In this document: positions 1 to 64,000 of the stretch, one piece after another | Layout: each line of letters starts with the position of its first letter | Position numbering within the stretch: position 1 is the first letter of the stretch | Sequence record: OR805295.1 | DNA length: 64,000 nt | Reading direction: 5' to 3' (one strand) | The notes under the pieces: model-generated | What the model was told of the DNA's origin: nothing | The model's input: the letters and a program-made list of their open reading frames with translations, nothing else | The model's database searches: none | Program-made: the position numbers and the translations under genes

Positions 1-2
1 AA

Positions 3-416
3 GACGGCGACGAAGTAGTAAGTAATGCATTGAAACATAACTGTAAACATATATATTTCGGTGCTAATCAAAGTTTCCCTCTACACGAAATAGATATAAC
101 AGAAGTAATTAAATGGAAACAAATGATACTGCATTGCTTAAATAAAGGATTTTGGTGTACTTTAGATTTTGATATATGCAATTCTTCTGCAATTTTAGAA
201 ATGGATTTATCTAAGTATGATAAATTTATTCCTATTATAAGTGCAAAAATACCAAATATATCCGAATACAATAAAAACACTATATTAAAGATAGATGATA
301 TAGGTTTTGATGAAACTAACGAAGGAGTATGGTGTCATAAGTTAAATGATTTAAAAGATAATACCGTACATACTAGCTGGGACAAATATACAGGAGATAT
401 TTCAATTGACGAATAA
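3..416 (+). CDS. Conserved phage hypothetical protein, 5' truncated by window edge
   Basis: Frame open from position 3; motifs KHIYFGANQSF, WCTLD, TNEGVWCH. Confidence 0.8.
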   Translation, partial: DGDEVVSNALKHNCKHIYFGANQSFPLHEIDITEVIKWKQMILHCLNKGFWCTLDFDICNSSAILEMDLSKYDKFIPIISAKIPNISEYNKNTILKIDDIGFDETNEGVWCHKLNDLKDNTVHTSWDKYTGDISIDE

Positions 417-711
417 AATTAATTATAGCAAAGTATATGAACCAAAAGGCGCACTATATAGAATTCGTCGCATTTCTGACGGTGCATTTAGCACAGGGTC
501 TTCTAGTCCGGTGTTTGTAACTTCTGGTCCGGGAAAAGTATTCAATACTTTAGGTAAACTTAGATCTCATCTTACTACTATTCGTAATAACCCGGTTTTA
601 CAAGACATATACAACGAATGTGAAATTGTTCAGTATGTAGAAGCTGACCAGCCAACATACACTCTAGCTGAACACACAGAATTACTTATACTTAAAAAGT
701 TAACACAATAA
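406..711 (+). CDS. Hypothetical protein
   Basis: 101 aa ORF overlapping upstream stop. Confidence 0.7.
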   Translation: MTNKINYSKVYEPKGALYRIRRISDGAFSTGSSSPVFVTSGPGKVFNTLGKLRSHLTTIRNNPVLQDIYNECEIVQYVEADQPTYTLAEHTELLILKKLTQ

Positions 712-774
712 CGCGCTTTACTGCGCGTTAATTTGCGCGTATGCTGCAAAAACATGTAACACTAGAGCTTATAT

Positions 775-1251
775 ATGCTTATGCTTAAAAAGCTGTATAA
801 CGCAATTTATGCGTTCCTTAACGAACTTGCTTATATAAAATATATAAGATTCTATGTCTTCTTTAAATGTGTTCATAAGCATCATGTATCGGAAATACTT
901 CTGTTAAGTAATCTAGCAGGTACGACTATAGGAGCATATAGATTTGAACGTCTCGGAAGCATGGATTATTGCACTATATCGATTGACATGCCACTCGACG
1001 AGGATTATTTTATTGCCTGTAATACAAAAGGAATTATTTCTGTAGCAAAATGTAATCTCATATCAATGAATTTTTATGATTTTGGTACACAATTATCAAA
1101 CTATTACTTTTTTAAATACGACAATACATCGAATGGTTCGTTTTTTGTGTATCCATCCAAAAATTATTTAGTACATCCAGAAGTAATATCTTATATAAAG
1201 AAATATAATAATGAGAGTTTATATAAAAGAACAACGTATTTGCCGGGGTAA
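775..1251 (+). CDS. Hypothetical protein
   Basis: 158 aa ORF in co-directional run. Confidence 0.55.
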   Translation: MLMLKKLYNAIYAFLNELAYIKYIRFYVFFKCVHKHHVSEILLLSNLAGTTIGAYRFERLGSMDYCTISIDMPLDEDYFIACNTKGIISVAKCNLISMNFYDFGTQLSNYYFFKYDNTSNGSFFVYPSKNYLVHPEVISYIKKYNNESLYKRTTYLPG

Positions 1252-1450
1252 TGCCGAAATATACGATATAGTTATCAGACAGGAAGGTTATTTAGAATTT
1301 CTAGAAGAAACAGAAACAGAATACACAGGATTTCTAAATGTTGTTAAAATATACAAATGCACCGATGGGTATCAAAAACGAATTCATACAACAAAACAGA
1401 AGTTTTCTTTTCCGAAAGATTCTGACGAAATACTTATAATAGAATTATAG
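1211..1450 (+). CDS. Hypothetical protein
   Basis: 79 aa ORF in co-directional run. Confidence 0.6.
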   Translation: MRVYIKEQRICRGNAEIYDIVIRQEGYLEFLEETETEYTGFLNVVKIYKCTDGYQKRIHTTKQKFSFPKDSDEILIIEL

Positions 1451-1460
1451 GAATTTCTGC

Positions 1461-2027
1461 ATGACTACAACTGAGGCAACTCTACTTAGTCTCGCTATCG
1501 CTGCAAGTTGTATGGTAGCAGACAAAATGTATTCTAAAGAATTTGAATACATTACTAACCTTAAAATAAAAGAAGAAAAACTAAAAGAAGAATTTGCTAT
1601 AAATGATGAAGATAAAATAAAATCATACATAGCATTGTGTAAAAGAAGAAAGAATTGCAGGGCAGTAGCAGAAGCAATATATTATGAAGCGCGTAGTGAA
1701 TCTAGGATAGGAATGCAAGGTGTAGCATTTACGATATTAAATAGAGCCATGAATCCTACTAGATGGCCCAACACCCCGTACAGTGTGGTTTACTATAAAT
1801 GCCAATTTAGTTATACTTGCGACGGCAGTAGAAAACAAGGTTTTAAAGAAAAAGATAAATGGGATTTAGCTAATATAGTAGCATATAGGGCTATAAATAG
1901 ACTATCTAGCGATCCCACCAACGGCGCTGATCATTATTATGCACCGCACAGAGTAAGCAAACCGTATTGGGCAAAGAAAATGAGAAAAACTGCCAAATTA
2001 GGTAATCATGTGTTTTATAAATCGTAA
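1461..2027 (+). CDS. SleB-like cell wall hydrolase (Hydrolase_2)
   Basis: AEAIYYEARSE, VAFTILNR, CQFSYTCDG, GADHYYA, PYWA, LGNHVFY motifs; hydrophobic N-terminus. Confidence 0.92.
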   Translation: MTTTEATLLSLAIAASCMVADKMYSKEFEYITNLKIKEEKLKEEFAINDEDKIKSYIALCKRRKNCRAVAEAIYYEARSESRIGMQGVAFTILNRAMNPTRWPNTPYSVVYYKCQFSYTCDGSRKQGFKEKDKWDLANIVAYRAINRLSSDPTNGADHYYAPHRVSKPYWAKKMRKTAKLGNHVFYKS

Positions 2028-2042
2028 TGAGGGGATTATACT

Positions 2043-2273
2043 ATGGTATGCAAAACAATAACAAAAGAAATGTTTGAAATGCAATATAATATAAGAAACT
2101 ATTCTACCGTTGCTCATATATATATTAGCACAAGAGCAAATATAATAGAAATATATTATAAAACCCCGTTTAACCAGGGCATAGTATTGCAAAATTATTA
2201 CGTTAACGAAGAATGCGACCAATATATACAGTCTTGTAGATTATATAGGGAATATGAAAAAAATAGAATATAA
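2043..2273 (+). CDS. Hypothetical protein
   Basis: 76 aa ORF with GAGGGG RBS. Confidence 0.6.
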   Translation: MVCKTITKEMFEMQYNIRNYSTVAHIYISTRANIIEIYYKTPFNQGIVLQNYYVNEECDQYIQSCRLYREYEKNRI

Positions 2274-2553
2274 AATAAATCTTTTAATCGAAGAAATAAA
2301 AGAGTTTAAAAGAACAAAAAAAGAACTCAATGAAGACCTAATGCAACATTATACAAAGTTCTATTCAGAACAAGTTAAAGATGTTTATTTTAGATCTTTA
2401 AATTTTAGACGAAATTCTGTAAAACAACTTATTAAACAATTGCATACAGTATGTAAACAAGCTAAAATAAAATTACTTTATATTAAAGCTAAGTCTTCAA
2501 CTAAACAGCAGAGGCAAAAATGTAATAAAGTAAACGTAACTAGACGAACATAA
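2254..2553 (+). CDS. Hypothetical basic helical protein
   Basis: 99 aa ORF overlapping previous gene. Confidence 0.6.
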   Translation: MKKIEYKINLLIEEIKEFKRTKKELNEDLMQHYTKFYSEQVKDVYFRSLNFRRNSVKQLIKQLHTVCKQAKIKLLYIKAKSSTKQQRQKCNKVNVTRRT

Positions 2554-2569
2554 TATTTTGCGCTATACT
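2541..2569 (+). promoter_or_regulatory. sigma70-type promoter
   Basis: TAGACG-17-TATACT upstream of 2628. Confidence 0.75.
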
Positions 2570-2627
2570 GTATATCAAGCTAAGAAGCTTAACAAACAAC
2601 ATTAATACAACCGAGAGGTAATTTGCA

Positions 2628-2987
2628 ATGGCAAAAAGCTACGAAGAAGCATGGGCACTGGCAGAATTTCCCGAGCACTCGAAGGTCGTCGATGGTCAAG
2701 TCGGCGGCGTGACCGAATACGTTCTCCAGGAAATCGACTCCTACTGCATCGTCGACAAGGACGGCAACAAGGTGTGGCTGAACATTCAGGGCAACATGCA
2801 CCGCTTGCTCGGTCCGGCCACCCACATCAACGGGAAAAAGAAAAACGCCTGGGCAGTGGACGGTGACATCATCCGCACCTGGGATGAATACGAAAAAGCC
2901 GTCGGCGACCGGGTGCCGAAAGAGCACATTATGATGCTCAAGCTTCAACACGGCGACGATCAGTTCGAGTTCGACACCGACGACTAA
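2628..2987 (+). CDS. Hypothetical early protein with GC-rich, host-like codon usage
   Basis: GAGAGG RBS, own promoter and terminator, C/G-ending codons. Confidence 0.9.
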   Translation: MAKSYEEAWALAEFPEHSKVVDGQVGGVTEYVLQEIDSYCIVDKDGNKVWLNIQGNMHRLLGPATHINGKKKNAWAVDGDIIRTWDEYEKAVGDRVPKEHIMMLKLQHGDDQFEFDTDD

Positions 2988-3009
2988 ACCGGCGGCGAGT
3001 GCGCTCGGT

Positions 3010-3050
3010 TTATATAAAATAAGGGACTTTATGTCCCTTATTTTATATAA
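3010..3050. terminator. Bidirectional intrinsic terminator
   Basis: TATATAAAATAAGGGAC-tttat-GTCCCTTATTTTATATA perfect stem. Confidence 0.85.
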
Positions 3051-3173
3051 GAAATAAACAATAAATGACATTTTTAGTTGAATGTTGCTTGCAATCATGT
3101 ATTTTTGAATATAATAATTAATGTAAAATATTAGTCGTTTCTGTAATTATATTTTCATAATAGGATATATAGT

Positions 3174-3782
3174 GTGTTCAAAAATGAATGTTTATTAGTA
3201 GGTGTGACTGAAGTTATTGCGAATATATTTTTATTTTCTAAATGTGTTTCTGAATGCAAACCAGCTGGCACATATGTAAGTAATCAATCTATAATCTTAC
3301 GATGGTACTCAACTGGTATAGTAAGTGAAGTTATATATAATATCAAAATAGTGCCTTCTGTAAATAATAAATTATTTTTAAATACGATAACATGGTCTGA
3401 TGGTCATTATGCCTACCAAGACATTAAAAAACCGACCAAAGTATCAGATGTATTACATACTAATAAATATGAAACTTCGTTTGCTATCCATTTTAAAAAC
3501 ATATCGTTTGATATGTTTATTCCTTTTATAGTAAAGGAAGTAAGAGAATGTCAATTTACAATACACGATCTACGGTACATAACAACGATTCCCATAGGAT
3601 CGCGAAATACCAATTATAAAATAATATCGTATGTAAATGATACAGATTTATGTAATGTACATTTTAGTGCCAGGAATTACCTGTACTTTTCATTGACCAC
3701 ATATAATTATAATACTATATATAAACACACATTCAAAATATCAGAACAGTTTAGTATATGGGATATTGATGAAATATGTTAA
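3174..3782 (+). CDS. Hypothetical protein (I/N/Y-rich)
   Basis: 202 aa ORF. Confidence 0.6.
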   Translation: MFKNECLLVGVTEVIANIFLFSKCVSECKPAGTYVSNQSIILRWYSTGIVSEVIYNIKIVPSVNNKLFLNTITWSDGHYAYQDIKKPTKVSDVLHTNKYETSFAIHFKNISFDMFIPFIVKEVRECQFTIHDLRYITTIPIGSRNTNYKIISYVNDTDLCNVHFSARNYLYFSLTTYNYNTIYKHTFKISEQFSIWDIDEIC

Positions 3783-4384
3783 ATTTAAAAGAAATAAGAA
3801 AGTCTGAATACGGGAATATATTTGGAGTTAGCTATCTTATATATAACTGCAGACTTTCTAGTTTCGATGTAGTTCGAAATTCATGCATAATATGTTTTGA
3901 GAGCAATTTTTATAATTGTATAATTCATTCGTGCGAATTGGATTTATTTTATTATAAATATGGATCTTTAAATGACGATCCAGAAAATAATATCTATCCT
4001 ACTGAAATTAAATTATTAAATTCAAACAAATTAAAGAAGAATAGAATTTTTTATTCTTATATATCTATAATATCCAAAGCAAATGAGTTATACAAATATA
4101 TTCCCTATATACTATCTAGGATTGCATCCAATTCTATCGTACTTCATAATTACAAAAACTTGAATATAGGTGATTACGGCGGTTTTATACGTGTGTGGAC
4201 ATACTGGACTAATTCACACATACTCGGAGGACCTAATGTAAGTGTAAATAATTCGGCTATAACTGTTATATTTCCTAAGATCAATAAAACAGAATACAGC
4301 ATGCCTGTAATAGAATCCTATAATTTGGTATTAGAAATAGATAAAAACTCTAATATAATTTTTCCGGTATTAATAAATGAATGA
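3776..4384 (+). CDS. Hypothetical protein (I/N/Y-rich)
   Basis: 202 aa ORF overlapping neighbours. Confidence 0.6.
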   Translation: MLNLKEIRKSEYGNIFGVSYLIYNCRLSSFDVVRNSCIICFESNFYNCIIHSCELDLFYYKYGSLNDDPENNIYPTEIKLLNSNKLKKNRIFYSYISIISKANELYKYIPYILSRIASNSIVLHNYKNLNIGDYGGFIRVWTYWTNSHILGGPNVSVNNSAITVIFPKINKTEYSMPVIESYNLVLEIDKNSNIIFPVLINE

Positions 4385-4856
4385 AACCATACAATCTCTC
4401 CGAAGAGAAATAGAATTATTAAAAGATCAAGGTCTAAAATTAAGACATATAAAAAATCCTTGTAAAAAATGTATGGGCTACGGAATTATTTGTTATGGAT
4501 CTACTGCTATGTGGAACAGAGGTGCAGTCGGAGGGAATGCAATAACACCCGGCCGGTGCGATGCTTGCTGGGGTTCTGGTGATGAAGATAACCCGTGGGA
4601 AAATTTATTAGAATTAACAATTCAAAAAAGAACAATAGATACAATCTACAACTCTCTTAAATTGGATGGTTGGATAGAAGTAACGTCCGATACTGTATTT
4701 TTTAAAGGAAGTAACAGAGTTGTTACTAAATCTGGAAATATTTTATATGGATATAGAAGTTATTATAATGACAAACAATTAATCTGCTACATCGAAGAAC
4801 CTAATACTTCAATTAATTTAAAAATAACTAGTTGTGTTTTTATACAAAAGTGTTAA
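4377..4856 (+). CDS. Protein with DnaJ-type CxxCxGxG zinc finger
   Basis: CKKCMGYG and CDACWGSG. Confidence 0.7.
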   Translation: MNETIQSLRREIELLKDQGLKLRHIKNPCKKCMGYGIICYGSTAMWNRGAVGGNAITPGRCDACWGSGDEDNPWENLLELTIQKRTIDTIYNSLKLDGWIEVTSDTVFFKGSNRVVTKSGNILYGYRSYYNDKQLICYIEEPNTSINLKITSCVFIQKC

Positions 4857-4878
4857 AATGTAATATATTTAAAAACTT

Positions 4879-5268
4879 TTGAGATTACCAATGTATAATT
4901 TCGAAAAGTTTATAACCGAGTATCTGTATAATAAAAAAGAGACAGAGCATTACGGGTATTTTTCTATATATAATTCTATTATTTTAAAGTGTATTTCTGG
5001 ATGTTCAGATGAGCACTACGAATTTATTTCTAATTCTTTTATATCATATAAATGTAAAAAGAAATTAATAATAGAATTTTCTGTTAAATCGAAAGATAAC
5101 ATATACCATTCCATTAAACTTGCAGCAAAATATCACTCTAAAACAAAAGAAAAGTTAGACACTATTACTAATGTGGATAATTTATTTTTGTTTGAAACAA
5201 AAATAGGAATTATAGGTAATAATTTGTCTGTATATGTAGATTTAGGCGAAGTAGAATATATTGTATGA
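4879..5268 (+). CDS. Hypothetical protein
   Basis: 129 aa ORF. Confidence 0.6.
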   Translation: MRLPMYNFEKFITEYLYNKKETEHYGYFSIYNSIILKCISGCSDEHYEFISNSFISYKCKKKLIIEFSVKSKDNIYHSIKLAAKYHSKTKEKLDTITNVDNLFLFETKIGIIGNNLSVYVDLGEVEYIV

Positions 5269-5891
5269 TATACAGTTCGCATGCAAACATATTTAGGTCT
5301 GTTGCAAATTCTCTTATTTTAGAAATTTATAAAATAAACATCTCTTTAGAAAAAATGATAGACGATGGACACGGCGACATATTAGATAGACAAGTAGTTT
5401 GCAGGAAAGGAACTTGGTTTTCTAAAAATTATTATATAATTTCTTCTTCTGCAAAAGAATTAGTTTCTCTTTCACCTGCATTTGTAGAAATATCAAACAT
5501 TACTGTATCTGCATATACTTCTGGCGCATTAAAAAATAACCCTTTATCTAAAATGAAGGGATTCGACAAATATATGCATAATGTAGGTGATGCGCTAACT
5601 GCAATTAATTCGTCTAAGCTTGCAAACAAACTATTTAAATCTATAGAAGAACAAAATATAATTGTTGCTAAAGGCAGGGAAGAATATGCTTTATCGCAAA
5701 GTTTAATAAAAGAAAATTGTCATACAAACAAAGGAATACAATATAAACAATTAGAAGAAATAATTAATACCTATATACGTCAATTGCCAGAACACTTACA
5801 ACACGAAGCAAGAAACAGAATAAGAAAATCCGATAAGAAACTTAAATCTTTAATTAGTTACGCACAAGAACATAACATAACTTTTATATAG
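5265..5891 (+). CDS. Hypothetical protein
   Basis: 208 aa ORF, ATGA overlap. Confidence 0.7.
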   Translation: MIYSSHANIFRSVANSLILEIYKINISLEKMIDDGHGDILDRQVVCRKGTWFSKNYYIISSSAKELVSLSPAFVEISNITVSAYTSGALKNNPLSKMKGFDKYMHNVGDALTAINSSKLANKLFKSIEEQNIIVAKGREEYALSQSLIKENCHTNKGIQYKQLEEIINTYIRQLPEHLQHEARNRIRKSDKKLKSLISYAQEHNITFI

Positions 5892-5901
5892 TGGAAATAT
5901 A

Positions 5902-6231
5902 ATGAAAAATATAATTAAACATATTTTAGATTTTTATAACGGATTTTCCTATATAGTTCTATCAAACGTTATATTTCTTTTCAGTTGTATAGTAACTACA
6001 GTATTTCTGTGTTATGTGTCTAAATTAAATAATGTACAAAATTTGGTATCCGACTCGGTTTATACAACTATAGTAGTTTTGTATTGTATTATAGGTCTTC
6101 TATGTGGATTAAAAAGTTGTAAAATAATAGAATTGATAAAACCAGAGAAAAATATTGCAACTACTGTAGGTGTTATAACCGGCATCGCCGTAGTGTTAGT
6201 TGCTATGTTGGGATGGATATATGCGGCGTAA
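5902..6231 (+). CDS. Membrane protein
   Basis: Three hydrophobic segments. Confidence 0.7.
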   Translation: MKNIIKHILDFYNGFSYIVLSNVIFLFSCIVTTVFLCYVSKLNNVQNLVSDSVYTTIVVLYCIIGLLCGLKSCKIIELIKPEKNIATTVGVITGIAVVLVAMLGWIYAA

Positions 6232-7648
6232 TAGAAATCTTTCATCTTCTCATAGATTGATATCAAAAGTAGCCGTTAAGATTAAAATTCCCCATATGAT
6301 GAGCGGGAAATTAAATGGAGCATTTGATCACTATTTTAGTAAGAATATAATAGCAGAGGATGCTGCTATCTGTAGATGGGCAGGAGATAGCAAATATGCA
6401 GGAAGATCGTCGATATATTCTGACGATATACCCCGTCAATTAATACGCAACACTGCAGGAAATGTCTCAGGTTGCACATCTTACACTAACAAAGTTATTA
6501 TGAATTATAAAGAGGATGCCGGAATGACTCAAGTTAACAGAACCTACACACGTAATAGTAACGATATTGAGTTTTCTCTGGAAGAAGAATTCTCTAATGT
6601 CTTTAATGAATCGCCTATAAGAAAAACGTGGGTAGCATTTATAGATTGTAACACAAAGGCAGTAGAAGAAGCATTTAAAACTTGCCTAAGTAAAGAATCG
6701 TTTGATATAATCTCCAAAAAATATACAAATATAACATCTTATTCGTCATCTGATGCAGAGCGAGATGCAGACGTTGCATCTGAGGAAATTTGGGTAATAG
6801 GAAACGAAAAAGCAGCTATTTCTAGAATTACAGATATTTACGATAGTGTACGGTTTATGGTAATTTCTGCAAATGATAGTTGTAATGTAGCTAGGTTTGT
6901 AGAAGAATTTGGAAAAGTATATGCAAATGCATATCCTAAAGTAAAAGAAGAAAAACCGGAAATTAATATTATTGTGGCTGATTCCCACGGTTATGATTTA
7001 GAGTCGTTTGACATGACTCCTCTGCAAAACATAGATGCCTTTATTGAAGAAAATTATAACGATGATTTTAAAGACACATCTGAATATATAGTAGAAAAAA
7101 TTATTAGTTCTAGTAAAGGTATAACACTCCTTCATGGCGAACGAGGAACTGGTAAAACTAATTTCATCCGATACATTGCAAATAAAGCTAAAAAGAAGAA
7201 ACTCATATATGTTCCTTCCGATATGGCTCCGGAGTTAGCCAGACCTCAGTTTGTCTCGTTTGTTATGAACCACAAAGATAGTGTGTTTATAGTAGAAGAC
7301 GCAGAAAATATTCTCCGTCCTCGGGAAGGCGGCGGCAGTTCAGCAGTGTCTAACCTTCTTAACATGAGTGACGGTATCCTAGGTGATGCTGTTCGGTGTC
7401 AGTTTATTTGTACGTTTAACTGTAAAATTTCAGAAATTGACAGTGCATTGACTCGTAAAGGTCGGTTAAATGCAGAGTATGAATTTAACAAATTAACAAA
7501 AGAAAAATCCCAAAATCTTTTAGACAAAAAATACGGAACAGGAACATATGTAGCAAAAGGCGAAATGACGCTAGCAGACATTTACAATATGGATAATCCT
7601 GACTTTAAAGTCCAACTTAAGAAACAAAAAATTGGTTTCGGGAACTAA
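6200..7648 (+). CDS. AAA+ family ATPase (true start may be ATG 6296)
   Basis: Walker A GERGTGKT, Walker B FIVEDAE, LLNMSDGILGD, RKGRL arginine finger. Confidence 0.9.
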   Translation: MLCWDGYMRRNRNLSSSHRLISKVAVKIKIPHMMSGKLNGAFDHYFSKNIIAEDAAICRWAGDSKYAGRSSIYSDDIPRQLIRNTAGNVSGCTSYTNKVIMNYKEDAGMTQVNRTYTRNSNDIEFSLEEEFSNVFNESPIRKTWVAFIDCNTKAVEEAFKTCLSKESFDIISKKYTNITSYSSSDAERDADVASEEIWVIGNEKAAISRITDIYDSVRFMVISANDSCNVARFVEEFGKVYANAYPKVKEEKPEINIIVADSHGYDLESFDMTPLQNIDAFIEENYNDDFKDTSEYIVEKIISSSKGITLLHGERGTGKTNFIRYIANKAKKKKLIYVPSDMAPELARPQFVSFVMNHKDSVFIVEDAENILRPREGGGSSAVSNLLNMSDGILGDAVRCQFICTFNCKISEIDSALTRKGRLNAEYEFNKLTKEKSQNLLDKKYGTGTYVAKGEMTLADIYNMDNPDFKVQLKKQKIGFGN

Positions 7649-7653
7649 ACAAT

Positions 7654-7917
7654 ATGCGTAGATATTTCATTGCATATTTTTCACTGATATTCATATTAGC
7701 TATATCCGGAATTATATATGCGTTGACATATGGATTTATATTTGCCGGAAAAGAAAACTCTCCGGGGTATTCTAATAGTAGGGATAATCTTATTAAAAAT
7801 ATGAATGAATTATTGGAACAACAAAAAGCACTAAATTTGGAAATAAAGGAATTAAACAAAGAAATTAATTCTACTAAAACTGAAATATCAACAAAATTAC
7901 AAAATGTAGACACCTAA
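7654..7917 (+). CDS. Membrane-anchored coiled-coil protein
   Basis: N-terminal hydrophobic helix plus heptad-rich C-terminus. Confidence 0.7.
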   Translation: MRRYFIAYFSLIFILAISGIIYALTYGFIFAGKENSPGYSNSRDNLIKNMNELLEQQKALNLEIKELNKEINSTKTEISTKLQNVDT

Positions 7918-7932
7918 CAGTAGTTTCTATAT

Positions 7933-7965
7933 AATAAAACAGGAGCATTAGGCTCCTGTTTTATT
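7933..7965. terminator. Bidirectional terminator between convergent genes
   Basis: AATAAAACAGGAGC-attag-GCTCCTGTTTTATT. Confidence 0.85.
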
Positions 7966-8700
7966 TTTTGAAATTTTAGTCATTATAGTATTATATAAAT
8001 CATAAGCACGTTTGATTATACGTTTATATGCTCTGGGGTTTTCATTTTTAAGAAACATAATATAATTTATGTGTGCATTTTCTATAAATGCATTTATAAA
8101 TTCTTCTTTTGTTAAGACAGTTCCTTTTTTGTATAAAAAACTAAATTGATCTACAGTTTGTTCTAAAGCTTGACTTATTCTTGCATTTATTTCGTATGAT
8201 TGTCTATAATATGTATCTGAAGATGCCGGATCGTATCTTTTTATTTTTTCTTTCTTAAACGGTTGTCCTTTATTTTTATCTAGTGCATGCCTTAACTCGT
8301 GTACTATAGTTGAGACTACACTCTTGTTATTACTAAAAGAATTACCATAATAATGGGTATAAACATATATCGTATTAGATACTAAGTTGTATTCTCCTTT
8401 CTTTGCACCGTGTTGTCCAGAAATGTCAAACACTACCTGAATATCTTTAAATTCATTGTATAAATCATCGAATATATCATCAGGAATTATATTTTTTAAA
8501 ACAACACTATAGGTATTTAACATTATTTCTATAGTAGGCCAATCGTACTTTTTCAACAACAATTGATCTTCTATTTCTTCTCTGTGTTGTTTCAAATTGT
8601 TGAAATATGATACGGCGTTTGCTACACACATTTTCGCAATATTTTGAATAATCAGTTCTTCGTCTGAAGTTTCGATTAAATTAATTTCGTTTAGTCGCAC
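7948..8700 (-). CDS. Zincin-like metallopeptidase, putative head-internal protein
   Basis: HELRHALD...YEINARI; 10-aa leader MRLNEINLIE. Confidence 0.75.
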   Translation of the reverse strand: MRLNEINLIETSDEELIIQNIAKMCVANAVSYFNNLKQHREEIEDQLLLKKYDWPTIEIMLNTYSVVLKNIIPDDIFDDLYNEFKDIQVVFDISGQHGAKKGEYNLVSNTIYVYTHYYGNSFSNNKSVVSTIVHELRHALDKNKGQPFKKEKIKRYDPASSDTYYRQSYEINARISQALEQTVDQFSFLYKKGTVLTKEEFINAFIENAHINYIMFLKNENPRAYKRIIKRAYDLYNTIMTKISKNKTGA

Positions 8701-9370
8701 GATTTTCTGCCCTTTTCTTTAATGTAACATACAATTCGTAACATCTAGATACTATTCGTTTCCATACTTTTGGATTTTCTTTCTTTAAGTATGTAAGCTG
8801 ATGACCTTTTGCGAATTTTTCTATATTATCTAGAAACCATTCTTTGGATGGTATTTCTTTTGAAGATCCCCAATACTGCAAAAATATAACCTTAAGATCA
8901 TTTAATAATTCGGCTATTCTTGCATTTATTTCGTATTTTTGATTTAAATATTCTTTATGTTTATCTGAATTGTTTGTATGTTTATATAATAATGGATTAC
9001 CCTTAGAACTATCTAATGCATGTTGTAATTCATGAACTAAGGTATTTGTGTATGTTATATCATTTTTATATGAATCCGGACCTATATCAAAAAGTGCTAT
9101 GAGATTTTTGCCATCAGTTCTTTGAATAAAAGCACCGTTGTATTGTTCTGGATGCTCACTTGCATACGGACGTATTATTAAATCGGAAATATTATTTAAA
9201 ATAGGATACTTATCGAAATATTCTTGTTTTATTAAATCTTTTAGTTTGTATGAATTGTATATTTTATTTTCTGCATTCTTTTCTATAACAAACCATATTA
9301 TTTTTGCAATAGTAGATAATATTATACTTTCGCTTGCCTTTTCCGTTAGATTAAATTCTAAAATTTTCAT
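8681..9370 (-). CDS. Zincin-like metallopeptidase, paralog of 7948-8700
   Basis: HELQHALD...YEINARI; leader MKILEFNLTE; shared KxENPxxxKRI. Confidence 0.75.
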   Translation of the reverse strand: MKILEFNLTEKASESIILSTIAKIIWFVIEKNAENKIYNSYKLKDLIKQEYFDKYPILNNISDLIIRPYASEHPEQYNGAFIQRTDGKNLIALFDIGPDSYKNDITYTNTLVHELQHALDSSKGNPLLYKHTNNSDKHKEYLNQKYEINARIAELLNDLKVIFLQYWGSSKEIPSKEWFLDNIEKFAKGHQLTYLKKENPKVWKRIVSRCYELYVTLKKRAENRATKRN

Positions 9371-9376
9371 TATATC

Positions 9377-9571
9377 CTATCCGTTATGTTTCCAATACTG
9401 GATAGATTTTTCTTGTTTAGAAACCCAGTCTTTAGAAGGTTTTCCTTTACCCTCATAATATCTAAGGGGCTTCCCTGTCTTTTTAGAAACAAGTGCCCAT
9501 TTTCCATTTATATGTTTTAATTCTTCGTCTAATTCTGACGATTCTAGTATGCATATTTCGGAAAGTTTCAT
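9377..9571 (-). CDS. Small basic putative head-internal protein
   Basis: Leader MKLSEICILE; GKWALVSKKTGK motif. Confidence 0.75.
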   Translation of the reverse strand: MKLSEICILESSELDEELKHINGKWALVSKKTGKPLRYYEGKGKPSKDWVSKQEKSIQYWKHNG

Positions 9572-9599
9572 AATCTTTAATCCTGTATTATATGTATAT

Positions 9600-9632
9600 G
9601 CTTATTTATCGCATTATATAACTAAATAGTGT
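9600..9632. promoter_or_regulatory. Divergent T4-like late promoter motifs
   Basis: GATAAATA on minus strand toward 9571 and ACTAAATA on plus strand toward 9657; resemble T4 late TATAAATA. Confidence 0.5.
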
Positions 9633-9656
9633 TATCTTGTAAAGGAGGAGTTTTCC

Positions 9657-10637
9657 ATGGGAAGACCTATTAAAAGCGATTGGTTTGGTGAAAGCGAAAC
9701 AGGCCAACCTAAGTTAAGCATATATGCTAAGTTACCTGGTATGACTAATGCTGCCGAGGGTTTTATAGTAGCACAAAAAGGTACTCGTAAATATAAAGTA
9801 AACGTTAACGACACTATAGGCGATGTCTTTCTAGTTAATTCTAAATTAGCTGATTTAAACGAAGGCGAAGGGGTTATATTCGTAGGCGAAGTAGATAGTG
9901 ACATAACTGTTTCTAAAATACAACAATACGGATTAGTAGCAGTTAATTCCACTGGCGAAATTCAATTCGGCGGACAAACCCAATGGGTAGTAGACGAAGA
10001 AACAGGATTACAACCTGATACTAGTTCTGTCCCGCAACCAAGTAATCAAACGTTGCTTGCAAATGCCAGTACTGCATTTAAGAAAGAAAACGGAACATTA
10101 TGGACTGGTTCGGGAATACCGGCATCAGGAATGTTAGTATCTAAAAATAATATAATTGAACTTGCATTGTCTGCACACTTGCGCGGTTCTGTTATTAACA
10201 GAAAAATAAACGACGACGGTTCGTATGATATATCTCTAACTTCTTCAACACAAGATTGGGCGTTTGACTATTGTGTAGGTATTGTATCGCCGGCAGTAAC
10301 AGATATAACTACAGAATACGACGTTGTTCTTACTGCATATTGCAATTCAGAAGGTAAAGAACAAAACCCAGCTGTATTTACTTTAGCAAAAGAAGATACA
10401 TATGTATGGAAAAATACAGTTCTAGACGGAGATATTACTGACAGTGCATCCGATCCCGATAATCGGTGTGTTCAAAATACTCTTAGATATACGTTCTTTA
10501 AAGATAATGTTGTGCCTCCAGTAGGTGAAGAAGATCCTATAGTAGGTACATTTATTATCAAATTAGAAGCAACCCATAAAACTAACTTTAATACTGTTAG
10601 TGCAAAAATGATAGTTCGTGTAACAAAAGATTTTTAA
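9657..10637 (+). CDS. Putative virion structural protein
   Basis: MGRPIKSDWFG N-terminus, beta-rich composition, AAGGAGGAG RBS, late-type motif. Confidence 0.6.
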   Translation: MGRPIKSDWFGESETGQPKLSIYAKLPGMTNAAEGFIVAQKGTRKYKVNVNDTIGDVFLVNSKLADLNEGEGVIFVGEVDSDITVSKIQQYGLVAVNSTGEIQFGGQTQWVVDEETGLQPDTSSVPQPSNQTLLANASTAFKKENGTLWTGSGIPASGMLVSKNNIIELALSAHLRGSVINRKINDDGSYDISLTSSTQDWAFDYCVGIVSPAVTDITTEYDVVLTAYCNSEGKEQNPAVFTLAKEDTYVWKNTVLDGDITDSASDPDNRCVQNTLRYTFFKDNVVPPVGEEDPIVGTFIIKLEATHKTNFNTVSAKMIVRVTKDF

Positions 10638-10650
10638 TAAAATCTAAACA

Positions 10651-10680
10651 AAGAAAAGCGCTTTTATATGCGCTTTTCTT
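10651..10680. terminator. Intrinsic terminator
   Basis: AAGAAAAGCGC-8-GCGCTTTTCTT. Confidence 0.75.
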
Positions 10681-10709
10681 TTGACACAGTTACTGTTTAA
10701 TTGTATTAT
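10681..10709 (+). promoter_or_regulatory. sigma70 promoter
   Basis: TTGACA-17-TATTAT. Confidence 0.85.
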
Positions 10710-10740
10710 GCAACAACAAACCGTACAGTAGGATACTATC

Positions 10741-10983
10741 ATGCAAGAAATTATAGTGTACAGAAATCCGGTAGAAGCAGCGTTTTGGTCGAGCATGCAA
10801 GACGGAAATATTGTACTTTTTCTTGTGACATTTATGATTATGGCAGTATCATTAGTGGTAATGTTAGTAGCTCTGTATAACACATTTGTTGTTAATAAAC
10901 GGGTTCGCAATAAATGGATTTATGTTCCCGTTGTGTTAGGAATTTTAATTTCTATGATAACATGCTACAATCTATTTTTGTAG
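10741..10983 (+). CDS. Small two-helix membrane protein
   Basis: Two hydrophobic helices; own promoter and terminator. Confidence 0.75.
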   Translation: MQEIIVYRNPVEAAFWSSMQDGNIVLFLVTFMIMAVSLVVMLVALYNTFVVNKRVRNKWIYVPVVLGILISMITCYNLFL

Positions 10984-10995
10984 AACGAAAATCAA

Positions 10996-11020
10996 TAAAA
11001 AGGGCTTAAAGCCCTTTTTA
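10996..11020. terminator. Intrinsic terminator
   Basis: TAAAAAGGGC-ttaaa-GCCCTTTTTA. Confidence 0.8.
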
Positions 11021-11099
11021 TTTGTCTACGCATACCTTTAGCACAAAAATATTGTTTTATGCTACAATGTCCTTACTATAATGTATTGAGAATATATCT

Positions 11100-12185
11100 A
11101 TGAATATTAATATATGGTATACTAACGTAGAACTACAAACAAAAACAAAGAAACAAGTACAGATTTGGCCTAAAAAAATTACTAGTCCCGAACCTTCCTA
11201 CAGTTTTACAAATTGTGTAAGAAATGTACAAAACGTATTTGACGAAATACATATTTTAAAGGATATATCTATTAGACACGGAAGTGCGAAAGTAATGCAA
11301 GCAGCAATATATATAAAAGAGATAGATATGTATGGCAGATTTGATCTGAGGGCAGAATCTCTTGTAGAACTTTTACATACAAAAAACATTTCTGTTTCGG
11401 AAGGTGTAATTAAAGGTAAGTTTTCATTTGATTTTAGTTCTAGTAGTTATAGAATTATTCCAGCAGATAATGTAATTTCTGCCAGTGCAAAGAAAACTGC
11501 AAAAGAACTAATTCCATTTAGGGCATATAAAGATAAAGTAGGAAATTCCGTTATATACCTAGGGAAGGCATCAACTGAATGTGGCAAACAATTATTTTTG
11601 ACAATCGACTTGCCTAATCATCAAGAAGAAAAAGGTCTAGCAAAAATGGCAGTAGATCTTGTAGGCGGAAGATATGCATGGTATATAAATTCTGATCATA
11701 ATGTGTATAAGAACGAATTTGAAAAACTAAAATCATATGACGAAGACATGTACAATGTTATACTAAAATTAAAACAATTAGATGTAGGTGATCTATCAAG
11801 TATATATGAAAAGTATTTCTTAAAGGCGTTTTATTATTGCACAAAAGAAGGACATCGTGTATTTGACCGCAGATTTGATGTAGCAACCGGGCGGACGCTA
11901 GGCACCGGAAGTTATCTATATAGACTGCAATATACAGTAGGTGTTCCTTCGTTGTATCAAGAAATTGACGATATTAGTGAAATGTTCGTCAGTAACGGAA
12001 TTCCTGGAACATATGTAGCTATTCCCAAGAAATGGCTATCTTACAAATATATCAGTGCTAGCAACGCATTACCTTTATACGTAGACTTTAAAAATAAAAT
12101 CGTCCGTAAAACAACTGTAACTGATGAAATTAACCCATATGAATACGATGATAGTTTTATAAATGAAGTATTAAATCATATATAA
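11100..12185 (+). CDS. Hypothetical protein
   Basis: 361 aa ORF; TGcTACAAT extended -10 upstream. Confidence 0.8.
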   Translation: MNINIWYTNVELQTKTKKQVQIWPKKITSPEPSYSFTNCVRNVQNVFDEIHILKDISIRHGSAKVMQAAIYIKEIDMYGRFDLRAESLVELLHTKNISVSEGVIKGKFSFDFSSSSYRIIPADNVISASAKKTAKELIPFRAYKDKVGNSVIYLGKASTECGKQLFLTIDLPNHQEEKGLAKMAVDLVGGRYAWYINSDHNVYKNEFEKLKSYDEDMYNVILKLKQLDVGDLSSIYEKYFLKAFYYCTKEGHRVFDRRFDVATGRTLGTGSYLYRLQYTVGVPSLYQEIDDISEMFVSNGIPGTYVAIPKKWLSYKYISASNALPLYVDFKNKIVRKTTVTDEINPYEYDDSFINEVLNHI

Positions 12186-12622
12186 TTTATTTAATACGAT
12201 ACTAGACTATATACGGTATTCTTTTGTATGATATACAATGACAGTTGGGAATTTAAATGCTTTTTACAGTTGCTGCAAAGCATGCAAAATAACGCATACG
12301 TAAACAGCACAAAACACGCGCATAATGCGTTGTTTGTGTGCTTTGTGTATACTGCACTAGCATGCAAACTAGCATGCAAAATAACGCATTTTTGCAGCTA
12401 TAACGCTAGGGGTACGCATTCCTACAAATATAATAATTTGCTAGAATGATGTATATTTTTAAATTCTAAATTTAACCTATCCTATAATATACATTACGGA
12501 AATGTTACAATTAAAAATTTTATTATCTCAGACTTTATGCACATTCAATCTTATAATACTATATTAAATACAAATATATTTATTGATTTGCAAGTAACAT
12601 TTAACAAACGGAGTATATTTTA

Positions 12623-13847
12623 ATGGTCTCTGTTAATATACCGTTAATTGTATCTAATAAAATATATAAAATGGAATTTGAATATGGCAAGGATGATGTG
12701 TTATATTTGTGTATGTATAGTGACAATATTACATATCTACATAATATAATAGTCAATACAGAATTTTCTATGCTTTTTGTTCAATGTATGGGTAAAACTA
12801 TACCACTAGAATCGATATTATATATCCAGTCAAATATAAAAACAATAAGTGTGACTGATGATTATGGCTGTATAACCCTACATAACGATACATTTTGTTT
12901 ATGTACTGGATATTTTCAGGAAAAAGTTAAATTTTTTGCAGATTAAATATGAATGAACAAATTATATTATGTTTTCAAGCATGCATTAATAAATTTGCCT
13001 ACTTAGGAAACCCAAAAATAAGATTATTTAGAATCGGTAAAAGTGTCAAGATATCTGCACGGAATTATAATAATATGGATATAGGTTCGTTTGACAGTAA
13101 TTTGAAATTTTTATTATATATCGATAGTATCCAAGATATTGGAATATATGATGAAAATTTTATATTTTATATATCAATAAATTCAGACGAAATATCATTT
13201 TTGGGTTCTACAGGTACAGCACAAGTAGATACTGAACTTGGAATTACTATATTCTTTACCCGCACCAAAACATAATCCTAAATTATGATATTCATTGCAC
13301 AGCGACTATTATATAACATAACATATAATAAAAATACAATACTGTTCGGTTGTTTTAATAGTGGATATTTTTTAATTAATAGAAGAAGTGGTATTGGATT
13401 CTTATTTACAGATATATGTATGAAACGAATAAAATGCATTTATTTCATATTATATATTTCGCGTAATACTAATACTATAGGCAAAGATGCAATCTATATT
13501 AAAGATTTAGAACTACTCAGAGCAATGCACATACTTCGATGAATATAAATTTAATACTGCTACTTCAAAGATGTACGTCTGTAATAGGAGGATTCCAACG
13601 CGGCGGCGCAACACTTATCCATATTTATAGTGATTTTAATTTATCTGCTATAATGACGTTATACAAAAGAAGATGCAAATGCATTGTATTTACTGACATT
13701 TTGTTTAACGACATTAAAGACGGTTCTATAGATATCATTATCTATATAAGTAAGAATGCAAACCTAATACACGATAAATTTGCCTACATAGACACATCTG
13801 TTACAGATGAATCTTCTGTTCCTTTACACGATATGACAGGAATATGA
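12623..13847 (+). other. Four tandem ORFs of the ILxLQ small-protein family (12623-12946, 12949-13275, 13285-13542, 13539-13847)
   Basis: NLILLLQRCTSVI, IFIAQRLLYNI, ILYIQSNIKTI, IIYISKNANLI. Confidence 0.6.
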
Positions 13848-14329
13848 ATAATCCTATATATAATTTTATACTTGCAAGACGAATATGCAAACGGTATAGA
13901 ATAAAATTCAATCCTTTTGTAAAATTAGATACAGGAAGTTTACAAATAGATAACGCAGATAAAATAACAGTTAGCGTAAATGTATTTAATAGTAATTTTA
14001 TACCTATATTTTGGCACGAAATAGGGCATTATATTCATCATACATTAGTTAATTATAAAATTTATTTAGATTACTATACTCCTATTTGTCCTACACACGG
14101 GTATCTTTTATATAATAAGACACAAGATTTTTATAAATGTCTTTATTCCGAAATGTTTGCTAGTAGATTTGCACTAAAGGTATGCGGAGCAAAACATAAG
14201 AAATACCTCATAAAATGTTTTCACACATACACTTCTGCTGCATTTAAAACCAACATCGCCAGCCAATCCAAATTTACAAGATTTGTAGATTTTGTAGAAA
14301 AACTTTCTAGAAAATTAGATAGATATTAA
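13844..14329 (+). CDS. Zincin-like (HExxH) metallopeptidase
   Basis: FWHEIGHYIH followed by YSEMFASRFA. Confidence 0.6.
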   Translation: MNNPIYNFILARRICKRYRIKFNPFVKLDTGSLQIDNADKITVSVNVFNSNFIPIFWHEIGHYIHHTLVNYKIYLDYYTPICPTHGYLLYNKTQDFYKCLYSEMFASRFALKVCGAKHKKYLIKCFHTYTSAAFKTNIASQSKFTRFVDFVEKLSRKLDRY

Positions 14330-14665
14330 TATATGAACACTTATGATTATATAAGACAGAATAACGACAAAATAGTTACATTTGAAACCATATTACATAT
14401 AAGCAGTAGAAGTAGAGTAATAAGACTGCATTACAATTTTAGTTATATTTTACAACGAATGTCTCTAATTCTACCAGATAAACGCGGGAACCTGGTAATT
14501 AAATACTTTTATTACCGAAGTGTATGAAATATATTTCGTGTATATTATATAACTTTCTGTTCACTACTTATATAAAAGTACATTCCAAAAATATTGTAAA
14601 TATAGTATAGTTTTCATATAAAAGTATGCGTATAATTTGCACATATAACGCAATAGCACAGCAAC

Positions 14666-14800
14666 AAACAAAACGTAATAAAAAAATGTTGCAATAGCTT
14701 AAAAGTTTTAGTATAATAAGCACATAACAACGCAATACAGTTTACAAACAAAACGTAATAAAAAATGTTGCAATAGCTTAAAAGTTTTAGTATAATAAGC
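14666..14800 (+). promoter_or_regulatory. Tandemly duplicated sigma70 promoter of the tRNA cluster
   Basis: Two copies 79 bp apart of A-tract + TTGCAA-17-TATAAT (14689-14717, 14768-14796). Confidence 0.85.
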
Positions 14801-14832
14801 GTATAATGCAGCTTATATAACAAGTTAAAAAC

Positions 14833-14909
14833 CCCTCGGTAGCTCAGTTGGTTAGAGCGCGCGACTCATAATCGCTAGGTCACTGGTTCGAATCCAGTTC
14901 GAGGGACCA
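14833..14909 (+). tRNA. tRNA-CAU, Ile2-like (or elongator Met), copy 1
   Basis: Cloverleaf, anticodon CAT, GCGACTCATAATCGC arm as in Ile2, CCA end. Confidence 0.9.
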
Positions 14910-14931
14910 ATTTTAAGATGTTGTGCTTTTA

Positions 14932-15016
14932 GCCCGAGTGGTGAAATTGGTAGACACAGGAGACTTAAAATCTCCCGCTTCGCAGCGTACCGGTTCGAGT
15001 CCGGTCTCGGGTACCA
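14932..15016 (+). tRNA. tRNA-Leu(UAA), copy 1
   Basis: GGAGA-CT-TAA-AA-TCTCC, long variable arm, CCA. Confidence 0.95.
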
Positions 15017-15066
15017 AACAAAAGATATAAATACTTAACAAGATAGGAAACTATTCTAAAATTAAA

Positions 15067-15142
15067 TGGCTAGTAGCTCAGTTGGTAGAGCAAATGACTG
15101 TTAATCATTGGGTCGTAGGTTCGAGTCCTACCTAGCCAGCCA
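15067..15142 (+). tRNA. tRNA-Asn(GUU)
   Basis: AATGA-CT-GTT-AA-TCATT, CCA. Confidence 0.95.
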
Positions 15143-15168
15143 ATTACACTTTGTTGTATATTCAATAT

Positions 15169-15244
<76 letters not shown>

Positions 15245-15313
15245 ATTTTAAATAACATTTGTATCTAAAGAGATACAATAGTCTAAATAAAATATTCATA
15301 TAATGTTTCAAAC

Positions 15314-15390
15314 GGGACTTTAGCTCAGTTGGTTAGAGCGCGCGACTCATAATCGCTAGGTCACTGGTTCGAATCCAGTAAGTCCCACCA
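15314..15390 (+). tRNA. tRNA-CAU, Ile2-like (or elongator Met), copy 2
   Basis: Body identical to copy 1, different acceptor stem, CCA. Confidence 0.9.
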
Positions 15391-15440
15391 ATTTTTATAT
15401 ACAAATCAAACTATACTTAAACTATATAATGAATGAATAT

Positions 15441-15525
15441 GCCCGGTTGGTGAAATCGGTAGACACAGGAGACTTAAAATCTCCCGACGAAAGTCGTGCC
15501 AGTTCGAGTCTGGCACCGGGCACCA
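15441..15525 (+). tRNA. tRNA-Leu(UAA), copy 2
   Basis: GGAGA-CT-TAA-AA-TCTCC, CCA. Confidence 0.95.
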
Positions 15526-16387
15526 AACTCCTACAAAAGGAACATATTATAGTATGTTCCTTTTTTATTATGATATTTTTATTATGAATGAAATAATGCA
15601 TATATCTGCCAACACATACGTAATAGAATATCGCGTATTAAACAAGTTAGTAGTCACTATAAAAAATAATAGATCTTTTACATTATGGGTACATTTTGAT
15701 ATCGGTACATTTTCTATGGCATGGAAATACAATGCAATATAGAATTAAAAAATGAAATACATTATTAATTTACAATACTCAACAGAAGTAATATATATGC
15801 CGTGTTTCAACATAATATCGTTATGCGATAATAGATCTGTTACTATCCTTTCTATTACTATGATATTTAAGATAAGATACTATTTGCATCCGATGTTCCG
15901 TTATATTCTATAATACATAATATTTTTATTGTAACAAATACCAGAAGTGCTTAGATAATATATAGCAATTCTGTTTATTATCGATATTGCGGTATACTTA
16001 GTATTTCTTATTAACCGTATTACATAGAATAAAGAATGGAAAAAATTTTAACTATTTCACATAAAACATTAATATGTGAACTGTCGTTATTAAACTGGTC
16101 GAAATCCATAGTTTGTGCATATTCTGGCGAAATAATATGGTATGTTCGGTTGCATAAGAAATGTTATGTAGTACAGCTAAGATGATAATGAACTGTATTT
16201 TTTCCTATTCGTACTATTTAGAACGCATCGTATGTCATGCAAAAATCTACAAAGGGTTTGTAGTCAGTAAAAATACTTTTTGTGAGAAATCCGTAATAGC
16301 TTTATACTTAATAAATAGTGGTAGTTATTTTCATAAATGTTATGTCGATCATTACTTAATTGTATAGATATATTTTAATAAAAATAG

Positions 16388-16416
16388 TTGACCGAACAAA
16401 CAAAACAGTATATAAT
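16388..16416 (+). promoter_or_regulatory. sigma70 promoter for tRNA-Arg
   Basis: TTGACC-17-TATAAT. Confidence 0.85.
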
Positions 16417-16467
16417 GTTACGCATATAAAGCATTATTACAAAGCTATCATTAGTTGCACAAGATAT

Positions 16468-16544
16468 GCGCTCGTAGCTCAGCTGGATAGAGCATCCGCC
16501 TTCTAAGCGGATGGTCGGGGGTTCGAATCCCTCCGGGCGCGCCA
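16468..16544 (+). tRNA. tRNA-Arg(UCU)
   Basis: TCCGC-CT-TCT-AA-GCGGA, CCA. Confidence 0.95.
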
Positions 16545-17083
16545 ATTTTAAAGAGTGTTGTGTTATGCAAACAATAAGATTTGACATAAGACTTCTTCGT
16601 TATAGTATGAAACAAGGTTTCTGTTGCATAGGTAAAGATATATTTGAAGTGTGCAGAAAAACTCGGATCAGTCCAGGTCAGCTAAACTTACGAAAAAATT
16701 ATATAGGACGAGTATTAATCGGAATTGATTCGAACTACAATCTGCACAATACCTGTTTAGTAGGCTGGACTCGCTATAAAAATATTATAGTATAAAAATT
16801 TATATTAATAATATGAATAGATGCAAAGAACATCTACAATACAGAACAATCAAAAAGCATACATTAACTTGTAGGAAATGCAAAGAGTTATCGTTACAAA
16901 TAAAATTATTTTGGCTTCAACAACAAGCATTCAGTATTAGAACCGATACTAGCGGAATATACATATTCGATATTAAATATAATTCTATTTACGTATACTC
17001 TGTAGCTTGGTATAATACAGAATTATACGGTAAAGGGAAAATAATTTTAGAATAAACATGTATATATAAGAGTACCTCAAATA

Positions 17084-17416
17084 ATGAATAATTATTCTAA
17101 TGATACAGATATTCTAAAATGGATAAAGCGTAACAATAGAAAAAATGCACGTCTAATTTCATATATAGACGGAATATATAATATTGTTTATTTCGATGGC
17201 GGAAAAGCAAGAGTTGGCATAGTAAAAGACAATATGCACTGCAGATACGGAATACATAGTCGTGGATCTATGTATTCGAAAGATATAATGAGCCTGTGGC
17301 AATCTAGTACAGGTTCGTGTTCGCCCGATGATGTAAAGATTATGCAAGATTATCTAGACGATAAATGCATACTTCCGGAATTTGATTTTTCTCAGATTAA
17401 AAATTTAAAATGGTAA
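17084..17416 (+). CDS. Hypothetical protein
   Basis: 110 aa ORF with typical protein composition. Confidence 0.7.
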   Translation: MNNYSNDTDILKWIKRNNRKNARLISYIDGIYNIVYFDGGKARVGIVKDNMHCRYGIHSRGSMYSKDIMSLWQSSTGSCSPDDVKIMQDYLDDKCILPEFDFSQIKNLKW

Positions 17417-17439
17417 ATAATATAACAATATAGTTTTAT

Positions 17440-17516
17440 CGCAGGGTATGCAAGAGGTCTAAGCAGAAAGGCTCATAACCTTTTTATCGTGGGTTCGAAT
17501 CCCACCCCTGCAACCA
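17440..17516 (+). tRNA. Initiator tRNA-fMet(CAU)
   Basis: C1:A72 mismatch, purine11:pyrimidine24, CAT anticodon, CCA. Confidence 0.88.
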
Positions 17517-17525
17517 GTTTTATAT

Positions 17526-17602
17526 CTAGGCATAGCTCAAGTAGGTAGAGCACTTGCTTTGGGAGCAAGAGGTTGGGGATTCGAGGTCTCCTGCCTAGAC
17601 CA
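17526..17602 (+). tRNA. tRNA-Pro(UGG)
   Basis: CTTGC-TT-TGG-GA-GCAAG, C1:G72, CCA. Confidence 0.92.
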
Positions 17603-17611
17603 ATTTACTAT

Positions 17612-17684
17612 GCAGTCCTAGCTCAATTGGTAGAGCACTGTCCTTCCAAGTCAGATGTTACGGGTTCGAGTCCCGTGGGCTGCT
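17612..17684 (+). tRNA. tRNA-Gly(UCC), no encoded CCA
   Basis: Anticodon TCC, U73; followed by CAA; U:U mismatch in anticodon stem. Confidence 0.8.
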
Positions 17685-18424
17685 CAATATTCTAATATAA
17701 TTGATTGGTATATCTAATCGATGATTCATGTAGTGGATAAATATGGAAGTATAGTTATACCATCTAATATAACGGTGCTGGAAATACAGGCATACACAAC
17801 AGAGTTATTGTATGTAAGAAAATCTCATTGTTTATGTTTATACATTCCTAATATAGGAAATTATGCTTTATGGTTTTTAGACAGATAGGATAAAAATATA
17901 AATTGTTCTGTTTAAGGAACCAACATTAAATGGCAGGTTGCATATTTAGGCTCGATTTGTCTATTTTTCGTGAAAATGTATATAGTATTTCTAGGTTGTC
18001 TTATACAAAATCTATATGTGTTTCAATAACAACTAAACCGACAAGCAATAGAAAACAATTAGAAATATATGTTGTAGATAAAACAACTGATTTTTTAGTT
18101 GCATGCAAATATTTTTAGTTTATCTATTTTGACTTGCCTTTAAAATAAATAACCATTATATATTTGATATAATAACTATTCTAAATAGAAATAAAACCAT
18201 AAATACACATAATAACGGTGTGGATTTATGGAAAACATATTTAGGATATCTATTAATGCTAACGAAGGTATTATACGAATATCCCCTACTTACTTTTTTA
18301 ATGGTGTTTTTTATTCAAAGCATTTGAATATTTTTATAATAGATCCCGACGGATATTTAATAAGAAAAATATATACTTGTAGTACATTCTTATAATGATT
18401 TCTTTTAAATATACAAAATAACAT

Positions 18425-18453
18425 TTGACACAAGTATAATTATTTCGTATAAT
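18425..18453 (+). promoter_or_regulatory. Consensus sigma70 promoter
   Basis: TTGACA-17-TATAAT. Confidence 0.9.
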
Positions 18454-18484
18454 AAGTGCATAAAATATCAAAAGAGAATTTTAA

Positions 18485-18844
18485 ATGATTTCCAAAATTC
18501 AAATTGTATACGGAATATATCTTCCTACTGCTGATGCAAAAATTATATACGAAGACTCGGAATACGAATCTAATAAAATAAATAAAAATATTAGATTATT
18601 TGCAAATGATGCATATTTAGAAGATAAGATTTTAGAAAATAAGGAATTCGAAGATAATCCCTATGTTCCGCACTTTTATGGTATTTTTTGTAAAGAATTC
18701 GATAATGACCAAAGTGCATACTTATATAATGTTCCCAAATCTTTTATAGATGAATATAATAATGTAGCTCCAGCTATTTTGGCTAGACTCGGTTATTTAG
18801 ATAGAGTTGCAGGAAAACAACATTGTAGAATAATCTACGAATAG
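18485..18844 (+). CDS. Hypothetical protein
   Basis: 119 aa ORF downstream of consensus promoter. Confidence 0.75.
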   Translation: MISKIQIVYGIYLPTADAKIIYEDSEYESNKINKNIRLFANDAYLEDKILENKEFEDNPYVPHFYGIFCKEFDNDQSAYLYNVPKSFIDEYNNVAPAILARLGYLDRVAGKQHCRIIYE

Positions 18845-18858
18845 AATTAACTAGTTTT

Positions 18859-18948
18859 GGAGAGGTGATAGAGTCTGGTTTATTATACTAGTCTTGAAAA
18901 CTAGCGGATCGAAAGGTCCCGTGGGTTCGAATCCCACCCTCTCCGCCA
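18859..18948 (+). tRNA. tRNA-Ser(UGA)
   Basis: CTAGT-CT-TGA-AA-ACTAG, long variable arm, G73, CCA. Confidence 0.95.
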
Positions 18949-18953
18949 AATAT

Positions 18954-19043
18954 AGATACTTGACCGAGTGGCTTAAGGTGCTTCCCTGCTAAGGAAGTGA
19001 GTTTGAAAAAGCTCCGTAGGTTCGAATCCTACAGTATCTGCCA
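18954..19043 (+). tRNA. tRNA-Ser(GCU)
   Basis: CTTCC-CT-GCT-AA-GGAAG, long variable arm, CCA. Confidence 0.95.
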
Positions 19044-19403
19044 ACACATAAGCGGAACAATTGTTCCGCTTTTTATTAACCTAATAAATGTTATTTTATA
19101 ATGTTACTCATTATAAAACACAATAACAAAAATATCTTATAATACTAGTTTTGAAATTTCTAAAATAATTTGCAATGATATTTGTTTTAGTTATTATATA
19201 GAAAAAGATTACTAGACAAAGTATTATTGCAGATGTCAAATGCAATCAACTAATATTATTATCTAATTTAGCAAAATCAGAAAATACTCATTTAAATCAG
19301 TATAGTATTACATTCTGGTATTTTCCATTAAAACAATAAATTTACAATTTTATTAATACACCGAGTATAGTATATTAAATATAAATCACACGAGGTCACA
19401 GTT

Positions 19404-19619
19404 ATGAACAAACATTTCGATATAATTGCCGAACTTGAATATCCTACTTATACTGTACAAGTAAGGAAATATCGCGACGATGGTAGATATGAGGTTGGTC
19501 AACAACCCAACGAGGGCGAGTATGTTGCACGCCACGAAAATTGCACTGCCGACGACGCCATCCGCGTACTATCTCACTACTGCACAGCAGCCCTTTATAA
19601 AATAAAGAAACAATACTAA
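19404..19619 (+). CDS. Hypothetical protein
   Basis: GAGG RBS, 71 aa. Confidence 0.75.
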   Translation: MNKHFDIIAELEYPTYTVQVRKYRDDGRYEVGQQPNEGEYVARHENCTADDAIRVLSHYCTAALYKIKKQY

Positions 19620-20263
19620 TTAAATGAGAATATTTGTTATGTGTACAGATGCCGGTCCTTCACCGGCATTTTGGCAAGAACTAAACTGCGGAATAACCTA
19701 TGACACTAAAGATGCGTGTGGCGATTTCAGTGTTAATGACATATTCAATGTATTAGTAAAAAAAGTAAACATAGTGTTATGTGCGAATGTGTCCAACTAC
19801 GAGATATTAAGCTATTCTAGGTTCTTAAAATCATGCACATAACTAACCTATGTAAACTATGTTCCATGTATCAATATCTCGAAATCATCATGGAAAATCT
19901 GCAGGACAAAACAACATCAATTATAATTAGATTCGAAGTACCGACAGAGTATGGTAATATTTCGTCTTTCATATTTCATTTTAAAGTACATAAGGAAACA
20001 ACTAAAATAACTAATAATCTAAGTGATTATTCTAATAGAATAAATCATTTACATAACAGTTATATTAGATGGATTAATAACCCAAGAATGAAACTTTATA
20101 AATGATAAAAATATTTAAAATACAGATGCATTTAGAACATATAGTATATGATCATTTAGCTATATATACTATAGATTCATCATCATCAGCCATCGTTTTT
20201 ATTAATTTAAATAATCCTAAACCCATATGGAACACTCATTATAAACATTAAAGAGAATAATGA

Positions 20264-20614
20264 ATGAACTTTGAGTATGTATTTAAATTAATCAATCTAC
20301 TAAAAGTTTCTAGTTCGATAGAATGTATTTCGTTATCTAAATTTTATAACGACTACGGCGTATATATAGAATACAAAAATAATAAAAAACTGCATCGCTT
20401 GTTAGACCATAACATTACTAGCCCAATCAACATTATAGAAGAAGAACTAGAACGCATAATTAGAATTTCTGCATCTAATGTGAAAATATCACCAGTGTAC
20501 AATCGTGCTACCCAAAAAGAAATATTAAATATGTGGATAAATTATACATTAATTTGGCGAAGAACATTTTATTCTAGTGCATATACAATGCAACCGTATT
20601 TGAAGGTAAAATAA
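20264..20614 (+). CDS. Hypothetical protein
   Basis: 116 aa ORF. Confidence 0.6.
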   Translation: MNFEYVFKLINLLKVSSSIECISLSKFYNDYGVYIEYKNNKKLHRLLDHNITSPINIIEEELERIIRISASNVKISPVYNRATQKEILNMWINYTLIWRRTFYSSAYTMQPYLKVK

Positions 20615-21005
20615 ATGACAATAGACGAATTTCTAGAACAATTAGACTGTGCATGTACTGATGGCAATTGCATATTTCGCCCATCGCATCGGAAAGGAAT
20701 GGTAACTAACGGTGGTTGTAAGTGTATAATAGACAGAAATAAACACACTAATGTACTGAGGTATATTAATTTCTTAAAATCTAAAATAAAATGATAGATT
20801 ACATCTTTAAATTAAGTTCCTATTGTTTAATTTTTATAGATTCATCACGCCATTATGGTGTACACTACGATCTGGCAGAATATTTTTCAGACGGTTCTAT
20901 ATGGTATAAATGGTCTTATGAGACCACTTCGCACAACGATACTCAGTATAATAAAGGAAAATACACAAAAAGTTTTATATACTTAATGGAAGGAAAATAT
21001 TCAGC

Positions 21006-21524
21006 ATGAAAGGGTATGATTTAATTAAAGAATATTATGGTACCCGGGTTGCTAAACGTTCCGGGATTCCGTTAATGAACCATATAGATGAAGGTCTAAA
21101 AATTTTAGATACAATAAATTCTTCATACGAAGTAAAAGAAGCATTTTGTTTACATCCTTTGCTCCAAAATAACGAAGAATTTGAAAATAACTATGATTTA
21201 GTAGTAAGCACAGGCGGCCTGGTAACAAAAAGTATTCTTCTTGCAATGGAATATAGACACAAAGCAAATACATATTTGTGTAAAAAAGAAACAGATCATT
21301 GGACAGTTGAATATGCATCTAAAAAAATAGGTCATATTATTCATCCTGTAAAAGAAATGCTAATAGCAGATAAGGTTCAAAATTTCAAAGATTTTAAAAT
21401 ATATCATAAAGACACCCACAAAAGATCTCATCAGTTATCTAAATATTTTAAAAATTGGCTAACAATCTTAGAAATATCTGACGTCGACGCTAAAGATTTA
21501 GAACAAGTGTGTTATAAAGATTAA
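21006..21524 (+). CDS. HD-domain-like protein resembling degenerate (p)ppGpp hydrolases
   Basis: KRSGIPLMNH...AFCLHP...MLIADKVQN. Confidence 0.55.
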   Translation: MKGYDLIKEYYGTRVAKRSGIPLMNHIDEGLKILDTINSSYEVKEAFCLHPLLQNNEEFENNYDLVVSTGGLVTKSILLAMEYRHKANTYLCKKETDHWTVEYASKKIGHIIHPVKEMLIADKVQNFKDFKIYHKDTHKRSHQLSKYFKNWLTILEISDVDAKDLEQVCYKD

Positions 21525-21585
21525 CACACATTAGATTTATAAATGCAATGCCACTAAATATCTTTAATTATGTAGGAGATATATT

Positions 21586-22224
21586 ATGTGGCAACAGCGT
21601 TGGGCATTAGTTGGAGACTCTATCCAGGCATGGGTATTAGAAAATAGTAATAGTGGTATTATTCCGAGGGCAGATAAACTCACTGCATCTATGATACCGT
21701 TTAAAGTAAACGCATCTATACAGAACGTGTCTGTCCCGGGCATGCGTTTAGCAAAAGGAACTGATCCTAGTGATCCGTTTGATATTTCTTCATTAAGCAA
21801 ATTACATGGATTTTTCGGGTTAAACGGAGTTGTGTGTACATTAGGTACAAATGACTACGGAAGTCCATATGTAACTACAGTCGATTATTTTCATGCTTTA
21901 ACTGATTTTTTGAATGCAGCAATATCGTTAACCATACCTGTTGTAATTGTTTCGCCTATATGGCGACAAGATAAGGATACATCTGTATTAAAATACGACG
22001 GAACGACTAATGTACTTGCAGATTTTCAAAATACAGCACAATGGGTTACTTCACTTGTTTCTGCTAATAATAGTAATGTCTATTTTATAGACGGGAAACA
22101 AGCACCTGTCCAAAATGCAACATATTTTGGTGATGGATTGCATTTAAATGCTGCCGGGCATGCTAAATTTTGCACATGGTTAGTAAATGAAATGAAATCC
22201 AAAAATCTTTGGCAACAATATTAA
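21586..22224 (+). CDS. SGNH/GDSL hydrolase
   Basis: LVGDS, LGTND, DGLHLNAAGH blocks; ACTAAATA motif at 21553. Confidence 0.9.
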   Translation: MWQQRWALVGDSIQAWVLENSNSGIIPRADKLTASMIPFKVNASIQNVSVPGMRLAKGTDPSDPFDISSLSKLHGFFGLNGVVCTLGTNDYGSPYVTTVDYFHALTDFLNAAISLTIPVVIVSPIWRQDKDTSVLKYDGTTNVLADFQNTAQWVTSLVSANNSNVYFIDGKQAPVQNATYFGDGLHLNAAGHAKFCTWLVNEMKSKNLWQQY

Positions 22225-22262
22225 TAAAACATTGCCCGCTAATGCGGGCAATGTTTTATTGT
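22224..22262. terminator. Bidirectional terminator
   Basis: AATAAAACATTGCCCGC-taat-GCGGGCAATGTTTTATT. Confidence 0.85.
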
Positions 22263-22330
22263 ATTTTTATTTTTCTTATGCTATTATACAAATAATAAAT
22301 AATGGACGTTTAATAACAAGGAAATGTTTT

Positions 22331-22561
22331 ATGAGTTCAGAATTTGATATAGATGACAGCGGACTTGCTGAAACCCACGAACAAATTGTAGAAAAAGCTG
22401 TAAGTAAAATACGAAAAGAAATGGCAAGAAATTCTGGCTATACCGAATGTATAGATTGCGGAGAAGAAATAGGAGAAGAAAGAAAACGTATACTGCCAAG
22501 CGCAACAAAATGTGTGGAATGCCAGTCGTTGTTTGATCTGAGAAATAAGTTATACAAATGA
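22331..22561 (+). CDS. TraR/DksA family C4 zinc-finger protein
   Basis: Acidic N-terminus, helix, CIDC...KRILPSATKCVECQ. Confidence 0.88.
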   Translation: MSSEFDIDDSGLAETHEQIVEKAVSKIRKEMARNSGYTECIDCGEEIGEERKRILPSATKCVECQSLFDLRNKLYK

Positions 22562-23381
22562 ATCTATCATTATTATGTAAATTATCTAGAGTAGTTAGAA
22601 ATAGTACAATCGTTATTTCTATTGAATATTCTAATTTTTTTATTTCCATTTTTAATAAAATATATAGTTTAATAAGAATTGATATTGCTTCTAATTTAGT
22701 TACATGTTGCTTATCACCGACTGTTATAAACCTATTATCGTTTTGTATAGAAGAAAGAAATGAAAATAAATCTAAAAAAGATAATAACACTAAACAAACT
22801 TAGTTGAACATTATAAGATTATATTTAGAAAACAAATATAACCCGAATGTCTCTAATTACATCATAACGTATTAATAGATATAATATATTAAGAATCTAA
22901 GCAATAAATATTTGCATATAAGAAGGATTCTAATATGTCATATAATCCAAATTTCAATACCTCTATTATAGGATTATCGTATAATTCTATAAAATTACAT
23001 ATAGTAGAACATGTACAAAAAGACATAAAAGGTAATACAGTTTACATTATATCATTTGTAAATGATTTTGGATTTATTTTTGCTAAAGTAAAAACTAAAT
23101 ATGATCCTAAAACTGTCTTATAATGCACGCCAAATATGCATAGAACCAAGTACCATATATACATGTATATGGGTCCGGGGAGAAAAGGGGATAGTTTTGT
23201 ATAGACGTATGATTTATGATACAAAATCGATGAGTATAGGCAATTATGATTATACAACTTATATTTCGCATGAAATAGGGGGCTTAGGCTGGACCAGTTA
23301 TAAGAATTTAAAAAAATGCTAGATTTCGTTGCTATAAAACAGTATACTAAACACTCAACACATTAACTAGCAGAGGTAAAC

Positions 23382-23531
23382 GTGGATAATATCAAATCGT
23401 GCAAATGCGCACATGATTTCCAGGACAGTGTGTACGGCAAAGGTAATCGTGTGCATAACGTGTTTACTAAGGGATATCGTTGCACCGTTTGCGGTAAAGA
23501 AGTTATTACTTCTTCCACTGGCAAGAAGTAA
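23382..23531 (+). CDS. Small zinc-ribbon protein not in the ORF track
   Basis: GTG start after GAGG; CKCAHDFQDSVYGKGNRVHN...RCTVCG; TAGATT-17-TATACT promoter; terminator near 23539. Confidence 0.8.
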   Translation: MDNIKSCKCAHDFQDSVYGKGNRVHNVFTKGYRCTVCGKEVITSSTGKK

Positions 23532-23653
23532 AATATAAAAAAGGGCACACTGTGCCCTTTTTTAATAGTAAGAAACAAAGTAAGTCATGCATTCAACTAT
23601 CCATATTATACACTGTGCATTCTAATACACAGTGTATTGTTGCGAGTAATTAA

Positions 23654-23875
23654 ATGTCAACGACGCCTAGGGGAAAGAAAACTAAAATAACATGCAATAA
23701 TATAGAATGTAATAATGTATTCGAAGTAAGAATTGCCGATGTTAAAAGAGGTTGGGGACTATATTGTTCTAAGTCTTGTAAACAAACTGCACAAGAGCAA
23801 CAACGGCAAATGATAAAAAAATTATCCGGAGAACATTTGTTACCGAAGAATAAGCGAAGAAAAAAGTATTGGTAA
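23654..23875 (+). CDS. Small zinc-binding protein
   Basis: CNNIECNNVF...RGWGLYCSKSC. Confidence 0.7.
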   Translation: MSTTPRGKKTKITCNNIECNNVFEVRIADVKRGWGLYCSKSCKQTAQEQQRQMIKKLSGEHLLPKNKRRKKYW

Positions 23876-24049
23876 GAGGTATAGTATGAATTTAATACTA
23901 AACTATTCAATTTGTGCAAATACTACAGCTATAACTTTTTATATTTTCGGATTAAACATTAAAAAGGCATGGGTATACGTTACAAAGTCAGATAAGTATG
24001 GTAGGTATTTGTACGTATCTCAAGACGGATGTATGGGTGTCTTTCCTGA

Positions 24050-24346
24050 ATGGCAAATATAATTAAAATGAAACCGGTATTGTACTATGTAGGTGATAAT
24101 CCCAAAGGGGCATTTTTGTGCGAAATTTATGGCAAGGAATACCCATTTATCAATAATGAAACTAGATTTATTAAAGTTAATTCTATTTTTTATATATCTT
24201 TTATATCTGCTAAGTATACATATATAAAATTTCTAGTTAGATATAGATTTGTTACATGGAGGTTATACGACACTGATATTTATATTTCCTTTAGTAGAGC
24301 TATGACATCCGTTGAGCGGGAAATTAATAAAATAAGAGGAATTTAA
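24050..24346 (+). CDS. Hypothetical protein
   Basis: 98 aa ORF. Confidence 0.55.
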   Translation: MANIIKMKPVLYYVGDNPKGAFLCEIYGKEYPFINNETRFIKVNSIFYISFISAKYTYIKFLVRYRFVTWRLYDTDIYISFSRAMTSVEREINKIRGI

Positions 24347-24389
24347 AAAATGCGTTATTTTGCACGTTTGCATTATGCTATACGCAAGT

Positions 24390-24418
24390 TTGCAATAACG
24401 TGCAAACGCATGTATAAC
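24390..24418 (+). promoter_or_regulatory. sigma70 promoter upstream of tilS unit
   Basis: TTGCAA-17-TATAAC. Confidence 0.7.
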
Positions 24419-24651
24419 GCTAATACAGCTAACAATACAGTGCATAAAAACATGTACAGCATACTAGCGTTACAACGCATATCGTTGAACTATAAATGTA
24501 TATATATCTGGAGCAATATGGTATTCTTGTCAGTCACTACTGATGATACCTTAACTACATATCATATATATAGAAAAAGTTTAAGAACTGGTTTAGAATC
24601 GTGTAATTTTTCTTATGTACTTGGATTAGTTATGAAGGAAGGATATTAGGT

Positions 24652-25263
24652 TTGATTAAGTTAGTAAAACCCATTGCATATTATGGACAGAAATTTGGTA
24701 TCGCTGTTTCGGGCGGTATTGATTCTATGGTTGCATTGTCCTTCTTAAAGAAATATCCACAAAATAACTTCGATGTCTTTCATGTAAACCACGGATCGGA
24801 GTATGATATCAAAGCAGAGCAATTTGTGAGAGATTATTGCAGCGACAATAAAATAAATTGCCATGTATACTGCATTAACACAAAAAAACCAAAAGGTTGT
24901 AGTTGGGAAGAACATTGGCGAAACGAACGATATAAATTTCTTCACTCTCATGAATTAGAAATCATGACTGCACATACACTAGACGACAACGTAGAGACGT
25001 GGTTGTTTTATAGTATGCACGGTTCGCCTCGTATCATTCCGTATCGGAAAAAAAATGTCATCCGACCGTTTATGCTTACTACAAAAAACGAATTTAAAAA
25101 ATATGCGAAAAGTAATGGTGTACAATGGTTAGAAGATCCTAGTAACCGAGACACCAATTTTAATAGAAATCAAATTCGACATAATATAATTCCTCAAGCA
25201 CTTAAAGTAAATCCAGGATTGTTTAAAGTGATTGCAAAAAAAGTAAGAGAAGAGAATGAATAA
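24652..25263 (+). CDS. tilS: tRNA(Ile)-lysidine synthetase, catalytic domain only
   Basis: AVSGGIDS PP-loop, HVNHG, RNERYKFL, TAHTLDDNVET, RP, EDPSN, RNQIRH. Confidence 0.88.
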   Translation: MIKLVKPIAYYGQKFGIAVSGGIDSMVALSFLKKYPQNNFDVFHVNHGSEYDIKAEQFVRDYCSDNKINCHVYCINTKKPKGCSWEEHWRNERYKFLHSHELEIMTAHTLDDNVETWLFYSMHGSPRIIPYRKKNVIRPFMLTTKNEFKKYAKSNGVQWLEDPSNRDTNFNRNQIRHNIIPQALKVNPGLFKVIAKKVREENE

Positions 25264-25371
25264 ACGTTTACTTTTAACAATGTTTGTTATTTCTATTCAA
25301 GCGAGGAATTATTATATAATACCATATGCCGGTATTAAAAATAAACTTGTGTTTATTTTATCTAGTAGCAA

Positions 25372-27445
25372 ATGAATACTATAATAACGCTAAGTGCTTT
25401 GCAGGAAACAATACAAAGAGACGAATGGTCAGACCGCTATCATTTTGTTATTAAAGATAGGTATGGTAGTGATATATTGTATTGTATAGAATACGAAAAT
25501 TCATTACAGTCGTGGTTTATAGACTATACATATAACAATAGTTTGATATACTTAGATATATTTAAAATTCAGCTATTAACACAAAAAATATCATCTTATA
25601 CTAGTAACAGAACAGTAGTATTATTATCAGACAGTATCTCGAATGTAATTTTATATTACGAAATAGCAAATGATAGTATTAGTAGTAAAAATTATTCATC
25701 CGAAATAGTATTAACATAACTGAATGTATTTTAGTATAAGACCATAACGCACCCATTTGCATTTAAATTCCAAACTAAAACTATAACCTCTTTATGTATA
25801 TTCTTATTATTGCAATTCTAGTAAAATCTGTACAACTATTACTGAGTTAGATGTACAGGACAAAGAACAGCAAAATGCTTGACTATCCATTCGTGTTAGG
25901 TTAATTTAACAAAATTATATAAGGTATTTTAAGTGTTTATCATTAAATTACAAAGCAATTGTGACAAAATAGAAATAGATAACTCAAAATACAATTACGG
26001 GTTTTTTATTGTTAACTCAGAAAACATGAAAGTATTCCATTACAGTAACAAAGAATCGTCTTTGTATTCTATGTTTGCAAAAAATCTACATATCAATGTA
26101 TTTTTGGTGTCTACCTTGTGTTGTATTATATGTTTCGACTATCCTACTTTATACTTAGAAATGGAATCAAACCGTGCAGTAGCATTAGGTATAAATCCAT
26201 GTTTCTTAAATATAGATGTACAAGGTTCTCGGTTCCATAATTGGGATCCGATGTGTTTTGTATAAACATGTGATATAATTTGTGTTTAGTCATTTCTTAA
26301 ATAAGGTATCGAAATGAAAGAAAACAATATACTAGAAATGCAAGCAGGATGCTCAAACGTGGCTGTTATAGGTAACAGTGTTATAAGTATAGAAGGATTA
26401 TATGACAAACCAACAAAAACATTAAACTTTTTTGTAAGATATAATTTAAACCATGATTCAGAGTACTTATCATACATTTACACATTTAAAAATGATATAT
26501 GTGTACTGTCTTTATCTAGTAAATGTTTTATGATTAAAATAGCCCCAGAGGTGTATTATAAAACTAGATCTGTATGTATTATTAATAATATAGGAAGTGG
26601 ATTGTTATATAGTTACAAAAATCACACATGGGCTCGGACATGCGTTCTAATATAGAAAAAATTTATTATATTTCTAAAAATACACGAAGTATAAAGGTAA
26701 TGGACCATACAATCACTATATGGTCGTTATATATTTCACCTAATATTACTATAATTTTATGGGCAACTAATTTAACTACAGGATTATGTACCTTAAAATA
26801 TAAAAATGAATTCAAAATAGATTTATTTAAATTAGTCAATACAGTGTATTATATAGAAAACAAATATAGAAACAGCACATATGTATTAAATGATGTATTG
26901 CACAATACTATATGCTCTGTGGGTATATTAAGACCCCGTATTGCAGATGAAGTATATTGCAGATATAGAATATCGTATGTCAGCTAACATTACATATATT
27001 GTATCAATTACTGCTAGATGCACATCTATATATGAAGATGCGTATAGTGATTTCGTTATATTTTGTATAGCAGATGTATTTGGTAGTTATATAATTCAAT
27101 ATATGACAGAACGCAACAATAGGTTTATAGCTGTATATGAATATACATTTTCTACAATATGATATGTCTGATTCAAGTATATTATGCAATATAACAAGAT
27201 ATTCGTATACAATAAGACTGAGTCATTTTGTTATATCCGGAATGGGTAGGCCTATAACAAAAGTTGTATCCAGTATACTGTGTACTCCTATTCATATAAT
27301 AGATGTGTGTAATGTTTCGCATCGTGCAAGAGATACGATTTTTTCGTACAATGACACCCAATTACGCAGTTCTTTGCATTTGTTTTCTATATCATTTTGG
27401 AAGTTAAAAGCATATACTATGATAAACGTATCCTACATAATATGA
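25372..27445 (+). other. Tandem small ORFs, several of the ILxLQ family (25372-25719, 25933-26265, 26314-26655, 26628-26987)
   Basis: MFIIKLQSNCDKI, NILEMQAGCSNV, ITLSALQETI. Confidence 0.55.
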
Positions 27446-27936
27446 TATTTCAAAAACCATTTATAGAATTAAATAGTATCCCAGATTACACTCATCCGGG
27501 CGGATTTGCATACCAACGAAAAAATCATATACACGAAGGCGTAGACCTTTATTGTAAAAATAAAGAACCTGTGTTTACAATGTTATCGGGTAAAGTAGTT
27601 AATATAATAAAAGATTTTACAGGACCGGGGTGCGGAACACCTTGGTGGAATAAAACAAGTGCAATAGTAATAGAAGACGTATTCGGTGTATGGGTATACG
27701 GCGAAATATTAGTAGGAAATTGGATTAACATAGGAGATACTGTACCAGCTGGAACATGTATCGGCAGAGTAGAACAAGTGTTAAAAAAGAACAAAGGACG
27801 TCCTATGTCTATGCTTCACGTAGAACGATATACAAAAGGAACTACAAATTCTATTGGATTATGGCAATTAAATACTAGCAGACCTGAAAATTTATTAGAT
27901 CCAACACCTTTGTTACGGCGTATCATAAATGAATAA
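27397..27936 (+). CDS. M23 family peptidase-like protein
   Basis: HEGVDLY (HxxxD), GKVV, VYGEI, GDTVPAGTCIG, MLHVE. Confidence 0.75.
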   Translation: MEVKSIYYDKRILHNMIFQKPFIELNSIPDYTHPGGFAYQRKNHIHEGVDLYCKNKEPVFTMLSGKVVNIIKDFTGPGCGTPWWNKTSAIVIEDVFGVWVYGEILVGNWINIGDTVPAGTCIGRVEQVLKKNKGRPMSMLHVERYTKGTTNSIGLWQLNTSRPENLLDPTPLLRRIINE

Positions 27937-30900
27937 TATATTATATATTCAGAATTTTATAAGAAGTAGAAAATTAGAAGCAGAATACGGATGTATAGTT
28001 ACCATTAATAATAATACAGGAGCTAGAGAATTTACAGCATATCATCTCAAAAACTGGCATAATTGTTCATTTATATCCTATAATAATTGCAGTATAGATA
28101 TTATTGCATTATGTAACCATACACACACGATAGCATATGGAGCAGATAATGCAAGTTTTATAATAAAAAATAATAACAGAAATATACTACTGTCAGTAGT
28201 TGGTACGAATATGACATATTCGTCTTGTTATTCATCTTCTGTAATTATAAATATTTCTGTTTTATTATAAAATGAATTTAATATTTTGTATAGCTAGCAT
28301 TGATAATATACAAATAGGTATAGACCGGTCAATCGGACATATAAACAATATAATATATATTCGAACTAGCCCCTCTAATGATATAATCAAATATATAACA
28401 GAAGTAAAATATGGTAAAACAGTATCACTTATGTTAAATCTCGATACATCAGTATTTAAAGAATTATTTATTTTTATTTTGTCATGTAAATGTAAACACA
28501 TCACTGAACTAAGAATATACGATAAAGTAGTATTTTATTTTTATTCTGATAACAGAAGATCTTTAACAGATTTGTTATATTACATAGGTCAGTGACAGTA
28601 CATTTACAGAAAAATATAATATCTTATGTATTATTCATTATAAAAACTCTGTTGTGTTATTAAGTGTTGTATGTTAGTGTGCAAGTTAATTAAATGCGGA
28701 ACACCAAATGGATATTATTCTTTTTATATCAAATAATACATACTATATAATATCAACGAGTAATAGCACATTCTTATTATACAGATTTGATCAAAAATGT
28801 ATCTATGTTGCAACAAAAAATCTTAATTCACATCCGGTAGTGATAGACGACGGAAGTAATGGCTGGGGGACAATATATGAGATTCCCGCACTAGTTCAGT
28901 TTTACACAGATATTTTTAAATTTTCTGTGCATCACGAATTAATTCAAATATATGTGCTCACAAAAGTAGGTCAATTTTTCTCTAAGATTGTTACTTACTA
29001 ATATAATTGTACAATACATAGGTAATTTGATGGACAATATATTTTATATTTCGTACGAGATAGCTAGTTGCCGGTATTCTAGTCCAACTACATTTCAATT
29101 AATTAATAAACACAATAGAGAATTTTATGCAATACGTTTGGCTGCAGGATACCCAAGCGACATTTTCGATTTTGATTGGAAACAAAAAATCTTATTAACG
29201 TCTAAATATTGTAATAAGCTTTTATTTCTTATTAGTAGAGAAAAGATACAGGTAACTACCAAGTTAAGGATATTTTATTGCCTTAGTAACGTATCTGCTA
29301 AATCGGATCAAGTTACACTATGAATATCATACCATTAATTTTAATTAGTGTATACTAGTTATTGTGACACTATTAAATATGTCAATTAGATAAAATAAAT
29401 TATTAATGAAAAATCTATTTCCTACCGGATGCATATTTAATATATTGGTATTATCTTATCACACAGATACAATATATGCTGCATGTTACTCAGATTGTCG
29501 TGTTATTGCACTAAACAGTTATTATACATACTATATACCTTTAAATGACTAAATTAATACTTACAATTTCTATTAATACCAAACAGATAGCATTATTAAA
29601 CGATGTTGTGCATTTTCGAAATTATAATAAAGCGGTATACTTTATAAATTTTTTATCTAAATCTAAGTCATTAATTATTGTGGACGAGTTAATAACAGAT
29701 AGTTTTATTATCTTTTATATAAGTGAAAATTGTTCCGAAATTTATGTCACCCCTAGATATGCTTTTATATGTAATTTCGATGGGGTTGGGTTTTTTAGAT
29801 CATAACTAGTTGTGTTAATTAGGATAACTATACTTAATGAAATATGATTTTATATTACATATGAGTAATAACACAAATTGTATTATATTCGACACAAGTA
29901 TTACCTTTGTTGACAACAAAGGTATATTCTTTTATAAAATAATACCAATACACTTGCATGGTATGTGTAATTTTCCTTATATAGATAACAGTTGGTCAAA
30001 CTATATTTCATTACCTATAATTATACAATATTATACAAATAAACTGGTATATTTACCGTCTATTATACTTTTTCGTCAAAATAAATCTAATATATCAGCA
30101 GATACTGTATTTCGTACAAATATGTTATGAACGATGAATTAATACTATTGTTAAGTAAAGAGACTTATATAACTTCATTTTCTCATAACTGTGTAGACTT
30201 GTTCAGCGCTGCTGGAATTATATTTTATAGCATATCTATACCATACATGGGTTCCCGTGCTGCTAGCAGAATACATCATTTATATTTGTGTGTGTTTACA
30301 CTATCTCCTTTTATAATACAATCATTTTGTCGTGTAATATTCGATAATAAGTATACAATTGGCATAGCACATAATGGCACACTTATATGGAAAGGTCTTT
30401 ACCAATAACTTTTTCAGTTGCTATAACATGCACAATGTGCAATAATAAAAAACAATGTGCAATTGTGAATAAAATACATGAATATTATCATTAACATTCA
30501 AGCATCAACATCCGAAATCTTCTTTGATACAGACTGTATCTCGTTAATGACTAGCTTAAGCGGTTATGTTCTTTCGATAAACCGAAGAACAGGAAAAGGC
30601 GCAGTTGTACTTCATAACATAAAGTTAGATTCCATATATCGTATTCTACTATTACAGCACACAACTACATCACTTGTTGTATGGGGTGCTATAGACATTA
30701 AAGTATCATTTAAAGACATAGCCGATGAATACATTTTCCTTGCTATAGGAAGAAGATATTATCACGGCGAATGGTTAAAATAATTCTGACTATGCATAAA
30801 ATTTATTATGACGAAATTTTAGAAATATCTAATAAAGCTAGATTAATTGTAATTTATTCTGGCATATGTTCTATATACGCAAAACCTTCTGTTTATTATA

Positions 30901-32556
30901 ATGTAAATTATAACTTTTATAGTAATCCATTTAGTTTGTGGAATAGGGCAGTATTTATAGCATCTAAACAATGCGGGTACATAGCATTCACTGATAACCG
31001 GGTGCGTATATTAACTGATAAAAAAATAATGTGGTATTATAATTATCTATAAGGTATAGATCGAAAAATGGTATATAAAATACCGAACGACAAGTGTATG
31101 TTGTTAATATTTCTGAGTAGTATAGCTGATACTATATCTATAGAAATCAGTTTTAGAAAAAGAATTAGAAAATGTTTGTACACACTAAAAATATACAAAG
31201 GTGATAACAATTGCATATTTATAAATGGCGTACTATTATTTAAAAAAGTTATATGTAACGATATGATAATTCCTATTTTGATACAATCAGTCACAAGATC
31301 AATATCAATGCATAACGACTTCTTAGAAGTATTTTCTAACAAATATTATTTGACGTTATTTAGAAAAATGACATAGTCTTAAATGGGCAAAAATGCATGA
31401 TTGTTATACTTCTTTCACACTTTACACATGAACTAAATGCACAGTTTAATGAATTAGAACTTACTGTGTATGGTAATAGATTAGCGCAAATATATCCAAC
31501 AGCATTTATAGATACTAACATTCTATGGCATTATATGAGTAAACCTAATTTCTTACTATTTTATATTTCTAATAATGCAAAAACGATAAAATTAAACCAT
31601 TCGCCCCGAATATTATTATATAACTCTCCCATACCTCACTATATTTAAAAAGATAAGTAGGTGAACTATCATTTAAACAGTTGTTGTACAGAAACTCTTT
31701 TAATGAGCAGGTTAATGTCCATCTAAACCCTATGTGCAACCTACCATTTATTATATCAAGTAATTCCCACAAACTAATCTACGGACAGTATTTTAACAAT
31801 ACAAGAGGTCCAGGCATATACATTGCTAATATAAATGGATTTGTGTTTCTATACTCAGTTGTTACTATTTCTAATTTTCAAATATGTTTTAGTATGCTTA
31901 ACGAAATAGATCCTTTGTATTTGCAATACAAATGCGATTCAATAAAAACAATAAACACACTTATGTATTATAGACTAAATGTCAATTCATTACTTAATAC
32001 AATGTTATGTAAAGAATATTATGAATTTAATACTTGAATTATTAAGAAACACTAGTAAAATCATACCGCTTGATGGTCTAAATGCTGCTAGATTTATTCT
32101 TGTAAATACCCATTATATAAAAATAGCATCTTTTTGTTTATCATTTTCTACATGGACCTGCCAGACATTTTTAAGTATAAACCAGTTTCAAATGTCAGAA
32201 TCTACGTTAGTTATCATATCTAATAAAATAAAGAAGATCAAAAGAGTAAAAAAATCATACGCTTTAGTTTTTGACGAATCATATATTCTGTTGAAAATCA
32301 AATGATAATACATATCTCACATTTAACACATATAATAAATGCATATTCTAAATATATAATCGTTACTAATAAAGCTAATGAAATTATACTTTGCAATTAC
32401 ATATATAACCAAACTAAAATTTACATTAGCAAATTATTACTAAATATCGATTTAATCTGTTATATTCAACATAACACAAAAACTATTAGTTATCCCATTG
32501 TACATAGCCATTTTCTAGCGTATCCATATCTTTGCAATAATGCCTTGGTTGTATAA
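27929..32556 (+). other. Array of ~15 two-unit ILxLQ family ORFs (85-115 aa)
   Basis: MDIILFISNNT, MTKLILTISINT, MKYDFILHMSNNT, MNIIINIQAST...ILLLQHTT, MNLILELLRNT, LICYIQHNT. Confidence 0.65.
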
Positions 32557-32558
32557 TT

Positions 32559-32846
32559 ATGGATTTTATTTTCCTACTACAACATAACACTTCTATTATA
32601 TTATTTAATAATATATCATATGGTAGTATAGAATTATACACAAAAGACGAAGTTCCAGTATTAGACATAGAAATATCAAATTCTATGTACATATATCAAG
32701 GTAATTTTAATGACAAAACTGCAATACTCCATCTACAGCAAAATACACACCAGATACAAATAGATATAGATATTATAAAAATGAGAAACATGTACTATAA
32801 AGACATTTATTATATTGTATTACATGGATTATATGGATTATATTAA
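32559..32846 (+). CDS. ILxLQ family protein, recent duplicate A
   Basis: MDFIFLLQHNT...AILHLQQNT. Confidence 0.75.
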   Translation: MDFIFLLQHNTSIILFNNISYGSIELYTKDEVPVLDIEISNSMYIYQGNFNDKTAILHLQQNTHQIQIDIDIIKMRNMYYKDIYYIVLHGLYGLY

Positions 32847-32912
32847 ACTTATCTCCGCAGAAGTAAATCAAATATATCCATATCTTGTCAACAATACTTT
32901 GGTTATATAATT

Positions 32913-33194
32913 ATGGATTTTATTTTCCTACTACAACATAACACTTCTATTATATTATATCGTAATAGTATTATAGAATTATACACAGAAGACGAAATGC
33001 CAGTAATAGACATAGATATAACAAATTCTATGTTCATATATCTAGGTATTTTTAATGACAAAACTGCAATACTCTATCTACAACAAAATACACACACGAT
33101 ACATAAAGAATCATCAAATTCTTATTATATGATAAGAATGAGAAATATGTACTATAAAAACATTTATTATATTATAACACATGGATTATATTAA
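32913..33194 (+). CDS. ILxLQ family protein, recent duplicate B
   Basis: Near-identical to 32559-32846. Confidence 0.75.
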   Translation: MDFIFLLQHNTSIILYRNSIIELYTEDEMPVIDIDITNSMFIYLGIFNDKTAILYLQQNTHTIHKESSNSYYMIRMRNMYYKNIYYIITHGLY

Positions 33195-34022
33195 ACTTAT
33201 CTCTTCAGAAGTAAATCAAATTAAAAAATCCACCCACCCCGGTGGCACCCGCAACGGCTTAACACTATATAACGTACATGACCAACCTATAATAGAAATA
33301 AAGATCCAAAAAATAATATCCCGTGCATATGTGCGTGCAAACTACGATAAGTTGTGTAATGAAATCTGCATTCTTCATATGCAAAGTCAAACAACTTTAA
33401 TATCTACCACACGGAACTCACTAGTAATCTTCACTTCCCACTATATAGTTCACTCTATCATATGAACCTAATCCCCGCACTGCAAAATAAAACTAGATAT
33501 ATATCCCAATTTGATACTACTTATCGTTTAATTAACTCAGATAGAAAATGCTTTTATCTTATAACACGCAAGAACAAAAAGACCACAGTAGACATAGACT
33601 ATAATATCTTCAATGATATTTTCGGTATATTACATTTACAGTCTAAAACACATATACTAAGACGTTCATATAACGTAATACAAGTACATGATGTATATTC
33701 TAATTTAACACATTTTGCCATAGCTCGGCAATAACCATAAATGAAATTTATTATAACATTACAATCATACACAACTACAATACAGTTTCTAACTAATGAT
33801 TTTATATTATATTCTGATAGAAATAGATTATTAGAATTAGGTATATACAATAACAAATTCAACTGTTACATACATATCAATAATTTTAATAATAACAATA
33901 TAATCATGTGTTATCTTCAGCATATAATTTATACAATACACATTCATCCCTTTGTTTTATCGATGTGTAATAGTAATTGGTTATCAGTTAATACAAAATG
34001 TTATTCAAGAAGACTTTACTAA
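33181..34022 (+). other. Three ILxLQ family ORFs (33181-33465, 33462-33734, 33741-34022)
   Basis: CILHMQSQT, GILHLQSKT, MKFIITLQSYT. Confidence 0.7.
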
Positions 34023-34063
34023 AGCAATGAAGATGAATGATAGAAATCACTACACTATAACTA

Positions 34064-34519
34064 ATGAGTGATAATACTCTAATAGATAGAAACTATAGTG
34101 TACAAATAATGAGTGATAATACTAATAGAAGCTATAGTATACAAATAATGAGTGATACCAATAGATGGTGAATAATGAGTGATACTGAGTGATACTAATA
34201 AGATAGTGATAGTGTACAAATAATGAGTGAATTATATAGTACATATTTCGGTGAATACTGATATAATATCAATAGATAGCTATAGTGTACAAATAATGAA
34301 TGATAATACTAATAGATAGTGATACTGATATAATATCAATAGATAGCTATAGTGTACAAATAATGAATGATAATACTAATAGATAGTGATACTGACAGAT
34401 AGCTATAGTGTACAAATAATGAGTGATAATACTGATAGATACTAATACTAATACTGATACTAATAGATAGCTATAGTGTACAAATAATGATTGAATTATG
34501 TAGTACATATTTCGGTGAA
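34064..34519. repeat. Iteron-like AT-rich direct repeat array
   Basis: Seven copies of ATAGT(G/A)TACAAATAATGA; perfect 67-bp tandem 34255-34388. Confidence 0.9.
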
Positions 34520-34896
34520 CCCTAACATCACCAAAGAAAGAAGGACCAAAATTTTGGAAATCTTGCTCTATAGGTCCCATTCATTTTCTTCCCAGTTACA
34601 TTTATATTCTTTCCATTTCTAACCATTTTTATAGATTTTTTTTGGAAAAATCCGTTTTCTGCTATATAGGGACCTTTTTATAAAATATAAGTTCTTTTTC
34701 AATAAAAAATATTTTTTTTGAAAATTTCCAATTCTTGCTATATAGGCCGGTTTCATTATATATACCCGTTTGCATAACATATACGGAATATAGTATGCTA
34801 TACGTATATAAACCGTGACTCTAGACAACTCACTTACTGTACGCTCGTTAATATAATTCCATTTCGTAGTATAACGTATATACAGGAAAGCTAGGT

Positions 34897-37484
34897 ATGG
34901 ATTTGATACTATTTCTTCAACATAATACTGTAGAGATGGACTATAGTGAATGGTACGTTCGTCTTAACAACAAGAATGGAAATAATATAGCTATGATTAC
35001 AGGTAACGGTATTAGACTGTATTATAGAAATATCAATTGCTTACTTGGTATTCTTCATTTACAATACTGTAATTATAATTTTTTCAAGTATATGGGCAAT
35101 TATATTTCTTTTACATTTGTTGAAAATAATAGGTTTGTACATGAAATATATGTTGATTTGAAATAATATATGGATTTCATACTATTACTTCAATCTCATT
35201 GCAATGAGATTGTATATACCAATCAAATCATTGATATGCTCAATGCGCATAATAGGCAGTTCGTATATGGAATTACGTTGCCTATGGGAAGAAAACATGT
35301 GTCATATAATGCATATTGTTTGTATAATAATTTATGTGATGTGATAGGGTTATTGCATATGCAATCTATACTATCGTTAATAGAAGTTAAACATTTAAAA
35401 ACATTTTCTGGTAAAACAGATATTATTGTTAATATGGTGTTTGTTAACGGTTATCTTCAACATGCTATATTCTAATAGTTGTGTCTAATATATGGACTTA
35501 ATATTATTATTTCAGTCTCGTTGTTGTAAGATTTGGTATTCAGATTATATTATAGATATGATCGACTATAGTGATTATACTATAGTATCGTTATTACGCC
35601 CGCCGAATGGGCGTATGTATGCCTATTGTTCGTGTAATAGTATAAACAACGAAACTAGTATAATGCATTTGCAGAATAGCATACATTCATTACAAATAAG
35701 TTATAGTACCCGTTTTATAATGTGTCGTATGACTAATGTGTATGAAGATCTAATTCAATATATTAGTATACTTTAGTAATGTATTTTATCTTGTTTATAC
35801 AGAGATTGTGTTGTTCGATTAGAAGGGCTTCACATGGATTCGATATTTTTGATACAAATGAAGTAGCATATTCATTAATAGATCATAATGGTTTCAGTAT
35901 GAAACATTTCGTTTCATACTCTGTTATAAATGATGTAATAGGAATTATACATTTACAAGTGCATACAAATAAGTTATATTTTCTTCATGAAAAACATCAA
36001 ATGGATATGATTTGTTTTCTAGATAGTAAAGGCGGTCATTTTTTTAGTTTGTAGAGGACGGAATTTGTGTTATTAATATTAATGCTTCAGCGTAATGTCG
36101 AATGGATTCTTTATACTGATTGTGAAATTCGACTTGTTCTGCCCGATTATAACACGTTATATCGTTTTCTAAATCAGAAAAAGAACATTAATGGGTATCT
36201 AAATTGCCATGCTAGTAATGACATTGTAAGTACATTTTATTTACAGTACAATTGCGATACTATATCATTTAGTAGATTTGATGAATTTATGATACTAAAC
36301 CACAATGGCGTAACAATTTATGGCTGGTGACTAGCATGGATATTATATTGATTCTTAGTAATGAAGTTATAAGAATACAAGGTTGTTTTTATGATATAGA
36401 AACTTTACAAATAAGGTTCTTCAATAAATACGACTCAATATATTTTTGTAATAAAATGGGAGGATTTGTTAACTATAAAACATTTCCCAATGAACTATTA
36501 TGTATAATTCATTTGCAGCAGAATACACATAGGTTGATAACACACAGTAAATGTATATTTTTTGATAGTGTAGATTTTATTTCTATTCACTGGGAGACTT
36601 TGTTTGACACAAACGAATATGTATAATGATATGAATTATATATTACTAATTAGTAACCAGTCTAAATATATTTCGTTGAAGGCACTTGGATTAACTGTAA
36701 AAACACGTGAACCAAGGTTAACTCATTATATTATATTTTAAATATGAACGAAGAATATGATATATTATATTTGTCTAACAATACTATGCAAATAACATTT
36801 CGTTTTTCAGTATATTGTTTTTATGATAAAACTCGTAGTATTATATATTGTCAATAAGACAGAAATATAAATGGATTTAATATTAACACTTCAACATAAA
36901 ACTGTGCTAATATCACAGTTTAGTGCATTATTTGTATTTCAAAATATAAACAGTGATACTATATTTTGTTTGGATATAGGTAAACATGTATATTATTTTG
37001 AAATAATATTCAGGTTATATAATAACAAGAATGGCATGGTGTATTTGCAACATGCCATTAATTCTATTAAGTTTACCCTTAGTTTATATTATCATACAAT
37101 TCATGGATATTCTAGTATGCCATCTATATATATGTATGATAAAAAATATGCTATTGTACACGTACCATATGTTAGGAATACTTAATGGATCTTATATTAT
37201 ACATTCAGTACAGTGCTCATAAAATAGAAACTGTTTATAAATCATATCTATTTTATAGTAATAACTATTCACTTTATTACAGACTGTCTGTATATAAGAG
37301 ATTATTGGTACCATCAGGTAGTAAATCATATGCAAGGGCTTCGGCTGAATATTCTGCTATTACAGACAAAATAGGAATGATACACCTACAATCGAAAACA
37401 CACGTAATATTATTTATTAATGACGGTATGTGCATTCACGACAAATCGTATCAAACACTCCATTATATTATACCAAAGTTATAA
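34897..37484 (+). other. Eight two-unit ILxLQ family ORFs (34897, 35170, 35492, 35779, 36067, 36327, 36871, 37185)
   Basis: Mostly MD(L/F)IL-x-(L/F/I)Q starts plus internal G(I/L/M)(L/I)H(L/M)Q. Confidence 0.8.
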
Positions 37485-37716
37485 TGTTCATAAGTTTTAT
37501 TCCGCCTGTTGCAATGTTGATACGACTACAATCAAATCTACATATTATCTGTTTTGATTCTATTTATGATAGTATAGTGTTTTGTGATAAAGACGGTGAC
37601 GAAATACATTGCTGCTTATGGTAGCGTGTTTGCATTTAACGCAAAAACATGTTATACAGTATTGTTTGTTGAGTATTTTGACATTGTTGTTTCTAAAAAT
37701 CTTTTAAAGGATTAAT

Positions 37717-40700
37717 ATGCATAATATATTTAAATTATCATATTGTACAAATATGTTTAAATTTAAAGTATTATGGGATCAAAAAGTATACCTATGCTCG
37801 TTTATGTCATTGCGGTATACTACCCTATATATTTCTGCAGGTCGTATCAGATAAATGGTAACAAATATATTAGAATTAATGTATGTATGTCACCATACAT
37901 ATAATATAACAACTAACGGCTACTATAACATTATCTTCTTAAATAAAGATAATAATATTATCTTTGTTTTGTATTAAAACAAATGGGAATATTTCTCTTA
38001 TCACGCAATACTTGCTACATTTGTGTTATACATGTCAGACGTATTGTATACAAGATTAAAATGTATGACAGACATGGCAATTATGTGTTTACAATTAATG
38101 TTATCTAAGAACATATTAAATTATATAGAATTTGGTTGTATGTAATACTGTTTAATAATGACAACAGATATTGATAAAATAACATACATTTCATTTAACT
38201 CATGCTATATATCAGTTAATCGTTTTAGTGTTATTATATATTATGAGTACGGTAGATTGATTTTATATGATGATACCCCCGGGCTTATATAAGAACGTAT
38301 TCTACATACAGTATAATGTGCGTCATATCAGCATATATTATTTTGATGCATGTGAATGTAATATATTACAAGTAGAATGCAATAATTTTCTTACTCTAAC
38401 ATATAAATTAAATGAAAAAACCAATAAGTAATGTGGTTGAATTATCGTTTAATACGCACTGGTTTAATACCAATTATATAGCTAGTGCTCACTGTTTAAT
38501 ACTTTATAATGCGTCGTCATATCCTATACATTATGTTCGTTTACACACAAACAGGCGTTAACACTTATGTTGCCGGTATCAATTCATAATATAGTTTGTA
38601 TTCAACACTATCTTAATAGATGGTATACTAGAATATCCACAACAGGTATTAATGTGTATTCAGATTCATATGTTAGAATTAGAATAAATGTTCATAAATA
38701 AAAATATTATAAATTATGATATATTGCAGGTATCTTCATGCGCACATAGAATAGATTCATCGCTATGTAGCACATATCTATTGGCATGCATTTATAATAG
38801 TAATGAAAAAATTATTATAATTAGTGTTGCATATCTAAGATGAATGGTATAAAAGATATAATAGAATTTTCATCGCATGCATACGAAATATGTGCAAATA
38901 CAGCAAGACTTAGAGATATAGTATACTACTCGATACTCATAAAAGCAAAAGACGGTCTTGCATTTTATATGGTAGACTCGTTTGCATATATAACATGACC
39001 AGTATCCTTGAATGTTCTTACAACACTTCTAATATTGTGTTTCGTTTTTGTAAAAACAGTGACATTTTAGTTGTGAACTTTCTAAACAAAAATGCTGACA
39101 TACATTTCATTGTAATAATTAGATACAAATAAACATATCGTTAATTACTAATACATAGGAGAGTAATAAATGAATAGAGAAGCAAAGAAAAATGTTTCTA
39201 TATTTGTTATTCAGAATCATACTTTTAGAGTTCATGTTGTGCGATATGATCCTGCGAGAATTTCAATATATCTCTCACTTGTGCATAATTGCGTTGCATC
39301 TTAAGAACTATATCTGTATAATGTAGGTTACATTTACATGTATAGGATTATCTTTCATATAATATATGCTTATTAACTATACGACATGTATTGAATTACT
39401 TTATAGTATTGTATGATTCGTAAAAATATAGTTCTAATATCACATAACACGTCAAAAATAATATTAGAAAGAAGAACAAGTAAAGTATTACGTGTTTCTA
39501 TGTTTAAATCAATTGGAAAATACTACTACCATTATTATACGGCGTGTGGAAATATATAATGCAAGATCATCATTTCACTACACTGTTGTATATGTCTAAT
39601 CGTGCAGATAGAATAAAGATTTTTCGACAGCCTTCCTGTCTTATTGTATATATTAAGTCAGGTATGTTATATATTAATAAACAATTTTTAAAATGTTAGA
39701 ATATATAGATACTCTCAAATATAATTACATTTTAACTGTATGCAGCGGTGTAGAGTCTATATCATTCGAATCATTTACTAGATCAGTAATATCAGTTTCC
39801 ATAATATATAATAATATTACTATCTTTCCATGTCAAACCACACGAACTATACTGTATGGTGTATAATCTTATTTTTATTTCTTTTAATGTTTCTTTAATT
39901 AGTTTTTCTATTTTTAATAAAACATTTGAAGTTTATATTTATGGAAAAATGTTATTGGTAATTTATTATACAGGACTGCATATATGTTAGATATATTGCT
40001 ACGGTTCCAACGCAGAGTGGATACAATTAAGGTGGAGTTAATATGGCGTCACTTGCATTTTTATGAAAAAGCCGGCGAGGAGTTAGAGTTATTTCATATT
40101 ATATTTCTGCCGCCCGATCACCGAAGTATTAATTAACAAAAACAAGTTGTATTTTTCGGCATAAAAATTTATGAATAAAGATACAAACAAAGAATCACCT
40201 ATTATTAAAGAATTATATTTTATATTAAGATTGTAAGTAAAATAAAATACTTTTAGAATCTAAAACTAAAATGATCGATTGGGTATTTAAATTGTCTGCT
40301 AGTTGCTACGAAATAGACGGACAACACAGTGAGTCAATAAGAATATATAATTCATATTGTCTTTTAGGAACTATACAATGTTATTGTGCTCAGTTAAAAA
40401 TAAATTTATATAAATTTTAATATTGTGGGAAGAATTCTTTTAAATAGGCATACTATATGAATGATCTATTACACTACCAACTCACATTATGTTCCATATC
40501 TTTGCAGAAAGCTCTTTTTAAGTCAGGCAATGTGTATTACATTCTAATTGAACGTAACGACAGCGGTAGGTATTCCCGAGATGTAAAAATACTTAAATGA
40601 TATGCGTATATTTGTAATATCACAAAATTGTATGACTATCAGACTTTTTTATCATACATATTTCATTAAAGATGTAAATTATGATTCAATTTGTGTATTA

Positions 40701-41120
40701 TATAAAACGAATAGTAGAATTGTAATACATCCGAGTTTTACAGTAGATGAATATATTCGATCTGTCTTATAATTCTTCATTTATTTTGATGAAATCGAAT
40801 AGATTATACATTAGTAACTATAATTATTCTGTAGGGGCTACATATGTATTACCTGCAATAACAAAATATATACATCAAACATTCTATGTAAACGCTGCAA
40901 TATATAGATTTTTAGATACAGGTATACTAGTATGAAATTCAATATATTTAAATTGCAAAGAGGATGTCACTTTATAGATTGTCATTTTTATGACATTCTT
41001 AGATTTTCAAAACCTACATATTTTCGAGATGCTGATAGAATAACTATATTTTCATTAATAGGTACTAATAGTATCAGAATTTACGAGGATATGTATAAAG
41101 GATATGCACAAACCATATGA
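37717..41120 (+). other. Head-to-tail array of single-unit micro-ORFs (40-62 aa)
   Basis: Hand-translated: 37717-37854, 37855-37977, 37983-38108, 38158-38292, 38270-38431, 38412-38561, 38567-38701, 38688-38843, 38840-38998, 38995-39132, 39170-39304, 39559-39699, 39693-39866, 39984-40136, 40271-40420, 40457-40600, 40602-40772, plus track ORFs 40747 and 40932. Confidence 0.7.
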
Positions 41121-41428
41121 TTGAAATATTAATATTTTCGAGTGCTAGTGATTATATTAGTATAAGACATGATATGGCACGGCTATATAATCTTAATGGT
41201 GTTAGTGAATTAATATTTGTATCAAAACCATACAAATATATTATATTAACTAATTTAAAAAATCATATAGGTATATTCTGTATTTCAAATATAATAAGTG
41301 AAAGGGTGATGGGAGATATTACTAGTAACGAATGTTGGGCTTATCCTTGGCCTCCAGATACTGGCATAGATGTATATATTGATTTCCTGTATAAAAATGA
41401 TGAGCTTTCTACTAAACACACAATATAA
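41117..41428 (+). CDS. Two-unit ILxLQ family protein
   Basis: EILIFSSASDYI...GIFCISNII. Confidence 0.6.
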   Translation: MIEILIFSSASDYISIRHDMARLYNLNGVSELIFVSKPYKYIILTNLKNHIGIFCISNIISERVMGDITSNECWAYPWPPDTGIDVYIDFLYKNDELSTKHTI

Positions 41429-41464
41429 CCATAGACAAATAAGTGCATTATGCTAATATATACA

Positions 41465-41870
41465 TGCTTACTAAATAGTTACTTGTTAAGTAAGTTAAAA
41501 AGTCTGTAACAGTGATGTTACAGGATACACAGGCAAATACGGTTGGAAGATGCTGTGTAAAGAACAAATATCCAGCTCATTCCTAGGCATTATAGCCTAC
41601 ACAATATACTTGAATGGGCATAAAAACTTCCAAAGAACCTTCGAAATTTTCTCATAGGATAGTGTATTAGAAGGAATGCACTATCAGGAAGCTGTAGGTG
41701 ATGGTTGCTATCCCAGACAGTCCTTTCTAAAATACTTTAATATGATATAAAGTTCTATGCAACCGTATACATGCTGTAAGATATTAGATTACACCATGTA
41801 TTAAACGTAAAAGCAAAACCTTCAGTTAGTAATCTCGCAGTGAAGGGGGTAGGTGAGTGCTACCCAAACT
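41465..41870 (+). ncRNA. Candidate structured ncRNA or long leader
   Basis: TAGACA-16-TGcTAATAT promoter, no ORF, several hairpins. Confidence 0.45.
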
Positions 41871-41908
41871 CAACAAACAACTAATGGTCTAGAAAAGGTA
41901 TAGTATAC

Positions 41909-42316
41909 ATGCAACATACTCACATTCGTTTCTACAACGAAGAAACTCAACAGATCGATAACCGCCGTGGCGCTACTGTTGCCTGGGAAACCGCCGGCAA
42001 CAAGATCCGTATTTCCGTGGCAGCATGTTCGGAAATGGATAACTTCAACCGCAAGACCGGACGTGAACATGCTGCTAGCCGTCTCGAAAGCGGCGACTAC
42101 ATCGAGTTTAACGGCACCGAACTTCTCAATGCACAAATGTCTTCTGTAAGTCATGTGCAGTCTGAAGGTCTCGTTCGTGCTATGTGCTTCTTGCTAGCAC
42201 AAGGCAAAGGCGATCTGTATTACCCTGCAAGCGAAGGTCAGCTTCGCAGCGAAGCCGAGTGCAATAGCTACAACGCCCTCGAGTACCTGAAACACCAGAT
42301 GGGCATTCATCAGTAA
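41909..42316 (+). CDS. Hypothetical protein with host-like codon usage
   Basis: GATVAWE...VAACSEMDNFNRKTGR; GC-rich. Confidence 0.85.
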   Translation: MQHTHIRFYNEETQQIDNRRGATVAWETAGNKIRISVAACSEMDNFNRKTGREHAASRLESGDYIEFNGTELLNAQMSSVSHVQSEGLVRAMCFLLAQGKGDLYYPASEGQLRSEAECNSYNALEYLKHQMGIHQ

Positions 42317-42330
42317 GTATTCGGCCATTC

Positions 42331-42371
42331 GGAATTGCGATTTAGGTTTTGGAATTCTAAATCGCAATTCC
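42331..42371. repeat. Perfect 15-bp inverted repeat
   Basis: GGAATTGCGATTTAG-11-CTAAATCGCAATTCC. Confidence 0.85.
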
Positions 42372-42592
42372 GGTTTCCAAATTCAATTTTAGGCACAAAC
42401 TCGGATCCGCATTTGCATTTTGCATTTACATTTTGTGTTCTGAGTGTATATGCAAAATGCAATCGCGCATGTTGTCGATGCATTGGCTAATCTTTTATTT
42501 TTGATAGTTTAGAAAAGATTAAGAACAGAAACTATCTGTAAATTAATAAAAATAACATTTACATTACATACACATATGCATATACTATATAC

Positions 42593-42870
42593 AAGTTATG
42601 CGCTGTTGCATACGTAAATACCTCCTATGTTGTTTAGATATGTCGATTCTGGTATAACCAGATAGACCTAAGGATGATGCTAGTGATTCCTTAGTATTGT
42701 ATATTCTAGCTGAGTATAAAGAGTAAGGGGCTTTATACAAATAACAATTCCCTAGGCAAGATATACCGCTCCGTTGTGCTGACGAGCATAATTTGCCCAG
42801 ATACAGAGCACGTGACTGGTCTGAGGAGCATTTATATCAGAAAGGCAGACTTATGTTTGCCTTTCTTTTT
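42593..42870 (+). ncRNA. Candidate ~275 nt ncRNA
   Basis: TTTACA-17-TATACT (42558-42586) and terminator at 42839-42870; no convincing ORF. Confidence 0.55.
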
Positions 42871-42889
42871 GAGCAGATATTCTCTTATT

Positions 42890-42973
42890 CACTTCCTTAT
42901 TCATTTCCTTATTCATCTCTATTTCATTTGTCACTTCCTTATTCATTTCTTTATTCATCTCTATTTCATTTGT
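42890..42973. repeat. 2 x 42-bp pyrimidine-rich direct repeat
   Basis: CACTTCCTTATTCATTTC(C/T)TTATTCATCTCTATTTCATTTGT twice. Confidence 0.9.
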
Positions 42974-42980
42974 TATTGCA

Positions 42981-43092
42981 AATAAGACTAATTCTTATTT
43001 GCGTTTGTAATTTCATTTGTTATTGTAAATAAGACTAATTCGTATTTGCATTTGCAACGAAAAAGAATATGCAAATAATAACTAATCTTATT
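42981..43092. promoter_or_regulatory. Three Fur-box-like 19-mers
   Basis: AATAAGACTAATTCTTATT, AATAAGACTAATTCGTATT, AATAATAACTAATCTTATT. Confidence 0.65.
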
Positions 43093-43267
43093 TGCATTTG
43101 CACTGCCTATTATATGGATTGGTAGCATACTTGGAAATGGATAGTAAATAAGTAGTTGATTTGTTTATAAATTTTAATTCTATATCGTACTGATTGACCT
43201 TGCTATATATAGCTCGCGCGCGTATACAAGATGGTAAAAAATAATTTAAAAATATTTTAAAAAATGC

Positions 43268-43391
43268 TTGACTTTCCATTACTACGACCTTAAAGTGCGA
43301 ACTGTAGACGCAGTGTGTAGAGCGCTACATAGTAAGCAACGCAGAAAGTAAACAAAAAATGCTTGACGCAATGCAAACTAGGCTCTACACT
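43268..43391 (+). promoter_or_regulatory. Two tandem sigma70 promoters
   Basis: TTGACT-17-TAAAGT and TTGACG-17-TACACT, each with A-tract UP element. Confidence 0.85.
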
Positions 43392-43474
43392 GTATACAAG
43401 CTTAAGGGGTAGGTGCCCCGAAAGTGTAGTAAGTAAACAACATAATCCTTCCATCAGCTACAGAGGTATACAAC

Positions 43475-44179
43475 ATGTCCGTACATATCACTCGTCAACG
43501 TACCGACAAACAACACGTCCTGGCACTGGCAATCAACGGCGTGGTCATCGGCCAGACTATGGCCACTTACACCACCCCGAGCAAGCGCACCTGGTCGGCG
43601 ACCGCCGAAGTCGAACTGGCAGACGGCACAGTCGTACAGTTCGAGCAGAAAGAAGTGTTCAGCGCGATCCGCATCACCCGCGAAATCGAGCAGGCGCTCG
43701 ACGGCAAGGAACTGGCGGCCAAGTACACCCCGGAACCGAAAGTTCCCGGGCAGAAGGGTCCGAAACCGCTCACCGACGAAAGCCGGCTCAGCAACGCGAT
43801 CGCGATCGTCAAGGCGGCCATCACCCACACCGGCTTCGACGAAGCTACCCTGGTGTTCGACGGGGTCGACAAGGCCAACTTCGAGCAGAACAGCACTTCC
43901 GTCGGCAACAAGCTGCGTCGCCTGGGCTTCGTCTTCGAACTCGGCGCCGGCAAGGCGAACAGCGGCAAGGGCTTCCTGATCAACCGCAAAGCGCAGGCCG
44001 AGGCAGAAGCTGCCGAACGCAAGGCCAAGCGCGATGCCGAGAAGAAGGAACGCGAAGAAAAAGCAGCGGCTGCCAAGCGCGAAGCTGACGAACGCAAGGC
44101 CAAGCGTGAAGCCGAACGCGCCGAAAAGGTCGCTGAAAAGAACGCAGCGATCGCTGGCGCAGCGCAGGAAAGCAAGTAA
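43475..44179 (+). CDS. Early protein with Ala/Lys/Glu-rich tail; paralog of 61748
   Basis: INGVVIGQ...FSAIRI domain; GC-rich codons; AGAGG RBS. Confidence 0.9.
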   Translation: MSVHITRQRTDKQHVLALAINGVVIGQTMATYTTPSKRTWSATAEVELADGTVVQFEQKEVFSAIRITREIEQALDGKELAAKYTPEPKVPGQKGPKPLTDESRLSNAIAIVKAAITHTGFDEATLVFDGVDKANFEQNSTSVGNKLRRLGFVFELGAGKANSGKGFLINRKAQAEAEAAERKAKRDAEKKEREEKAAAAKREADERKAKREAERAEKVAEKNAAIAGAAQESK

Positions 44180-44194
44180 TTGCCCAACTGCGCC

Positions 44195-44223
44195 GAAAGG
44201 GGGAGCTATTGCTCCCCCTTTCT
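44195..44223. terminator. Intrinsic terminator
   Basis: GAAAGGGGGAGC-tatt-GCTCCCCCTTTTC. Confidence 0.85.
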
Positions 44224-45158
44224 TCATGACCACACAATCTGTATACTACTATGTCTTTAACTATATTTTCTATATCAGCTAATTTGTATACAATAATTTG
44301 GTATTCTGCGCAAGTGACACAATGCTGTTATATAGACATAATAACACGCGACACTAATATTTTTATAACCTATCCATTTTATAATAACATATTTGTATCT
44401 AAAATTAGTTCTAATACAACACTTTAAGGAAAATATGAACACTATATTAGAGATAAGTAGTGGAATAAGAAATGACTATATAACAGTCAATAATTTTACA
44501 TATGACTACTATCTAGAGGTAAACACACCTGCGTTTTCTTTAATGATAATTATTCCGACAGTTCCTATATTAGACAATACTTGCATTACTTTTATAAAAA
44601 AGTATTAATATGAATATATTCTTTATATCAAACGGTCTATCTAATATAATATATCACAAAGATAATTTGATACAACATGATATACATATGATAGATATTG
44701 AGATTAATAATTCTACTGTTATTTGGCTTACATATTCTTTCAATATTCCTAAGGTATCATTTAAATATATTATCTAATTCATTTTCTTATTGTATGAATT
44801 GCAATTGCAAATTACTCTTATTTGTAAATGCATATAAACAATCAGTTGCTATTAAAAGTATTTGCTGTTAATATATTATATAACAGTGCAATTGATATTT
44901 TAAAATACAGTGTGCAATACATCTTACATGTATTAAAATTTGTGTGTTACTTGTTTTGCATTAATGATTAATATACCTCTCATACAGTACAAAACTCATA
45001 CTATAAACAATTTGTTCGGGCGATCGTTCTCAAAATGTATACAAGTGCGAGATGACAATCTAATTTTACTTGTTAGTTTTTATATAGAAGGTTCTAAATA
45101 TAGAAAATTTGTATATAACAACCAATGCCTTGCCAATGCCTTGAAGGGATTTTAGTAT

Positions 45159-47131
45159 ATGCAAACAACAATCGTTAATGCCCTAAAATCTATTAATGTA
45201 AAGTATTCGGATATATTTTACACAAATGGTAATTTGTGTAATACCGTTACAATACGAAATATTCGCAAAAACGGTAAATTAGATTCGGCAGAACAAATTA
45301 ATGTAGAATCAGTTGTGAGCAATTATTTGATTCAAAAAGATTTAAATTTGCCCTTTTCTATTCAATGGGCAAATAATGATTGCTGTGAAGAGTATACTAC
45401 ACTTATTCTCTTCTTCAGAAAATAGTGTATGATTAGATTAAAAAGATATGTTCAATTGCATAGCATATACAGATTGTCTTACTATGCGCACAACATACAT
45501 TTTAGCAAAACAAAGAAGATAATGCTTTACGTAGGAAACGCAGGTCCCGTACCCGTAACATGACAGTATATAGCGTTAAAATGTGCATTTTTTGCACGAT
45601 TTTGCGGGGTATGCGTTACAAGCAATACACACATACTGCTTTTAAAATGCATGCTTACATGCGCTTTGTAGGGGGTTTAAAACATGCTTAAATTAGTTAC
45701 CACTGTGCTATACAACGTCTGTGTAGCTTCGTTGATAATGATTGTGTTTGTATGTGGTATAAATTTAGTAATGTATATAGATAACAATACTGACAATAAT
45801 CCAGTTGTTATCTTTATTTCCCTTCTATCGGTTATTTGGGGCGTTGCGCGGTTAAGCTATATGTTTGTTACTATCCAATTTCAGTCCAAGAAATAAAAGT
45901 ATTGGTAACATATGATAGATAAAAACGGAAATACAGAAGACTTTGATTTTGATGATGCATGCACTATAACTGACCTGCCTGTTCCTCTTCAGCAAAAAAT
46001 ACAATCATATAAATTAAATAAAATATTGGTTATGGTTGCAATCCTTAAATATTCGAATATAAAACAAGAAATTGGATGTTTCGCTATCATATGGGATCAT
46101 ATAATAAAAATAACGGTTGAAATAAAATGCAATCCGTATGCAGAAACACACATACTCATGCATGCGCATGTATCTTCTAATTCCGATTCATGCACTCATA
46201 GCGTATTGCTGAATTACAGAAACAAATATTTACCCACTAATTATTATAATTAATATGGAAGATATTCTTAAAATTGCTAAACTAATCGGGTACGTAAACA
46301 TACATGCAAATAAACATTTTCGGTATGTTTTTAACAAAGATATGGAACATGTATGTGTTAGTGCTAAGAGTAGGACAAGTATAAACGGAATAAAATACCT
46401 TTATGTAGTAATGAATATATATTATATATATTGCCAGCAAGAAAGTGTTGCCGTTATATTAAACGAAGTAAACACCGATGAAATGCCTGTATTAGATAAT
46501 CTTTATGCTAAACTTAATGATTTAGTTACACATAAATCTATTATAAAATTTAAATATACAGAAATAACACAAGAACAAATAGATTTGTTGAATAATAGTG
46601 AAAGATATATAGTATATTTTGACGACTTTATTTTAGAATACGGAATAGCTTCGTTTTATTAATTTGAGGAATATATGAAAAAACAAACAGGATTTACAGA
46701 TTGGCCATTGATTAGTTTGGGTACAATTATTATCTTGTGTGTATGGGTATTAATTCTACAATACACAGAAATAAATGTACTAGAAGAAAAATGTAACAAA
46801 GTGGGTGGTATTTTTAATAACACCGTTTGCATACGGTCAGATGCAGTTATTAATTTAGATAAGGTAAAATAAAATGCCAAAACTTTACGTTAACAAAAAA
46901 CATGATACCATTTATCTTCAATTAGATCATTTCTCATCTAATACTGTATCTCCAATTAATTATAACGAAGATGTAGAATATGTAATTGATAGGATCCGTA
47001 GTCTGCACAAATCCGGCTTCGGATTTAGTCATATGAATACTCTACAAGAATATCTTACGGCAAGAACAGAGCAGGATAAGAAGTTTAAGCTTAAAGTAGA
47101 AGACTTCGAAGTAGTATCATTTAAGATTTAA
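45159..47131 (+). other. Run of small hypothetical genes (45159, 45684, 45912, 46255, 46675, 46874)
   Basis: Closely packed co-directional ORFs; two with hydrophobic helices. Confidence 0.65.
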
Positions 47132-47152
47132 AATTATACATAATCAAAGTAT

Positions 47153-47181
47153 TTGACATTTGATGTGTATAATAGTATAAT
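47153..47181 (+). promoter_or_regulatory. Consensus sigma70 promoter driving an ORF-less region
   Basis: TTGACA-17-TATAAT. Confidence 0.92.
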
Positions 47182-47187
47182 TTGTTC

Positions 47188-47900
47188 ATGCTGTCGTAAC
47201 AGCTACTTTGTTCCATTCACAAGCAGCTCTGTTCCATTATTGGATATTGGTAGTAGAAACTATCCCCATCGTGCCCACAGTATTGTTCTGTTAGAGACAG
47301 ATTAAAACATACAAAAGTGGGTTATTTAAATTATGATTTTGGGTGCTGAAGTATAGTCGTTAGACAAGGATATGTCTAATGTTGCAAAGGACTATGCGAA
47401 ACGTATTATATATCTTATCCGATATTAGATATGTAATAAAAGGATGAAGCTCTGGTAGAAACAGAGTGTAATTCTTGCTTGTATTTCACACGGATATACA
47501 AAAGAATATACACACCAACTTCAGCATTGATGTAAATTTTCTAGCATAGGTATATAACATCGATGTTCCGGGATTCATTGGAAACAATGAGAGAATGATG
47601 TAATCTGAGGAAAAAGGTCCCCGCCTCGTCCATATTACGAAATGGTTTTGAGTACTTATGCCCTCGTCCTATATTGGCATATGGGTTTTATATTTCTCCC
47701 GTAATTACGGGAGAATATAATTTCCTGAACCTACTTGGAAATGGACGCTTCTGCTGTGCGAAGCACAGCATCTAAGGGCCTTCACCCTTACCGCTAAGAG
47801 CAAGAGCAAAAGCAATATAATTACAAATAAGAATTAATTATTGTTTAGTTTTATCGTAATGAATATGAAGATAAAAACTAAACAATAATTCACATGTAGC
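47188..47900 (+). ncRNA. Candidate ~700 nt structured ncRNA
   Basis: No ORF >=60 aa on either strand; many stems including 47344-52/47518-26. Confidence 0.65.
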
Positions 47901-48047
47901 GTTAGCTACTGTGAATATCTACTATAGTATTAACCATATATGTATACAAGGGCATAATATGACTATTACTTGTTGACAATATGATATGTGTGTTACACTG
48001 CATAAATCAAATGTACATTACAATGTTTTGATTATTAGGAACATACT

Positions 48048-48632
48048 ATGTCATTTTCTTTGACTGCTGCTATTAATCGATACACTAGTCTAATAGAAGA
48101 AAATTTCAAAATAAATTATCTGAGGCAGTTTGAGTCAGGATATATCTCGTATAAATTACTAAGAAATAAAGCACTCCTGCATACCGAAATATCACATGGA
48201 CTTGATTACATAAAGGTAATTATTTCTTATACATATGTAGAAAATAATGTCGAATTAGATATCAAATCATCTATTGTACATTCGTATATTTCTACTACTG
48301 ATTGCTCTAAATTTAAAGTAGGAGATATAAAAACGTTTTACGATTCAGTTCCTCGTGGAAATGTTTTTAATATTAAAGAGAATACTCAAGTTAGCTGGGC
48401 AACAGCTAATATTGGAATTCACGAGAATCCGTTTAATCTTAATTATATTTCGAACAATAAGTATATTCGATTAGAAACAGGAGATATATTTGTTTGTATT
48501 AATGATAGTATGGTAAATGAACTACAAGAACATATGCATGTTCATTCTATATGTACTAACAAAACAAAGAAGTTTTATGTAAGAGAAATTGATTTAAATA
48601 TGCTACATTACAAAAAACACATTATGGAATAA
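48048..48632 (+). CDS. Hypothetical protein
   Basis: 194 aa, AGGA RBS. Confidence 0.75.
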   Translation: MSFSLTAAINRYTSLIEENFKINYLRQFESGYISYKLLRNKALLHTEISHGLDYIKVIISYTYVENNVELDIKSSIVHSYISTTDCSKFKVGDIKTFYDSVPRGNVFNIKENTQVSWATANIGIHENPFNLNYISNNKYIRLETGDIFVCINDSMVNELQEHMHVHSICTNKTKKFYVREIDLNMLHYKKHIME

Positions 48633-48635
48633 AGA

Positions 48636-49184
48636 ATGAACTACAAAGCATTAGAAGTATTTTATTTCTTTCTAGAACATTACAAGGTAAATCCAGTCGC
48701 CGACTTGGAATTTAAATTCGAACCCTCAGGTAGTGATGATCAATCTAAGCGCAAGTCATCACTGTCGTTTGTTAAACGTATTGGTGTTCTTACTCCCTCA
48801 TTCAACGAATTATACGAAGTTCAGAATCGATTCATGTCAGATCTTCGAGAAATGAATGTAGTATATAAGATAGGATTTAATTATAATGCATTCAACGTAT
48901 TAGCACCTTTGTATGCAAGATATGAAAAGAATGTAAAAGAATTTCGTCGACTTTTAAAGAAATACTCAAATTTCAACGAAGTAACAGAATATTACAAAAA
49001 AGCCAACAACATGTTACCGGACAATGTATACGAAACAATGAAGGAAGATTTTTCATTGTTTAACGACGTTACTACAAAGAGGTTATCTGAAATAAAACTT
49101 TGTTATCCTAATTGGCAAGTATGGGATTCTGAACATCCCAACTGGGAAACAATAAATCAACTTTATAAGAATGCAAAGAAATAA
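48636..49184 (+). CDS. Hypothetical protein
   Basis: 182 aa, followed by terminator near 49195. Confidence 0.8.
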   Translation: MNYKALEVFYFFLEHYKVNPVADLEFKFEPSGSDDQSKRKSSLSFVKRIGVLTPSFNELYEVQNRFMSDLREMNVVYKIGFNYNAFNVLAPLYARYEKNVKEFRRLLKKYSNFNEVTEYYKKANNMLPDNVYETMKEDFSLFNDVTTKRLSEIKLCYPNWQVWDSEHPNWETINQLYKNAKK

Positions 49185-49342
49185 TGCATATTTAGAAAGG
49201 GAATTATAATTCCCTTTCTTTTTGGATCTATATTAGCAAATGCTAATTAATCTTATTTGCACAAATTTAATCCTATTGTGTTTTCTATTTTGAAGTGCTA
49301 CATTACATGTAGTTGCATAAAACTATACACAGGAGAAATGAT

Positions 49343-49891
49343 ATGTGGGATATCAAAGATGGGGATGATATCGAAGTCGAAGCAGTTATGGATGAACGAA
49401 GCTATGAGTGGACCGGCAAGTTACGTATCATCCAATATCGGACCCTTCAATCGGCTCAGTGGCGTGTTATTATCAATATAGTAGAATTTTGGAGTCATTC
49501 TACTGAAAGTATACTGAAAGAACTTGGTATAGAAGCTAAACACATTACTAAAGGATATGCCACACTTAGTATGGTTCGTTTCCCGGATGTTGATTACCTG
49601 TTTAGTGTAACACCCGATAATGCAGATTATGTAACTGTTAACCACAGTGCAGTAGATATTTCTGACAGTTGGTTTGTTGCAAAAAACATAAAAGCAGTTA
49701 TGTATCATTTGGGATCTGAAATCCAGATCACTCCGTGGTTTGTGCGTAAAGATAGTAGCGAGACAAATTTCAATTGTATTGATCGATTAGTAGCTCTAGT
49801 AAAAGAGAATACTGATGTTGACACGTATCAGTACATCAAGGTAGGTTGTCCTGAGGACAAGTCATTTTACTTTGCGTGGATAGACAAATAA
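49343..49891 (+). CDS. Hypothetical protein
   Basis: ATG 7 nt after AGGAG. Confidence 0.75.
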   Translation: MWDIKDGDDIEVEAVMDERSYEWTGKLRIIQYRTLQSAQWRVIINIVEFWSHSTESILKELGIEAKHITKGYATLSMVRFPDVDYLFSVTPDNADYVTVNHSAVDISDSWFVAKNIKAVMYHLGSEIQITPWFVRKDSSETNFNCIDRLVALVKENTDVDTYQYIKVGCPEDKSFYFAWIDK

Positions 49892-49980
49892 TTCGTTTGC
49901 TATACGTACTAATACGTTGTATACTGTTAGTACGCATAGTAGAAGTAACACATAACGTTTTGATTTAATGGAGCCTTAAC

Positions 49981-52287
49981 ATGAGAGAAGAGTTTGAAGC
50001 CGCGATCTTCGCGGAAGTGAATAAACAGCGCGCCGCCGAAGGTGAATTTGTCCTTCAGCATCCAGAGGGGCTATTTGCCCGCGATGACGATGGTTCCTAC
50101 TTGATCCGCTGGGTCAAGAGCGCATGGTGGGCCTGGAAAGCCAGTCGTGTGGCACTGACGCCCCGGACGCCCGATGTGTGCAGCGAGTGCAATGACACCG
50201 GGAAAGTCTATGACGAAAGCGGCGCCGGTCCGTGGAGTTGCTACGCCTGTACCGATAACCCGGAGGTGATCGGCTACGCAAACGGCGATGAGTTGGACAA
50301 CATGCTGGATGACCGCACTGCTGTTCTCTCTCCAAGGAAGACCAGTTTTCACACCGTGCCAGTGTATCGACTGATCCACACCCAAAACAAAAGTTTTCAA
50401 TAAAATCGATATGGAACTGGTCCTTCAAGAAGCCGAAATTGAGGTAGTGAAATGAGCAGACTGACCGCTGAACAAGCCCGTGACATAGCGCGAGCGAAAG
50501 ACGATGTCGATGCCATCCTCAACGACATCGCCAAGGCAGCCGCAGAAGGAAAGTACGTGTACACTACCCGCGCCTATGGGTTCGGTACAGGCGGCGGACG
50601 GCGCAGCGACGCGATCCTCAAAGTGTTGCGTAGCCTCGGCTACGACTGTGCGGTGCATGCTGAGGGACGCCAGTCTGTTGACCTGTGGCTTGAAGTGAAA
50701 TGGGGAGACAAGCCATGACTAACAACCCCGGAGATTCAAAAATGATCGTAGAAAACGCCAAGCAAGCCGCCGAAGACTTCAAAACTTCCATGGCTAAGAT
50801 TTTTCCGAATTACATCGCCAGGGCGTCGGTTTCCGATAACCTTGGTCCGGCGATGACAATTTCGTTTGCGAATGTCGGTTGCGCTTCCGAAGCCCCTAAC
50901 AGCATTCTGATAAATGCGAGCGGTTACATGCGCTTTATGATGCATTTGTGTGACAATTGCGGGAATGTATTGCCAGAAGGTTCGCCGGTAGAAATTGAGC
51001 TGCTAATGTGGTCTATCCCCTATCGTTCGGAAGTAATCAAGTTCCGCAAGATCAAGGGCAAGACACCAGCCGAAGCTATGCAAAAGCTAGTCAAGTGGTT
51101 TGAAAAAACGCCGAAGCTATCCGGGGTCTGTAATGGTCTCCACGTAGGACACGCAGAATGAACATTGTGTTGGACAAATTGCTGTTTGGCGGTTTCATCG
51201 ACCAGCACCGCAATGAACTTGCCCAGCAACAACTGAATCGGTTGTTTGCCAAGTACGGTGAGCCGAAGATTGGTATCACACGGGCATGCTTTCTATCTAA
51301 GCATTACGTCCTGAAGTTCCCGATTAATGACAGGGGTGAGCGGTGCAACGATTGGGAAGGTAGCTGTTCCGGCAGCTATTTGGCACGCGGACGCTGGCTA
51401 GAAATCGGAGGCTTCATTTGCGTCATGCAAGAGCGTTTGGTTGAAGTGGATTGGAAGAACAACACCCATGCAAACTTTCCTGATTGGGTAGGCAGCATAG
51501 ATTGTGGTCAAGTCGGCTACGATAAACATGGCGTTCTGAAAGCGTATGACTTCGGGTGAAGCATGACCATCAATTTGTTTGTTGTCAACATAAAGAACGA
51601 ACCTATCCCAACCGACCACAAGTCGATACTCCGCTATCTTGGCCTTAGCCTGCACACGCAAGGCCGTCGTGTATCTGCCAAATTCAGCAGCGGTAAGTTG
51701 AAGCTGAACAACTACAACATCGAATTTTTTCACATGGCGGAGATGATTCCATGACCGACACCAACAAAATAAAAAAGCTAGCAAAACTGGACGAGATCGA
51801 CAGGCTCAGGGCAGAGCGAGACGCCGCCCTGGCCAGGGTCGTAGAGCTGGAACGCGGCAAGGTCTACGTCGAAGCCCGGCAATGCGACGAGTGCCAGCAT
51901 AGCGGGATCAACGATTCCGCCACGGGCGTGGCTGCCTGCCACGAATGCGACTGGACCGGACCAGAGCCAGAAGAGGATAAGTGCCCCGGTTGCCAGAGGG
52001 AGAATTGCATGGCCGCAGCCTGCCCGCAGTGTGGTGCCCGATATGTCCTTGTTGCCAGCGAAGAGATAGCCGCCCCTGTAGCCCAGGCTCAGCACAGCGT
52101 ACCAGAGGAATGGCGCGACATGCTGGCCGAGCTGCAATGGCATTACGAGCCGTATGACGATCACCACCACACGCCCCAGGGCTTTTACTGCCCGCGTTGT
52201 GGGAGAGAACAGGACGAAGGACACAAGCCGGGATGCAAGATAGCCGAGTTGCTCGCCACTGTCGACCTCAAAGAAGACAAGAAATAA
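49981..52287 (+). other. GC-rich gene island (49981, 50452, 50715, 51158, 51563, 51751)
   Basis: Abrupt rise in GC; overlapping co-directional ORFs; 51751 has several CxxC motifs. Confidence 0.85.
51158..51559 (+). CDS. Minimal protein-kinase-like protein
   Basis: GITR...YVLKFP...NDWE...SIDCGQVG...YDFG. Confidence 0.45.
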   Translation: MNIVLDKLLFGGFIDQHRNELAQQQLNRLFAKYGEPKIGITRACFLSKHYVLKFPINDRGERCNDWEGSCSGSYLARGRWLEIGGFICVMQERLVEVDWKNNTHANFPDWVGSIDCGQVGYDKHGVLKAYDFG

Positions 52288-52328
52288 AATTCTAAATTAC
52301 TCGAACAAACATAATAGGAGCAGCATAC

Positions 52329-52559
52329 ATGAGCCTCAAATATAACGGATATGTCTTTAACATTAGTATCCTTGGCCAAAACGAAGCTATCAGTGAATAC
52401 GCCTATCCTACCGATGATCCTGAAAGTGATAAAAAGAAAGCTTTTTTGGCTGCAATGACAAAATTCGTCGAATCGGATGATTTCGAGAAATTTACTAATC
52501 AAATGTATAACAATTTCTCGATTAATGTTCAAGCACTAGTTTCTACGGCTACGGAGTAA
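52329..52559 (+). CDS. Hypothetical protein
   Basis: AGGAG RBS, 76 aa. Confidence 0.75.
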   Translation: MSLKYNGYVFNISILGQNEAISEYAYPTDDPESDKKKAFLAAMTKFVESDDFEKFTNQMYNNFSINVQALVSTATE

Positions 52560-52761
52560 ATTTTCAATTATTATACTATTTCAGTTACTTGTATCAGCAA
52601 CAAGACTGCAGAAAATAAAGAATAATTAATTCCAGTTATTTGTTCCTGTTTTAAGTGACAATAAAGAAGGTATGACTACTTTGTCTTTGATGCTAAGTAG
52701 TAATTATCCTTACGATAACTACACACATATCAACTAGCTATTATGATAGAGGCAAAAATAA

Positions 52762-52938
52762 ATGAATATCTTAAAACATATATATTGGGCTGTGCGTTAT
52801 GGTGATTGGAATATAGGTTGGGATCCAACCTGGGGTAGCAAACCCAATGAACCTTTTATTTGGTGTAAACCGATATATTATGACGGACATCATTGCTACT
52901 TGCGAGTAGGCTACTTTTGGATAGGAGTAACATACTAA
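52762..52938 (+). CDS. Small Trp-rich protein not in the ORF track
   Basis: 58 aa MNILKHIYWAVRYGDW...YYDGHHCYLRVGYFWIGVTY. Confidence 0.65.
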   Translation: MNILKHIYWAVRYGDWNIGWDPTWGSKPNEPFIWCKPIYYDGHHCYLRVGYFWIGVTY

Positions 52939-53179
52939 CATTTACAATATATCTATAAAAGAATATATTAGTAACACAATTGTTAAATTGCAAACACTAA
53001 TTAATCTTATTTGCATTTGCTATCTTGTATAATAGAAACGACTTCTAAACATGGATATGAGATGGAAAACTTAGATAGGATCTCTGTTACAAATTTTTGA
53101 GTTAAAATACATAGTAGTTTTGCTATTATGTGTTTATAGAAGTTTAATAACAGAACTAAAACATAAAGGATTGTCTGTT

Positions 53180-54831
53180 ATGAAAAGTTACGCAAAGTTT
53201 TATGTAGGAACAAACATTTATGATGCCGAAGTGCCGGATTTAGACATAAACATGCCAGATGCAGAACTTTTCGAAGTAGCATTGCATCAAATGGCAGTAC
53301 AGTGGTCTAGCACCGCCGGGCATCCGCATCACAAGGATGCAATGCGTAAAGACGGCAAGGTAGCCCGGAGTAAAGAACGGGTGTATATTCGCGGCAACGG
53401 TTGGTCCGTTTCGTTACATAGTCCCGAATTTGTAGAAAAACACTCGGCATACCTTGCCGCAGCGGAGTGGAAACTACTAACAGATTTGCTTGTATTTGAC
53501 ACCTGCTGGAACGCTAATTAGTAATTCTCTCTACACAGGAGAACGGCAATGAATACTATCAGTGTAAGAAATATGCGTTATATTGTACGTGGTTTTGTTA
53601 CTCATGCAATTGCCCGGGGTTATTCAGTTTCCGTTTATGAAGGGGGTGATTGGGCGATCGAGAAGAGTACTTCTGTAAAAGATATTATGAATTCTATCAT
53701 GTCTACTGACAGTGATACATTCTGTATTTATAATGCAGAGAAAGTGAAGGTAGGTCATGTATATTGCATTTATTGCAATAGTGATTACGAAGTTATTGCA
53801 GATTACACCGATTCACCTCTTATGCAATCGATTCTCGTCGAAGCTCTACGCAGAGCAAATCGAATAGAAGAACTGAGCTGAGAAAAAGAAGCAGGAATTA
53901 TTCCTGCTTCTTTTGTATGTTACAAGTTAAACAAGATTAATTTGCATTTGCTATGTAATAATATTTTCTATTGAATTAAATATTACATGTGTTACTATAT
54001 GCACAATGCTGTTAAACAAAGCGATAAATTAATAGCTATGGCAAATAAATTACATATCATCTGTGCAAAATGTGGTAGCACTCTTATAAACATAAAAATA
54101 CCAAAAGTATGTGCAGATGATCCATTAAATGTAGTATATTTTTCGTGCGAAAACTGTAAGGAACTTACAGGCATATACGAATGGACAGAAACAAATAATC
54201 GCAAAGTAGTTGACGATAGGTAAGAAGTAAATGGAAGCATATACAGATTATCCTATCCTAATGATCGGCGATGTTCCGCATGAAGAAGCACCTATAAGAA
54301 AAATAATTATAAAAGGTTATGATTTTAAATATATCTGGGCAGTATACCATTATATGGATTTAATTCCTATAAGGGTTCAGATAAAACGCTGTTATGTGTA
54401 CGAAACTCCGGGTAGAGTAGGTTATGTAAAATCTATTAGAGAAGAAGTATTAAGAAAACGCAAAAAGAAACAACGTGACATATATGAATACGATACATAT
54501 CAAGATGAAGACGATTTTTGGAAAGGAATGTATTAAAATGCATAATACTCGTATTGTTGTTCGACTCAATGTTATCACTCCTATTTCAACTGCTAACGGC
54601 GTTGTAGTTGATTCAGTAGTCCGCGGGCATCGAGCAGGCATTAAGCAAGGCAAACAAATGTATCATGTTTATTCTATTCAAACAGGCGAGTATCTCGGTT
54701 TGAAATCAGAAGACGACGTAAGTGAAATTAAACCGTCTTCGTATGAAGAATTTCTTACTCCGAGAACACTTACTTCAAACGAAGTAGAACAAGTTAAATC
54801 TTCTTTCGAATGGTACGAAGCTAACATTTGA
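53180..54831 (+). other. Early-type small genes (53180, 53549, 53987 CxxC ribbon, 54231, 54538)
   Basis: RBS-bearing ORFs separated by hairpin terminators near 53884 and 54835. Confidence 0.75.
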
Positions 54832-55066
54832 TATAAAGGGGGAATAATTCCCCCTTTATTTTTCTTTTATAAACATAAATAATTCGCATTTGCACCGAAG
54901 ATGCTTTATAACGCATAAATTTACATAGCTAATACATACATATTGCTAACGTTAAAAAGCGCATTATATAGCTTATAATTGCATATTGTGCAATGCATTT
55001 GTTGGTGTTATATTAAACATGCGCAACAATCAACTATACAAAAACATTTATTATGGAGATACAACA

Positions 55067-55740
55067 ATGAAAAATACACTGTGTCTCGTTGCATTTTTGG
55101 GTCTCACAGTAATAGCTCATACTTATGCAGCAGATTCTGCAAATAAAGACGTGAGCACCCTCACTATGGAACAGGATCTAGAAACATATCTAAGCGAAGA
55201 GTTTGGATTAACAGGGAAAGTTAATTGCAATAATGCCGTTAACGGAATGTTCGAATGTGTCATGCACGACGGACAAAAGAAATACATGTTTGCATGCAAT
55301 GCAGAAGACAGTGTATGCATAGTAGTATCTGTCCCAATTAAAGGAATTCGGTTATGAAAAAAGCTCTTTCAAGTGTAATAGGTATTATTGTTCTGTTACT
55401 AGGCGTGTTTATGGTAGATAATCCTACAATAGGATTAATGCTAGGAGGGTTAGTAGGTAGTTATATTTTCAGCATAGGCGGAGTAATTCTATGTGTTATA
55501 TCGTTTATGATATTTGCACTTGCCTTTGTTGAAATGAAATGAATGATTTATTTAAGTATTTGGACATTTGTATCTATAATAGTATCGATATATCATAATA
55601 TTTTAACTATAAAAATGCATAAACAGGTACTGTTGTATAAAGATTATACTTTTTATAAGGAAAGATTAGATTTTGTCTGTAATAGTTATATATTTTTCAA
55701 TGTAATATTCTTCATTTTCATTGCATGCGTTACAAAATAG
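55067..55740 (+). other. Secreted/membrane small proteins (55067-55357 signal peptide; 55354; 55543)
   Basis: MKNTLCLVAFLGLTVIAHTYA signal-like leader, Cys pairs; hydrophobic helices. Confidence 0.65.
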
Positions 55741-55799
55741 ATCACAAAAAGTTTTAAAATTCAGTTTACAGCATGCATAGTTTTACGTATTATAAACAC

Positions 55800-56065
55800 A
55801 CAAAGCAATACAGCATAACGCATTGTAAGCAACACTAAACGGGAGACACCGTCCCGCAAGCAGCCCGCCCGCGATGTTCGCGGGCTGCGGCAAACAGGTG
55901 TACAAGGTCTAGTAACGTGGAAGGCGCAGCATACCTTTCCTTAAATCGGAAATCGGTCAATGACGTACCTGCCCCTGGACACTGCTAGACCTTGCTGCTA
56001 CAGGCGGGACAGCTACAAAGGTACACTGTATGTATCTATGCTTTACCCCGCTTTGTAGCAGGTCT
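55800..56065 (+). ncRNA. Candidate ~260 nt GC-rich structured ncRNA
   Basis: TTTACA-17-TATTAT promoter; stems 55860-88, 55903-12/55985-94, 55996-56008/56047-60. Confidence 0.6.
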
Positions 56066-56341
56066 TAAAACGGTCTACTGGCATATGCCTTAGTGCTAGT
56101 AGGAATCATTAACCTAAAACTATTATATGCTTCCTGGAGGTGAAGAGTATGCCGCCGCAGCATTAAATATACATTATGATGATGATAATTATGAATGCCG
56201 AAACACCGCTTCGATTCGTTTAAAAGACAGATGTCTGAATCGAATGTTTTTGGGCAAAAAGGTCCCTTAAATGGGATTTTTTTGCGGCTGCTAACTAGCA
56301 AACGCGAATTAATCTTATTTGCAATTTAAGAAAAATACCAG

Positions 56342-56370
56342 TTGACTGTAGCTTGCTAACATAGTACATT
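56342..56370 (+). promoter_or_regulatory. sigma70 promoter
   Basis: TTGACT-17-TACATT, 22 bp downstream of Fur-box-like element. Confidence 0.8.
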
Positions 56371-56399
56371 TAACTCATAAATCCGCAGGAGTAGCAGTT

Positions 56400-58018
56400 A
56401 TGTCGCTGAAAAAGAAACTTTTAAATTCTGTGCAGATTAAATATTTCGGCAACATTTATACTTACATTTATGATGCCGTTTATGACGTTATTTATTTCGA
56501 TAACCAGCAAATGTCTTATGCTGAATTTGAAGAGGCAGTAGACTGTAAGCTAGGAGAAGTTCTGTGAATGAATATGTCGATACACACAGAGCTAAAAGAA
56601 TACTAATAATTTCTTCTATATGTTTTTTTGTAACTGGCATTCTGGTAGGATACAGCCTAGCATCGAACTCTGAGTCTGCTTCGTTATATATGCAGTATAA
56701 AGAACTTGTAAAGTCTTGCGAAGCAGAATTGCCAAGAAATGAAAATTGTCAAGTAATCGTATATGCTATACCAACACCCGAAGTAGAAGAAGAGAAACTA
56801 GAAATACAAACAATTCTCAGAGGGGTCGAAATAAAATGAGCGTATACTGTAATTGCATAGCATGCGGTGGAGATGATCCGTATGCTGTATGTGAAAATGT
56901 GTTAATGGATATCCAAAAGCACAAATATAATACTGGTCCCAGCTGGGGGCTGGTAGTTGCGGCAGTATTGTGTTTGGTAGGAATGGGATTAGCAGGTAAC
57001 GCAGCACTATCTGATAAAAAAGAAACACCGTGCGAAACTACACAACAAAAACAAGAGGTGTATAATGAGTAACAAAACAACAGACATGCTGGTAGATGAA
57101 TTTCTGTGCGAGCGTGCATCTTTTTCTCCGTTTAGCGAAGGTGTTCATGCAGCTAAACTAGGGCAGAAATATACAGACTGTCCGTATACCAAAAACGAGC
57201 CGTATGAACGTAACGAATGGATTCGAGGACATCAAATGTGGCATGATTATTCTGTTCAACAATACAAATAATATTCAGAGGATATTATGAAGAAACTATC
57301 TATGTGCGATTTTGCCAAATGGAAGGCAAACTATTATAGCACTAATAAATCCTGTCAGCCACTCCGTCTAGGACAAGCATTTATTAACGAATTTTCCGAA
57401 CAAGGTGATATGCCTCAGCCAAATCTATATTATGAAGAAGATAATGCAACTGCTGAGCTTATCATTCTAGAAAAATACATTATATACTAAGGAAGTAGTA
57501 ATGTATCTTGCACACCTATTCGCTTTGGTCCCGTCTATGTTTGCAGTATTGATTAATGCTACCTTTATTAAATACGGTTTGGGACCTGCTGCTATAATAG
57601 TATTTATGGCCTTAGTTGTAACTGTAACAGGAATTGGGTGTATAATAGATATGATGCGTGCATTGTCTGAAGTAGACAATATTATTGATAGATAGTATTT
57701 ATACGCATAAGAGAACTTATGAAACTCAATGAAGTTACTACAATTTCCGATCTAGACAATATTCCTGTCACTGACAAATTTATAGTTGTCGGCGAAGATA
57801 TGGTAGGTCTTGCTTTTATCGATAACGATGGAAAGTTAAATGATGGATTCTTTTTTGAGTGTACTTATACTCAGAATAAGGTACAAATATTTAAAGCTGT
57901 TCAACATTTGAAAAAACAAGTAGATGAATTAAATAATTGTAATAAAGAGAAAGTTATAGCACATATCATGCGAGCTCCTGAGTTTGCATATGTTTGGGTA
58001 TACTTTGAACAAAAATAA
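56400..58018 (+). other. Operon of small hypothetical genes (56400, 56564, 56836, 57065, 57287, 57501, 57719)
   Basis: Overlapping starts and stops, RBS motifs. Confidence 0.75.
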
Positions 58019-58299
58019 TAGTTCTATATTTTTGATATATGCAAACGCAAATAATTATAATTTGCAGAATCTGTTACAAACTTTCTGTTTATATAAAATA
58101 CAATCATGCTATAATAGTTTATAATAAAAATGTAAGCATATAGCACCAAAAGAACAAAGATGAAGTTCATTCTTTGTCTAAAGATTAAGTTTGCTGAGAA
58201 TTTTGATAAGAAACTTCAACTGCTAGATATTATATCAATAGTGCATTTATCATGCATTGAACAGAAAAGAAGTACTCTTTTATCTACGAGGAAAAGCAA

Positions 58300-60387
58300 A
58301 TGAAATACAAAATCATTCTTCAAAACCGTAGCAATGGTGTTGTCGCTGAATTTTCGGTAGATAACGAAATCAATCCCGAGATCATGGATACTTCTATTAT
58401 CGTTCATGAAGGGACGTCGTATATGTATACCGGCTCGGGTGGTTCTTACTACGATACCATTTATTTTAGTGAAATATATAAGACCACTAACACGACAGAC
58501 TTGTCGTTGCTATAACAGAAAACGCTTTACAATAGCTCTAAATGTGCTATTATGTAGTTGTACATAAAACAACGCAGGAGATTATATCATGCGTAGCACA
58601 CTCGGAGTAGAACATGCATCGAGAGAAATTCTTTCTGCATGGGTCGATGTAATGCAGCAACTCAACTGTGAGCATTTCTATAGCGAACTGAAAGACAATG
58701 CAGTTCGCTTAGATTTACAGGAATATATGTATACTGAACGTCTCGTTCAGTATTATACAGATCTTCCAGTCACTAATGCTGGTTGATGCCTTCGCCGGGC
58801 GTGAACTACATTTATTAGGAAAGGGGTTTTAAGCCCCTTTCCTTTTGAATGTTAAGTGTAAGTGCAAATTAATCTTATTTACTTGTTACAATTTAGTTCT
58901 TGAATTCACACATAATAGTATGTATAGTTTTAATATATAAGATACCAACATGCGAGGTTGTAAAAATGAAACTTCATAATATGAATGGTAATATTTTTAT
59001 TCGGTTTGAAGTAGATACTTCGTCGGATAATTTTGTAGAAAAAGTTTACGAAGAAATTATGCAGCTTCCTGCAAAATTGTATTTCGAGAAGATAGAACGT
59101 AGAACTTGGTTCTGTAGCTTTTACACAGGCTACGACGAATTGGTGGAATTCGTCAATGAAATAAAAGACAGAGTTAGTTCAGAAGGTGTTTTCTTTGACA
59201 GGCCATTGCAGCTAACTCTTATCAATTCGGGCGGGGTAGAAGTAAATATTTCCGATATAGAACCGGATCTTCACTATCTCTTTGATAACGATATTACAAC
59301 TACAAAACTTATCTCTATGGAAGGATCCTGCAATATGGTAGATTTGCTCATGTGCGAATGGGTACCTATTAGCATTCGAACTTCTATTGCTAAGGCATTT
59401 ACTGACAAATTTTTATAATAAAATACCTGTTGACGCATATAGCAATATGCGCAATAATATGCACGAAAGCAAGAACAGATCCAAATAACCTTTTTATAAG
59501 AGATTATATTATGTCTAAGTATCTTTCTTTTAGCGTAAACGTAGACATGGACAACACCGGTCTGTTGAAATGGTTGCGTCCTACCACCGGTCGGCTGGAT
59601 GGATTCGAAGAGAGTGTTAAAAATTTCGTTTCTTCTTTCCGCTCAATCGAGTCGAGCCCTACGGTGTTTCAAGTTTACGATGATGATAACCAGCCGTTGC
59701 AAGTAAGCAACATGAGCTGCTTCTTCCGATACTTTCCGGTGTACGGTATGTGCCTTGCACCGGGTTCGATGGTCAGGGAACAATATCGTCGGGAGATCCT
59801 CGACTATACTACTGACGAGTTCTGTTCATTCAGTAACTACTTCAGTGACGGCAAGGCCATCCGCGGCGGGGCAGTCTTGTGGTGGGATGTAGAGAAAGAC
59901 TTGGTATGGTCTGTTAGTCCCGAATTGATTCGCCTCGTATATGCCCGCTTGCAAAGTGATATGGACATCGGGTGGTATCATCTCGGGCAAGAAGTTATGG
60001 CTGTAGTTCCCCTTCGTTCTTATCCCAACGATGTTGCCCGATGGAAATATGTACAAGGTAATATCTGCGGCATCGACGATCAAGTGAGCATTCGCAGCAA
60101 TGTCGACGGTCGAGTCACCCGGCTTAATTGGGAATACATCGTTACCCAAGGGGGATAATATGGGCGGTCTTGCTAATATAGTTGCATGCATAGCTTCTAT
60201 TGTTGCAATTGTTACTGGAAATATCTGGTATTTTATCGCACTGTTGCTATGCACAGCATTTATGTCGCCCGAACGAAAAGGATCATTAATTGATGTATTT
60301 TCGGTCATTGTCGGGATTGGTGCTATATTTAACGGAGACATTGTATGGGGCATAGTGTTCATAGCATTAGTGATAATAGTTAAATAG
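58300..60387 (+). other. Early-type cassettes (58300, 58589, 58966, 59511, 60160)
   Basis: Promoters near 58526 and 59430 (TTGACG-17-AATAAT); terminators near 58818 and 60388. Confidence 0.7.
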
Positions 60388-60430
60388 AAAGGAAGGGGTT
60401 TAACCCCCTTCCTTTTATTGTAGGTGTTAA

Positions 60431-60580
60431 ATGTCATCAATTTTTTATCTTAGCAAATCAACAGAATACATAGTAATTTTAAACAATACAAGAATAAGGT
60501 TAAGTACAGCGAAATATTCTATAGGATATGTATCACTAGAAACACCTCGTCGCACATTTTACTGGACACTTTTTAAATGA
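60431..60580 (+). CDS. Outlying single-unit ILxLQ family micro-ORF
   Basis: MSSIFYLSKSTEYIVI, 49 aa. Confidence 0.55.
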   Translation: MSSIFYLSKSTEYIVILNNTRIRLSTAKYSIGYVSLETPRRTFYWTLFK

Positions 60581-61169
60581 AATACAATAATCGTATCTAA
60601 ATAGCTACCTACCTTTATATCAAAAACCATTCTATGAAATATATTTCCCAAATCATATTACAAAAGTTATATTTGAATTTTGGATTCTTATCTCAACCTT
60701 GCATTGCAATATAAAATGCGAATATGAGTGTGCTGTATGTGTTTGCATACGCATGTACATACGCATAAACGTATTAAGAAATACAATTTATTTTATCCTA
60801 TACGATTATCTTTAATACCTATATGTTGTTTGATAATAAAAGTATAATAAGTAAAAGACATTATCCATTGTATAATGGTTTTAATATATTTCGCTGTAGT
60901 GTCGGATGTATATATTTTTCATATGATAAAATGTCATTTATTCACGACATATTCATGCAAACCATTTCGTTGTTCCTTACGACGTTATTATTGTTTTTAC
61001 TTATAACTCCTTTATATTATATAGGATTGAAAAATCCAGTCAATATAACTACATTTGTTTCGTGTTTAATAATAACTATTCTTATAACAAGTTATTATTT
61101 TATGTCAGTTTTGACTTATATATTCTGTATTACCGTTCAGTCAATAATTTATAAAAGAAAGAAATAATT

Positions 61170-61280
61170 TAGTTTCTTTTTCATTATCAATATCTTTTTC
61201 TTTTTCAATATCTTTTTCTTTATCTTTTTCTTTTTCAATATCTTTTTCTTTATCTTTTTCTTTATCTTTATCTTTTATCA
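61170..61280. repeat. Pyrimidine-rich low-complexity repeat
   Basis: TCTTTTTCTTT and CAATATCTTTTTC units; minus strand reads KDKEKDIEKE. Confidence 0.85.
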
Positions 61281-61291
61281 TTGCAAATACA

Positions 61292-61396
61292 AATAATAAT
61301 TATTCTTATTTGCATTTAGTGATGTAAATAATTCTTATTTGTAATTGCGATTAATTCTTATTTGCTACAATAGATAGAATAAGAATAATTCACATT
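61292..61396. promoter_or_regulatory. Four tandem Fur-box-like 19-mers
   Basis: AATAATAATTATTCTTATT, GATGTAAATAATTCTTATT, ATTGCGATTAATTCTTATT, AATAAGAATAATTCACATT. Confidence 0.7.
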
Positions 61397-61686
61397 TGCA
61401 ATGCCGCTAAAAGCGCTGTAAGCGCTGTATGTTGCGTAGTAGTGCTAAGCAATGCGTTAGTACAGCTACGCGCACAAACGCTGTTATGCGCGCTTGTAGC
61501 GCGTTTTAGGGCCCATGCGCATGCGTATACCTGTAGCTTTACATAGTAAAATGCAGAAAAGACGTCGTCTATTAACGTGCCTGTCTTAATAGAAATATAC
61601 AATTGTACAATACCTGCGAAATCCTACACACTACAGACATGCAAACAAGCAATGTGCTTGCAAGCATAAAAGTTTTTAAAAAGTAG

Positions 61687-61715
61687 TAGACACAGTGTAG
61701 CATCCCTAGTAAGCT
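61687..61715 (+). promoter_or_regulatory. sigma70 promoter
   Basis: TAGACA-17-TAAGCT. Confidence 0.7.
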
Positions 61716-61747
61716 ACACACATAAACAACACAACGGAGTACAAGCT

Positions 61748-62215
61748 ATGTCTAATGTAAGCATCCCTGCAGTAACGGTAGAGAACATCGGCACCCTGCG
61801 CATCGTGCGCACCGCTAACAAGGAGGTCGGAAGTGTGCTCGACCTAAAAGTTAACGGGGTAGTAGTAGGGCAAGCTTTCCCGCTCTACAGCACAAAAACC
61901 CAGCGTAGCTGGAACGCGAGCATGCACGCTACCGTTAACGGTGTAGAGGTGCAGTTTGCACAGGAAGGCGTGTTCAGTGCAATCCGCATTGCACGGGCGT
62001 TCGAGGATGCAGTAAAGTATGCCGTTAGCAACGGCGAACAAGGGCAACCCCTCCCCGCGCCGGCGGCGCAGACCGATGCCCCGGCAACGGCAGAAGCGCA
62101 AGCAGAAGCCCCGGCGGCGCAGACCGAGGATGCGCCGGAGACCCCGGCGGCCGAAGCTAAGCCCGCCCGCAAAGGCGGCAGCAAAGGCAGCAGCAAAGGC
62201 GGCAGCAAAAAGTAA
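61748..62215 (+). CDS. Early protein with Ala/Pro/Lys-rich tail; paralog of 43475
   Basis: VNGVVVGQ...FSAIRI domain. Confidence 0.9.
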   Translation: MSNVSIPAVTVENIGTLRIVRTANKEVGSVLDLKVNGVVVGQAFPLYSTKTQRSWNASMHATVNGVEVQFAQEGVFSAIRIARAFEDAVKYAVSNGEQGQPLPAPAAQTDAPATAEAQAEAPAAQTEDAPETPAAEAKPARKGGSKGSSKGGSKK

Positions 62216-62228
62216 GCGCTGCTAACAC

Positions 62229-62254
62229 AGGAAAGGGGCAACTGCCCCTTTCCT
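62229..62254. terminator. Intrinsic terminator
   Basis: AGGAAAGGGGC-aact-GCCCCTTTCCT; exact reverse complement at 62947-62972. Confidence 0.85.
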
Positions 62255-62383
62255 TTTATGTCCTAGTTGTAAATGCAAATTAATCTTATTTGCATTTGCA
62301 CAAGTCAATCTCCTGTTGCATTACTGCGGCAAGATGTTAGTATGTGCTTGGCAGTAACACATAACTAGCAGGAGCAACAGACA

Positions 62384-63480
62384 ATGGCTAAAGTATTGCA
62401 TGTTAACAGCATCGGCAACATCGCCGAAGTGTTTACATCTGTAGACCTCGATAGCGCCTTGTTGCACGCAATCAAGCGCTGTGCAATGATGGGCAAGGTT
62501 AATGTTGTTGGTCCCAACGCTCCTGTGTTTGCTAGCCACTACGACGCACTGACAGCGTACGACGTGCAGTGGCGCCTTGTTCCACCAGGCTGCGGCGTTA
62601 CTTTGTACGTCATCGCCGAGGACAACAACTAAGGAGAGACACAATGAATCTCGTACATCTGTGGATCAACGGGCGTGTTGTGACTGCCCGCAAGGTTGTA
62701 AGTAAACACACTGTCCGCAATCCGAACAGTCCGATTGATATCGAGACTATCGACGTTGTTCGACTGCGTCTGCCCCGTGGTGTTCGTGCTAGCAGTTGGG
62801 CACTCCGTAAGGCAGTGTACCAGCTCATGGAGCAAAGCTGTAGCTGCTCGAGTGACTGTTGTGGACACTGGTTCGGCGGCGCACGCAAGATCTACATTAA
62901 AGGCAGAGACGTCAGTGTCGTTGCCGGGTACCAGCGCAATTACTAAAGGAAAGGGGCAGTTGCCCCCTTTCCTTTTATCCATTAATGTGCAAACGCGAAT
63001 TATTCTTATTTGCACAGGACAGTGAGATGCAAACAAGAGGCATTCTTGATGCAGTCGGGTGATAAGAATTGTTCACAAAAAGAAAAAGCTTGCGTTATGC
63101 TACACAGGTGCTAGTATGTGTATTGCAGTACCTATAAACATTAATAGCAGGATAAGAAAATGGTTGACTTTAAAGGTTTTAACTGGGACGCACTAGTCCC
63201 GGAGGACAACGTTTCCACAGTTTCCATTAAAAATCACTACGAGGAACTCCTACAAAGTTTTGTTGACAACGGCATAGACTATGTGTTAGTCCGGCTGTCC
63301 CAGGAACTGCCGCACTACGAGGATTCAGATTATCCCTGCTACAAATTGGTTGACAAGTATGCAGGATGGATAGTAGGCTGGGACTACTACGGATTTGTTG
63401 TGGAACGCATGGACACGCACCTTTTCTTTGACAACAGCACTGCAAAAGGTGTAATGGACTTCCTGGAAGCTAACGGCTAG
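62384..63480 (+). other. Early-type genes 62384-62632, 62644-62946, 63160-63480
   Basis: AGGAG/AGGA RBS, promoters TTGCAT-16-TAGTAT and TTGCGT-16-TAGTAT, terminators. Confidence 0.8.
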
Positions 63481-63710
63481 CACAAAAAGGAAGGGGCGCA
63501 AGCCCTTTTCTTTTGTCTGCAATTTCTGTGCAAATAAGAACTATTACAGTTGTGGTAAAAGCACAATGCAAATAAGACGCATTCTTGATTAGGCCTGATA
63601 ATAAGTTCTTATTAACAACAAAGAAACTGAATAAGAATAATTCTGAAAAAATAACCCTGCGGCGTAACACAAAGGGCTTGCAAATTGCAAGCCCTTTTTA
63701 ATATGCATTT

Positions 63711-63778
63711 GTTCTAAGATTAGTTCTTATTTGCAATGATAATATTCCCGCCTTACAAATAAGAACTAATCTTAGAAC
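63711..63778. repeat. Perfect 23-bp inverted repeat of Fur-box-like elements
   Basis: GTTCTAAGATTAGTTCTTATTTG-22-CAAATAAGAACTAATCTTAGAAC. Confidence 0.9.
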
Positions 63779-64000
63779 AAATATTCACTTGATTTTTCTC
63801 CCAATATAGTGTATGTCTATATTAGATAAGATTAAGTCTTGTTTGCTTGTTACACTTTATATGTTGCAATGCTAAGGCAATGACAATATTATATGTACAG
63901 CAACACAAAACAGGAGATATAACATGTCAGCAGAATTGAAGCGGTTGTTAGAGATTTTTCCAACCTTTAAATCATTCATTTATGCTGAAGGGGCATATGG

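Follow-up and report, generated by a model that had tools for sequence, protein, structure and literature searches.

[quoted passage not shown] Between its positions 37717 and 41120, 21 open reading frames (ORFs) starting with ATG and coding for 40-62 aa follow one another on the plus strand and cover 91% of the sequence. The preliminary description of this DNA had counted at least 17 ORFs of 40-57 aa; its head-to-tail array stands, the exact figures being those just given, and all the peptide starts that it quoted were located in the sequence. The features are listed below (the motif and the profile scores are described in the paragraphs that follow the list).

32559..37484, plus strand: 13 two-unit genes of 87-104 aa (HMM E-values 1e-14 to 2e-25) in a block upstream of the array; the block also holds two short ORFs with the motif, 0269 and 0270 (36631-36857)
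34062..34494, no strand: tandem repeat of 67-nt period (TRF), at the start position of the PA5oct terminal repeat; the PA5oct record begins at about window position 34490
37484..37715, plus strand: variable border slot, Paride_0273 and 0274 (46 and 29 aa), differing between genomes; three genomes have an extra 110-119 nt (about one unit), PA5oct has a single 85-aa ORF there, and 4-nt indels also occur among genomes
37717..37854, plus strand: Paride_0275 micro-gene, 45 aa, length constant in 12/12 genomes, motif from residue 2
37855..37977, plus strand: Paride_0276 micro-gene, 40 aa, length constant in 12/12, 0-nt gap after the preceding stop
37983..38108, plus strand: Paride_0277 micro-gene, 41 aa, length constant in 12/12, PSSM 15.2 bits; best micro match to the two-unit HMM (E 9.5e-5)
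38158..38292, plus strand: Paride_0278 micro-gene, 44 aa, length constant in 12/12, leave-one-out score 14.0 bits
38270..38431, plus strand: Paride_0279 micro-gene, 53 aa, length constant in 11/12 (one metagenomic contig shorter); 5 synonymous and 0 non-synonymous changes
38412..38561, plus strand: Paride_0280 micro-gene, 49 aa counted from the upstream ATG (start in the Paride record, 38433); the motif is present only with this upstream ATG, which is kept in 12/12 genomes and is the PA5oct start
38567..38701, plus strand: Paride_0281 micro-gene, 44 aa, open in 12/12, in-frame 6-nt insertion in one genome
38688..38843, plus strand: Paride_0282 micro-gene, 51 aa, but 55 aa in 10/12 genomes (in-frame 12-nt difference)
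38840..38998, plus strand: Paride_0283 micro-gene, 52 aa, length constant in 12/12, ATGA overlap with the preceding gene; sole micro-gene annotated in 10/10 records
38995..39132, plus strand: Paride_0284 micro-gene, 45 aa, ATGA overlap, variable C-terminal end (45, 46 or 49 aa)
39170..39304, plus strand: Paride_0285 micro-gene, 44 aa, length constant in 12/12, among the few starts preceded by a Shine-Dalgarno match of 5 nt
39413..39559, plus strand: Paride_0286 micro-gene, 48 aa, length constant in 12/12, PSSM 10.7 bits
39559..39699, plus strand: Paride_0287 micro-gene, 46 aa, length constant in 12/12, stop/start overlap of 1 nt
39693..39866, plus strand: Paride_0288 micro-gene, 57 aa, length constant in 12/12, 7 synonymous and 1 non-synonymous changes
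39856..39990, plus strand: Paride_0289 micro-gene, 44 aa, length constant in 12/12, the most hydrophobic (19-residue window 1.77)
39984..40136, plus strand: Paride_0290 micro-gene, a 50-aa ORF in 12/12 despite a 13-nt insertion in four
40271..40420, plus strand: Paride_0291 micro-gene, 49 aa, length constant in 12/12, follows the largest gap (134 nt)
40457..40600, plus strand: Paride_0292 micro-gene, 47 aa, length constant in 12/12
40602..40772, plus strand: Paride_0293 micro-gene, 56 aa, open in 11/12 (frameshift in MIJ3)
40747..40935, plus strand: Paride_0294 micro-gene, 62 aa counted from the upstream ATG (start in the Paride record, 40789); the motif lies at this upstream ATG, the PA5oct start, and in-frame indels make the length vary between 62 and 65 aa
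40932..41120, plus strand: Paride_0295 micro-gene, 62 aa, length constant in 12/12, ATGA overlap at both ends
41117..41428, plus strand: Paride_0296, two-unit-sized (103 aa; 94 aa in 7/12 genomes), closes the array; N-terminal motif, marginal match to the family HMM (E 0.009)

The comparison with shuffled sequences, which the preliminary description had proposed as a control, places the tiling far above chance. When ATG-ORFs of at least 35 aa are counted, the plus strand of the stretch holds 24 of them, covering 90.7%, and the minus strand 2, whereas 500 dinucleotide-preserving shuffles contained on average 3.4 +/- 1.6 ORFs (9 at most) with a cover of 13.6%. The short overlaps reported earlier are there as well: neighbouring micro-genes overlap by 1-26 nt at 11 of the 20 junctions, three times through the four nucleotides ATGA (a further ATGA overlap joins the last micro-gene to the gene that starts at 41117); 0-5 nt separate them at 4 junctions and 36-134 nt at the remaining 5. 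The idea that a few slots had been broken by stops did not hold in Paride, where a search of the two larger gaps (108 and 134 nt) for decayed units brought up no trace of the motif. The array is the most AT-rich part of the window (26-27% GC, in a phage whose Pseudomonas host has a genome of 66% GC), and no tandem DNA repeat or repeated DNA motif was found within it.

The micro-proteins share an N-terminal motif made of two hydrophobic residues, a variable one, another hydrophobic one and then S, Q or C, with an Ile six residues later. It begins within residues 0-13 in 21/21 micro-ORFs, and its columns are encoded by varying codons across the micro-genes (n=21: I 13, L 5 and V 3 in one column, S 13, Q 6 and C 2 in another, I 17 in the last). 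A position-specific matrix (PSSM) built from the two-unit family alone has its best match at residues 0-10 in 19/21 micro-ORFs, and in the two remaining ones the motif is found at the upstream ATG from which the PA5oct annotation starts. A loose pattern of the motif, composed after inspecting the 21 sequences, gives 23 matches, against 2.4 +/- 1.5 in shuffled ORFs, so that the motif also passes far above the shuffled control suggested for it. With a leave-one-out HMM, 14 of the 21 micro-ORFs exceed 95% of 241 background ORFs, which means that they group as a family among themselves.

The micro-proteins had been taken in the preliminary description for one-unit versions of the two-unit proteins, and four kinds of evidence speak in favour of this kinship. 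An hhalign comparison of the micro-proteins with the two-unit family finds the shared N-terminal motif (P 2.4e-4 over 18 columns, probability 44%); within the two-unit proteins, one half aligns to the other at this motif as well (P 2e-4); the amino-acid composition of the two groups is nearly identical; and the predicted secondary structures, from models of moderate confidence, resemble each other (see below). Over their full length most micro-ORFs score weakly with the two-unit HMM (1-3 of them at E<0.01), and their scores with the HMMs of unit 1 and of unit 2 are mostly 2-11 bits. That a micro-protein is one copy of a unit of about 45 residues, which the neighbours of about 95 aa carry twice, is thus supported, if less firmly than the existence of the motif itself. 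A recent splitting of two-unit genes was rejected, since ORFs resembling unit 1 and unit 2 do not alternate. Because the micro-paralogues are about 19% identical to each other, with no DNA repeat remaining, the duplications must be old. As for the size of the family, put at about 60 genes in the preliminary description, a loose count of the motif comes close to it (57 plus-strand ORFs from 12600 to 41430, about 4 being expected), while the HMM backs 22 two-unit paralogues of about 95 aa in the window and the 21 micro-genes.

AlphaFold2 (AF2) models, both of moderate confidence, were obtained for the two-unit protein at 35492-35773 (pLDDT 78) and for the micro-protein Paride_0275 (pLDDT 71.5). 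The former has a helix at residues 3-10 followed by four strands, then a helix at residues 54-63 followed by three strands; the latter has three strands following the motif, its N-terminus having no helix assignment. These models support, with some reserve, a unit predicted to consist of the N-terminal motif, which forms a helix in the model of the two-unit protein, and of a three-stranded beta-meander. Membrane micro-peptides (holin-, toxin- or spanin-like) were rejected: there is no membrane-spanning segment, the maximum hydropathy over 19 residues being 0.4-1.5 in 20/21 micro-proteins and 1.77 in one, and the model is rich in beta structure.

Scans of Pfam, PHROGs and NCBIfam gave no meaningful match, a PDB sequence search using the family profile gave none, and Foldseek with the two-unit model gave none at E<=0.001 in PDB or BFVD (best: E 0.05 and TM 0.2-0.36 in PDB, E 0.008 among viral models). 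A profile search over 1.84 billion representatives returned Paride's own paralogue clusters and a single other protein, a helical repeat protein of 340 aa (P0023), which we judged to be a chance match of a short stretch rich in Leu, Ile and Gln. The clustering of Paride_0283 with a 555-aa protein is a clustering artefact. No related locus was found in IMG/VR, a distant blastn search matched 11 Wroclawvirus records and nothing else, and in all these searches no homologue was found outside Wroclawvirus. From the sequence comparisons, the family appears to be old and confined to Wroclawvirus, a conclusion that is supported at a somewhat lower level than the coding status of the array, considered now.

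In the 12 available Wroclawvirus genomes, the start codon is ATG in 252/252 cases (21 genes per genome), where by our estimate the regional rate of 243 changes in 2997 sites would have left about 5 start-codon sites variable, and the length is constant across all 12 genomes for 15 of the 21 micro-genes. Among the 243 substitutions between these genomes, which are all 96-98% identical so that the test spans a short time, 95 are synonymous, against 58.8 +/- 6.3 in the null model (maximum 82 in 5000 resamplings), and only one is a nonsense change, against 10.5 +/- 3.1. When the frame is shifted, the synonymous changes in a set of 10 genomes number 52 in one frame and 33 in the other, with 11 and 14 new stops respectively. 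The variation is distributed over the three codon positions as 74/46/96, the indels within genes are mostly multiples of three while those between genes are of 1-2 nt, and pN/pS is 0.45 in the micro-genes and 0.59 in their two-unit neighbours. Codon usage favours the annotated frame in 20/21 cases, a test which is partly circular as the alternative frames contain stops. The array diverges between phages about twice as much as the core genes (96.2-97.9% against 98.2-99.5% identity). Over the span of the comparators, to which two equally close Logan contigs (96-97.5% identity) add little evolutionary depth, the motif shows no stronger constraint than the remainder of the micro-proteins. The synonymous excess, the deficit of nonsense changes and the conserved starts and lengths show that the 21 frames are selected coding frames and not pseudogene debris. 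Frame conservation, which had been proposed as a further check, is thus found together with purifying selection.

The stretch had been called an apparent gene desert and its micro-proteins a perhaps undescribed repertoire, and each expression holds in part. The desert exists in the records of phages 30-2, 30-3, MIJ3 and Callisto, which have 3-7 CDS there, so that most of the array goes unannotated in 4/10 genomes deposited for the genus; it does not exist in Paride, Deifobo, Ettore, Cassandra, PAC2 and PA5oct, where about 21 CDS are on deposit as "hypothetical protein" (6/10 GenBank records). These six fuller annotations come from ORF-tiling callers (PHANOTATE for Paride) or from manual curation, and cannot serve as independent evidence. 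The ORF calls are therefore not new; the family relationship appears to be, as we found no published description of these ORFs as a family. In PA5oct, the orthologue of Paride_0286 bears the name "phosphoglucomutase", a label without Pfam support.

According to the PA5oct annotation, from which the location is read, the terminal repeat extends over 1-39080 and the array over 3352-6769, that is, at the left end of the 39-kb repeat. The array lies 3 kb from the 67-nt tandem repeat at the boundary of the terminal repeat and adjoins the early-gene block. The highly transcribed early genes of PA5oct are gp34-gp105 (PMC7318152), a list which starts just past the array genes gp12-gp32; hence the array may be weakly transcribed early. 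The text of that article makes no per-gene statement on the expression of gp12-gp32, and the proteomics of Paride concerns uninfected bacteria only. Within the array there is no promoter of consensus quality (one weak promoter-like site), and there are two weak plus-strand terminator-like sites. Shine-Dalgarno matches of at least 4 nt precede 24% of the micro-gene starts and 11% of the other ATGs, an enrichment too weak to be taken as support for translation. Finally, an evolved Paride line carries a deletion of 3,277 bp (PMC10761892, Fig. S5), which we mapped to about 10385-13661 of the window, where it removes the family members 0192-0195.

Taken as a whole, the stretch is in our opinion likely to be a polycistronic array whose 21 micro-genes truly code for proteins. 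It could have been thought a graveyard of pseudogenes, that is, fragments of former two-unit genes still open only for lack of time: the micro-ORFs have half the length of the genes next to them and lie in the most AT-rich part of the window, the divergence is about twice that of the core genes, the border slot 0273/0274 varies by unit-sized and 4-nt indels, and four annotation pipelines left most of the ORFs out. Yet a neutral pseudogene pattern is contradicted by 95 synonymous changes against 59, 1 nonsense change against 10.5 (a tenfold deficit) and 252/252 kept start codons; the duplications are old and all frames are open, where a frame of 45 codons would stay open by chance in about 4% of cases (estimated with about 7% of stops per frame); simple splitting would have left alternating unit-1-like and unit-2-like ORFs; and the intact two-unit genes have a pN/pS at least as high. 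We hold this explanation to be very unlikely.

Only slightly less improbable, to our mind, is that the ORFs are translated for the sake of translation, the peptides being irrelevant and the ribosomes guarding a long early transcript from premature termination or decay. The tight stop/start coupling at 15/20 junctions, the weak Shine-Dalgarno sites, the paucity of promoter and terminator signals and the lack of any homologue or known fold would all agree with it, but not the selection at the amino-acid level (95 synonymous changes for about 59 expected), nor a protein motif retained with varying codons in 21 old paralogues, nor the fact that 22 longer paralogues encoded elsewhere in the genome share this motif and composition. 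A purely DNA-level element, such as an AT-rich terminal spacer for packaging, replication or the binding of a host nucleoid protein, the ORFs being incidental, would fit the very low GC content compared with the host and the position inside the terminal repeat, near the tandem repeat of its boundary. It is hardly credible, however, given the strand asymmetry of the ORFs (24 against 2), the codon-position pattern of the variation and the lack of any repeated DNA motif or tandem repeat, and it cannot account for 252 kept ATGs together with the avoidance of stops in one frame per segment.

Keeping to an array of protein-coding micro-genes, we suppose that a single long transcript is probably translated by coupling or re-initiation from gene to gene, because the next ATG lies -26 to +5 nt from the stop at 15/20 junctions and the Shine-Dalgarno sites are weak. 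The single units would probably pair as homo- or heterodimers, giving the pseudo-dimeric fold of a two-unit chain. The position at the end of the terminal repeat in PA5oct, the neighbouring early genes and the loss of other family members with no penalty in the laboratory point to an accessory role, possibly that of a diversified set of small binders for host takeover or counter-defence, and not to an essential function. A bolder version, which we consider unlikely, would have an orphan alpha/beta unit of about 45 residues and unrecognised fold, spread in at least 50 genes over about 29 kb, with the 21 micro-proteins dimerising combinatorially into a library of small binders against variable host targets, for instance defence systems. 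If true, such a combinatorial repertoire would be a strategy not described for phages.

Proteins of less than 60 residues are routinely missed, and here the comparison of genomes gives clean evidence of selection on 21 contiguous micro-genes. With the two-unit genes, these form one genus-specific family without detectable homologue or known fold, which takes up about a tenth of the Wroclawvirus genome, a notable gap in our knowledge as Wroclawviruses (PA5oct, Paride) are therapeutic candidates and Paride is studied for its killing of dormant Pseudomonas aeruginosa. The array also offers a compact natural test set for the detection of small ORFs and for the behaviour of a domain as a single unit or as a tandem pair.

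Among known systems, the host-takeover module of Bacillus phage SPO1 has about 24 small genes within a terminal redundancy of about 13 kb; their early promoters and ribosome-binding sites are strong, and experiments tie these genes to host shut-off. The likeness lies in a dense same-strand cluster of about two dozen small genes of unassigned fold, in the terminal repeat of a large myovirus, with an accessory character. However, the SPO1 genes are not known to be mutual paralogues, whereas the Wroclawvirus array is one family with weak signals, for whose genes no early transcription is reported. The pre-early (first-step-transfer) region of phage T5, also in terminal repeats, contains a few genes that are not known to be related to one another. 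These are small and sit at the leading end of a genome with terminal redundancy, and the array may likewise lie at the end that enters first; we detected no homology of the array to the T5 pre-early genes. The gene-sharing network of the PA5oct authors connects PA5oct to T5 (PMC7318152).

Large eukaryotic DNA viruses have tandem multigene families near their genome ends, with "gene accordion" expansions, made of larger proteins of known domain types. The array resembles them by its diverged tandem paralogues towards a terminus, its varying copy number (the unit-sized indel at 0273) and the dispensability of some members in the laboratory; it is not a recent accordion, since the duplications are old and the DNA similarity is gone. 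PUR repeats and VOC/glyoxalase modules are small pseudo-dimeric folds made of two repeats, of which a single one can pair between chains. They have an alpha-plus-beta unit twice per chain, as in the two-unit model, which suggests that single units could dimerise; the Foldseek matches are weak, none being significant, and this is an analogy only. Finally, small phage genes (<50 aa) have been predicted at scale from genomes and metagenomes. Like them, our micro-proteins are backed by comparative signals and not by experiment; but those genes are mostly isolated, whereas the array consists of 21 contiguous paralogues with two-unit relatives in the same genome.

On the plus strand, window positions 37717-41120 hold 21 ATG-initiated ORFs of 40-62 aa, the micro-genes. 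The preliminary description had announced at least 17 ORFs of 40-57 aa lying head-to-tail: the run is borne out and every peptide start quoted is found in this interval, while the count and the upper size have to be raised. Neighbouring ORFs overlap by 1-26 nt at 11 of the 20 junctions; short gaps of 0-5 nt separate them at 4, and longer ones of 36-134 nt at the remaining 5. Counting every ATG-ORF of at least 35 aa, we obtained 24 of them covering 90.7% of the plus strand, and 2 on the minus strand; dinucleotide-preserving shuffles (n=500) gave 3.4 +/- 1.6 ORFs and 13.6% cover. The tiling exceeds that of the shuffled controls and is not due to chance. The array ORFs are already public as hypothetical proteins in Paride (Paride_0275-0295) and PA5oct (gp012-gp032), and also in Deifobo, Ettore, Cassandra and PAC2; just 3-7 CDS are called in this stretch in 30-2, 30-3, MIJ3 and Callisto. 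The gene caller for Paride was PHANOTATE, which favours tiling, so that the deposited records are not independent proof of genes. The text of the PA5oct paper (PMC7318152), which lists gp34-gp105 as highly transcribed early genes, makes no statement on gp12-gp32. One 48-aa micro-gene (window 39413-39559) has orthologues named "phosphoglucomutase" in the GenBank records of PA5oct and PAC2, a label that looks spurious because no Pfam family backs it. Further on, at window 41870-43371, the Paride record has a run of tiny minus-strand CDS (0297-0305), which are probably gene-caller artefacts; PA5oct, whose record was curated with RNA-seq, shows there a plus-strand gene of 135 aa (window 41909-42316) together with ncRNA001, a putative non-coding RNA expressed at a high level.

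The micro-genes are candidate single-unit kin of neighbouring ~95-aa paralogues which contain two ~45-residue units. An HMM seeded with 13 upstream ORFs of 87-104 aa converges on 22 full-length two-unit members, located at window 12623-13847 and 28708-37484; neither the decoys nor the minus strand gave a match. The two halves of these proteins align with each other (hhalign P 2e-4) at an N-terminal motif: two hydrophobic residues, a variable one, a hydrophobic one, then S, Q or C, and an Ile six residues later. We derived a 13-column PSSM solely from the two-unit halves. Its top match falls within the first 0-10 residues in 19 of the 21 micro-ORFs; in the other two, 0280 and 0294, the motif is found at an upstream ATG, which is the start in the PA5oct annotation. 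One motif position is I in 13 genes, L in 5 and V in 3, the central one is S in 13, Q in 6 and C in 2, and the last is I in 17. The codons in the motif columns are varied, which points to conservation at the protein level. With a leave-one-out HMM, 14 of the 21 micro-ORFs score above 95% of 241 background ORFs, where chance would give ~1, and the profile-profile alignment of micro and two-unit proteins reaches P 2.4e-4 over 18 N-terminal columns. Their compositions are nearly identical (Ile 13.3% in each, Tyr 8.9 and 8.4%), unlike that of the window's long genes. The AlphaFold2 model of a two-unit protein (32-sequence family alignment; pLDDT 78, pTM 0.56) has a short helix at the motif and then three or four strands, twice over; that of a micro-protein has three strands after the motif (pLDDT 71.5).

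Motif, composition and models thus favour the earlier proposal that the micro-genes are one-unit versions of the two-unit proteins, but most micro-ORFs score weakly against full- or half-length two-unit HMMs, which speaks against close kinship. They are not freshly split two-unit genes, since first-half-like and second-half-like ORFs do not alternate along the array. A loose motif pattern, drafted after the sequences were known, retains 57 plus-strand ORFs with an N-terminal motif at window 12600-41430 (~4 expected) and none at 1-12600; "about 60" genes is therefore fair as an upper estimate. ATA codons are used 72-77 times per 1000 codons in the family, vs 46 in long genes. Within the family array lie 12 tRNA genes (window 14833-19043), three with anticodon CAT; as a TilS homologue of the phage is mentioned in the PA5oct paper (PMC7318152), one of these may be an ATA-reading tRNA-Ile.

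By megablast, window 36000-42000 is a 100% match to positions 160000-166000 of the Pseudomonas phage Paride record OR805295.1 (record position minus 124000 gives window position) and matches ten further records of the genus at 96.2-97.6%: PA5oct (two records), MIJ3, Deifobo, Ettore, Cassandra, Callisto, 30-2, 30-3 and PAC2. All belong to the genus Wroclawvirus (family Arenbergviridae), jumbo myoviruses that infect P. aeruginosa and have genomes of ~287 kb. GC is 26-33% across most of the window, and coding is nearly all on the plus strand.

The region was aligned across 12 genomes, ten from GenBank and two in the form of Logan metagenomic contigs, whose identity to Paride is 96-98%. The frames are conserved in these 12 genomes: the start codon is ATG in 252 cases out of 252, and length is identical in 15 of the 21 genes. 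The remaining 6 vary by in-frame indels or by isolated changes (a C-terminal end shifted among genomes in 0284, a frameshift in one genome in 0293, a shorter ORF in one contig in 0279). Intragenic indels are mainly multiples of three (3, 6, 9, 12 nt), intergenic ones mainly of 1-2 nt. The 243 in-frame substitutions comprise 95 synonymous, 147 non-synonymous and 1 stop-creating change. When identical base changes were resampled 5000 times over the identical ORFs, this null gave 58.8 +/- 6.3 synonymous changes (maximum 82) and 10.5 +/- 3.1 nonsense ones (minimum 2). Shifting the frame by one or two bases (ten-genome set) leaves 52 or 33 synonymous changes and creates 11 or 14 new stops. Pooled pN/pS is 0.45 for the micro-genes and 0.59 for the adjoining ~95-aa genes. 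Paralogous micro-proteins are only ~19% identical and no DNA-level repeat is left in the array, which means that the duplications are old. Stop codons amount to ~7% of codons in any frame of the array sequence, and all 21 frames are nonetheless open; over the longer term, this points the same way, to selected frames. Paride_0267, a two-unit paralogue (window 36082-36330), has 38 non-synonymous and 7 synonymous changes among ten genomes (pN/pS ~1.5), a hint, from substitution counts, of diversifying selection in this sole member among those examined.

Three observations contradict the idea that the array is pseudogene debris: how the substitutions fall among the classes, the conserved start codons and the great age of the duplications. 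Frames that are translated but meaningless are contradicted in turn by selection at the amino-acid level and by the conserved motif, and a role purely at the DNA level by the strand asymmetry and the codon-position patterns. We consider it very probable that the micro-genes are real and selected genes of one family.

Searches of Pfam, PHROGs, NCBIfam and PDB sequences yielded no match for the family, and Foldseek against PDB and BFVD returned nothing at E<=0.001. Both profiles were also run in word-indexed searches, and 1.84 billion representatives were scanned exhaustively by HMM; apart from one helical repeat protein, in our view a chance match, all that came back were Wroclawvirus proteins. 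Low-stringency blastn and an IMG/VR scan added no relatives. In the PA5oct, MIJ3 and Paride papers we found no account of the family, its unit structure or its selection. The repertoire may be called undescribed in this respect, but its ORF calls were public. That a large phage carries small accessory genes in its terminal region is nothing new; the unusual points are that 50 or more genes make up a single orphan family and that 21 of them form a run encoding single-unit micro-proteins.

Two features lie upstream of the array:
34062-34494: tandem repeat of 67-nt period, 4.8 copies, two identical
37484-37715: border slot (0273/0274), just 5' of the array, varying among close relatives

The PA5oct record begins at ~window 34490, directly past the tandem repeat, and its positions 1-39080 are annotated as a long terminal repeat. 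The array lies 3.3-6.8 kb from the left end of this terminal repeat and would therefore be present twice in virion DNA. The tandem repeat ends exactly where the 39-kb terminal repeat starts, and could be a marker of that boundary or a site of packaging or replication. The Paride record tags it "CRISPR", which it does not resemble: its copies abut head to tail without unique spacers. The array region diverges about twice as much as core genes (96.2-97.9% vs 98.2-99.5% identity) and about as much as the downstream early region. The border slot has an extra 110-119 nt, about one unit, in three genomes, one 85-aa ORF in PA5oct vs ORFs of 46 and 29 aa in Paride, and a 4-nt indel relative to Paride in all nine other GenBank genomes. 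Turnover between one-unit and two-unit forms is thus still under way.

The changes reported for experimentally evolved Paride (PMC10761892, Fig. S5) were placed with an offset of 52,072, set from a unique ATA-ATG site and confirmed by a 67-bp deletion in an evolved line, which lands exactly on a perfect 67-nt duplicate at window 34255. A 3,277-bp deletion in an evolved lineage (window ~10385-13661) removed the two-unit members Paride_0192-0195 and neighbouring genes; hence some paralogues at least are dispensable in laboratory passage. No change in the micro-gene array is among those of this figure. Both evolved lineages independently lost 3.8-4.2 kb at window ~49240-53535, a segment including a GC-rich patch (51-54% GC at 50000-52000); ~285 bp of it (51823-52107) are 96.5% identical to unrelated smaller Pseudomonas phages, e.g. 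TH15, which suggests acquired DNA.

What the data establish is a single-family, single-strand array: 21 coding frames under selection, in tight end-to-end succession. It would be read from one long transcript; on its plus strand we detected just two terminator-like sites, both weak, and no promoter of consensus quality. Ribosomes would move from ORF to ORF by coupling or re-initiation, which would account for the weak Shine-Dalgarno signals (a 4-nt match at 24% of micro-gene starts vs 11% of other ATGs). The micro-proteins are small, beta-rich and mostly basic (pI above 8.5 in 12 of 21), and presumably not membrane-spanning. With 45 residues and much Ile, Tyr and Phe, one unit alone would hardly be stable as a monomer; the simplest model is therefore that single units pair, in the arrangement that two-unit proteins would reach within one chain. 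That the genes serve as an accessory repertoire in host takeover or counter-defence is a tentative reading, possible rather than likely, which the terminal-repeat location, the early-gene neighbourhood and the genus restriction together fit, as do the faster divergence, the unit-sized copy-number differences (0273/0274) and the dispensable paralogues. As such a repertoire, the array can be likened to the host-takeover module of SPO1 and to the pre-early genes of T5.

Follow-up and report, generated by a model that had tools for sequence, protein, structure and literature searches.

Fur-type dyad boxes and candidate extended Fur operators in the early region of Pseudomonas phage Paride

Layout of the two modules

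The stretch analysed here (the window, 64,000 nucleotides of record OR805295.1) corresponds to record positions 124001-188000 of Pseudomonas phage Paride, a PA5oct-like jumbo phage with a 287-kb genome. Two loci within it, at 42.87-44.22 kb and 61.17-62.25 kb, had been singled out in an original prediction as two copies of a composite regulatory module, and the same order of elements was indeed found in both: a T-rich tandem-repeat tract, three or four dyad boxes, a spacer, one or more promoters, a paralogous gene and a terminator. The features of module 1 and its left flank are as follows.

42584-42867, plus strand: non-coding RNA, homolog of PA5oct ncRNA001 (PA5oct annotation; conserved in the relative L012)
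42841-42870, plus strand: intrinsic terminator of the ncRNA001 homolog, AAAGGCA...TGCCTTT followed by a T run (sequence)
42866-42975, no strand: tract 1, a T-rich minisatellite containing two units of 42 nt (Tandem Repeats Finder)
42978-43002, 43025-43049 and 43071-43095, no strand: three Fur-type dyad boxes (PWM scores 30-32)
43268-43296, plus strand: sigma-70-type promoter TTGACT-17-TAAAGT (scan, 9/12)
43363-43391, plus strand: sigma-70-type promoter TTGACG-17-TACACT (scan, 9/12; conserved in L012)
43475-44179, plus strand: paralog A, 234 aa, corresponding to PA5oct gp38 (annotation, alignment)
44199-44226, plus strand: terminator of paralog A (scan, 44199-44216; fall in RNA depth)

Tract 1, with repeat periods of 12 and 42, is 77% pyrimidine and contains 5 G; on its minus strand, AATGAATAA-type units resembling Fur half-sites recur every 12 nt, and the tract is 42 nt longer in PA5oct and MIJ3. 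The three boxes, the first of which (42978-43002) is perfectly palindromic, are spaced by 47 and 46 nt and are kept in five phages.

RNA contigs from four runs of PA5oct-infected cells, grown in iron-replete LB, give RNA depths along module 1. The non-coding RNA, whose 3' end immediately precedes the module and which is context outside the proposed Fur platform, reaches a depth of about 1e6; according to a table in the PA5oct paper, ncRNA001 makes up 2.4-5% of phage reads. Depth falls from 2.5e5 to at most 160 across its terminator, and is 0-160 over tract 1 and, when summed, 0-300 over 42868-43293 (tract, boxes and spacer), the contigs being unstranded and unable to prove the absence of a transcript. 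A Fur-repressed promoter would be off in iron-replete LB. Contigs begin at 43294-43384, with RNA starts near 43300-43400, 200-330 nt downstream of the boxes; depth over the paralog A gene is 2e3-6e5, and drops about 250-fold past its terminator.

Module 2 and its right flank contain the following features.

61173-61281, no strand: tract 2, T-rich, G-free minisatellite (tandem repeat analysis)
61289-61313, 61318-61342, 61341-61365 and 61375-61399, no strand: four Fur-type dyad boxes (PWM scan)
61687-61715, plus strand: putative promoter TAGACA-17-TAAGCT (sequence; A/T-rich stretch upstream; similar site in the relative L014)
61748-62215, plus strand: paralog B, 155 aa (alignment)
62229-62254, plus strand: terminator of paralog B (scan)
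62269-62293, no strand: Fur-type box 13 nt past the paralog B terminator, a typical single-box junction (PWM scan)

Tract 2 has periods of 12, 18 and 30 and varies among phages by indels of 12, 24 and 36 nt; it is 84% pyrimidine, and the 80-nt window with the highest pyrimidine content in the genome lies inside it. Its minus strand consists of in-phase hexamers (GATAAA/GAAAAA/GATATT/GATAAT), and no other place in the genome matches (GATAAT)12 as well, with 55 out of 72 against a mean of 22 (sd 4.3; z about 7.8); tract 1 scores 39/72, among the genome's top ten. Low-complexity (GAWAAA)n can mimic a GATAAT array through composition alone.

The predicted pyrimidine tracts are both tandem repeats, and terminators were found at both module ends, as proposed. 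The "strong sigma70 promoter(s)" fared unevenly: the two module 1 sites are accompanied by RNA starts, whereas the sole candidate of module 2 fails the promoter scan, so that "strong" is unproven; the DNA here is AT-rich, and sites resembling promoters are no more frequent in it than expected by chance. DNA similarity between the modules is confined to the boxes, the composition of the tracts and the coding N-domain; the spacers show no homology to each other.

The genes downstream of the modules are paralogous, as had been claimed, with 48% identity over 61 aa (E 3e-16), and belong to a small phage-specific family, a third member of which lies outside the window (record 192142-192603). Paralog A has a beta-sheet N-domain, an alpha/beta domain in the middle and a long helix rich in K and E, and its PA5oct counterpart, gp38, is a virion protein by mass spectrometry. 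In paralog B an N-domain of the same type is followed by an acidic/Pro/Ala linker and then by a basic tail of KGS repeats. Searches with the paralogs gave no match to a DNA-binding family or fold, nor to an initiator family.

A family of about thirty boxes

The box is an AT-rich 25-bp dyad, with consensus GCAAAY-NN-GAAT-N-ATTC-NN-RTTTGC, in line with Fur-operator dyads, which span 19-25 bp and have 9-1-9 or 7-1-7 symmetry. A whole-genome PWM scan found about 30 copies in Paride, all within a 26.6-kb stretch of the early region (record 166976-193611), and just 1-2 weak matches in the remaining 260 kb; PA5oct, MIJ3, Callisto and Ettore have similar numbers (28-30). The two loci are thus as originally described, but they are the densest spots of a set of about 30 boxes rather than a unique pair. 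The early box region lies within the 39-kb terminal repeat, and is therefore present in two copies per virion DNA. The other boxes of the window, a series which runs on past its end to record 193611, are located as follows.

44801-63846, no strand: remaining Fur-type boxes (whole-genome PWM scan, site contexts), the 29-nt PWM windows starting at 44799, 47821, 49234, 52988, 54867, 56296, 58039, 58856, 62987, 63528, 63566, 63708, 63753 and 63820

Boxes are usually found 8-19 nt 3' of an intrinsic terminator (within 44.4-64 kb, seven terminators are followed by a box at no more than this distance), and their orientation follows transcription. Single boxes mostly lie 20-100 nt upstream of candidate promoters; the overlap with a promoter that is typical of classic Fur repression was seen only at 52988, at 58039 and in L020.

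The arrangement of boxes and modules also occurs in distant metagenomic relatives. In L014 and L017 a four-box cluster precedes a paralog B homolog (about 30-35% protein identity) in DNA of 47-48% GC; L012 has a paralog A homolog and a tract, but no standard boxes within 10 kb. In both L012 and L017, the best GATAAT-type array of the locus lies at the position of the tract.

Among closer relatives, three cassette indels end in boxes, as in PeSL-like mobile cassettes. In Callisto, 63014-63719 is missing, and the sequence is joined at one box directly to another. An additional cassette of Paride and MIJ3, at 64242-64704, has identical boxes on both sides; one of about 765 nt in Callisto and Ettore is bordered by copies of 62231-62343. 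Repeat families D7 and D13 link a terminator tail with a box, and the cassettes differ in GC content, from 27 to 54%. Breakpoints at 50.0-52.8 kb do not coincide with boxes.

Fur-type character of the boxes

Scanning 185,579 genomes with the phage-derived dyad selected 28 loci, about 15 of which are single intergenic sites in GC-rich proteobacteria. Genes adjoining the latter include five substrate-binding proteins of a single family and two TonB-dependent receptors; two of the five were checked, and both match solved FbpA structures (E 1e-92 to 1e-97). Judged by its sequence, the phage box motif is the operator type that precedes bacterial iron-uptake genes.

The boxes resemble the Xanthomonas Fur consensus AATGAgAATcATTctCATT (PMC1790865) and the A. 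baumannii Fur 25-mers (PMC3055841). Against the former, which is not that of the P. aeruginosa host, they score 11-16/18 (mean 13.5, many at 12-14, module 1 boxes 13-15), compared with a mean of 9.1/18 and a 99th percentile of 12 for AT-rich random windows; accepted Xanthomonas sites have 15-17/19. All six sites of the Paride genome scoring at least 15/18 fall inside the box region. Similarity to the E. coli 19-mer consensus is weak (10.5/18), and the name "Fur-like", given in the original prediction, is now backed by the sites before FbpA and TonB-receptor genes and by the Xanthomonas consensus. The same boxes were found against a TTGACA promoter in an unrelated podovirus-like contig with no protein in common with Paride, which favors a factor of the host over one of the phage.

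Candidate Fur platforms, alternatives and related systems

Taken together, these data make it probable that the boxes are host Fur sites and the modules extended Fur operators, linking the early region to iron status. Each operator would combine a hexamer array of GATAAT type, seen when the pyrimidine tract is read from its opposite strand, with three or four dyad boxes, 170-450 bp upstream of the promoters of the paralog family, both elements presumably working as DNA and not as RNA. The modules would be the most elaborate of about 30 terminator-box-promoter junctions, which, in PA5oct-like phages, appear to separate the early gene cassettes of the terminal repeat from one another. Fur-Fe2+ would sit on the untranscribed gaps, and we propose that it thereby couples the early region of the phage to the iron status of its host. 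That P. aeruginosa Fur binds the boxes, and with what consequences, we infer from sequence; we tentatively favor modulation of cassette promoters from upstream, by spreading, counter-silencing or insulation. Classic promoter occlusion appears less likely, since most boxes do not overlap an active promoter and expression of the region is strong in LB, which is iron-replete. The analysis suggests that Paride reads or manipulates host iron status, a use previously unreported for this phage.

Some observations run against a Fur reading. Placement upstream of promoters is atypical for Fur repression; many boxes match the Xanthomonas consensus at just 12-14/18, and the E. coli 19-mer less well; regulation leaves the fixed distance between box and terminator unexplained, and L012 combines tract and paralog without standard boxes nearby. 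The possible mimicry of GATAAT arrays by (GAWAAA)n and the lack of iron genes among the host responses that the PA5oct paper highlights also weigh against it.

The boxes and arrays could instead regulate no phage gene and, once replicated, titrate host Fur, thereby derepressing iron uptake and the iron-sparing response to the benefit of the phage; the Fur titration assay is the laboratory counterpart of such a sink. The sites are many, near consensus and placed in the sole untranscribed gaps of a densely transcribed region, the arrays tolerate changes in copy number, the terminal repeat doubles the region in each virion DNA, and the phage encodes iron-dependent enzymes (a ribonucleotide reductase and a QueE-like radical-SAM protein). 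However, the alignment of the sites with transcription and the association of clusters with one gene family across distant relatives look regulatory, and, by arithmetic based on Fur abundance, few sites would be available at low multiplicity until late in the 40-min cycle. Moreover, iron genes are not among the host responses highlighted in the PA5oct paper, a selection distinct from its 698-gene table, and we regard a pure sink as unlikely. Still more doubtful is that a dimeric DNA-binding protein encoded by the phage uses the boxes as its operators and that their resemblance to Fur sites goes no further. The autoregulated paralog family would be a candidate, its members having basic tails and a sheet-plus-helix N-domain, and the largest clusters do precede paralog genes, as autoregulation predicts; yet no DNA-binding match was obtained for the paralogs, the motif is unchanged while they diverge to 30-45% identity, and it recurs in the unrelated phage contig and before bacterial iron genes.

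The three box-ended indels, the D7 and D13 families and the GC range of the cassettes all fit junctions that serve chiefly as recombination modules, or mobile regulatory cassettes, for gain and loss of early cassettes, the tracts being by-products of slippage. As a main function this is possible but somewhat unlikely: any repeat would favor recombination, which explains neither why the boxes are dyads that match Fur operators nor why the motif is kept at 47-48% GC, and the breakpoints at 50.0-52.8 kb lie away from boxes. Such a role is compatible with Fur platforms, and does not exclude them. An AT-rich array, three or four spaced repeats and a small gene also recall an iteron-type replication origin, in which the boxes would be iterons, the T-rich 12-mer repeats a DNA-unwinding element (units of tract 2 resemble the E. 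coli 13-mer GATCTnTTnTTTT) and the adjacent gene the initiator; given about 25 more single boxes across 26 kb, two or three such loci, a cumulative GC skew with no turning point at the modules and paralogs with no initiator match, this is highly improbable. Hardly more credible is the earlier reading of the tracts as minus-strand, A-rich Hfq/Crc-binding RNA or K/E/D-rich micro-peptides, perhaps made solely under iron limitation, once Fur is released; in its favor, the RNA runs come from iron-replete LB only. A-rich motifs (ARN / AAnAAnAA) are repeated on both minus strands, but this describes just the DNA; there are also ORFs of 35 and 46 aa, the second named "FtsH" by the PA5oct annotators, and promoter-like sites face both tracts (43137-43109 and 61328-61299, each 10/12, the latter inside the boxes). 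Against this, matches of that kind are at chance frequency here, and tract 1 has a depth of 0-160 next to 1e6 in the adjoining RNA (four unstranded LB runs). Direct reading of the sequence reveals no Shine-Dalgarno before the ORF starts at 42958 and 61281, neither ORF has an equivalent in L012, L014 or L017, and both lie in repeats whose copy number differs among near-identical phages.

If the minus strand were transcribed, the tracts would share A-rich, ARN-like repeats with CrcZ-type Hfq/Crc sponge RNAs; unlike these, they gave no appreciable transcript (module 1, LB) and are unrelated in sequence to known families, an Rfam search of the window returning tRNAs only. Closer to the Fur platforms proposed here is the hexamer-array model of the Fur operator, reportedly put forward by Escolar et al. 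in 1998. Fur operators, like the phage loci, feature GATAAT-like hexamer arrays beside dyads, and the dyad pattern is found before fbpA and TonB-receptor genes. Proteobacterial Fur boxes (PMC1790865, PMC3055841) likewise share with the phage sites the 9-1-9 dyad, the half-site AATGnGAAT / ATTCTnATT and the outer GCAAAT/ATTTGC. The phage sites, by contrast, are predicted only, number about 30 in 26 kb of a virulent phage, and are mostly upstream of promoters and adjacent to terminators.

On temperate phages, stx1 is a Fur-regulated accessory gene. The same holds for sitABCD on lambdoid phages (PMC6969025). In both cases host Fur boxes on phage DNA place phage-borne genes in the host iron regulon, but single boxes cover the promoter of one prophage-expressed accessory operon, whereas strictly lytic Paride has an early-region array. 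Lytic cyanophages carrying host PhoB pho boxes and NtcA sites similarly tune their own genes through a host nutrient-status regulator, although regulator and nutrient differ, sites per genome are far fewer, and hexamer arrays and clusters are lacking.

At E. coli ftnA, upstream Fur sites reportedly counter H-NS silencing (Nandal et al., 2010); there too, an AT-rich promoter that works under iron-replete conditions has several Fur boxes far upstream, a likeness which is an analogy only, MvaT/MvaU silencing and activation being hypothetical in Paride. Finally, the PeSL of T4-type phages, said to have been described by Arbiol, Comeau, Krisch et al. in 2010 as mobile regulatory cassettes, also place a repeated stem-loop and an early promoter between small early ORFs of a plastic region, where cassettes are gained and lost at these repeats; they have no transcription-factor dyad, whereas in Paride a Fur-type box is inserted between terminator and promoter.

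The two modules and the layout of the early region

The window is 100% identical to record positions 124001-188000 of Pseudomonas phage Paride (OR805295.1), a virulent jumbo phage of 287 kb, which belongs to the PA5oct group and has ten relatives at 95-97% identity. The original prediction described two copies of a composite module 18 kb apart, and all the elements listed for them are present at both loci:

42866-42975, tract 1, a tandem repeat
42978-43095, three boxes (predicted operators of the host iron-sensing repressor Fur), from a matrix scan
43475-44179, gene of paralog A
61173-61281, tract 2, a tandem repeat
61289-61399, four boxes, from a matrix scan
61748-62215, gene of paralog B

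Tract 2 is devoid of G, and no other 80-nt stretch of the genome is as rich in pyrimidines as the one it holds. At their N-termini the two paralogs have a domain in common (E 3e-16, with 61 aa aligned at 48% identity), and GC-rich hairpin terminators close both genes; no homology was found between the modules in the DNA leading from boxes to gene. Promoter-like matches occur at chance frequency across this AT-rich DNA; in module 1, RNA contigs begin at about 43300-43400, the site of two TTGAC-17-TAnnnT matches. Both modules are real, but their boxes belong to a family of about 30 sites.

In PA5oct, the counterpart of this region lies inside the 39-kb terminal repeat, where many genes are highly transcribed early. 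Directly adjoining module 1 on its left, the PA5oct annotation features ncRNA001, a very abundant non-coding RNA, whose homolog here (42584-42867) is without a Rfam family and is kept in a distant metagenomic relative, L012; ncRNA002, another RNA of this kind, lies at about 55816-56266 and likewise ends just before a box. Rfam identified only tRNAs over the window, in which 12 tRNA genes cluster at 14833-19043, as reported for PA5oct. PA5oct coordinate 1, with which the terminal repeat begins, maps to 34040-34510, a stretch of tandem repeats (39-67 nt) in complex array, which may be where the genome physically ends.

Comparison among near-identical phages reveals gain and loss of cassettes: Callisto lacks 63014-63719, a deletion ending in boxes; Paride and MIJ3 carry an extra 64242-64704 with identical boxes on both sides; in Callisto and Ettore, copies of 62231-62343 enclose one further cassette. 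Seven of the plus-strand terminators in the 44.4-64 kb interval are followed by a box 8-19 nt on, at a variable distance from the next promoter. Taken together, the indels ending in boxes and the terminator-box order describe a region built of early gene cassettes with terminator-box-promoter junctions between them; modules 1 and 2 are the junctions with clustered boxes plus a repeat tract. Cassettes of 50-54% GC in a genome of 27-33% GC, at 49980-52800 and 62300-63000, vary in gene content among phages of 96-97% identity and have the look of recent acquisitions or exchanges; the breakpoints within 50.0-52.8 kb lie away from boxes.

An exhaustive profile search placed the paralogs in an 18-member family, none of whose members is annotated. 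A third paralog of 153 aa, preceded by one box, lies on the plus strand at record 192142-192603 (4142-4603 of L004, the Paride stretch beyond the window); it was missed in Paride, where the minus-strand ORF Paride_0391 is annotated instead (record 192043-192465; region 4043-4603 of L004). Similarly, Paride_0306 is annotated at 43363-44088 with a TTG start, in a frame other than that of PA5oct gp38, the virion protein which the PA5oct annotation places at the position of paralog A and which is confirmed by mass spectrometry; homologs support 43475-44179 and not the Paride_0306 frame. The frame of one of these Paride genes and the strand of the other, both wrongly called, are corrected here, as are two PA5oct micro-genes, an "extensin-like" CDS over tract 1 and a minus-strand "FtsH" CDS over tract 2, which sit on the tract repeats.

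AlphaFold models of the paralogs are confident (pLDDT 89 and 86) and feature five strands and a helix, followed by basic tails, disordered or helical. The proteins match nothing in Pfam or PHROGs; a word-based homolog search returned PA5oct only, no Foldseek match in PDB or AFDB had an E-value below 6e-3 (TM <0.3), and the ESM Atlas was uninformative, with no fold match. The other early proteins have no Pfam family either, and hence provide no link to iron. The KGGS tail of paralog B is encoded by a 12-nt repeat (62169-62209) whose copy number differs among phages, Callisto having 12 nt more.

The box family and its resemblance to Fur operators

By using a matrix derived from the sites of the window, about 30 boxes were found genome-wide; except for one or two weak matches, they are confined to record 166976-193611, which equals 42976-69611 if the numbering of the window is continued past its end. 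In each of PA5oct, MIJ3, Callisto and Ettore, 28-30 boxes occur in the same order. The box is a 25-bp dyad, GCAAAY-NN-GAAT-N-ATTC-NN-RTTTGC, oriented in the direction of transcription. A role as core promoter element was rejected, candidate promoters being 20 to 300 nt away at variable distance; on inspection, neither a sigma-54 -24 GG nor a fixed MotA-like position is apparent. PvdS iron-starvation promoters (TAAAT-N16-CGT) were discarded as well, one site being found in the region versus 0.9 expected.

The boxes match the E. coli 19-mer GATAATGATAATCATTATC in only 10-14 of 19 positions, a consensus which is that of E. coli. This score alone understates the resemblance to Fur operators; the Xanthomonas Fur consensus, AATGAgAATcATTctCATT, itself matches the E. 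coli string in only 10/19 positions, according to its authors (PMC1790865). Against the Xanthomonas consensus the boxes score 11-16/18 (mean 13.5, versus 9.1 for AT-rich random windows), and all six sites reaching at least 15/18 in a scan of the whole phage genome fall inside the box region. The 25-mers of A. baumannii Fur also agree with the phage boxes (PMC3055841).

Scanning one genome per species from 185,579 prokaryotic species, we found the dyad at 28 loci. About 10, in Bacteroidota, were set aside as a coding palindrome unrelated to Fur. About 15 are single intergenic sites in GC-rich proteobacteria, adjoining five substrate-binding proteins of one family, two of which were checked and match solved FbpA structures (E 1e-92 and 1e-97), and two TonB-dependent receptors; such neighbours assign the proteobacterial sites to the Fur regulon. 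The description of the boxes as Fur-like is supported by published consensuses and by the genes found beside the same dyad. A BLAST search of the box cluster against cultured phages detected the PA5oct group only, a search for related loci among viral contigs detected none, and a literature search by box sequence returned primers and unrelated matches only.

The Fur operator has a second classical description, as an array of GATAAT hexamers, for which PMC1790865 cites the source. The minus strand of tract 2 reads GATAAA GAAAAA GATATT ... GATAAT, in phase, and matches twelve GATAAT hexamers in 55 of 72 positions, where the genome mean is 22 (sd 4.3) and the next-best score 43; tract 1, with 39/72, is in the genome top ten. 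In L012 and L017, two distant metagenomic relatives, the best GATAAT array of each locus is at the tract position. In L017 and in a third relative, L014, the tract is only about 40 nt long. Among near-identical phages tract length always changes by multiples of six (tract 1, +42 nt; tract 2, -12, -24 and -36 nt). In our reading, the tracts extend the predicted Fur operator and are able to expand; their likeness to GATAAT arrays could also be purely compositional.

Upstream of the ncRNA001 promoter, at 42332-42470, a 41-nt palindrome is found along with inverted arrays of GCATTT/ATTTGC, which is the hexamer on the outside of the box; a further Fur-type array may lie here, and a similar arrangement is found in L012 at 2400-2560. 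Of the boxes that cover promoter-like sites, the clearest example is at 58032-58065, exactly over a strong one (TTGATA-18-TATAAT, 11/12), and is a candidate for classic Fur repression.

Transcription and possible modes of action

Four RNA runs, apparently a PA5oct infection series in LB, were analyzed over 42300-44400 as unstranded contigs. Summed contig depth is about 1e6 over the ncRNA001 homolog (42584-42867), 0-300 over the tract, boxes and spacer of module 1 (42868-43293), and 2e3-6e5 from about 43300 to the 44.2-kb terminator. The tract-plus-box DNA of module 1 is essentially untranscribed, within the limit that unstranded contigs cannot prove absence, while the gene behind the boxes is strongly expressed in iron-replete medium. 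These observations speak against a sponge RNA of high abundance, as well as against main promoters that Fur simply represses. The Hfq/Crc sponge originally suggested for the minus strand thus found no support over module 1 in LB, and reading the tracts as minus-strand RNA is unlikely.

Untranscribed gaps of the early region contain Fur-type dyads and hexamer arrays, an assembly that is conserved and specific to this region. Host Fur-Fe2+ probably binds the predicted boxes. From its position upstream of the cassette promoters it would modulate these promoters, making early expression dependent on iron; we regard this consequence as a serious possibility, if falling somewhat short of probable. 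The putative array, about 30 dyads plus hexamer arrays, is doubled by the terminal repeat, and might also act as a sink titrating host Fur, an unlikely explanation in our opinion. That a phage-encoded regulator binds the boxes in place of Fur seems improbable: the motif is unchanged in L014 and L017 (47-48% GC), though their paralogs are only 30-45% identical, and a box cluster lies against a TTGACA promoter in L020, a podovirus-like contig without any protein common to Paride, which suggests a factor conserved beyond the PA5oct-type group. Recombination at the junctions, where cassettes come and go, is compatible with upstream modulation as a second role, while a function of the modules as replication origins is unlikely.

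The L020 cluster (3000-3180, IMG/VR) is of the same Fur type and lies in a divergent early promoter region; it indicates that Fur-box clusters may be more widespread in lytic phages. The primase of this contig is related to those of Pelagibacter and Roseobacter phages.

Iron, lytic infection and known phage Fur boxes

A high-capacity Fur-binding array in a virulent jumbo phage could let host iron status gate the early programme or, as a natural Fur sponge, derepress the iron-starvation response of the infected host, a proposal that we advance as rather doubtful. Paride is the phage known for replicating in Pseudomonas aeruginosa cells that are dormant and starved, and for this reason the array could help PA5oct-like phages to read host physiology. 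Should Fur bind, these phages, which are candidates for therapy, would be expected to infect in an iron-dependent manner, and iron is scarce in infected tissue and biofilms; another possibility is that the host iron response is rewired by the phage.

No comparable Fur-box array in a lytic phage turned up in the literature searches, and iron and Fur go unmentioned in both the PA5oct omics paper and the Paride paper. As judged from predicted sites, no dense and conserved set of Fur boxes has been described so far that covers the early region of a jumbo phage with a strictly lytic life cycle. What is already known is single Fur boxes on accessory operons of temperate phages (PMC6969025); in Paride, by contrast, the predicted boxes form a dense and conserved array.

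Follow-up and report, generated by a model that had tools for sequence, protein, structure and literature searches.

A 27-bp palindrome repeated through the early region of Pseudomonas phage Paride as a putative operator network

A repeated palindrome in the early region

The window analyzed here, a stretch of 64,000 nt, corresponds to positions 124,001-188,000 of the Pseudomonas phage Paride record OR805295.1 (100% identity); window coordinates above 64,000 refer to the adjoining Paride sequence (L002). Paride is a PA5oct-like jumbo phage of the genus Wroclawvirus (Arenbergviridae) with a genome of 287 kb. In PA5oct, the terminal repeat is 39,080 bp long and its genes gp34-gp105 are early genes that depend on the host RNA polymerase (PMC7318152). 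The block that holds all of the Paride copies of the element described below matches PA5oct gp34-gp105 and is rich in ORFans, with family matches almost absent for its 79 early ORFs (Pfam, NCBIfam).

The element is a 27-bp quasi-palindrome of 13-1-13 form, TGCAAATaaGAAT-T-AaTCTTATTTGCA. A 30-nt position weight matrix (PWM), built by iteration from the strongest copies, identifies 28 sites (17.7-38.7 bits) from 42,975 to 69,640, all within one 26.7-kb block, and 19 full copies lie within the window (Table 1). Elsewhere in the 92 kb scanned there is a lone weak match of chance level at 19,617 (17.0 bits), and the rest scores below 10 bits; the chance expectation from 20 first-order Markov simulations is 0.2 matches of at least 15 bits per 92 kb, with a maximum of 16.8 bits. 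A simple pattern search gives 17 matches in the window against 2.5 expected and 24 in L002 against 1.0 expected. The exact 9-mer TCTTATTTG is present 17 times in the window, always at or beyond 42,979, and five times in the remainder of the 287-kb genome. Motif copies occupy 20 of the 27 intergenic gaps that are 60 nt or longer and separate plus-strand genes, and no motif centre falls inside a CDS of 49 aa or more. PA5oct has 27 copies and Callisto 26, at the same places as in Paride; those of PA5oct (8,667-35,463) are inside the 39,080-bp terminal repeat.

An initial annotation of this DNA had described Fur-box-like elements in most intergenic gaps of the early region, with none before 42.9 kb. 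The PWM, the simulations and the pattern searches agree that the repeat is real, its distribution is as described save for the chance-level match at 19,617, and the copies do fall where the long terminal repeat is transcribed early. Eighteen of the 24 coordinates listed are full sites (19.8-38.7 bits), while three (63533, 63713 and 63758) have one good half and three (47826, 63061 and 63630) are weak. The proposed length of 19 bp is too short, although the GCA/TGC flanks that had been noted are genuine, being part of the 13-1-13 palindrome.

Table 1. Motif copies and associated features in the window
Position	Strand	Feature	PWM score (bits)	Remarks
42880..42973	+	Pyrimidine-rich tandem repeat, period 12		Directly 5' of cluster 1
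42977..43003	+	Motif copy, cluster 1	35.7	TGCAAATAAGACTAATTCTTATTTGCG
43024..43050	+	Motif copy, cluster 1	35.5	
43070..43096	+	Motif copy, cluster 1	33.5	
43475..44179	+	Paralogue 1, Paride_0306		Equivalent of PA5oct gp038 (virion protein); downstream of cluster 1
44800..44826	+	Motif copy	30.3	Predicted -35 at +33 from centre
49194..49219	+	Intrinsic terminator of cassette		
49235..49261	+	Motif copy	36.4	15 nt past terminator 49194-49219
52989..53015	+	Motif copy	37.2	
53926..53952	+	Motif copy	27.3	Past terminator ~53888-53910
54833..54859	+	Intrinsic terminator of cassette		
54868..54894	+	Motif copy	23.9	8 nt past terminator 54833-54859
56297..56323	+	Motif copy	37.1	3' of end of region matching PA5oct ncRNA002
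56342..56370	+	Predicted sigma70-type promoter, TTGACT-17-TACATT		-35 starts +32 from motif centre
58040..58066	+	Motif copy	24.1	
58821..58840	+	Intrinsic terminator of cassette		
58857..58883	+	Motif copy	26.7	Past terminator 58821-58840
58900..58928	+	Predicted sigma70-type promoter, TTGAAT-17-TATAGT		-35 starts +30 from motif centre
61173..61276	+	Pyrimidine-rich tandem repeat, period 12		Directly 5' of cluster 2
61288..61314	+	Motif copy, cluster 2	32.6	
61323..61343	+	Short-form motif copy, cluster 2	21.8	TGTAAATAATTCTTATTTGTA; register from alignment
61340..61366	+	Motif copy, cluster 2	26.1	
61374..61400	+	Motif copy, cluster 2	24.7	
61748..62215	+	Paralogue 2, Paride_0369		Downstream of cluster 2
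62229..62254	+	Intrinsic terminator of cassette		
62268..62294	+	Motif copy in complete cassette	36.6	Terminator 62229-62254, promoter 62316-62343; homologous cassettes in L195
62316..62343	+	Predicted sigma70-type promoter, TTGCAT-16-TAGTAT		-35 starts +35 from motif centre
62951..62970	+	Intrinsic terminator of cassette		
62988..63014	+	Motif copy	38.7	Past terminator 62951-62970; Callisto indel junction at 63014
63529..63541	+	Isolated half-site		TGCAAATAAGAAC; past terminator 63489-63509
63567..63593	+	Motif copy	20.2	Missing from the initial annotation
63713..63735	+	Copy with right half alone intact		…TTCTTATTTGCA; Callisto indel junction at 63719
63821..63847	+	Motif copy	19.8	Promoter TTGCAA-17-TATTAT at 63864-63892

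Cassettes and an associated gene family

About 12 of the 28 copies have an intrinsic terminator 8-20 nt upstream and a predicted promoter 15-23 nt downstream. Counted from the motif centre, promoter-like -35 elements start most often in the bin +30 to +39 (seven, with about 0.84 expected for each bin), and the best promoter lies at +28 to +37 in 12 of the 28 sites, which places motif centres at about -63 to -72 (about 67 nt upstream) relative to the predicted start sites. The linkers between motif and promoter are unrelated in sequence among copies. Hence, the motif and its spacing are kept rather than the whole cassette. Some copies have no terminator, and some stand in clusters of three to five. 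When relatives that are 97% identical are compared, the 27-bp core changes at 2-3%, the same rate as its flanks; thus, a comparison this close shows no sign of purifying selection.

The cassette resembles the promoter-early stem-loops (PeSLs), in which T4-like myoviruses combine a terminator with a promoter (Arbiol et al. 2010, PMC2839356; Comeau et al. 2014, PMC4122927). Both are short units in which an A/G-rich stem-loop terminator is followed by a sigma70-type early promoter, the Paride form (TTGnAT-N16/17-TAnTAT) being close to the nt-1 type (TTGYVH-N17-TAWWAT), and both are repeated many times in the intergenic gaps of an ORFan-rich, variable and early-expressed region. In PeSLs, indels between close relatives end in the units; between Paride and the two relatives compared, about 3-4 of about 14 indel or replacement junctions fall no further than 40 nt from a copy, with about 1.2 expected. 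However, Paride belongs to the Arenbergviridae and is not T4-like (Tevenvirinae-type), and its units carry a conserved 27-bp palindrome, their best-conserved part, between stem-loop and promoter. Copies without a terminator and the clusters mentioned above are further differences. The PeSL description contains no such operator, and the Paride cassette resembles the PeSL layout with a putative operator added.

Three paralogous genes in the block (Paride_0306, Paride_0369 and the equivalent of PA5oct gp098) are related at E = 3e-16 and are preceded by 3, 4 and about 2 motif copies, respectively. The gp038-like family to which they belong is rare: a search of 1.84 billion proteins yields 14 representatives. 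Of seven metagenomic loci that encode homologues, five share the motif although they have diverged. Before the homologue there are four clustered copies in L194, four copies in L193, five in L196 (against 0.27 expected), and two half-sites plus one palindrome in L189. Locus L195 has 13 copies (against 1.3 expected), comprising a cluster of five before the homologue and then one in each following intergenic gap, and its cassette is near-identical in layout (terminator-motif-TTGCAT-16-TAGTAT). The motif is absent from L197 and from L191, the latter having one palindrome with another spelling (AAATGAGATGAG-T-CTCATCTCATTT). Because motif clusters precede all three paralogues and the motif recurs in five of the seven foreign loci, the gp038-like family is the best candidate for a regulator that binds the motif. 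Searches of Pfam and NCBIfam revealed no DNA-binding domain in this family or in any of the 79 early ORFs. The AlphaFold model of Paride_0369 consists of a beta-sheet and one helix (pLDDT 70-80) and has no significant match in the PDB (best E = 0.13). A cluster of putative operators before each paralogue would be the arrangement of autoregulated regulators.

Alternative binding proteins and roles

A host DNA-binding protein other than Fur may read the palindrome, in which case the early promoters of the phage would be plugged into an existing host regulon. Newly made phage proteins cannot drive immediate-early expression. In dormant hosts, Paride requires RpoS and (p)ppGpp (PMC10761892). Additionally, the half-site ATTCTTATTTGC is unchanged across relatives, although protein identity has fallen to about 40%, which also fits a conserved host protein. 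However, comparison by eye with the Pseudomonas regulator motifs for Vfr, Anr, LexA, IHF, Fis, Zur, PhhR, CbrB and sigma54 gave no match, and among the matches listed for TGCAAATAA-N5-13-TTATTTGCA in reference genomes there were single, chance-like ones in AT-rich taxa and none in Pseudomonas. This explanation is unlikely, although it is the best placed of the alternatives.

The palindrome could instead be chiefly a recombination site of a mobile cassette, acting through site-specific recombination or short homology as proposed for PeSLs (PMC2839356, PMC4122927), and persist by spreading rather than by regulating. Indel junctions among Paride, Callisto and PA5oct fall on copies at 63014, 63719 and 64704 and close to copies at 62231/62343 and 64242, a 462-bp segment found in Paride only is bounded by two identical 34-nt copies, and the inverted arms resemble the core sites of recombinases. 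Nevertheless, only about 3-4 of about 14 junctions are within 40 nt of a copy (about 1.2 expected), and those in the GC-rich island at 50-52.7 kb are unrelated to copies. No recombinase family is represented among the 79 early ORFs (Pfam, NCBIfam), and the 13-bp arms are separated by one unpaired base, whereas sites of the dif/pdif, lox and attC type have a crossover region of 6-8 bp. Recombination also leaves the fixed promoter distance and the clusters before one gene family unexplained. It is quite unlikely to be the main role of the element.

Binding by the host Fur protein was the proposal of the initial annotation, either to make the early genes responsive to iron or to titrate Fur with a decoy array and so derepress iron uptake. 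The likeness to a Fur box (GATAATGATAATCATTATC, or in its 7-1-7/9-1-9 form AATGAnAATnATTnTCATT) is real, both being 9-1-9 AT-rich inverted repeats of the pattern AAT-x-A-G-AAT-n-ATT-C-T-x-ATT. The 19-bp core matches AATGAnAATnATTnTCATT at a mean of 13.6 of 18 positions, compared with 10.0 for AT-matched background, where 2% of 41-nt windows reach 13 matches, and the sites therefore score above other AT-rich DNA. The counts given for 61378 (16/18) and 62992 (15/18) are correct. In the E. coli Fur register, the motif copies score 11.6 of 19 against 9.95 for background. The mean lies within the range of candidate Xanthomonas Fur boxes (13-17/19; PMC1790865), and ATAAGAAT occurs in one of these boxes. 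Further points in favor are that Fur tolerates atypical operators (PMC4506495) and that the repeat, of which each genome has two, holds 27-28 sites.

The bases that Fur reads are nonetheless never present in both halves. Arg57 of Fur reads the guanine at +/-6 (TGA/TCA; PMC4506495), and among 27 copies the left G is present in 11, the right C in four, both in none and neither in 12. The palindrome has A/T at these positions; 23 of 28 sites have T at +6, and this base is also kept in diverged relatives. The phage palindrome is 4 bp longer on each side than the Fur box; its conserved TTTGCA/TGCAAA flanks lie outside the box, with GCA/TGC at +/-11 to 13 as the most informative extra positions. Fur represses from sites over the -35/-10 region (PMC3411052), while the phage sites, about 67 nt upstream of the predicted starts, do not overlap it, and a decoy could work without being set at a constant spacing from promoters. 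Iron, or a host response related to it, is mentioned neither in the omics paper on PA5oct nor in the paper on Paride, and the motif is found together with a family of phage genes. Binding by Fur is thus unsupported and appears improbable, along with both Fur-based roles. The sites do form a regulatory-looking network, and the third role that had been proposed, a set of operators for a phage regulator, is the favored one.

It is highly improbable that the element acts as a structure, either as a hairpin or cruciform with a part in termination or processing or as a signal for the ejection, replication or packaging of DNA: the copies are palindromic, closely follow terminators, lie in the first-entering terminal repeat and in two clusters are flanked by tandem repeats, but arm pairing is 71.3% against 73.6% in shuffles, compensatory changes are fewer than in shuffles, the left arm is often swapped (TAAG to CGCG or TGCA) without compensation, Rfam gave no matches, and origins or pac sites do not look like 28 dispersed, promoter-linked copies. 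Both halves match the consensus without covariation, which is the signature of a DNA site bound by a dimer and not of an RNA or DNA hairpin.

A putative early regulon

The explanation that we favor, at about an even chance, is that the motif forms the operator network of a probably phage-encoded regulator, lying within cassettes that head most early transcription units. Each cassette would run from an intrinsic terminator through the 27-bp operator and a sigma70-type promoter to a 5' leader. A dimeric, sequence-specific protein would bind every copy, some 67 bp ahead of the start of transcription, and thereby coordinate the whole early regulon, either shutting it off after the early phase or boosting the host RNA polymerase. 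The binding protein would most likely be encoded by the phage, the candidates being gp038/Paride_0306, Paride_0369 and the PA5oct gp098 equivalent. As the main repeat of the block, the copies may double as junctions for the gain and loss of gene cassettes. With a variation of about 9 bp, the distance between motif and promoter is loose for an activator that acts on one face of the helix, and this counts against the explanation.

Dispersed operators of a single regulator are found on other mobile genomes, such as the C1 operators of phage P1 and the KorB OB sites of IncP plasmids. As in those systems, a short intergenic site is repeated one to two dozen times over tens of kb, its distance from promoters varies, and several copies stand at the gene of the regulator (in Paride, of the candidate regulator). 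Paride differs in being strictly lytic, in having a binding protein that is a candidate only, and in carrying its sites embedded in terminator-promoter cassettes.

More tentatively, the gp038-like small proteins may be the regulators of an early regulon that extends over the terminal repeat, binding a Fur-box-like 27-bp palindrome in mobile cassettes. They would do so with a domain of beta-sheet and helix without a known DNA-binding fold and with a basic tail, and one of the paralogues is present in the virion. If the virion paralogue is injected with the DNA, it would be a virion-delivered transcription factor for the host RNA polymerase. This, if true, would bear on how Paride starts its program in dormant cells.

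The early palindrome and its distribution

The early part of the Paride terminal repeat carries a 27-bp quasi-palindrome with halves of 13 bp around a single central base (consensus TGCAAATaaGAAT-T-AaTCTTATTTGCA). The initial annotation had described Fur-box-like elements of 19 bp in this region; a common element is present, but its true length is 27 bp. Information is highest at the G/C positions +/-11 and +/-12, at C +4 and in the A/T runs between them. An iterated weight matrix applied to 92 kb of Paride (the window plus adjoining sequence) found 28 sites scoring 17.7-38.7 bits, from 42,975 to 69,640 in window coordinates continued into the adjoining sequence. The sole outlier is at 19,617 (17.0 bits) and the rest of the 92 kb scores below 10 bits, while Markov simulations of 92 kb average 0.2 chance matches scoring 15 bits or more. 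The 9-mer TCTTATTTG has 17 exact occurrences in the window, every one after 42,979, and 5 in the remaining ~260 kb of the genome (counts outside 124-216 kb of the genome come from pattern searches). The 24 coordinates listed initially comprise 18 full copies, three sites with one half and three weak sites, and one full copy (63567-63593) was missed. As had been proposed, copies sit in most intergenic gaps of the 26.7-kb block holding all 28 (20/27); none falls within a gene of 49 aa or longer, though genes cover 71% of the block. The repeated element is genuine and non-random, and it is restricted to the early block of the terminal repeat.

All early genes run on the + strand. When the motif is read in this orientation, its right half, (A/T)TCTTATTTGCA, is near-universal; the left half keeps TGCAAA, but the inner portion frequently reads CGCG, TGCA or the like. 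Strand preference exceeds 5 bits in favor of + for 17 sites and of - for 8.

The window is 100% identical to positions 124,001-188,000 of Pseudomonas phage Paride (OR805295.1) and, over the tested 8 kb, 96.7-97.5% identical to ten relatives including PA5oct, MIJ3 and Callisto, with which Paride forms Wroclawvirus, the sole genus of Arenbergviridae. PA5oct has 27 copies (8,667-35,463) and Callisto 26, in the same places as Paride. Since position 7,650 of PA5oct corresponds to window position 42,000, the motif block lies in the left part of the 39,080-bp direct terminal repeat of PA5oct. Among 97%-identical relatives, the 27-bp core and its flanks have equal substitution rates, a comparison that is uninformative on purifying selection. 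In IMG/VR, TGCAAAYNNNAATTAWTCTTATTTGCA gave 0 matches and AATTAWTCTTATTTGCA matched 59 contigs once each, which is the chance level, none of them PA5oct-like. The pattern TGCAAATAA-N5-13-TTATTTGCA in GTDB genomes gave, among the matches listed, single ones in AT-rich taxa and is uninformative on Pseudomonas. The motif is absent from the searchable literature, a full-text search of which found its spelling in no phage paper.

Rifampicin blocks PA5oct phage production, and transcription of this phage thus depends on the host RNA polymerase (PMC7318152). Almost all PA5oct early transcription comes from the Watson strand, and most of gp34-gp105 in the repeat are highly transcribed early genes (PMC7318152). 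TTGAC/TATAATA promoters and stem-loop terminators are the only such elements given in that study, which gives no palindromic one (PMC7318152). Two PA5oct noncoding RNAs, ncRNA001 and ncRNA002, are highly transcribed all through infection (PMC7318152). They correspond to 42613-42848 and 55816-56266, regions with no Rfam family match. The first motif cluster follows the ncRNA001 region, and copy 56297-56323 follows the terminator of the ncRNA002 region.

Principal features of the motif block (window coordinates unless marked L002, the Paride sequence adjoining the window end)
Feature	Position	Strand	Remarks
Period-12 pyrimidine-rich tandem repeats	42880-42973 and 61173-61276		CTTATTCACTTC / TTTCTTTATCTT, 6-9 copies; directly 5' of clusters
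Motif cluster 1	42977-43096		three copies
Two AAAAAATGCTTGAC(T/G) promoters	43266 and 43361		ahead of gp038
Paride_0306 (= PA5oct gp038)	43475-44179		follows cluster 1; detected in virions
Perfect sigma70 consensus promoter	47153-47181		TTGACA-17-TATAAT; without nearby motif copy
Motif cluster 2	61288-61400		four copies
Paride_0369	61748-62215		follows cluster 2
Third gp038 paralogue	L002 26142-26603	+	153 aa; beyond window end; 1.5-2 motif copies upstream

Terminator-motif-promoter cassettes

About 12 copies start 8-20 nt past a stem-loop that is rich in G+C and carries a T tract; its typical form is AGGAAAGGGG-loop-CCCCTTTCCTTTT. Sigma70-like promoters (TTGnAT, 16-17 nt, TAnTAT) lie downstream at a preferred distance: the bin spanning +30 to +39 relative to the motif centre contains seven promoter-like matches scoring 7 bits or more, compared with ~0.84 expected per bin, and the best promoter within 190 nt begins at +28 to +37 for 12/28 copies. 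This places the palindrome centre near -63 to -72 from the predicted start sites. The linkers between motif and promoter have no mutual similarity, indicating that motif and spacing are conserved and not merely carried by recent duplication. Some early promoters are without an operator. Both clusters are preceded by ~95 bp of pyrimidine-rich 12-nt tandem repeats, and the PA5oct annotation of an "extensin-like protein" over the first of these is probably spurious.

The favored interpretation is that the motif serves as operator for a regulator of the whole regulon. It is set in cassettes (intrinsic terminator, motif, sigma70-type promoter and 5' leader) that resemble PeSLs. PeSLs, the closest known system in layout and behavior, are composite stem-loop/early-promoter units that mediate modular shuffling in hyperplastic regions of T4-like phages; those of the nt-1 type have stem-loops A3-4G3-loop-C3T3-4 and promoters TTGYVH-N17-TAWWAT (PMC4122927, PMC2839356). 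The Paride cassettes differ in having a third component, the palindrome, which is their best-conserved part and is also found alone and in clusters. The promoters have reasonable -35/-10 elements and strong expression at 5 min, which suggest that they fire unaided; this would favor a role of the operator in later shut-off or insulation. Activation is the other possible direction of control, as class I activators also act from upstream positions near -67.

Insertions and replacements separate Paride, Callisto and PA5oct in the motif block. A Paride-only segment of 705 bp (63014-63719) runs from the right end of copy 62988-63014 into the right half of copy 63713-63735. Another of 462 bp (64242-64704), absent from Callisto and PA5oct, ends at a copy centre and is bounded by a direct repeat of identical 34-nt motif copies, TATGACCATTGATGCAAACTATTCTTATTTGCAC (L002 22258-22291 and 22683-22716, window-equivalent 64,258 and 64,683). 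This segment resembles a cassette gained or lost via recombination between motif copies. Callisto has an extra cassette between two copies beside 62281. Overall, ~3-4 of ~14 junctions are no more than 40 nt away from a copy, compared with ~1.2 expected, which is at most suggestive of a link between indel junctions and motif copies.

The block also contains GC-rich islands at 43.4-44.2, 50.0-52.3 and 61.4-63.5 kb, reaching ~53-60% GC in a genome of ~30% GC. In the island at 50-52.7 kb, which may have been horizontally acquired, replacements distinguish Paride, Callisto and PA5oct, with junctions away from motif copies. An early ORF of 68 aa (57065-57271, +) matches the ribosome modulation factor/CrpP fold families (Pfam RMF, 2.5e-05; NCBIfam Rmf_CrpP_fam, 3.5e-07, and Rmf_like_phage, 2.6e-05), a hit assigned to this ORF by the signature …CPY…W..G…; such an ORF is notable in Paride, a phage that replicates on dormant cells.

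Fur likeness and other readings of the motif

Binding of the motif copies by host Fur is one of the readings proposed initially. In a first comparison the sites scored 11.6/19 with the E. coli spelling GATAATGATAATCATTATC, and AT-rich background scored 9.95, but this register understated the likeness and a 3-bp-shifted consensus was therefore used instead. The variant used in the initial annotation, AATGAgAATcATTctCATT, is a published Fur-box consensus from Xanthomonas. Its register agrees with that of the consensus sequences from B. subtilis and Shewanella, and with that of the E. coli one once this is shifted by 3 bp; candidate Xanthomonas Fur boxes have 13-17/19 matches (PMC1790865). Phage sites in this register average 13.6/18 (range 10-16), whereas AT-matched 41-nt windows have best matches that average 10.0, and just 2% of these windows attain 13, so the likeness is genuine beyond composition. 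Arg57 of Fur makes an essential base contact with a conserved guanine, and the R57A substitution abolishes binding (PMC4506495). The guanine in question belongs to TGA at -6 and is mirrored by a C at +6. Among the phage sites, G occurs at -6 in 11/27, C at +6 in 4/27 and both together in 0/27; T occupies +6 in 23/28 sites, is among the best-conserved positions and is retained in diverged relatives. The 19-bp Fur box does not include the conserved GCA/TGC ends. In contrast to classic Fur boxes, which lie over the -10/-35 elements (PMC3411052), the phage sites are ~67 nt upstream of the predicted start, and a decoy for Fur, also proposed initially, would not need a fixed distance to promoters. 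Iron, siderophores and Fur are unmentioned in the accessible portions of the PA5oct and Paride papers, although this is weak evidence. The Fur likeness is genuine in the overall pattern but breaks down at the base that determines Fur specificity. Fur accepts atypical operators (PMC4506495) and might therefore bind in vitro; as the binding protein, host Fur is quite improbable.

A structural RNA or hairpin is rejected as a reading of the motif. When a 13-bp hairpin is imposed on the 28 copies, 71.3% of cells are paired compared with 73.6% in column shuffles, double changes are rarer than in the shuffles, and there is no Rfam match within 41-64 kb. The symmetry arises from each half matching the consensus without compensation, which is the pattern of a dimeric-protein site and not of an RNA or DNA hairpin. 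Reading the sequence by eye, the motif was rejected as a sigma70 promoter (no correctly spaced -10), a sigma54 promoter (no GG at -24) and the T4-late element TATAAATA.

A candidate regulator and its relatives

The regulator that would bind this operator is probably phage-encoded. Among 79 early ORFs, Pfam and NCBIfam searches gave no match to HTH, Fur or any other family that binds DNA. Several operators before a regulator's own genes is the usual autoregulatory layout, and because operator clusters precede its genes, the gp038-like family is named as a candidate binding protein. Paride_0306 and Paride_0369 are paralogous (48% identity over 61 aa, E = 3e-16). At the locus of the third paralogue (L002 26043-26603 = Paride 192,043-192,603), PA5oct has an annotated + strand CDS, and Paride_0391, the opposite-strand ORF of the record, is probably a mis-call. 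In all three proteins, a shared N-terminal domain of ~75 aa precedes a low-complexity linker and a Lys-rich tail; the family has no Pfam or NCBIfam domain. A model of Paride_0369 has a six-stranded sheet with one helix (pLDDT 70-80) and a disordered tail, for which Foldseek returned nothing significant (best E = 0.13, leviviral coat proteins). A word-indexed protein search returned only the PA5oct orthologue of gp038, and just 14 members turned up when 1.84 billion representative proteins were searched exhaustively with a profile. An alternative candidate is Paride_0394 (L002 26832-27248), annotated as "DNA binding protein" (phrog_624, 1.5e-36), which is encoded within the motif block, with copies 68695 and 69625 on either side, and has no Pfam or PDB sequence relative.

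Seven distinct foreign loci encoding family members, all metagenomic, were examined. L194 has a terminator, a pyrimidine-rich stretch and four clustered copies (e.g., GCGAATAAGAATAATTCTTATTCGC) ~470 nt before the gene; L193 has four copies of 13-28 bits; L196 has 5 half-site matches against 0.27 expected; and L189, with 345 nt available, has two TGCAAATAAGAA half-sites and one palindrome. L195 (7.2 kb) has 13 matches against 1.3 expected, with five copies clustered before the gene and then one per following intergenic gap. Each gap copy belongs to a cassette composed of GGGGCAACTGCCCC-T tract, motif, TTGCAT-16-TAGTAT and leader that nearly superimposes on Paride 62229-62383. L191/L192, which encodes the gp038 orthologue, has no motif network; it has a terminator, a single 12-1-12 palindrome of different spelling (AAATGAGATGAG-T-CTCATCTCATTT), a pyrimidine-rich stretch and a pair of TTGAC promoters. 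L197 has no motif. Motif and family thus co-occur at 5/7 loci, and on sequence grounds the putative operator network exists outside Wroclawvirus.

Similar pyrimidine-rich stretches stand ahead of clusters or palindromes in L191, L194 and L195. A leader element, TAATAGAnA-N5-6-CAATTGTACA, lies at ~61586-61614, downstream of the motif cluster and ahead of the short paralogue gene, and is kept at L189 (~214-238), L193 (~1176-1200) and L194 (~2831-2856). The surrounding GC-rich leader (61400-61747, ~350 nt) has no ORF and may be a noncoding RNA.

PA5oct-type phages are candidates for therapy, and Paride is known for replicating on deep-dormant, antibiotic-tolerant P. aeruginosa. Their early program comprises ~100 uncharacterized terminal-repeat genes and uses the host RNA polymerase. 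The strong Fur-box resemblance of a site whose conservation argues against Fur calls for caution in motif-based regulon calls in AT-rich phage DNA. The cassettes extend the idea of mobile terminator-promoter units beyond T4-like phages and add a third component. One operator before most early transcription units offers a direct experimental handle on the early program, and the finding would be of greater interest if the gp038-like family turns out to comprise DNA-binding regulators of a new type that the virion delivers.

Follow-up and report, generated by a model that had tools for sequence, protein, structure and literature searches.

The window comprises 64,000 nt of OR805295.1, from the PA5oct-like Pseudomonas jumbo phage Paride (Wroclawvirus). 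Its ORF-less stretch downstream of a consensus promoter belongs to a set of three diverged copies of a single large folded ncRNA gene, all of which are present in every PA5oct-like (Wroclawvirus) phage sequenced (11 of 11 records). The copy within the window is termed copy A (171.2 kb in Paride coordinates), whereas copies B and C are located at 234.2 kb and 117.3 kb of the Paride genome, respectively. We consider it highly probable that copy A is a functional structured ncRNA gene of this three-copy family, an estimate that refers to the identity of the gene alone and excludes its mechanism. Large RNAs of unknown function with extensive structure are seldom encountered in bacteria and phages, and every such class so far has brought to light biology or architecture not seen before; the present family is undescribed, has an unusually information-rich core and carries built-in paralogues that already provide covariation support.

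Copy A resides in the terminal-repeat early region of Paride, within a co-directional gene block and with the + strand genes from gp050 onward downstream, and the number of copies per genome is three, or four including the terminal repeat. Each copy is at least 98.6% conserved in 11/11 records, and the three copies, whose paralogy is established, are collinear. In a blastp comparison (E ≤ 1e-3) of the genes around A, B and C no protein recurs, and with no paralogous protein genes beside them the RNA units are free-standing. For lack of a shared flanking protein we also rejected a partner RNA of an adjacent protein gene, such as a TnpB/IscB omega RNA, a retron msr-msd or a bridge RNA. An earlier sequence-only reading of the locus had proposed a large phage ncRNA, an assignment now supported by the two paralogues, by covariation within the core, by purifying selection with boundaries near those it had drawn, and by RNA-seq of the PA5oct transcript ncRNA004.

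Promoter and extent of copy A

The σ70-type promoter of copy A (47153–47181, + strand) has the sequence TTGACA-17 nt-TATAAT and matches the consensus at 12/12 positions, just as the sequence-only reading had described it, with a predicted start site near 47188. Only two 12/12 σ70 matches exist in the 64-kb window, the copy A promoter among them, and both hexamers are invariant in 15/15 relatives covering the site, with changes restricted to the spacer and the flanks. Copy B likewise has a 12/12 promoter (L026 46210–46238), and that of copy C (L029 17327–17355) reads TTGACA-17-TAAACT, such that each copy has its own same-strand σ70-type promoter 35–155 nt upstream of the core. The region of about 700 nt had been called ORF-less, and indeed no ORF of more than 50 codons is present between 47132 and 48047; copies B and C are also without conserved ORFs, and both end in the same set of hairpins as A.

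The segment from the predicted start to 47930 is under purifying selection. Among nine related genomes, 17 of the 743 positions between 47188 and 47930 segregate, compared with 117/1029 third codon positions (Fisher P = 3e-14) and 107/2054 first and second codon positions (P = 6e-4) of the flanking genes, polymorphism in copy A being 4–5 times below that at the flanking third positions. The constraint ends near 47930, since π is 0.008 inside but 0.043 at 47931–48047, a neutral level. The G+C content is 0.40–0.47 in copy A, as against 0.23–0.32 in the flanks, and is thus in keeping with a structured RNA encoded in a genome rich in A+T.

The region is highly structured, as had been recognised, the MFE of 47188–47930 having z-scores of −6.5 (+ strand) and −8.0 (− strand) relative to dinucleotide shuffles. 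Within 47301–47600 only the + strand is structured (200-nt windows, z = −2.9 and −3.6, compared with −0.8 and −1.1 on the − strand), whereas 47600–48000 folds well on both strands. Since both strands fold well in this latter part and two triloops invert in the DNA, part of the 3′ region of copy A may act as DNA.

The conserved 127-nt core

The core common to A, B and C spans 127 nt (47223–47349, + strand) and is predicted to form a four-way junction, in which blocks of 49 nt and 26 nt are identical across the three copies and about 85 nucleotides are invariant. The junction is closed by helix P1 (47224–27/47345–48) and comprises hairpin H1 (47233–36/47241–44), hairpin H2 (47249–54/47259–64, loop AGAA) and helix P0, where 47265–72 pairs with 47333–36 and 47340–43 and which bears a variable arm composed of H3 (47273–78/47317–22), H4 (47280–83/47309–12) and H5 (47287–92/47296–301); an AU-rich joiner of 10 nt spans 47323–47332. 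Covariation, named as a check in the sequence-only reading, is observed as compensatory changes on both sides of 10 of the 39 core pairs, located in P1, H3, H4 and H5, over a base of three deep lineages only and a model-fitted alignment. No variation occurs in helices P0, H1 and H2, which are therefore predicted only. In H3, phage 30-3 additionally exhibits a C-G to U-A change at 47276/47319.

A covariance model (R1) trained on A and B only, with C left out, scores A, B and C at 169.5, 150.9 and 120.2 bits, respectively, compared with 18.5 bits for the next best match in the genome, and detects no further core in the 287-kb genome besides A, B and C. Under R1 all 39 pairs of copy C are standard, and 97.7% of the core cells are paired, as opposed to 33–49% in controls with slid partners. 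Four invariant G-U pairs are compatible with + strand RNA only, and substitutions among orthologs that preserve pairing solely as G-U on the + strand account for 8/8 in the local helices of C and 2/2 in B; those at 47301 and 47307 of copy A behave likewise. The G-U pairs therefore assign the core structure to + strand RNA, and the compensatory and G-U-preserving changes together indicate selection on RNA pairing. Counting against the core model, the 3′ strand of P0 in copy C has an alternative partner in the 3′ tail of the RNA.

Architecture of copy A outside the core

Upstream of the core, the copy-specific 5′ leader (47188–47222, + strand) contains a small hairpin (47190–47203) and a 17-nt partial duplicate of the core start (47201–17) that is found in copy A only; leaders differ in sequence as well as in length, which is 35 nt in A, ~155 nt in B and ~46 nt in C. 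The motif GTTCCATT occurs twice in copy A, first within this local duplication (47209) and then in a conserved hairpin of the core, of which it forms the 5′ strand (47230), and CCTCGTCC also occurs twice (47624 and 47662), with both occurrences specific to copy A. The sequence-only reading had likened these motifs to seed or protein-binding loops; the repeats themselves are present, but the suggested role is unsupported, because both repeats are specific to copy A. The hairpins, the 9-bp long-range stem and the 22-bp palindrome that it listed all lie where it had placed them.

Adjoining the core is a two-tier hairpin (47351–47397, z = −4.5) with an outer stem (47351–58/47390–97), an inner stem (47359–66/47373–80), a 9-nt internal loop on the 3′ side and the 6-base loop AGGAUA; its TTAGACA/AGGATA/TGTCTAA hairpin (47360–79) is enclosed by the long-range stem. 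The counterpart in copy C (L029 17533–17579) shares the architecture, with unrelated stem sequences and the loop AAGGAC, and the equivalent in copy B is shorter, with AGGA in its loop. The 9-bp stem (47344–52/47518–26) closes a middle domain (47344–47526) that contains hairpins at 47404–38 and 47471–507 as well as a second conserved block, beginning with AAAGGAUG and followed by a 6-bp hairpin (47439–47467), which is collinear in A, B and C. This block-2 hairpin (47449–54/47462–67, loop GUAGAAA) is predicted in A and C and is shifted in register in B. Because the 9-bp stem overlaps the 3′ strand of P1, the two are mutually exclusive in A. The 3′ strand of the stem overlaps the block ACACCAAC (47512–19), which is common to A and C, and in copy C a 9-bp helix (L029 17593–601/17718–26) ending in the ACACCAAC block closes an equivalent three-hairpin domain.

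The following segment (47524–47590, + strand) consists of a hairpin (47524–33/47557–66), the block GUUCCGGGA (47565–73) and a GAAA-tetraloop hairpin (47575–90, TCATTG-GAAA-CAATGA). GTTCCGGGA is common to A and B, and B and C have related UUCCGG...UGAAAG blocks in the collinear position. The 3′ domain (47616–47747) carries the C-rich block CCCGCCUC (47620–27), also present in C, the CCTCGTCC repeats and a GC-rich palindromic hairpin (47688–47720, z = −5.2), which includes the 22-bp palindrome (47694–47715), is terminator-like and is followed by UAUAAUUU; a GC-rich hairpin stands at the equivalent place in B and in C. Next comes a segment (47752–47790) with a triloop hairpin, TGCTGTGC-GAA-GCACAGCA (47752–70), and a further hairpin (47773–90). 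The stem pair 47754/47768 of the triloop hairpin is C-G in most genomes, A-T in Deifobo and mismatched in five sequences, and the loop, depending on the isolate, is GAA/AAA or the reverse complement TTC/TTT, which indicates inversion of the loop. Copy B contains an analogue with a 12-bp stem, and its triloop is likewise found in both orientations (TCT/AGA). We set aside the copy A hairpin, which is followed by CUAAG, as a mimic of a CRISPR repeat, given that its loop inverts freely between isolates and that the likeness to a type I-F repeat extends over a few bases only.

Copy A ends in twin 3′ hairpins (47836–47916, z = −7.0), of which the long AT-rich one, previously noted as a stem of about 20 bp (47836–47890), has 17-bp perfect arms (47836–52/47874–90) and abuts a short hairpin with a 4-nt loop (47888–47916). 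The twin hairpins are also present in B and C, where the long-stem sequences differ and an identical 32-nt loop region is shared by B and C. Overall, the AGGA-loop hairpin, the AAAGGAUG block, the GC-rich hairpin and the twin 3′ hairpins are collinear modules of all three copies, domains past the core being compared by position and architecture only, because MAFFT misaligns diverged helices.

Copy C is the PA5oct transcript ncRNA004

Copy C corresponds to PA5oct ncRNA004 (EST35_0353, annotated as a 'putative lncRNA', MK797984 246116–246734), which RNA-seq delineated as a discrete RNA of 619 nt (Lood et al. 2020, PMC7318152). Its annotated start lies ~10 nt past the predicted copy C start site, and its annotated end is 22 nt beyond the GC-rich hairpin of copy C. 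Although ncRNA004 and copy A can be aligned only in the core and in a handful of short blocks, the 127-nt core, the promoter-to-hairpins layout and the collinear blocks are alike, making ncRNA004 a true paralogue. By analogy with this paralogue, we infer that copy A is also made as a discrete RNA. The published record of ncRNA004 is limited to coordinates and read percentages, and no mention of its structure, its family relationship or the other two copies was found in PMC7318152.

Other observations count against copy A being an RNA gene of this family. ncRNA004 is scarce, at 0.02–0.08% of phage reads (PMC7318152), and the RNA-seq-curated PA5oct record has nothing at A and small CDSs at B, even though its authors looked for ORF-less transcribed regions (PMC7318152). 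The PA5oct transcripts ncRNA001 and ncRNA002, which correspond to 42613–42848 and 55812–56266 of the window, are also ORF-less, transcribed and located in the same terminal-repeat early region. Unlike ncRNA004, they are abundant (1.2–5.1% of phage reads, PMC7318152), and a search of both with R1 (L023, L024) gave no match to the core.

Relationship to known RNA families

The sequence-only reading recognised no known family, and the search of Rfam 15 agrees: the whole region yields nothing at the gathering score and no match even at E = 10, with GOLLD, ROOL, OLE, ribozymes, riboswitches, 6S and tRNA-like RNAs all covered. The best sub-threshold match is RT-14 (24.7 bits, compared with a threshold of 48.1), and no sub-threshold match is common to A, B and C. 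A blastn search of 50,697 phage records recovers only the 11 Wroclawvirus records, and exact core 16–21-mers return nothing or chance matches from IMG/VR, JGI metagenomes and GTDB genomes, none of them scored by R1. Neither of the proteins encoded beside copy A, gp049 and gp050, has a relative in IMG/VR, the only relatives of gp050 among 5.8 billion proteins are at least 84% identical to it, and the neighbours of copy A belong to no informative Pfam or PHROG family. The family thus appears, from these searches, to be confined to one phage genus.

GOLLD, ROOL and OLE are likewise ORF-less RNAs of ~0.55–1.2 kb with many conserved helices and of unknown function, and GOLLD and ROOL are also phage-borne. 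The Wroclawvirus RNA differs from them in having no Rfam 15 match, in being restricted to one genus and in occurring as three copies per genome.

Possible functions

The invariant core is best read as a specific binding or catalytic module. We suggest that host σ70 RNA polymerase, on which PA5oct reportedly depends (PMC7318152), would initiate at ~47188 early in infection and that the + strand transcript would fold into the four-way-junction core followed by several hairpin domains, with its end at the GC-rich hairpin, for a length of ~540 nt, or at the twin hairpins up to 47916, for ~730 nt. The ~85 invariant nucleotides would then be folded compactly and recognise a specific partner, either a ligand or a macromolecule of host or phage origin, with the body, variable in sequence and conserved in structure, serving as a scaffold. 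The RNA would act in trans, as an RNP component or a decoy, during host take-over, and the three copies could provide dosage or differently timed expression. This mechanism as a whole is put forward tentatively, as one that may well prove wrong. That the core represents a new functional RNA class used for P. aeruginosa take-over, whether as a ribozyme, as a sensor of a ligand or protein or as an RNA architecture that assembles itself in the manner of GOLLD and ROOL, is a more speculative proposal. An RNA that is expressed early and whose sequence is ~99% conserved among isolates of three continents could plausibly be a host-takeover factor. The hosts and phages are tractable (PAO1 with PA5oct or Paride), and strand-specific infection RNA-seq exists for PA5oct in PAO1 at 5, 15 and 25 min (GSE130190); the PA5oct-like phages are potential agents of phage therapy, and Paride stands out for its ability to kill dormant cells.

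The core could instead belong to a cis-acting leader, operating on the polymerase or on a downstream platform so as to control read-through of the hairpins into the + strand genes, in the manner of an HK022 put-like antiterminator or a riboswitch. The HK022 putL and putR RNAs are ~70-nt two-hairpin antiterminators with genes directly after them; they are paralogous, lie just past early promoters of a phage that uses the host polymerase, and covary between copies. The Wroclawvirus copies are similarly paralogous and promoter-proximal, with a structure backed by inter-copy covariation: the core stands 35–155 nt past a strong early promoter in all three, several terminator-like hairpins and + strand genes lie downstream of every copy, the phage depends on the host polymerase, and P1 versus the 9-bp stem (A) and P0 versus the 3′ tail (C) offer switch-like alternative pairings. 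Unlike put, however, the core is a 127-nt junction within an ORF-less unit of 0.5–1.2 kb, and no similarity to put RNAs was found in sequence or in Rfam. The gap between core and next gene holds 500–1000 nt of further conserved structure, to which C adds 750 nt of AT-rich DNA, ncRNA004 is observed as a discrete 619-nt RNA that is not continuous with the downstream genes, and the genes downstream of A, B and C are unrelated, making a leader function unlikely.

An origin transcript, priming or activating replication through an R-loop at three origins and with the AT-rich 3′ hairpins as unwinding or primosome-loading elements, is also quite unlikely. In ColE1 RNA II and T4 oriF/oriG, too, a strong promoter drives a structured transcript of ~550 nt that lacks ORFs and has AT-rich or hairpin DNA behind it, and T4 has several origin-transcript sites per genome. 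Each of the three copies here is likewise an ORF-less unit with a strong promoter, and the AT-rich DNA beyond it contains a perfect 16–17-bp hairpin. A pair of 27-nt direct repeats is found in the ~750 nt of ~85–90% A+T DNA downstream of C. Cumulative GC skew has local minima at B and C, which both occupy junctions between divergent genes; the triloop inversions indicate hairpin extrusion during replication, and the phage encodes a T4-like replisome and an RNase H-like protein. Copy A, by contrast, lies in a co-directional block with no skew change, away from any strand-bias switch, GC skew here merely tracks gene orientation, and iteron-like repeats are present only at C. Constraint is strongest in the 5′ RNA fold, not in a 3′ segment that would form a hybrid; unlike in ColE1 RNA II and the T4 origins there is no sign of initiation or of an R-loop segment, and no G-rich RNA stretch is evident.

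The sequence-only reading had also raised a sponge, which would titrate RsmA/RsmN (CsrA family) through GGA motifs in loops, like RsmY, RsmZ and CsrB. AGGA is indeed found in the loop of the first post-core hairpin in A, B and C, the second block AAAGGAUG resembles the CsrA SELEX consensus, and multi-copy paralogous sponges are typical of the Rsm/Csr system. GGA motifs of the CsrA/RsmA type are, however, not significantly enriched (14–18 per kb; 10–14 per copy versus 7.6–11.3 expected from dinucleotide shuffles, P = 0.14–0.19 per copy) and are mostly predicted to be paired; known sponges have several-fold more sites, and the invariant core would be left unexplained, so that we regard a sponge as improbable.

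Small ORFs called at copy A

ORF calls at copy A disagree between near-identical genomes. ORFs of 30–55 codons are called in the Paride, Deifobo, Ettore, Cassandra and PAC2 records, and the locus is unannotated in 5/11 records, including PA5oct. The 50-codon ORF at copy A begins at the TTG of the −35 box, ORFs crossing the core differ in frame between A and B, and the AUG within the core opens ORFs of 7 (A), 50 (B) and 14 (C) codons; the reading frames of Paride_0321–0324 are not kept among the paralogues, frames and lengths over the core being different. Coding potential is therefore not conserved.

That the locus is no RNA gene at all, and simply intergenic DNA with four tiny protein genes (Paride_0321–0324) or a decaying pseudogene or mobile-element remnant, is suggested by the ORF calls in five records but is highly improbable, given that these calls are inconsistent and absent from another five records, that a + strand ORF starts within the −35 box, that pairing is maintained by compensatory and G-U-preserving changes, and that real genes are more diverse at their first and second codon positions than this locus, contrary to what decay would produce. 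The 3–4 mini-ORFs called at copy A in 5/11 database records are spurious, and annotation is to be corrected both there and for the small CDSs over copy B in PA5oct.

In three samples, Logan contigs break at 47246–47275. We rejected a physical end or processing site at these positions, because an exact three-copy repeat of at least 36 nt exceeds the assembler k-mer, which is the likelier cause; the exact core repeats (36–49 nt) most likely lie behind the breaks in short-read (k = 31) assembly here.

Paralogues of the structured RNA locus

The RNA locus at 47153–47930 (copy A) is more aptly regarded as belonging to a three-copy family of large structured phage RNAs that had not been described before. 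Local BLAST of copy A against the remaining genome of Pseudomonas phage Paride (OR805295.1; window position equals Paride position minus 124,000) revealed two further copies, both on the plus strand within ORF-poor gaps and at least 98.9% conserved in 11 of 11 records, namely copy B at 234.2–235.4 kb (46198–47430 of genome piece L026) and copy C at 117.3–118.1 kb (17315–18100 of piece L029). A short query from 47246–47275 finds two or three matches in every genome. Logan contigs (k = 31) of three unrelated runs (SRR31012036, SRR24309835 and ERR4777625) start or end at this same 30-mer, most likely because the exact core repeat, present three times in blocks of 36–49 nt, exceeds the assembler k-mer; a physical DNA end is a less likely cause.

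Region 47100–48050 is 100% identical to Paride and 98.2–98.8% identical to ten further PA5oct-like jumbo phage records (Wroclawvirus, Arenbergviridae), and a more sensitive blastn with this region gave no phage beyond PA5oct-like records. Exact core probes returned nothing or chance matches from IMG/VR, JGI metagenomes and GTDB genomes, none confirmed by a covariance model of the core, and the proteins flanking copy A are orphans. In the data available, the family appears confined to one genus. That the RNA belongs to no known family held for all three copies, which match no Rfam 15 family even at E = 10, and a full-text literature search gave no description beyond the coordinates of PA5oct ncRNA004. 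The latter, a 619-nt RNA annotated from RNA-seq, is the copy C locus, so GenBank already lists one family member, uncharacterised, as a 'putative lncRNA'. Its share of phage reads is 0.08% at early, 0.03% at middle and 0.02% at late times (PMC7318152). The PA5oct equivalent of copy A (about 12,831–13,608) lies within the 39-kb terminal repeat, so the locus is present twice in packaged DNA.

Predicted transcription units and coding potential

The copy A unit (47153–47916, plus strand) opens with a 12/12 consensus promoter, TTGACA-17-TATAAT (47153–47181), with 867 nt separating it from the next ORF of 40 codons or more; one other 12/12 match exists in the 64-kb window, 32 nt ahead of an ORF. Ending at 47720 would give an RNA of about 540 nt, and ending at 47916 one of about 730 nt. 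Plus-strand promoters also precede copy B (TTGACA-17-TATAAT, L026 46210–46238) and copy C (TTGACA-17-TAAACT, L029 17327–17355), the annotated start of ncRNA004 lying ~10 nt past the start site predicted from the latter.

The absence of ORFs from copy A was borne out, the longest being 50 codons and starting at the TTG of the −35 box. Three to four mini-ORFs are annotated there in five of 11 records, the calls differing among ~99% identical genomes, and five records, among them the RNA-seq-curated one of PA5oct, have none. The PA5oct record carries nothing over copy A and two small hypothetical CDSs over copy B, EST35_0144 and EST35_0145 (800–952 and 1098–1217 of PA5oct piece L031). EST35_0144 begins at an AUG within the conserved core, and copies A and C lack a counterpart of comparable length; from sequence, both CDSs are probably mis-annotations.

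Folding and selective constraint

All elements named by the sequence-only reading were located where it had placed them, and its high degree of structure was confirmed, with folding z-scores for 47188–47930 of −6.5 (plus strand) and −8.0 (minus strand). In 200-nt windows, 47301–47600 is structured on the plus strand only and 47601–48000 on both strands, with flanking genes near zero. The G+C content is 0.40–0.47 within copy A versus 0.23–0.32 outside.

Across nine genomes, nucleotide diversity of 47188–47930 is 0.0083, compared with 0.040 at third and 0.018 at first and second codon positions of ten flanking genes. Segregating sites number 17/743, versus 117/1029 third positions (P = 3e-14) and 107/2054 first and second positions (P = 6e-4), indicating that the RNA region is more constrained than the adjoining proteins. 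Constraint stops close to the end originally proposed, with a diversity of 0.043 in the neighbouring non-coding 47931–48047. The gene immediately downstream, 48048–48632 (PA5oct gp050, a 194-aa orphan), has similar diversity at codon positions 1+2 (0.052) and at position 3 (0.055), its neighbours having 0.001–0.035 versus 0.00–0.049, which suggests relaxed or diversifying selection on gp050. Among these neighbours, a 45-codon ORF at 45429–45563 is an exception, with diversity at positions 1+2 exceeding that at position 3.

A conserved core with a predicted four-way junction

Copies A, B and C share identical blocks of 49 and 26 nt separated by a diverged segment, within a 127-nt core (47223–47349 in A). 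The structure derived from A and B comprises a closing helix P1, hairpins H1 and H2, and helix P0 bearing a three-helix arm (H3, H4 and H5). The covariance model, trained on A variants and B without C, recovered copy C at 120 bits with 39/39 pairs standard, and found nothing else in the Paride genome above 18.5 bits. Standard pairs fill 97.7% of pair cells in the model-fitted alignment (11 distinct sequences), versus 33–49% when partners are slid by 1–3 columns. Ten pairs within P1, H3, H4 and H5 changed on both sides, albeit among three deep lineages only, and the covariation score of 0.252 (0.112 in shuffles) was reached by 0/500 shuffles. In copy A of phage 30-3, the C-G pair 47276/47319 is replaced by U-A. 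Covariation, proposed earlier as a check, thus backs the core pairing within the limits of three deep lineages and a model-fitted alignment, whereas P0, H1 and H2 are predicted only, since they are invariant in all sequences.

Four invariant G-U pairs of the core would be C-A mismatches on the opposite strand or in a DNA cruciform. The same holds for single-side changes that preserve pairing solely as G-U, namely 47301 and 47307 in A, 8/8 local-helix substitutions in C and 2/2 in B. These observations assign the structure to plus-strand RNA, the strand that the promoters drive. ORFs annotated across the core use different reading frames in A and B, and the core AUG opens an ORF of 7 codons in A, 50 in B and 14 in C, which argues that the core is not coding.

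Modules beyond the core

Outside the core, similarity is limited to short collinear blocks, namely AAAGGAUG with a hairpin, ACACCAAC, UUCCGG...GAAA and CCCGCCUC, yet the module architecture recurs despite sequence divergence. Directly 3′ of the core is a two-tier hairpin whose six-base loop contains AGGA; in A and C it is built from stems of 8–9 bp and 8 bp of unrelated sequence with a 3′-side internal loop, and in B it is shorter. A long-range helix closes the middle multi-hairpin domain, followed by a GC-rich hairpin, 22 nt past which ncRNA004 is annotated to end, and by twin 3′ hairpins, in which a 16–17-bp perfect AT-rich stem abuts a short stem capped by a 4-nt loop; a 32-nt loop region here is identical in B and C. 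The 9-bp stem of the sequence-only reading overlaps the 3′ strand of P1, making the two mutually exclusive, and in copy C the 3′ strand of P0 can alternatively pair over 15 bp with the RNA 3′ tail, where one substitution is G-U compatible. Alternative RNA conformations are possible on these predictions. Triloops of two perfect-stem hairpins occur in both orientations among ~99% identical isolates (GAA/AAA versus TTC/TTT at 47760–47762 in A; TCT versus AGA at L026 47281–47283 in B), which suggests that the loops of short palindromes have repeatedly been inverted at the DNA level.

Possible function

About 85 nt around the junction are invariant and the arm is conserved in pairing only, a pattern like that of ribozymes, riboswitch aptamers and specific protein-binding RNAs. 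We tentatively favour a trans-acting RNA, driven by early promoters that the host polymerase would use, whose core would bind a specific partner; the conservation pattern, the promoters and the discrete copy C RNA point this way, although the reading is some way from being probable. No protein is common to the flanks of A, B and C and their downstream genes are mutually unrelated, making a dedicated partner gene or a regulon-specific leader less likely. By sequence context, the three units are free-standing; that they act in cis, in antitermination or sensing, seems unlikely.

Slightly less likely still is an origin transcript, which would suit the position of B and C at divergent junctions and of C ahead of AT-rich DNA, but for which copy A is a poor fit. 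The stretch 3′ of C (L029 18100–18860; Paride 118.1–118.86 kb), ~750 nt, ORF-less and roughly 85–90% A+T, carries two 27-nt direct repeats 64 nt apart (18199–18225 and 18263–18289) and resembles an origin or iteron region. The sponge idea fared poorly: GGA motifs are not enriched, and an RsmA sponge is improbable. Rather, the paralogues, plus-strand core pairing, constraint and copy C transcript support the large structured ncRNA originally proposed, and a locus devoid of any RNA function is scarcely credible. Functions other than those named above take up the remaining probability.

Other features of the window

Regions 42613–42848 and 55812–56266 are the Paride equivalents of the putative lncRNAs ncRNA001 and ncRNA002, which are reported to make up 1.2–5.1% of phage reads in PA5oct (PMC7318152); the core was not found in either equivalent. 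ncRNA002 shows just 92% identity between PA5oct and Paride, and strong structure (z −5.9/−8.4) lies immediately upstream of ncRNA001 at 42301–42500. Very strong structure (z down to −8.8) is predicted on both strands of the short intergenic stretches 63601–63900, 44101–44300, 53801–54000, 58701–58900 and 62201–62400; these probably correspond to terminators, or to palindromes that separate transcription units. Islands of 0.44–0.53 G+C at 42000–44000, 49000–53000 and 61000–64000 stand out from a genome of about 0.31 G+C and may represent recent gene acquisitions. Twelve tRNA genes, the number reported for PA5oct, cluster at 14833–19040.
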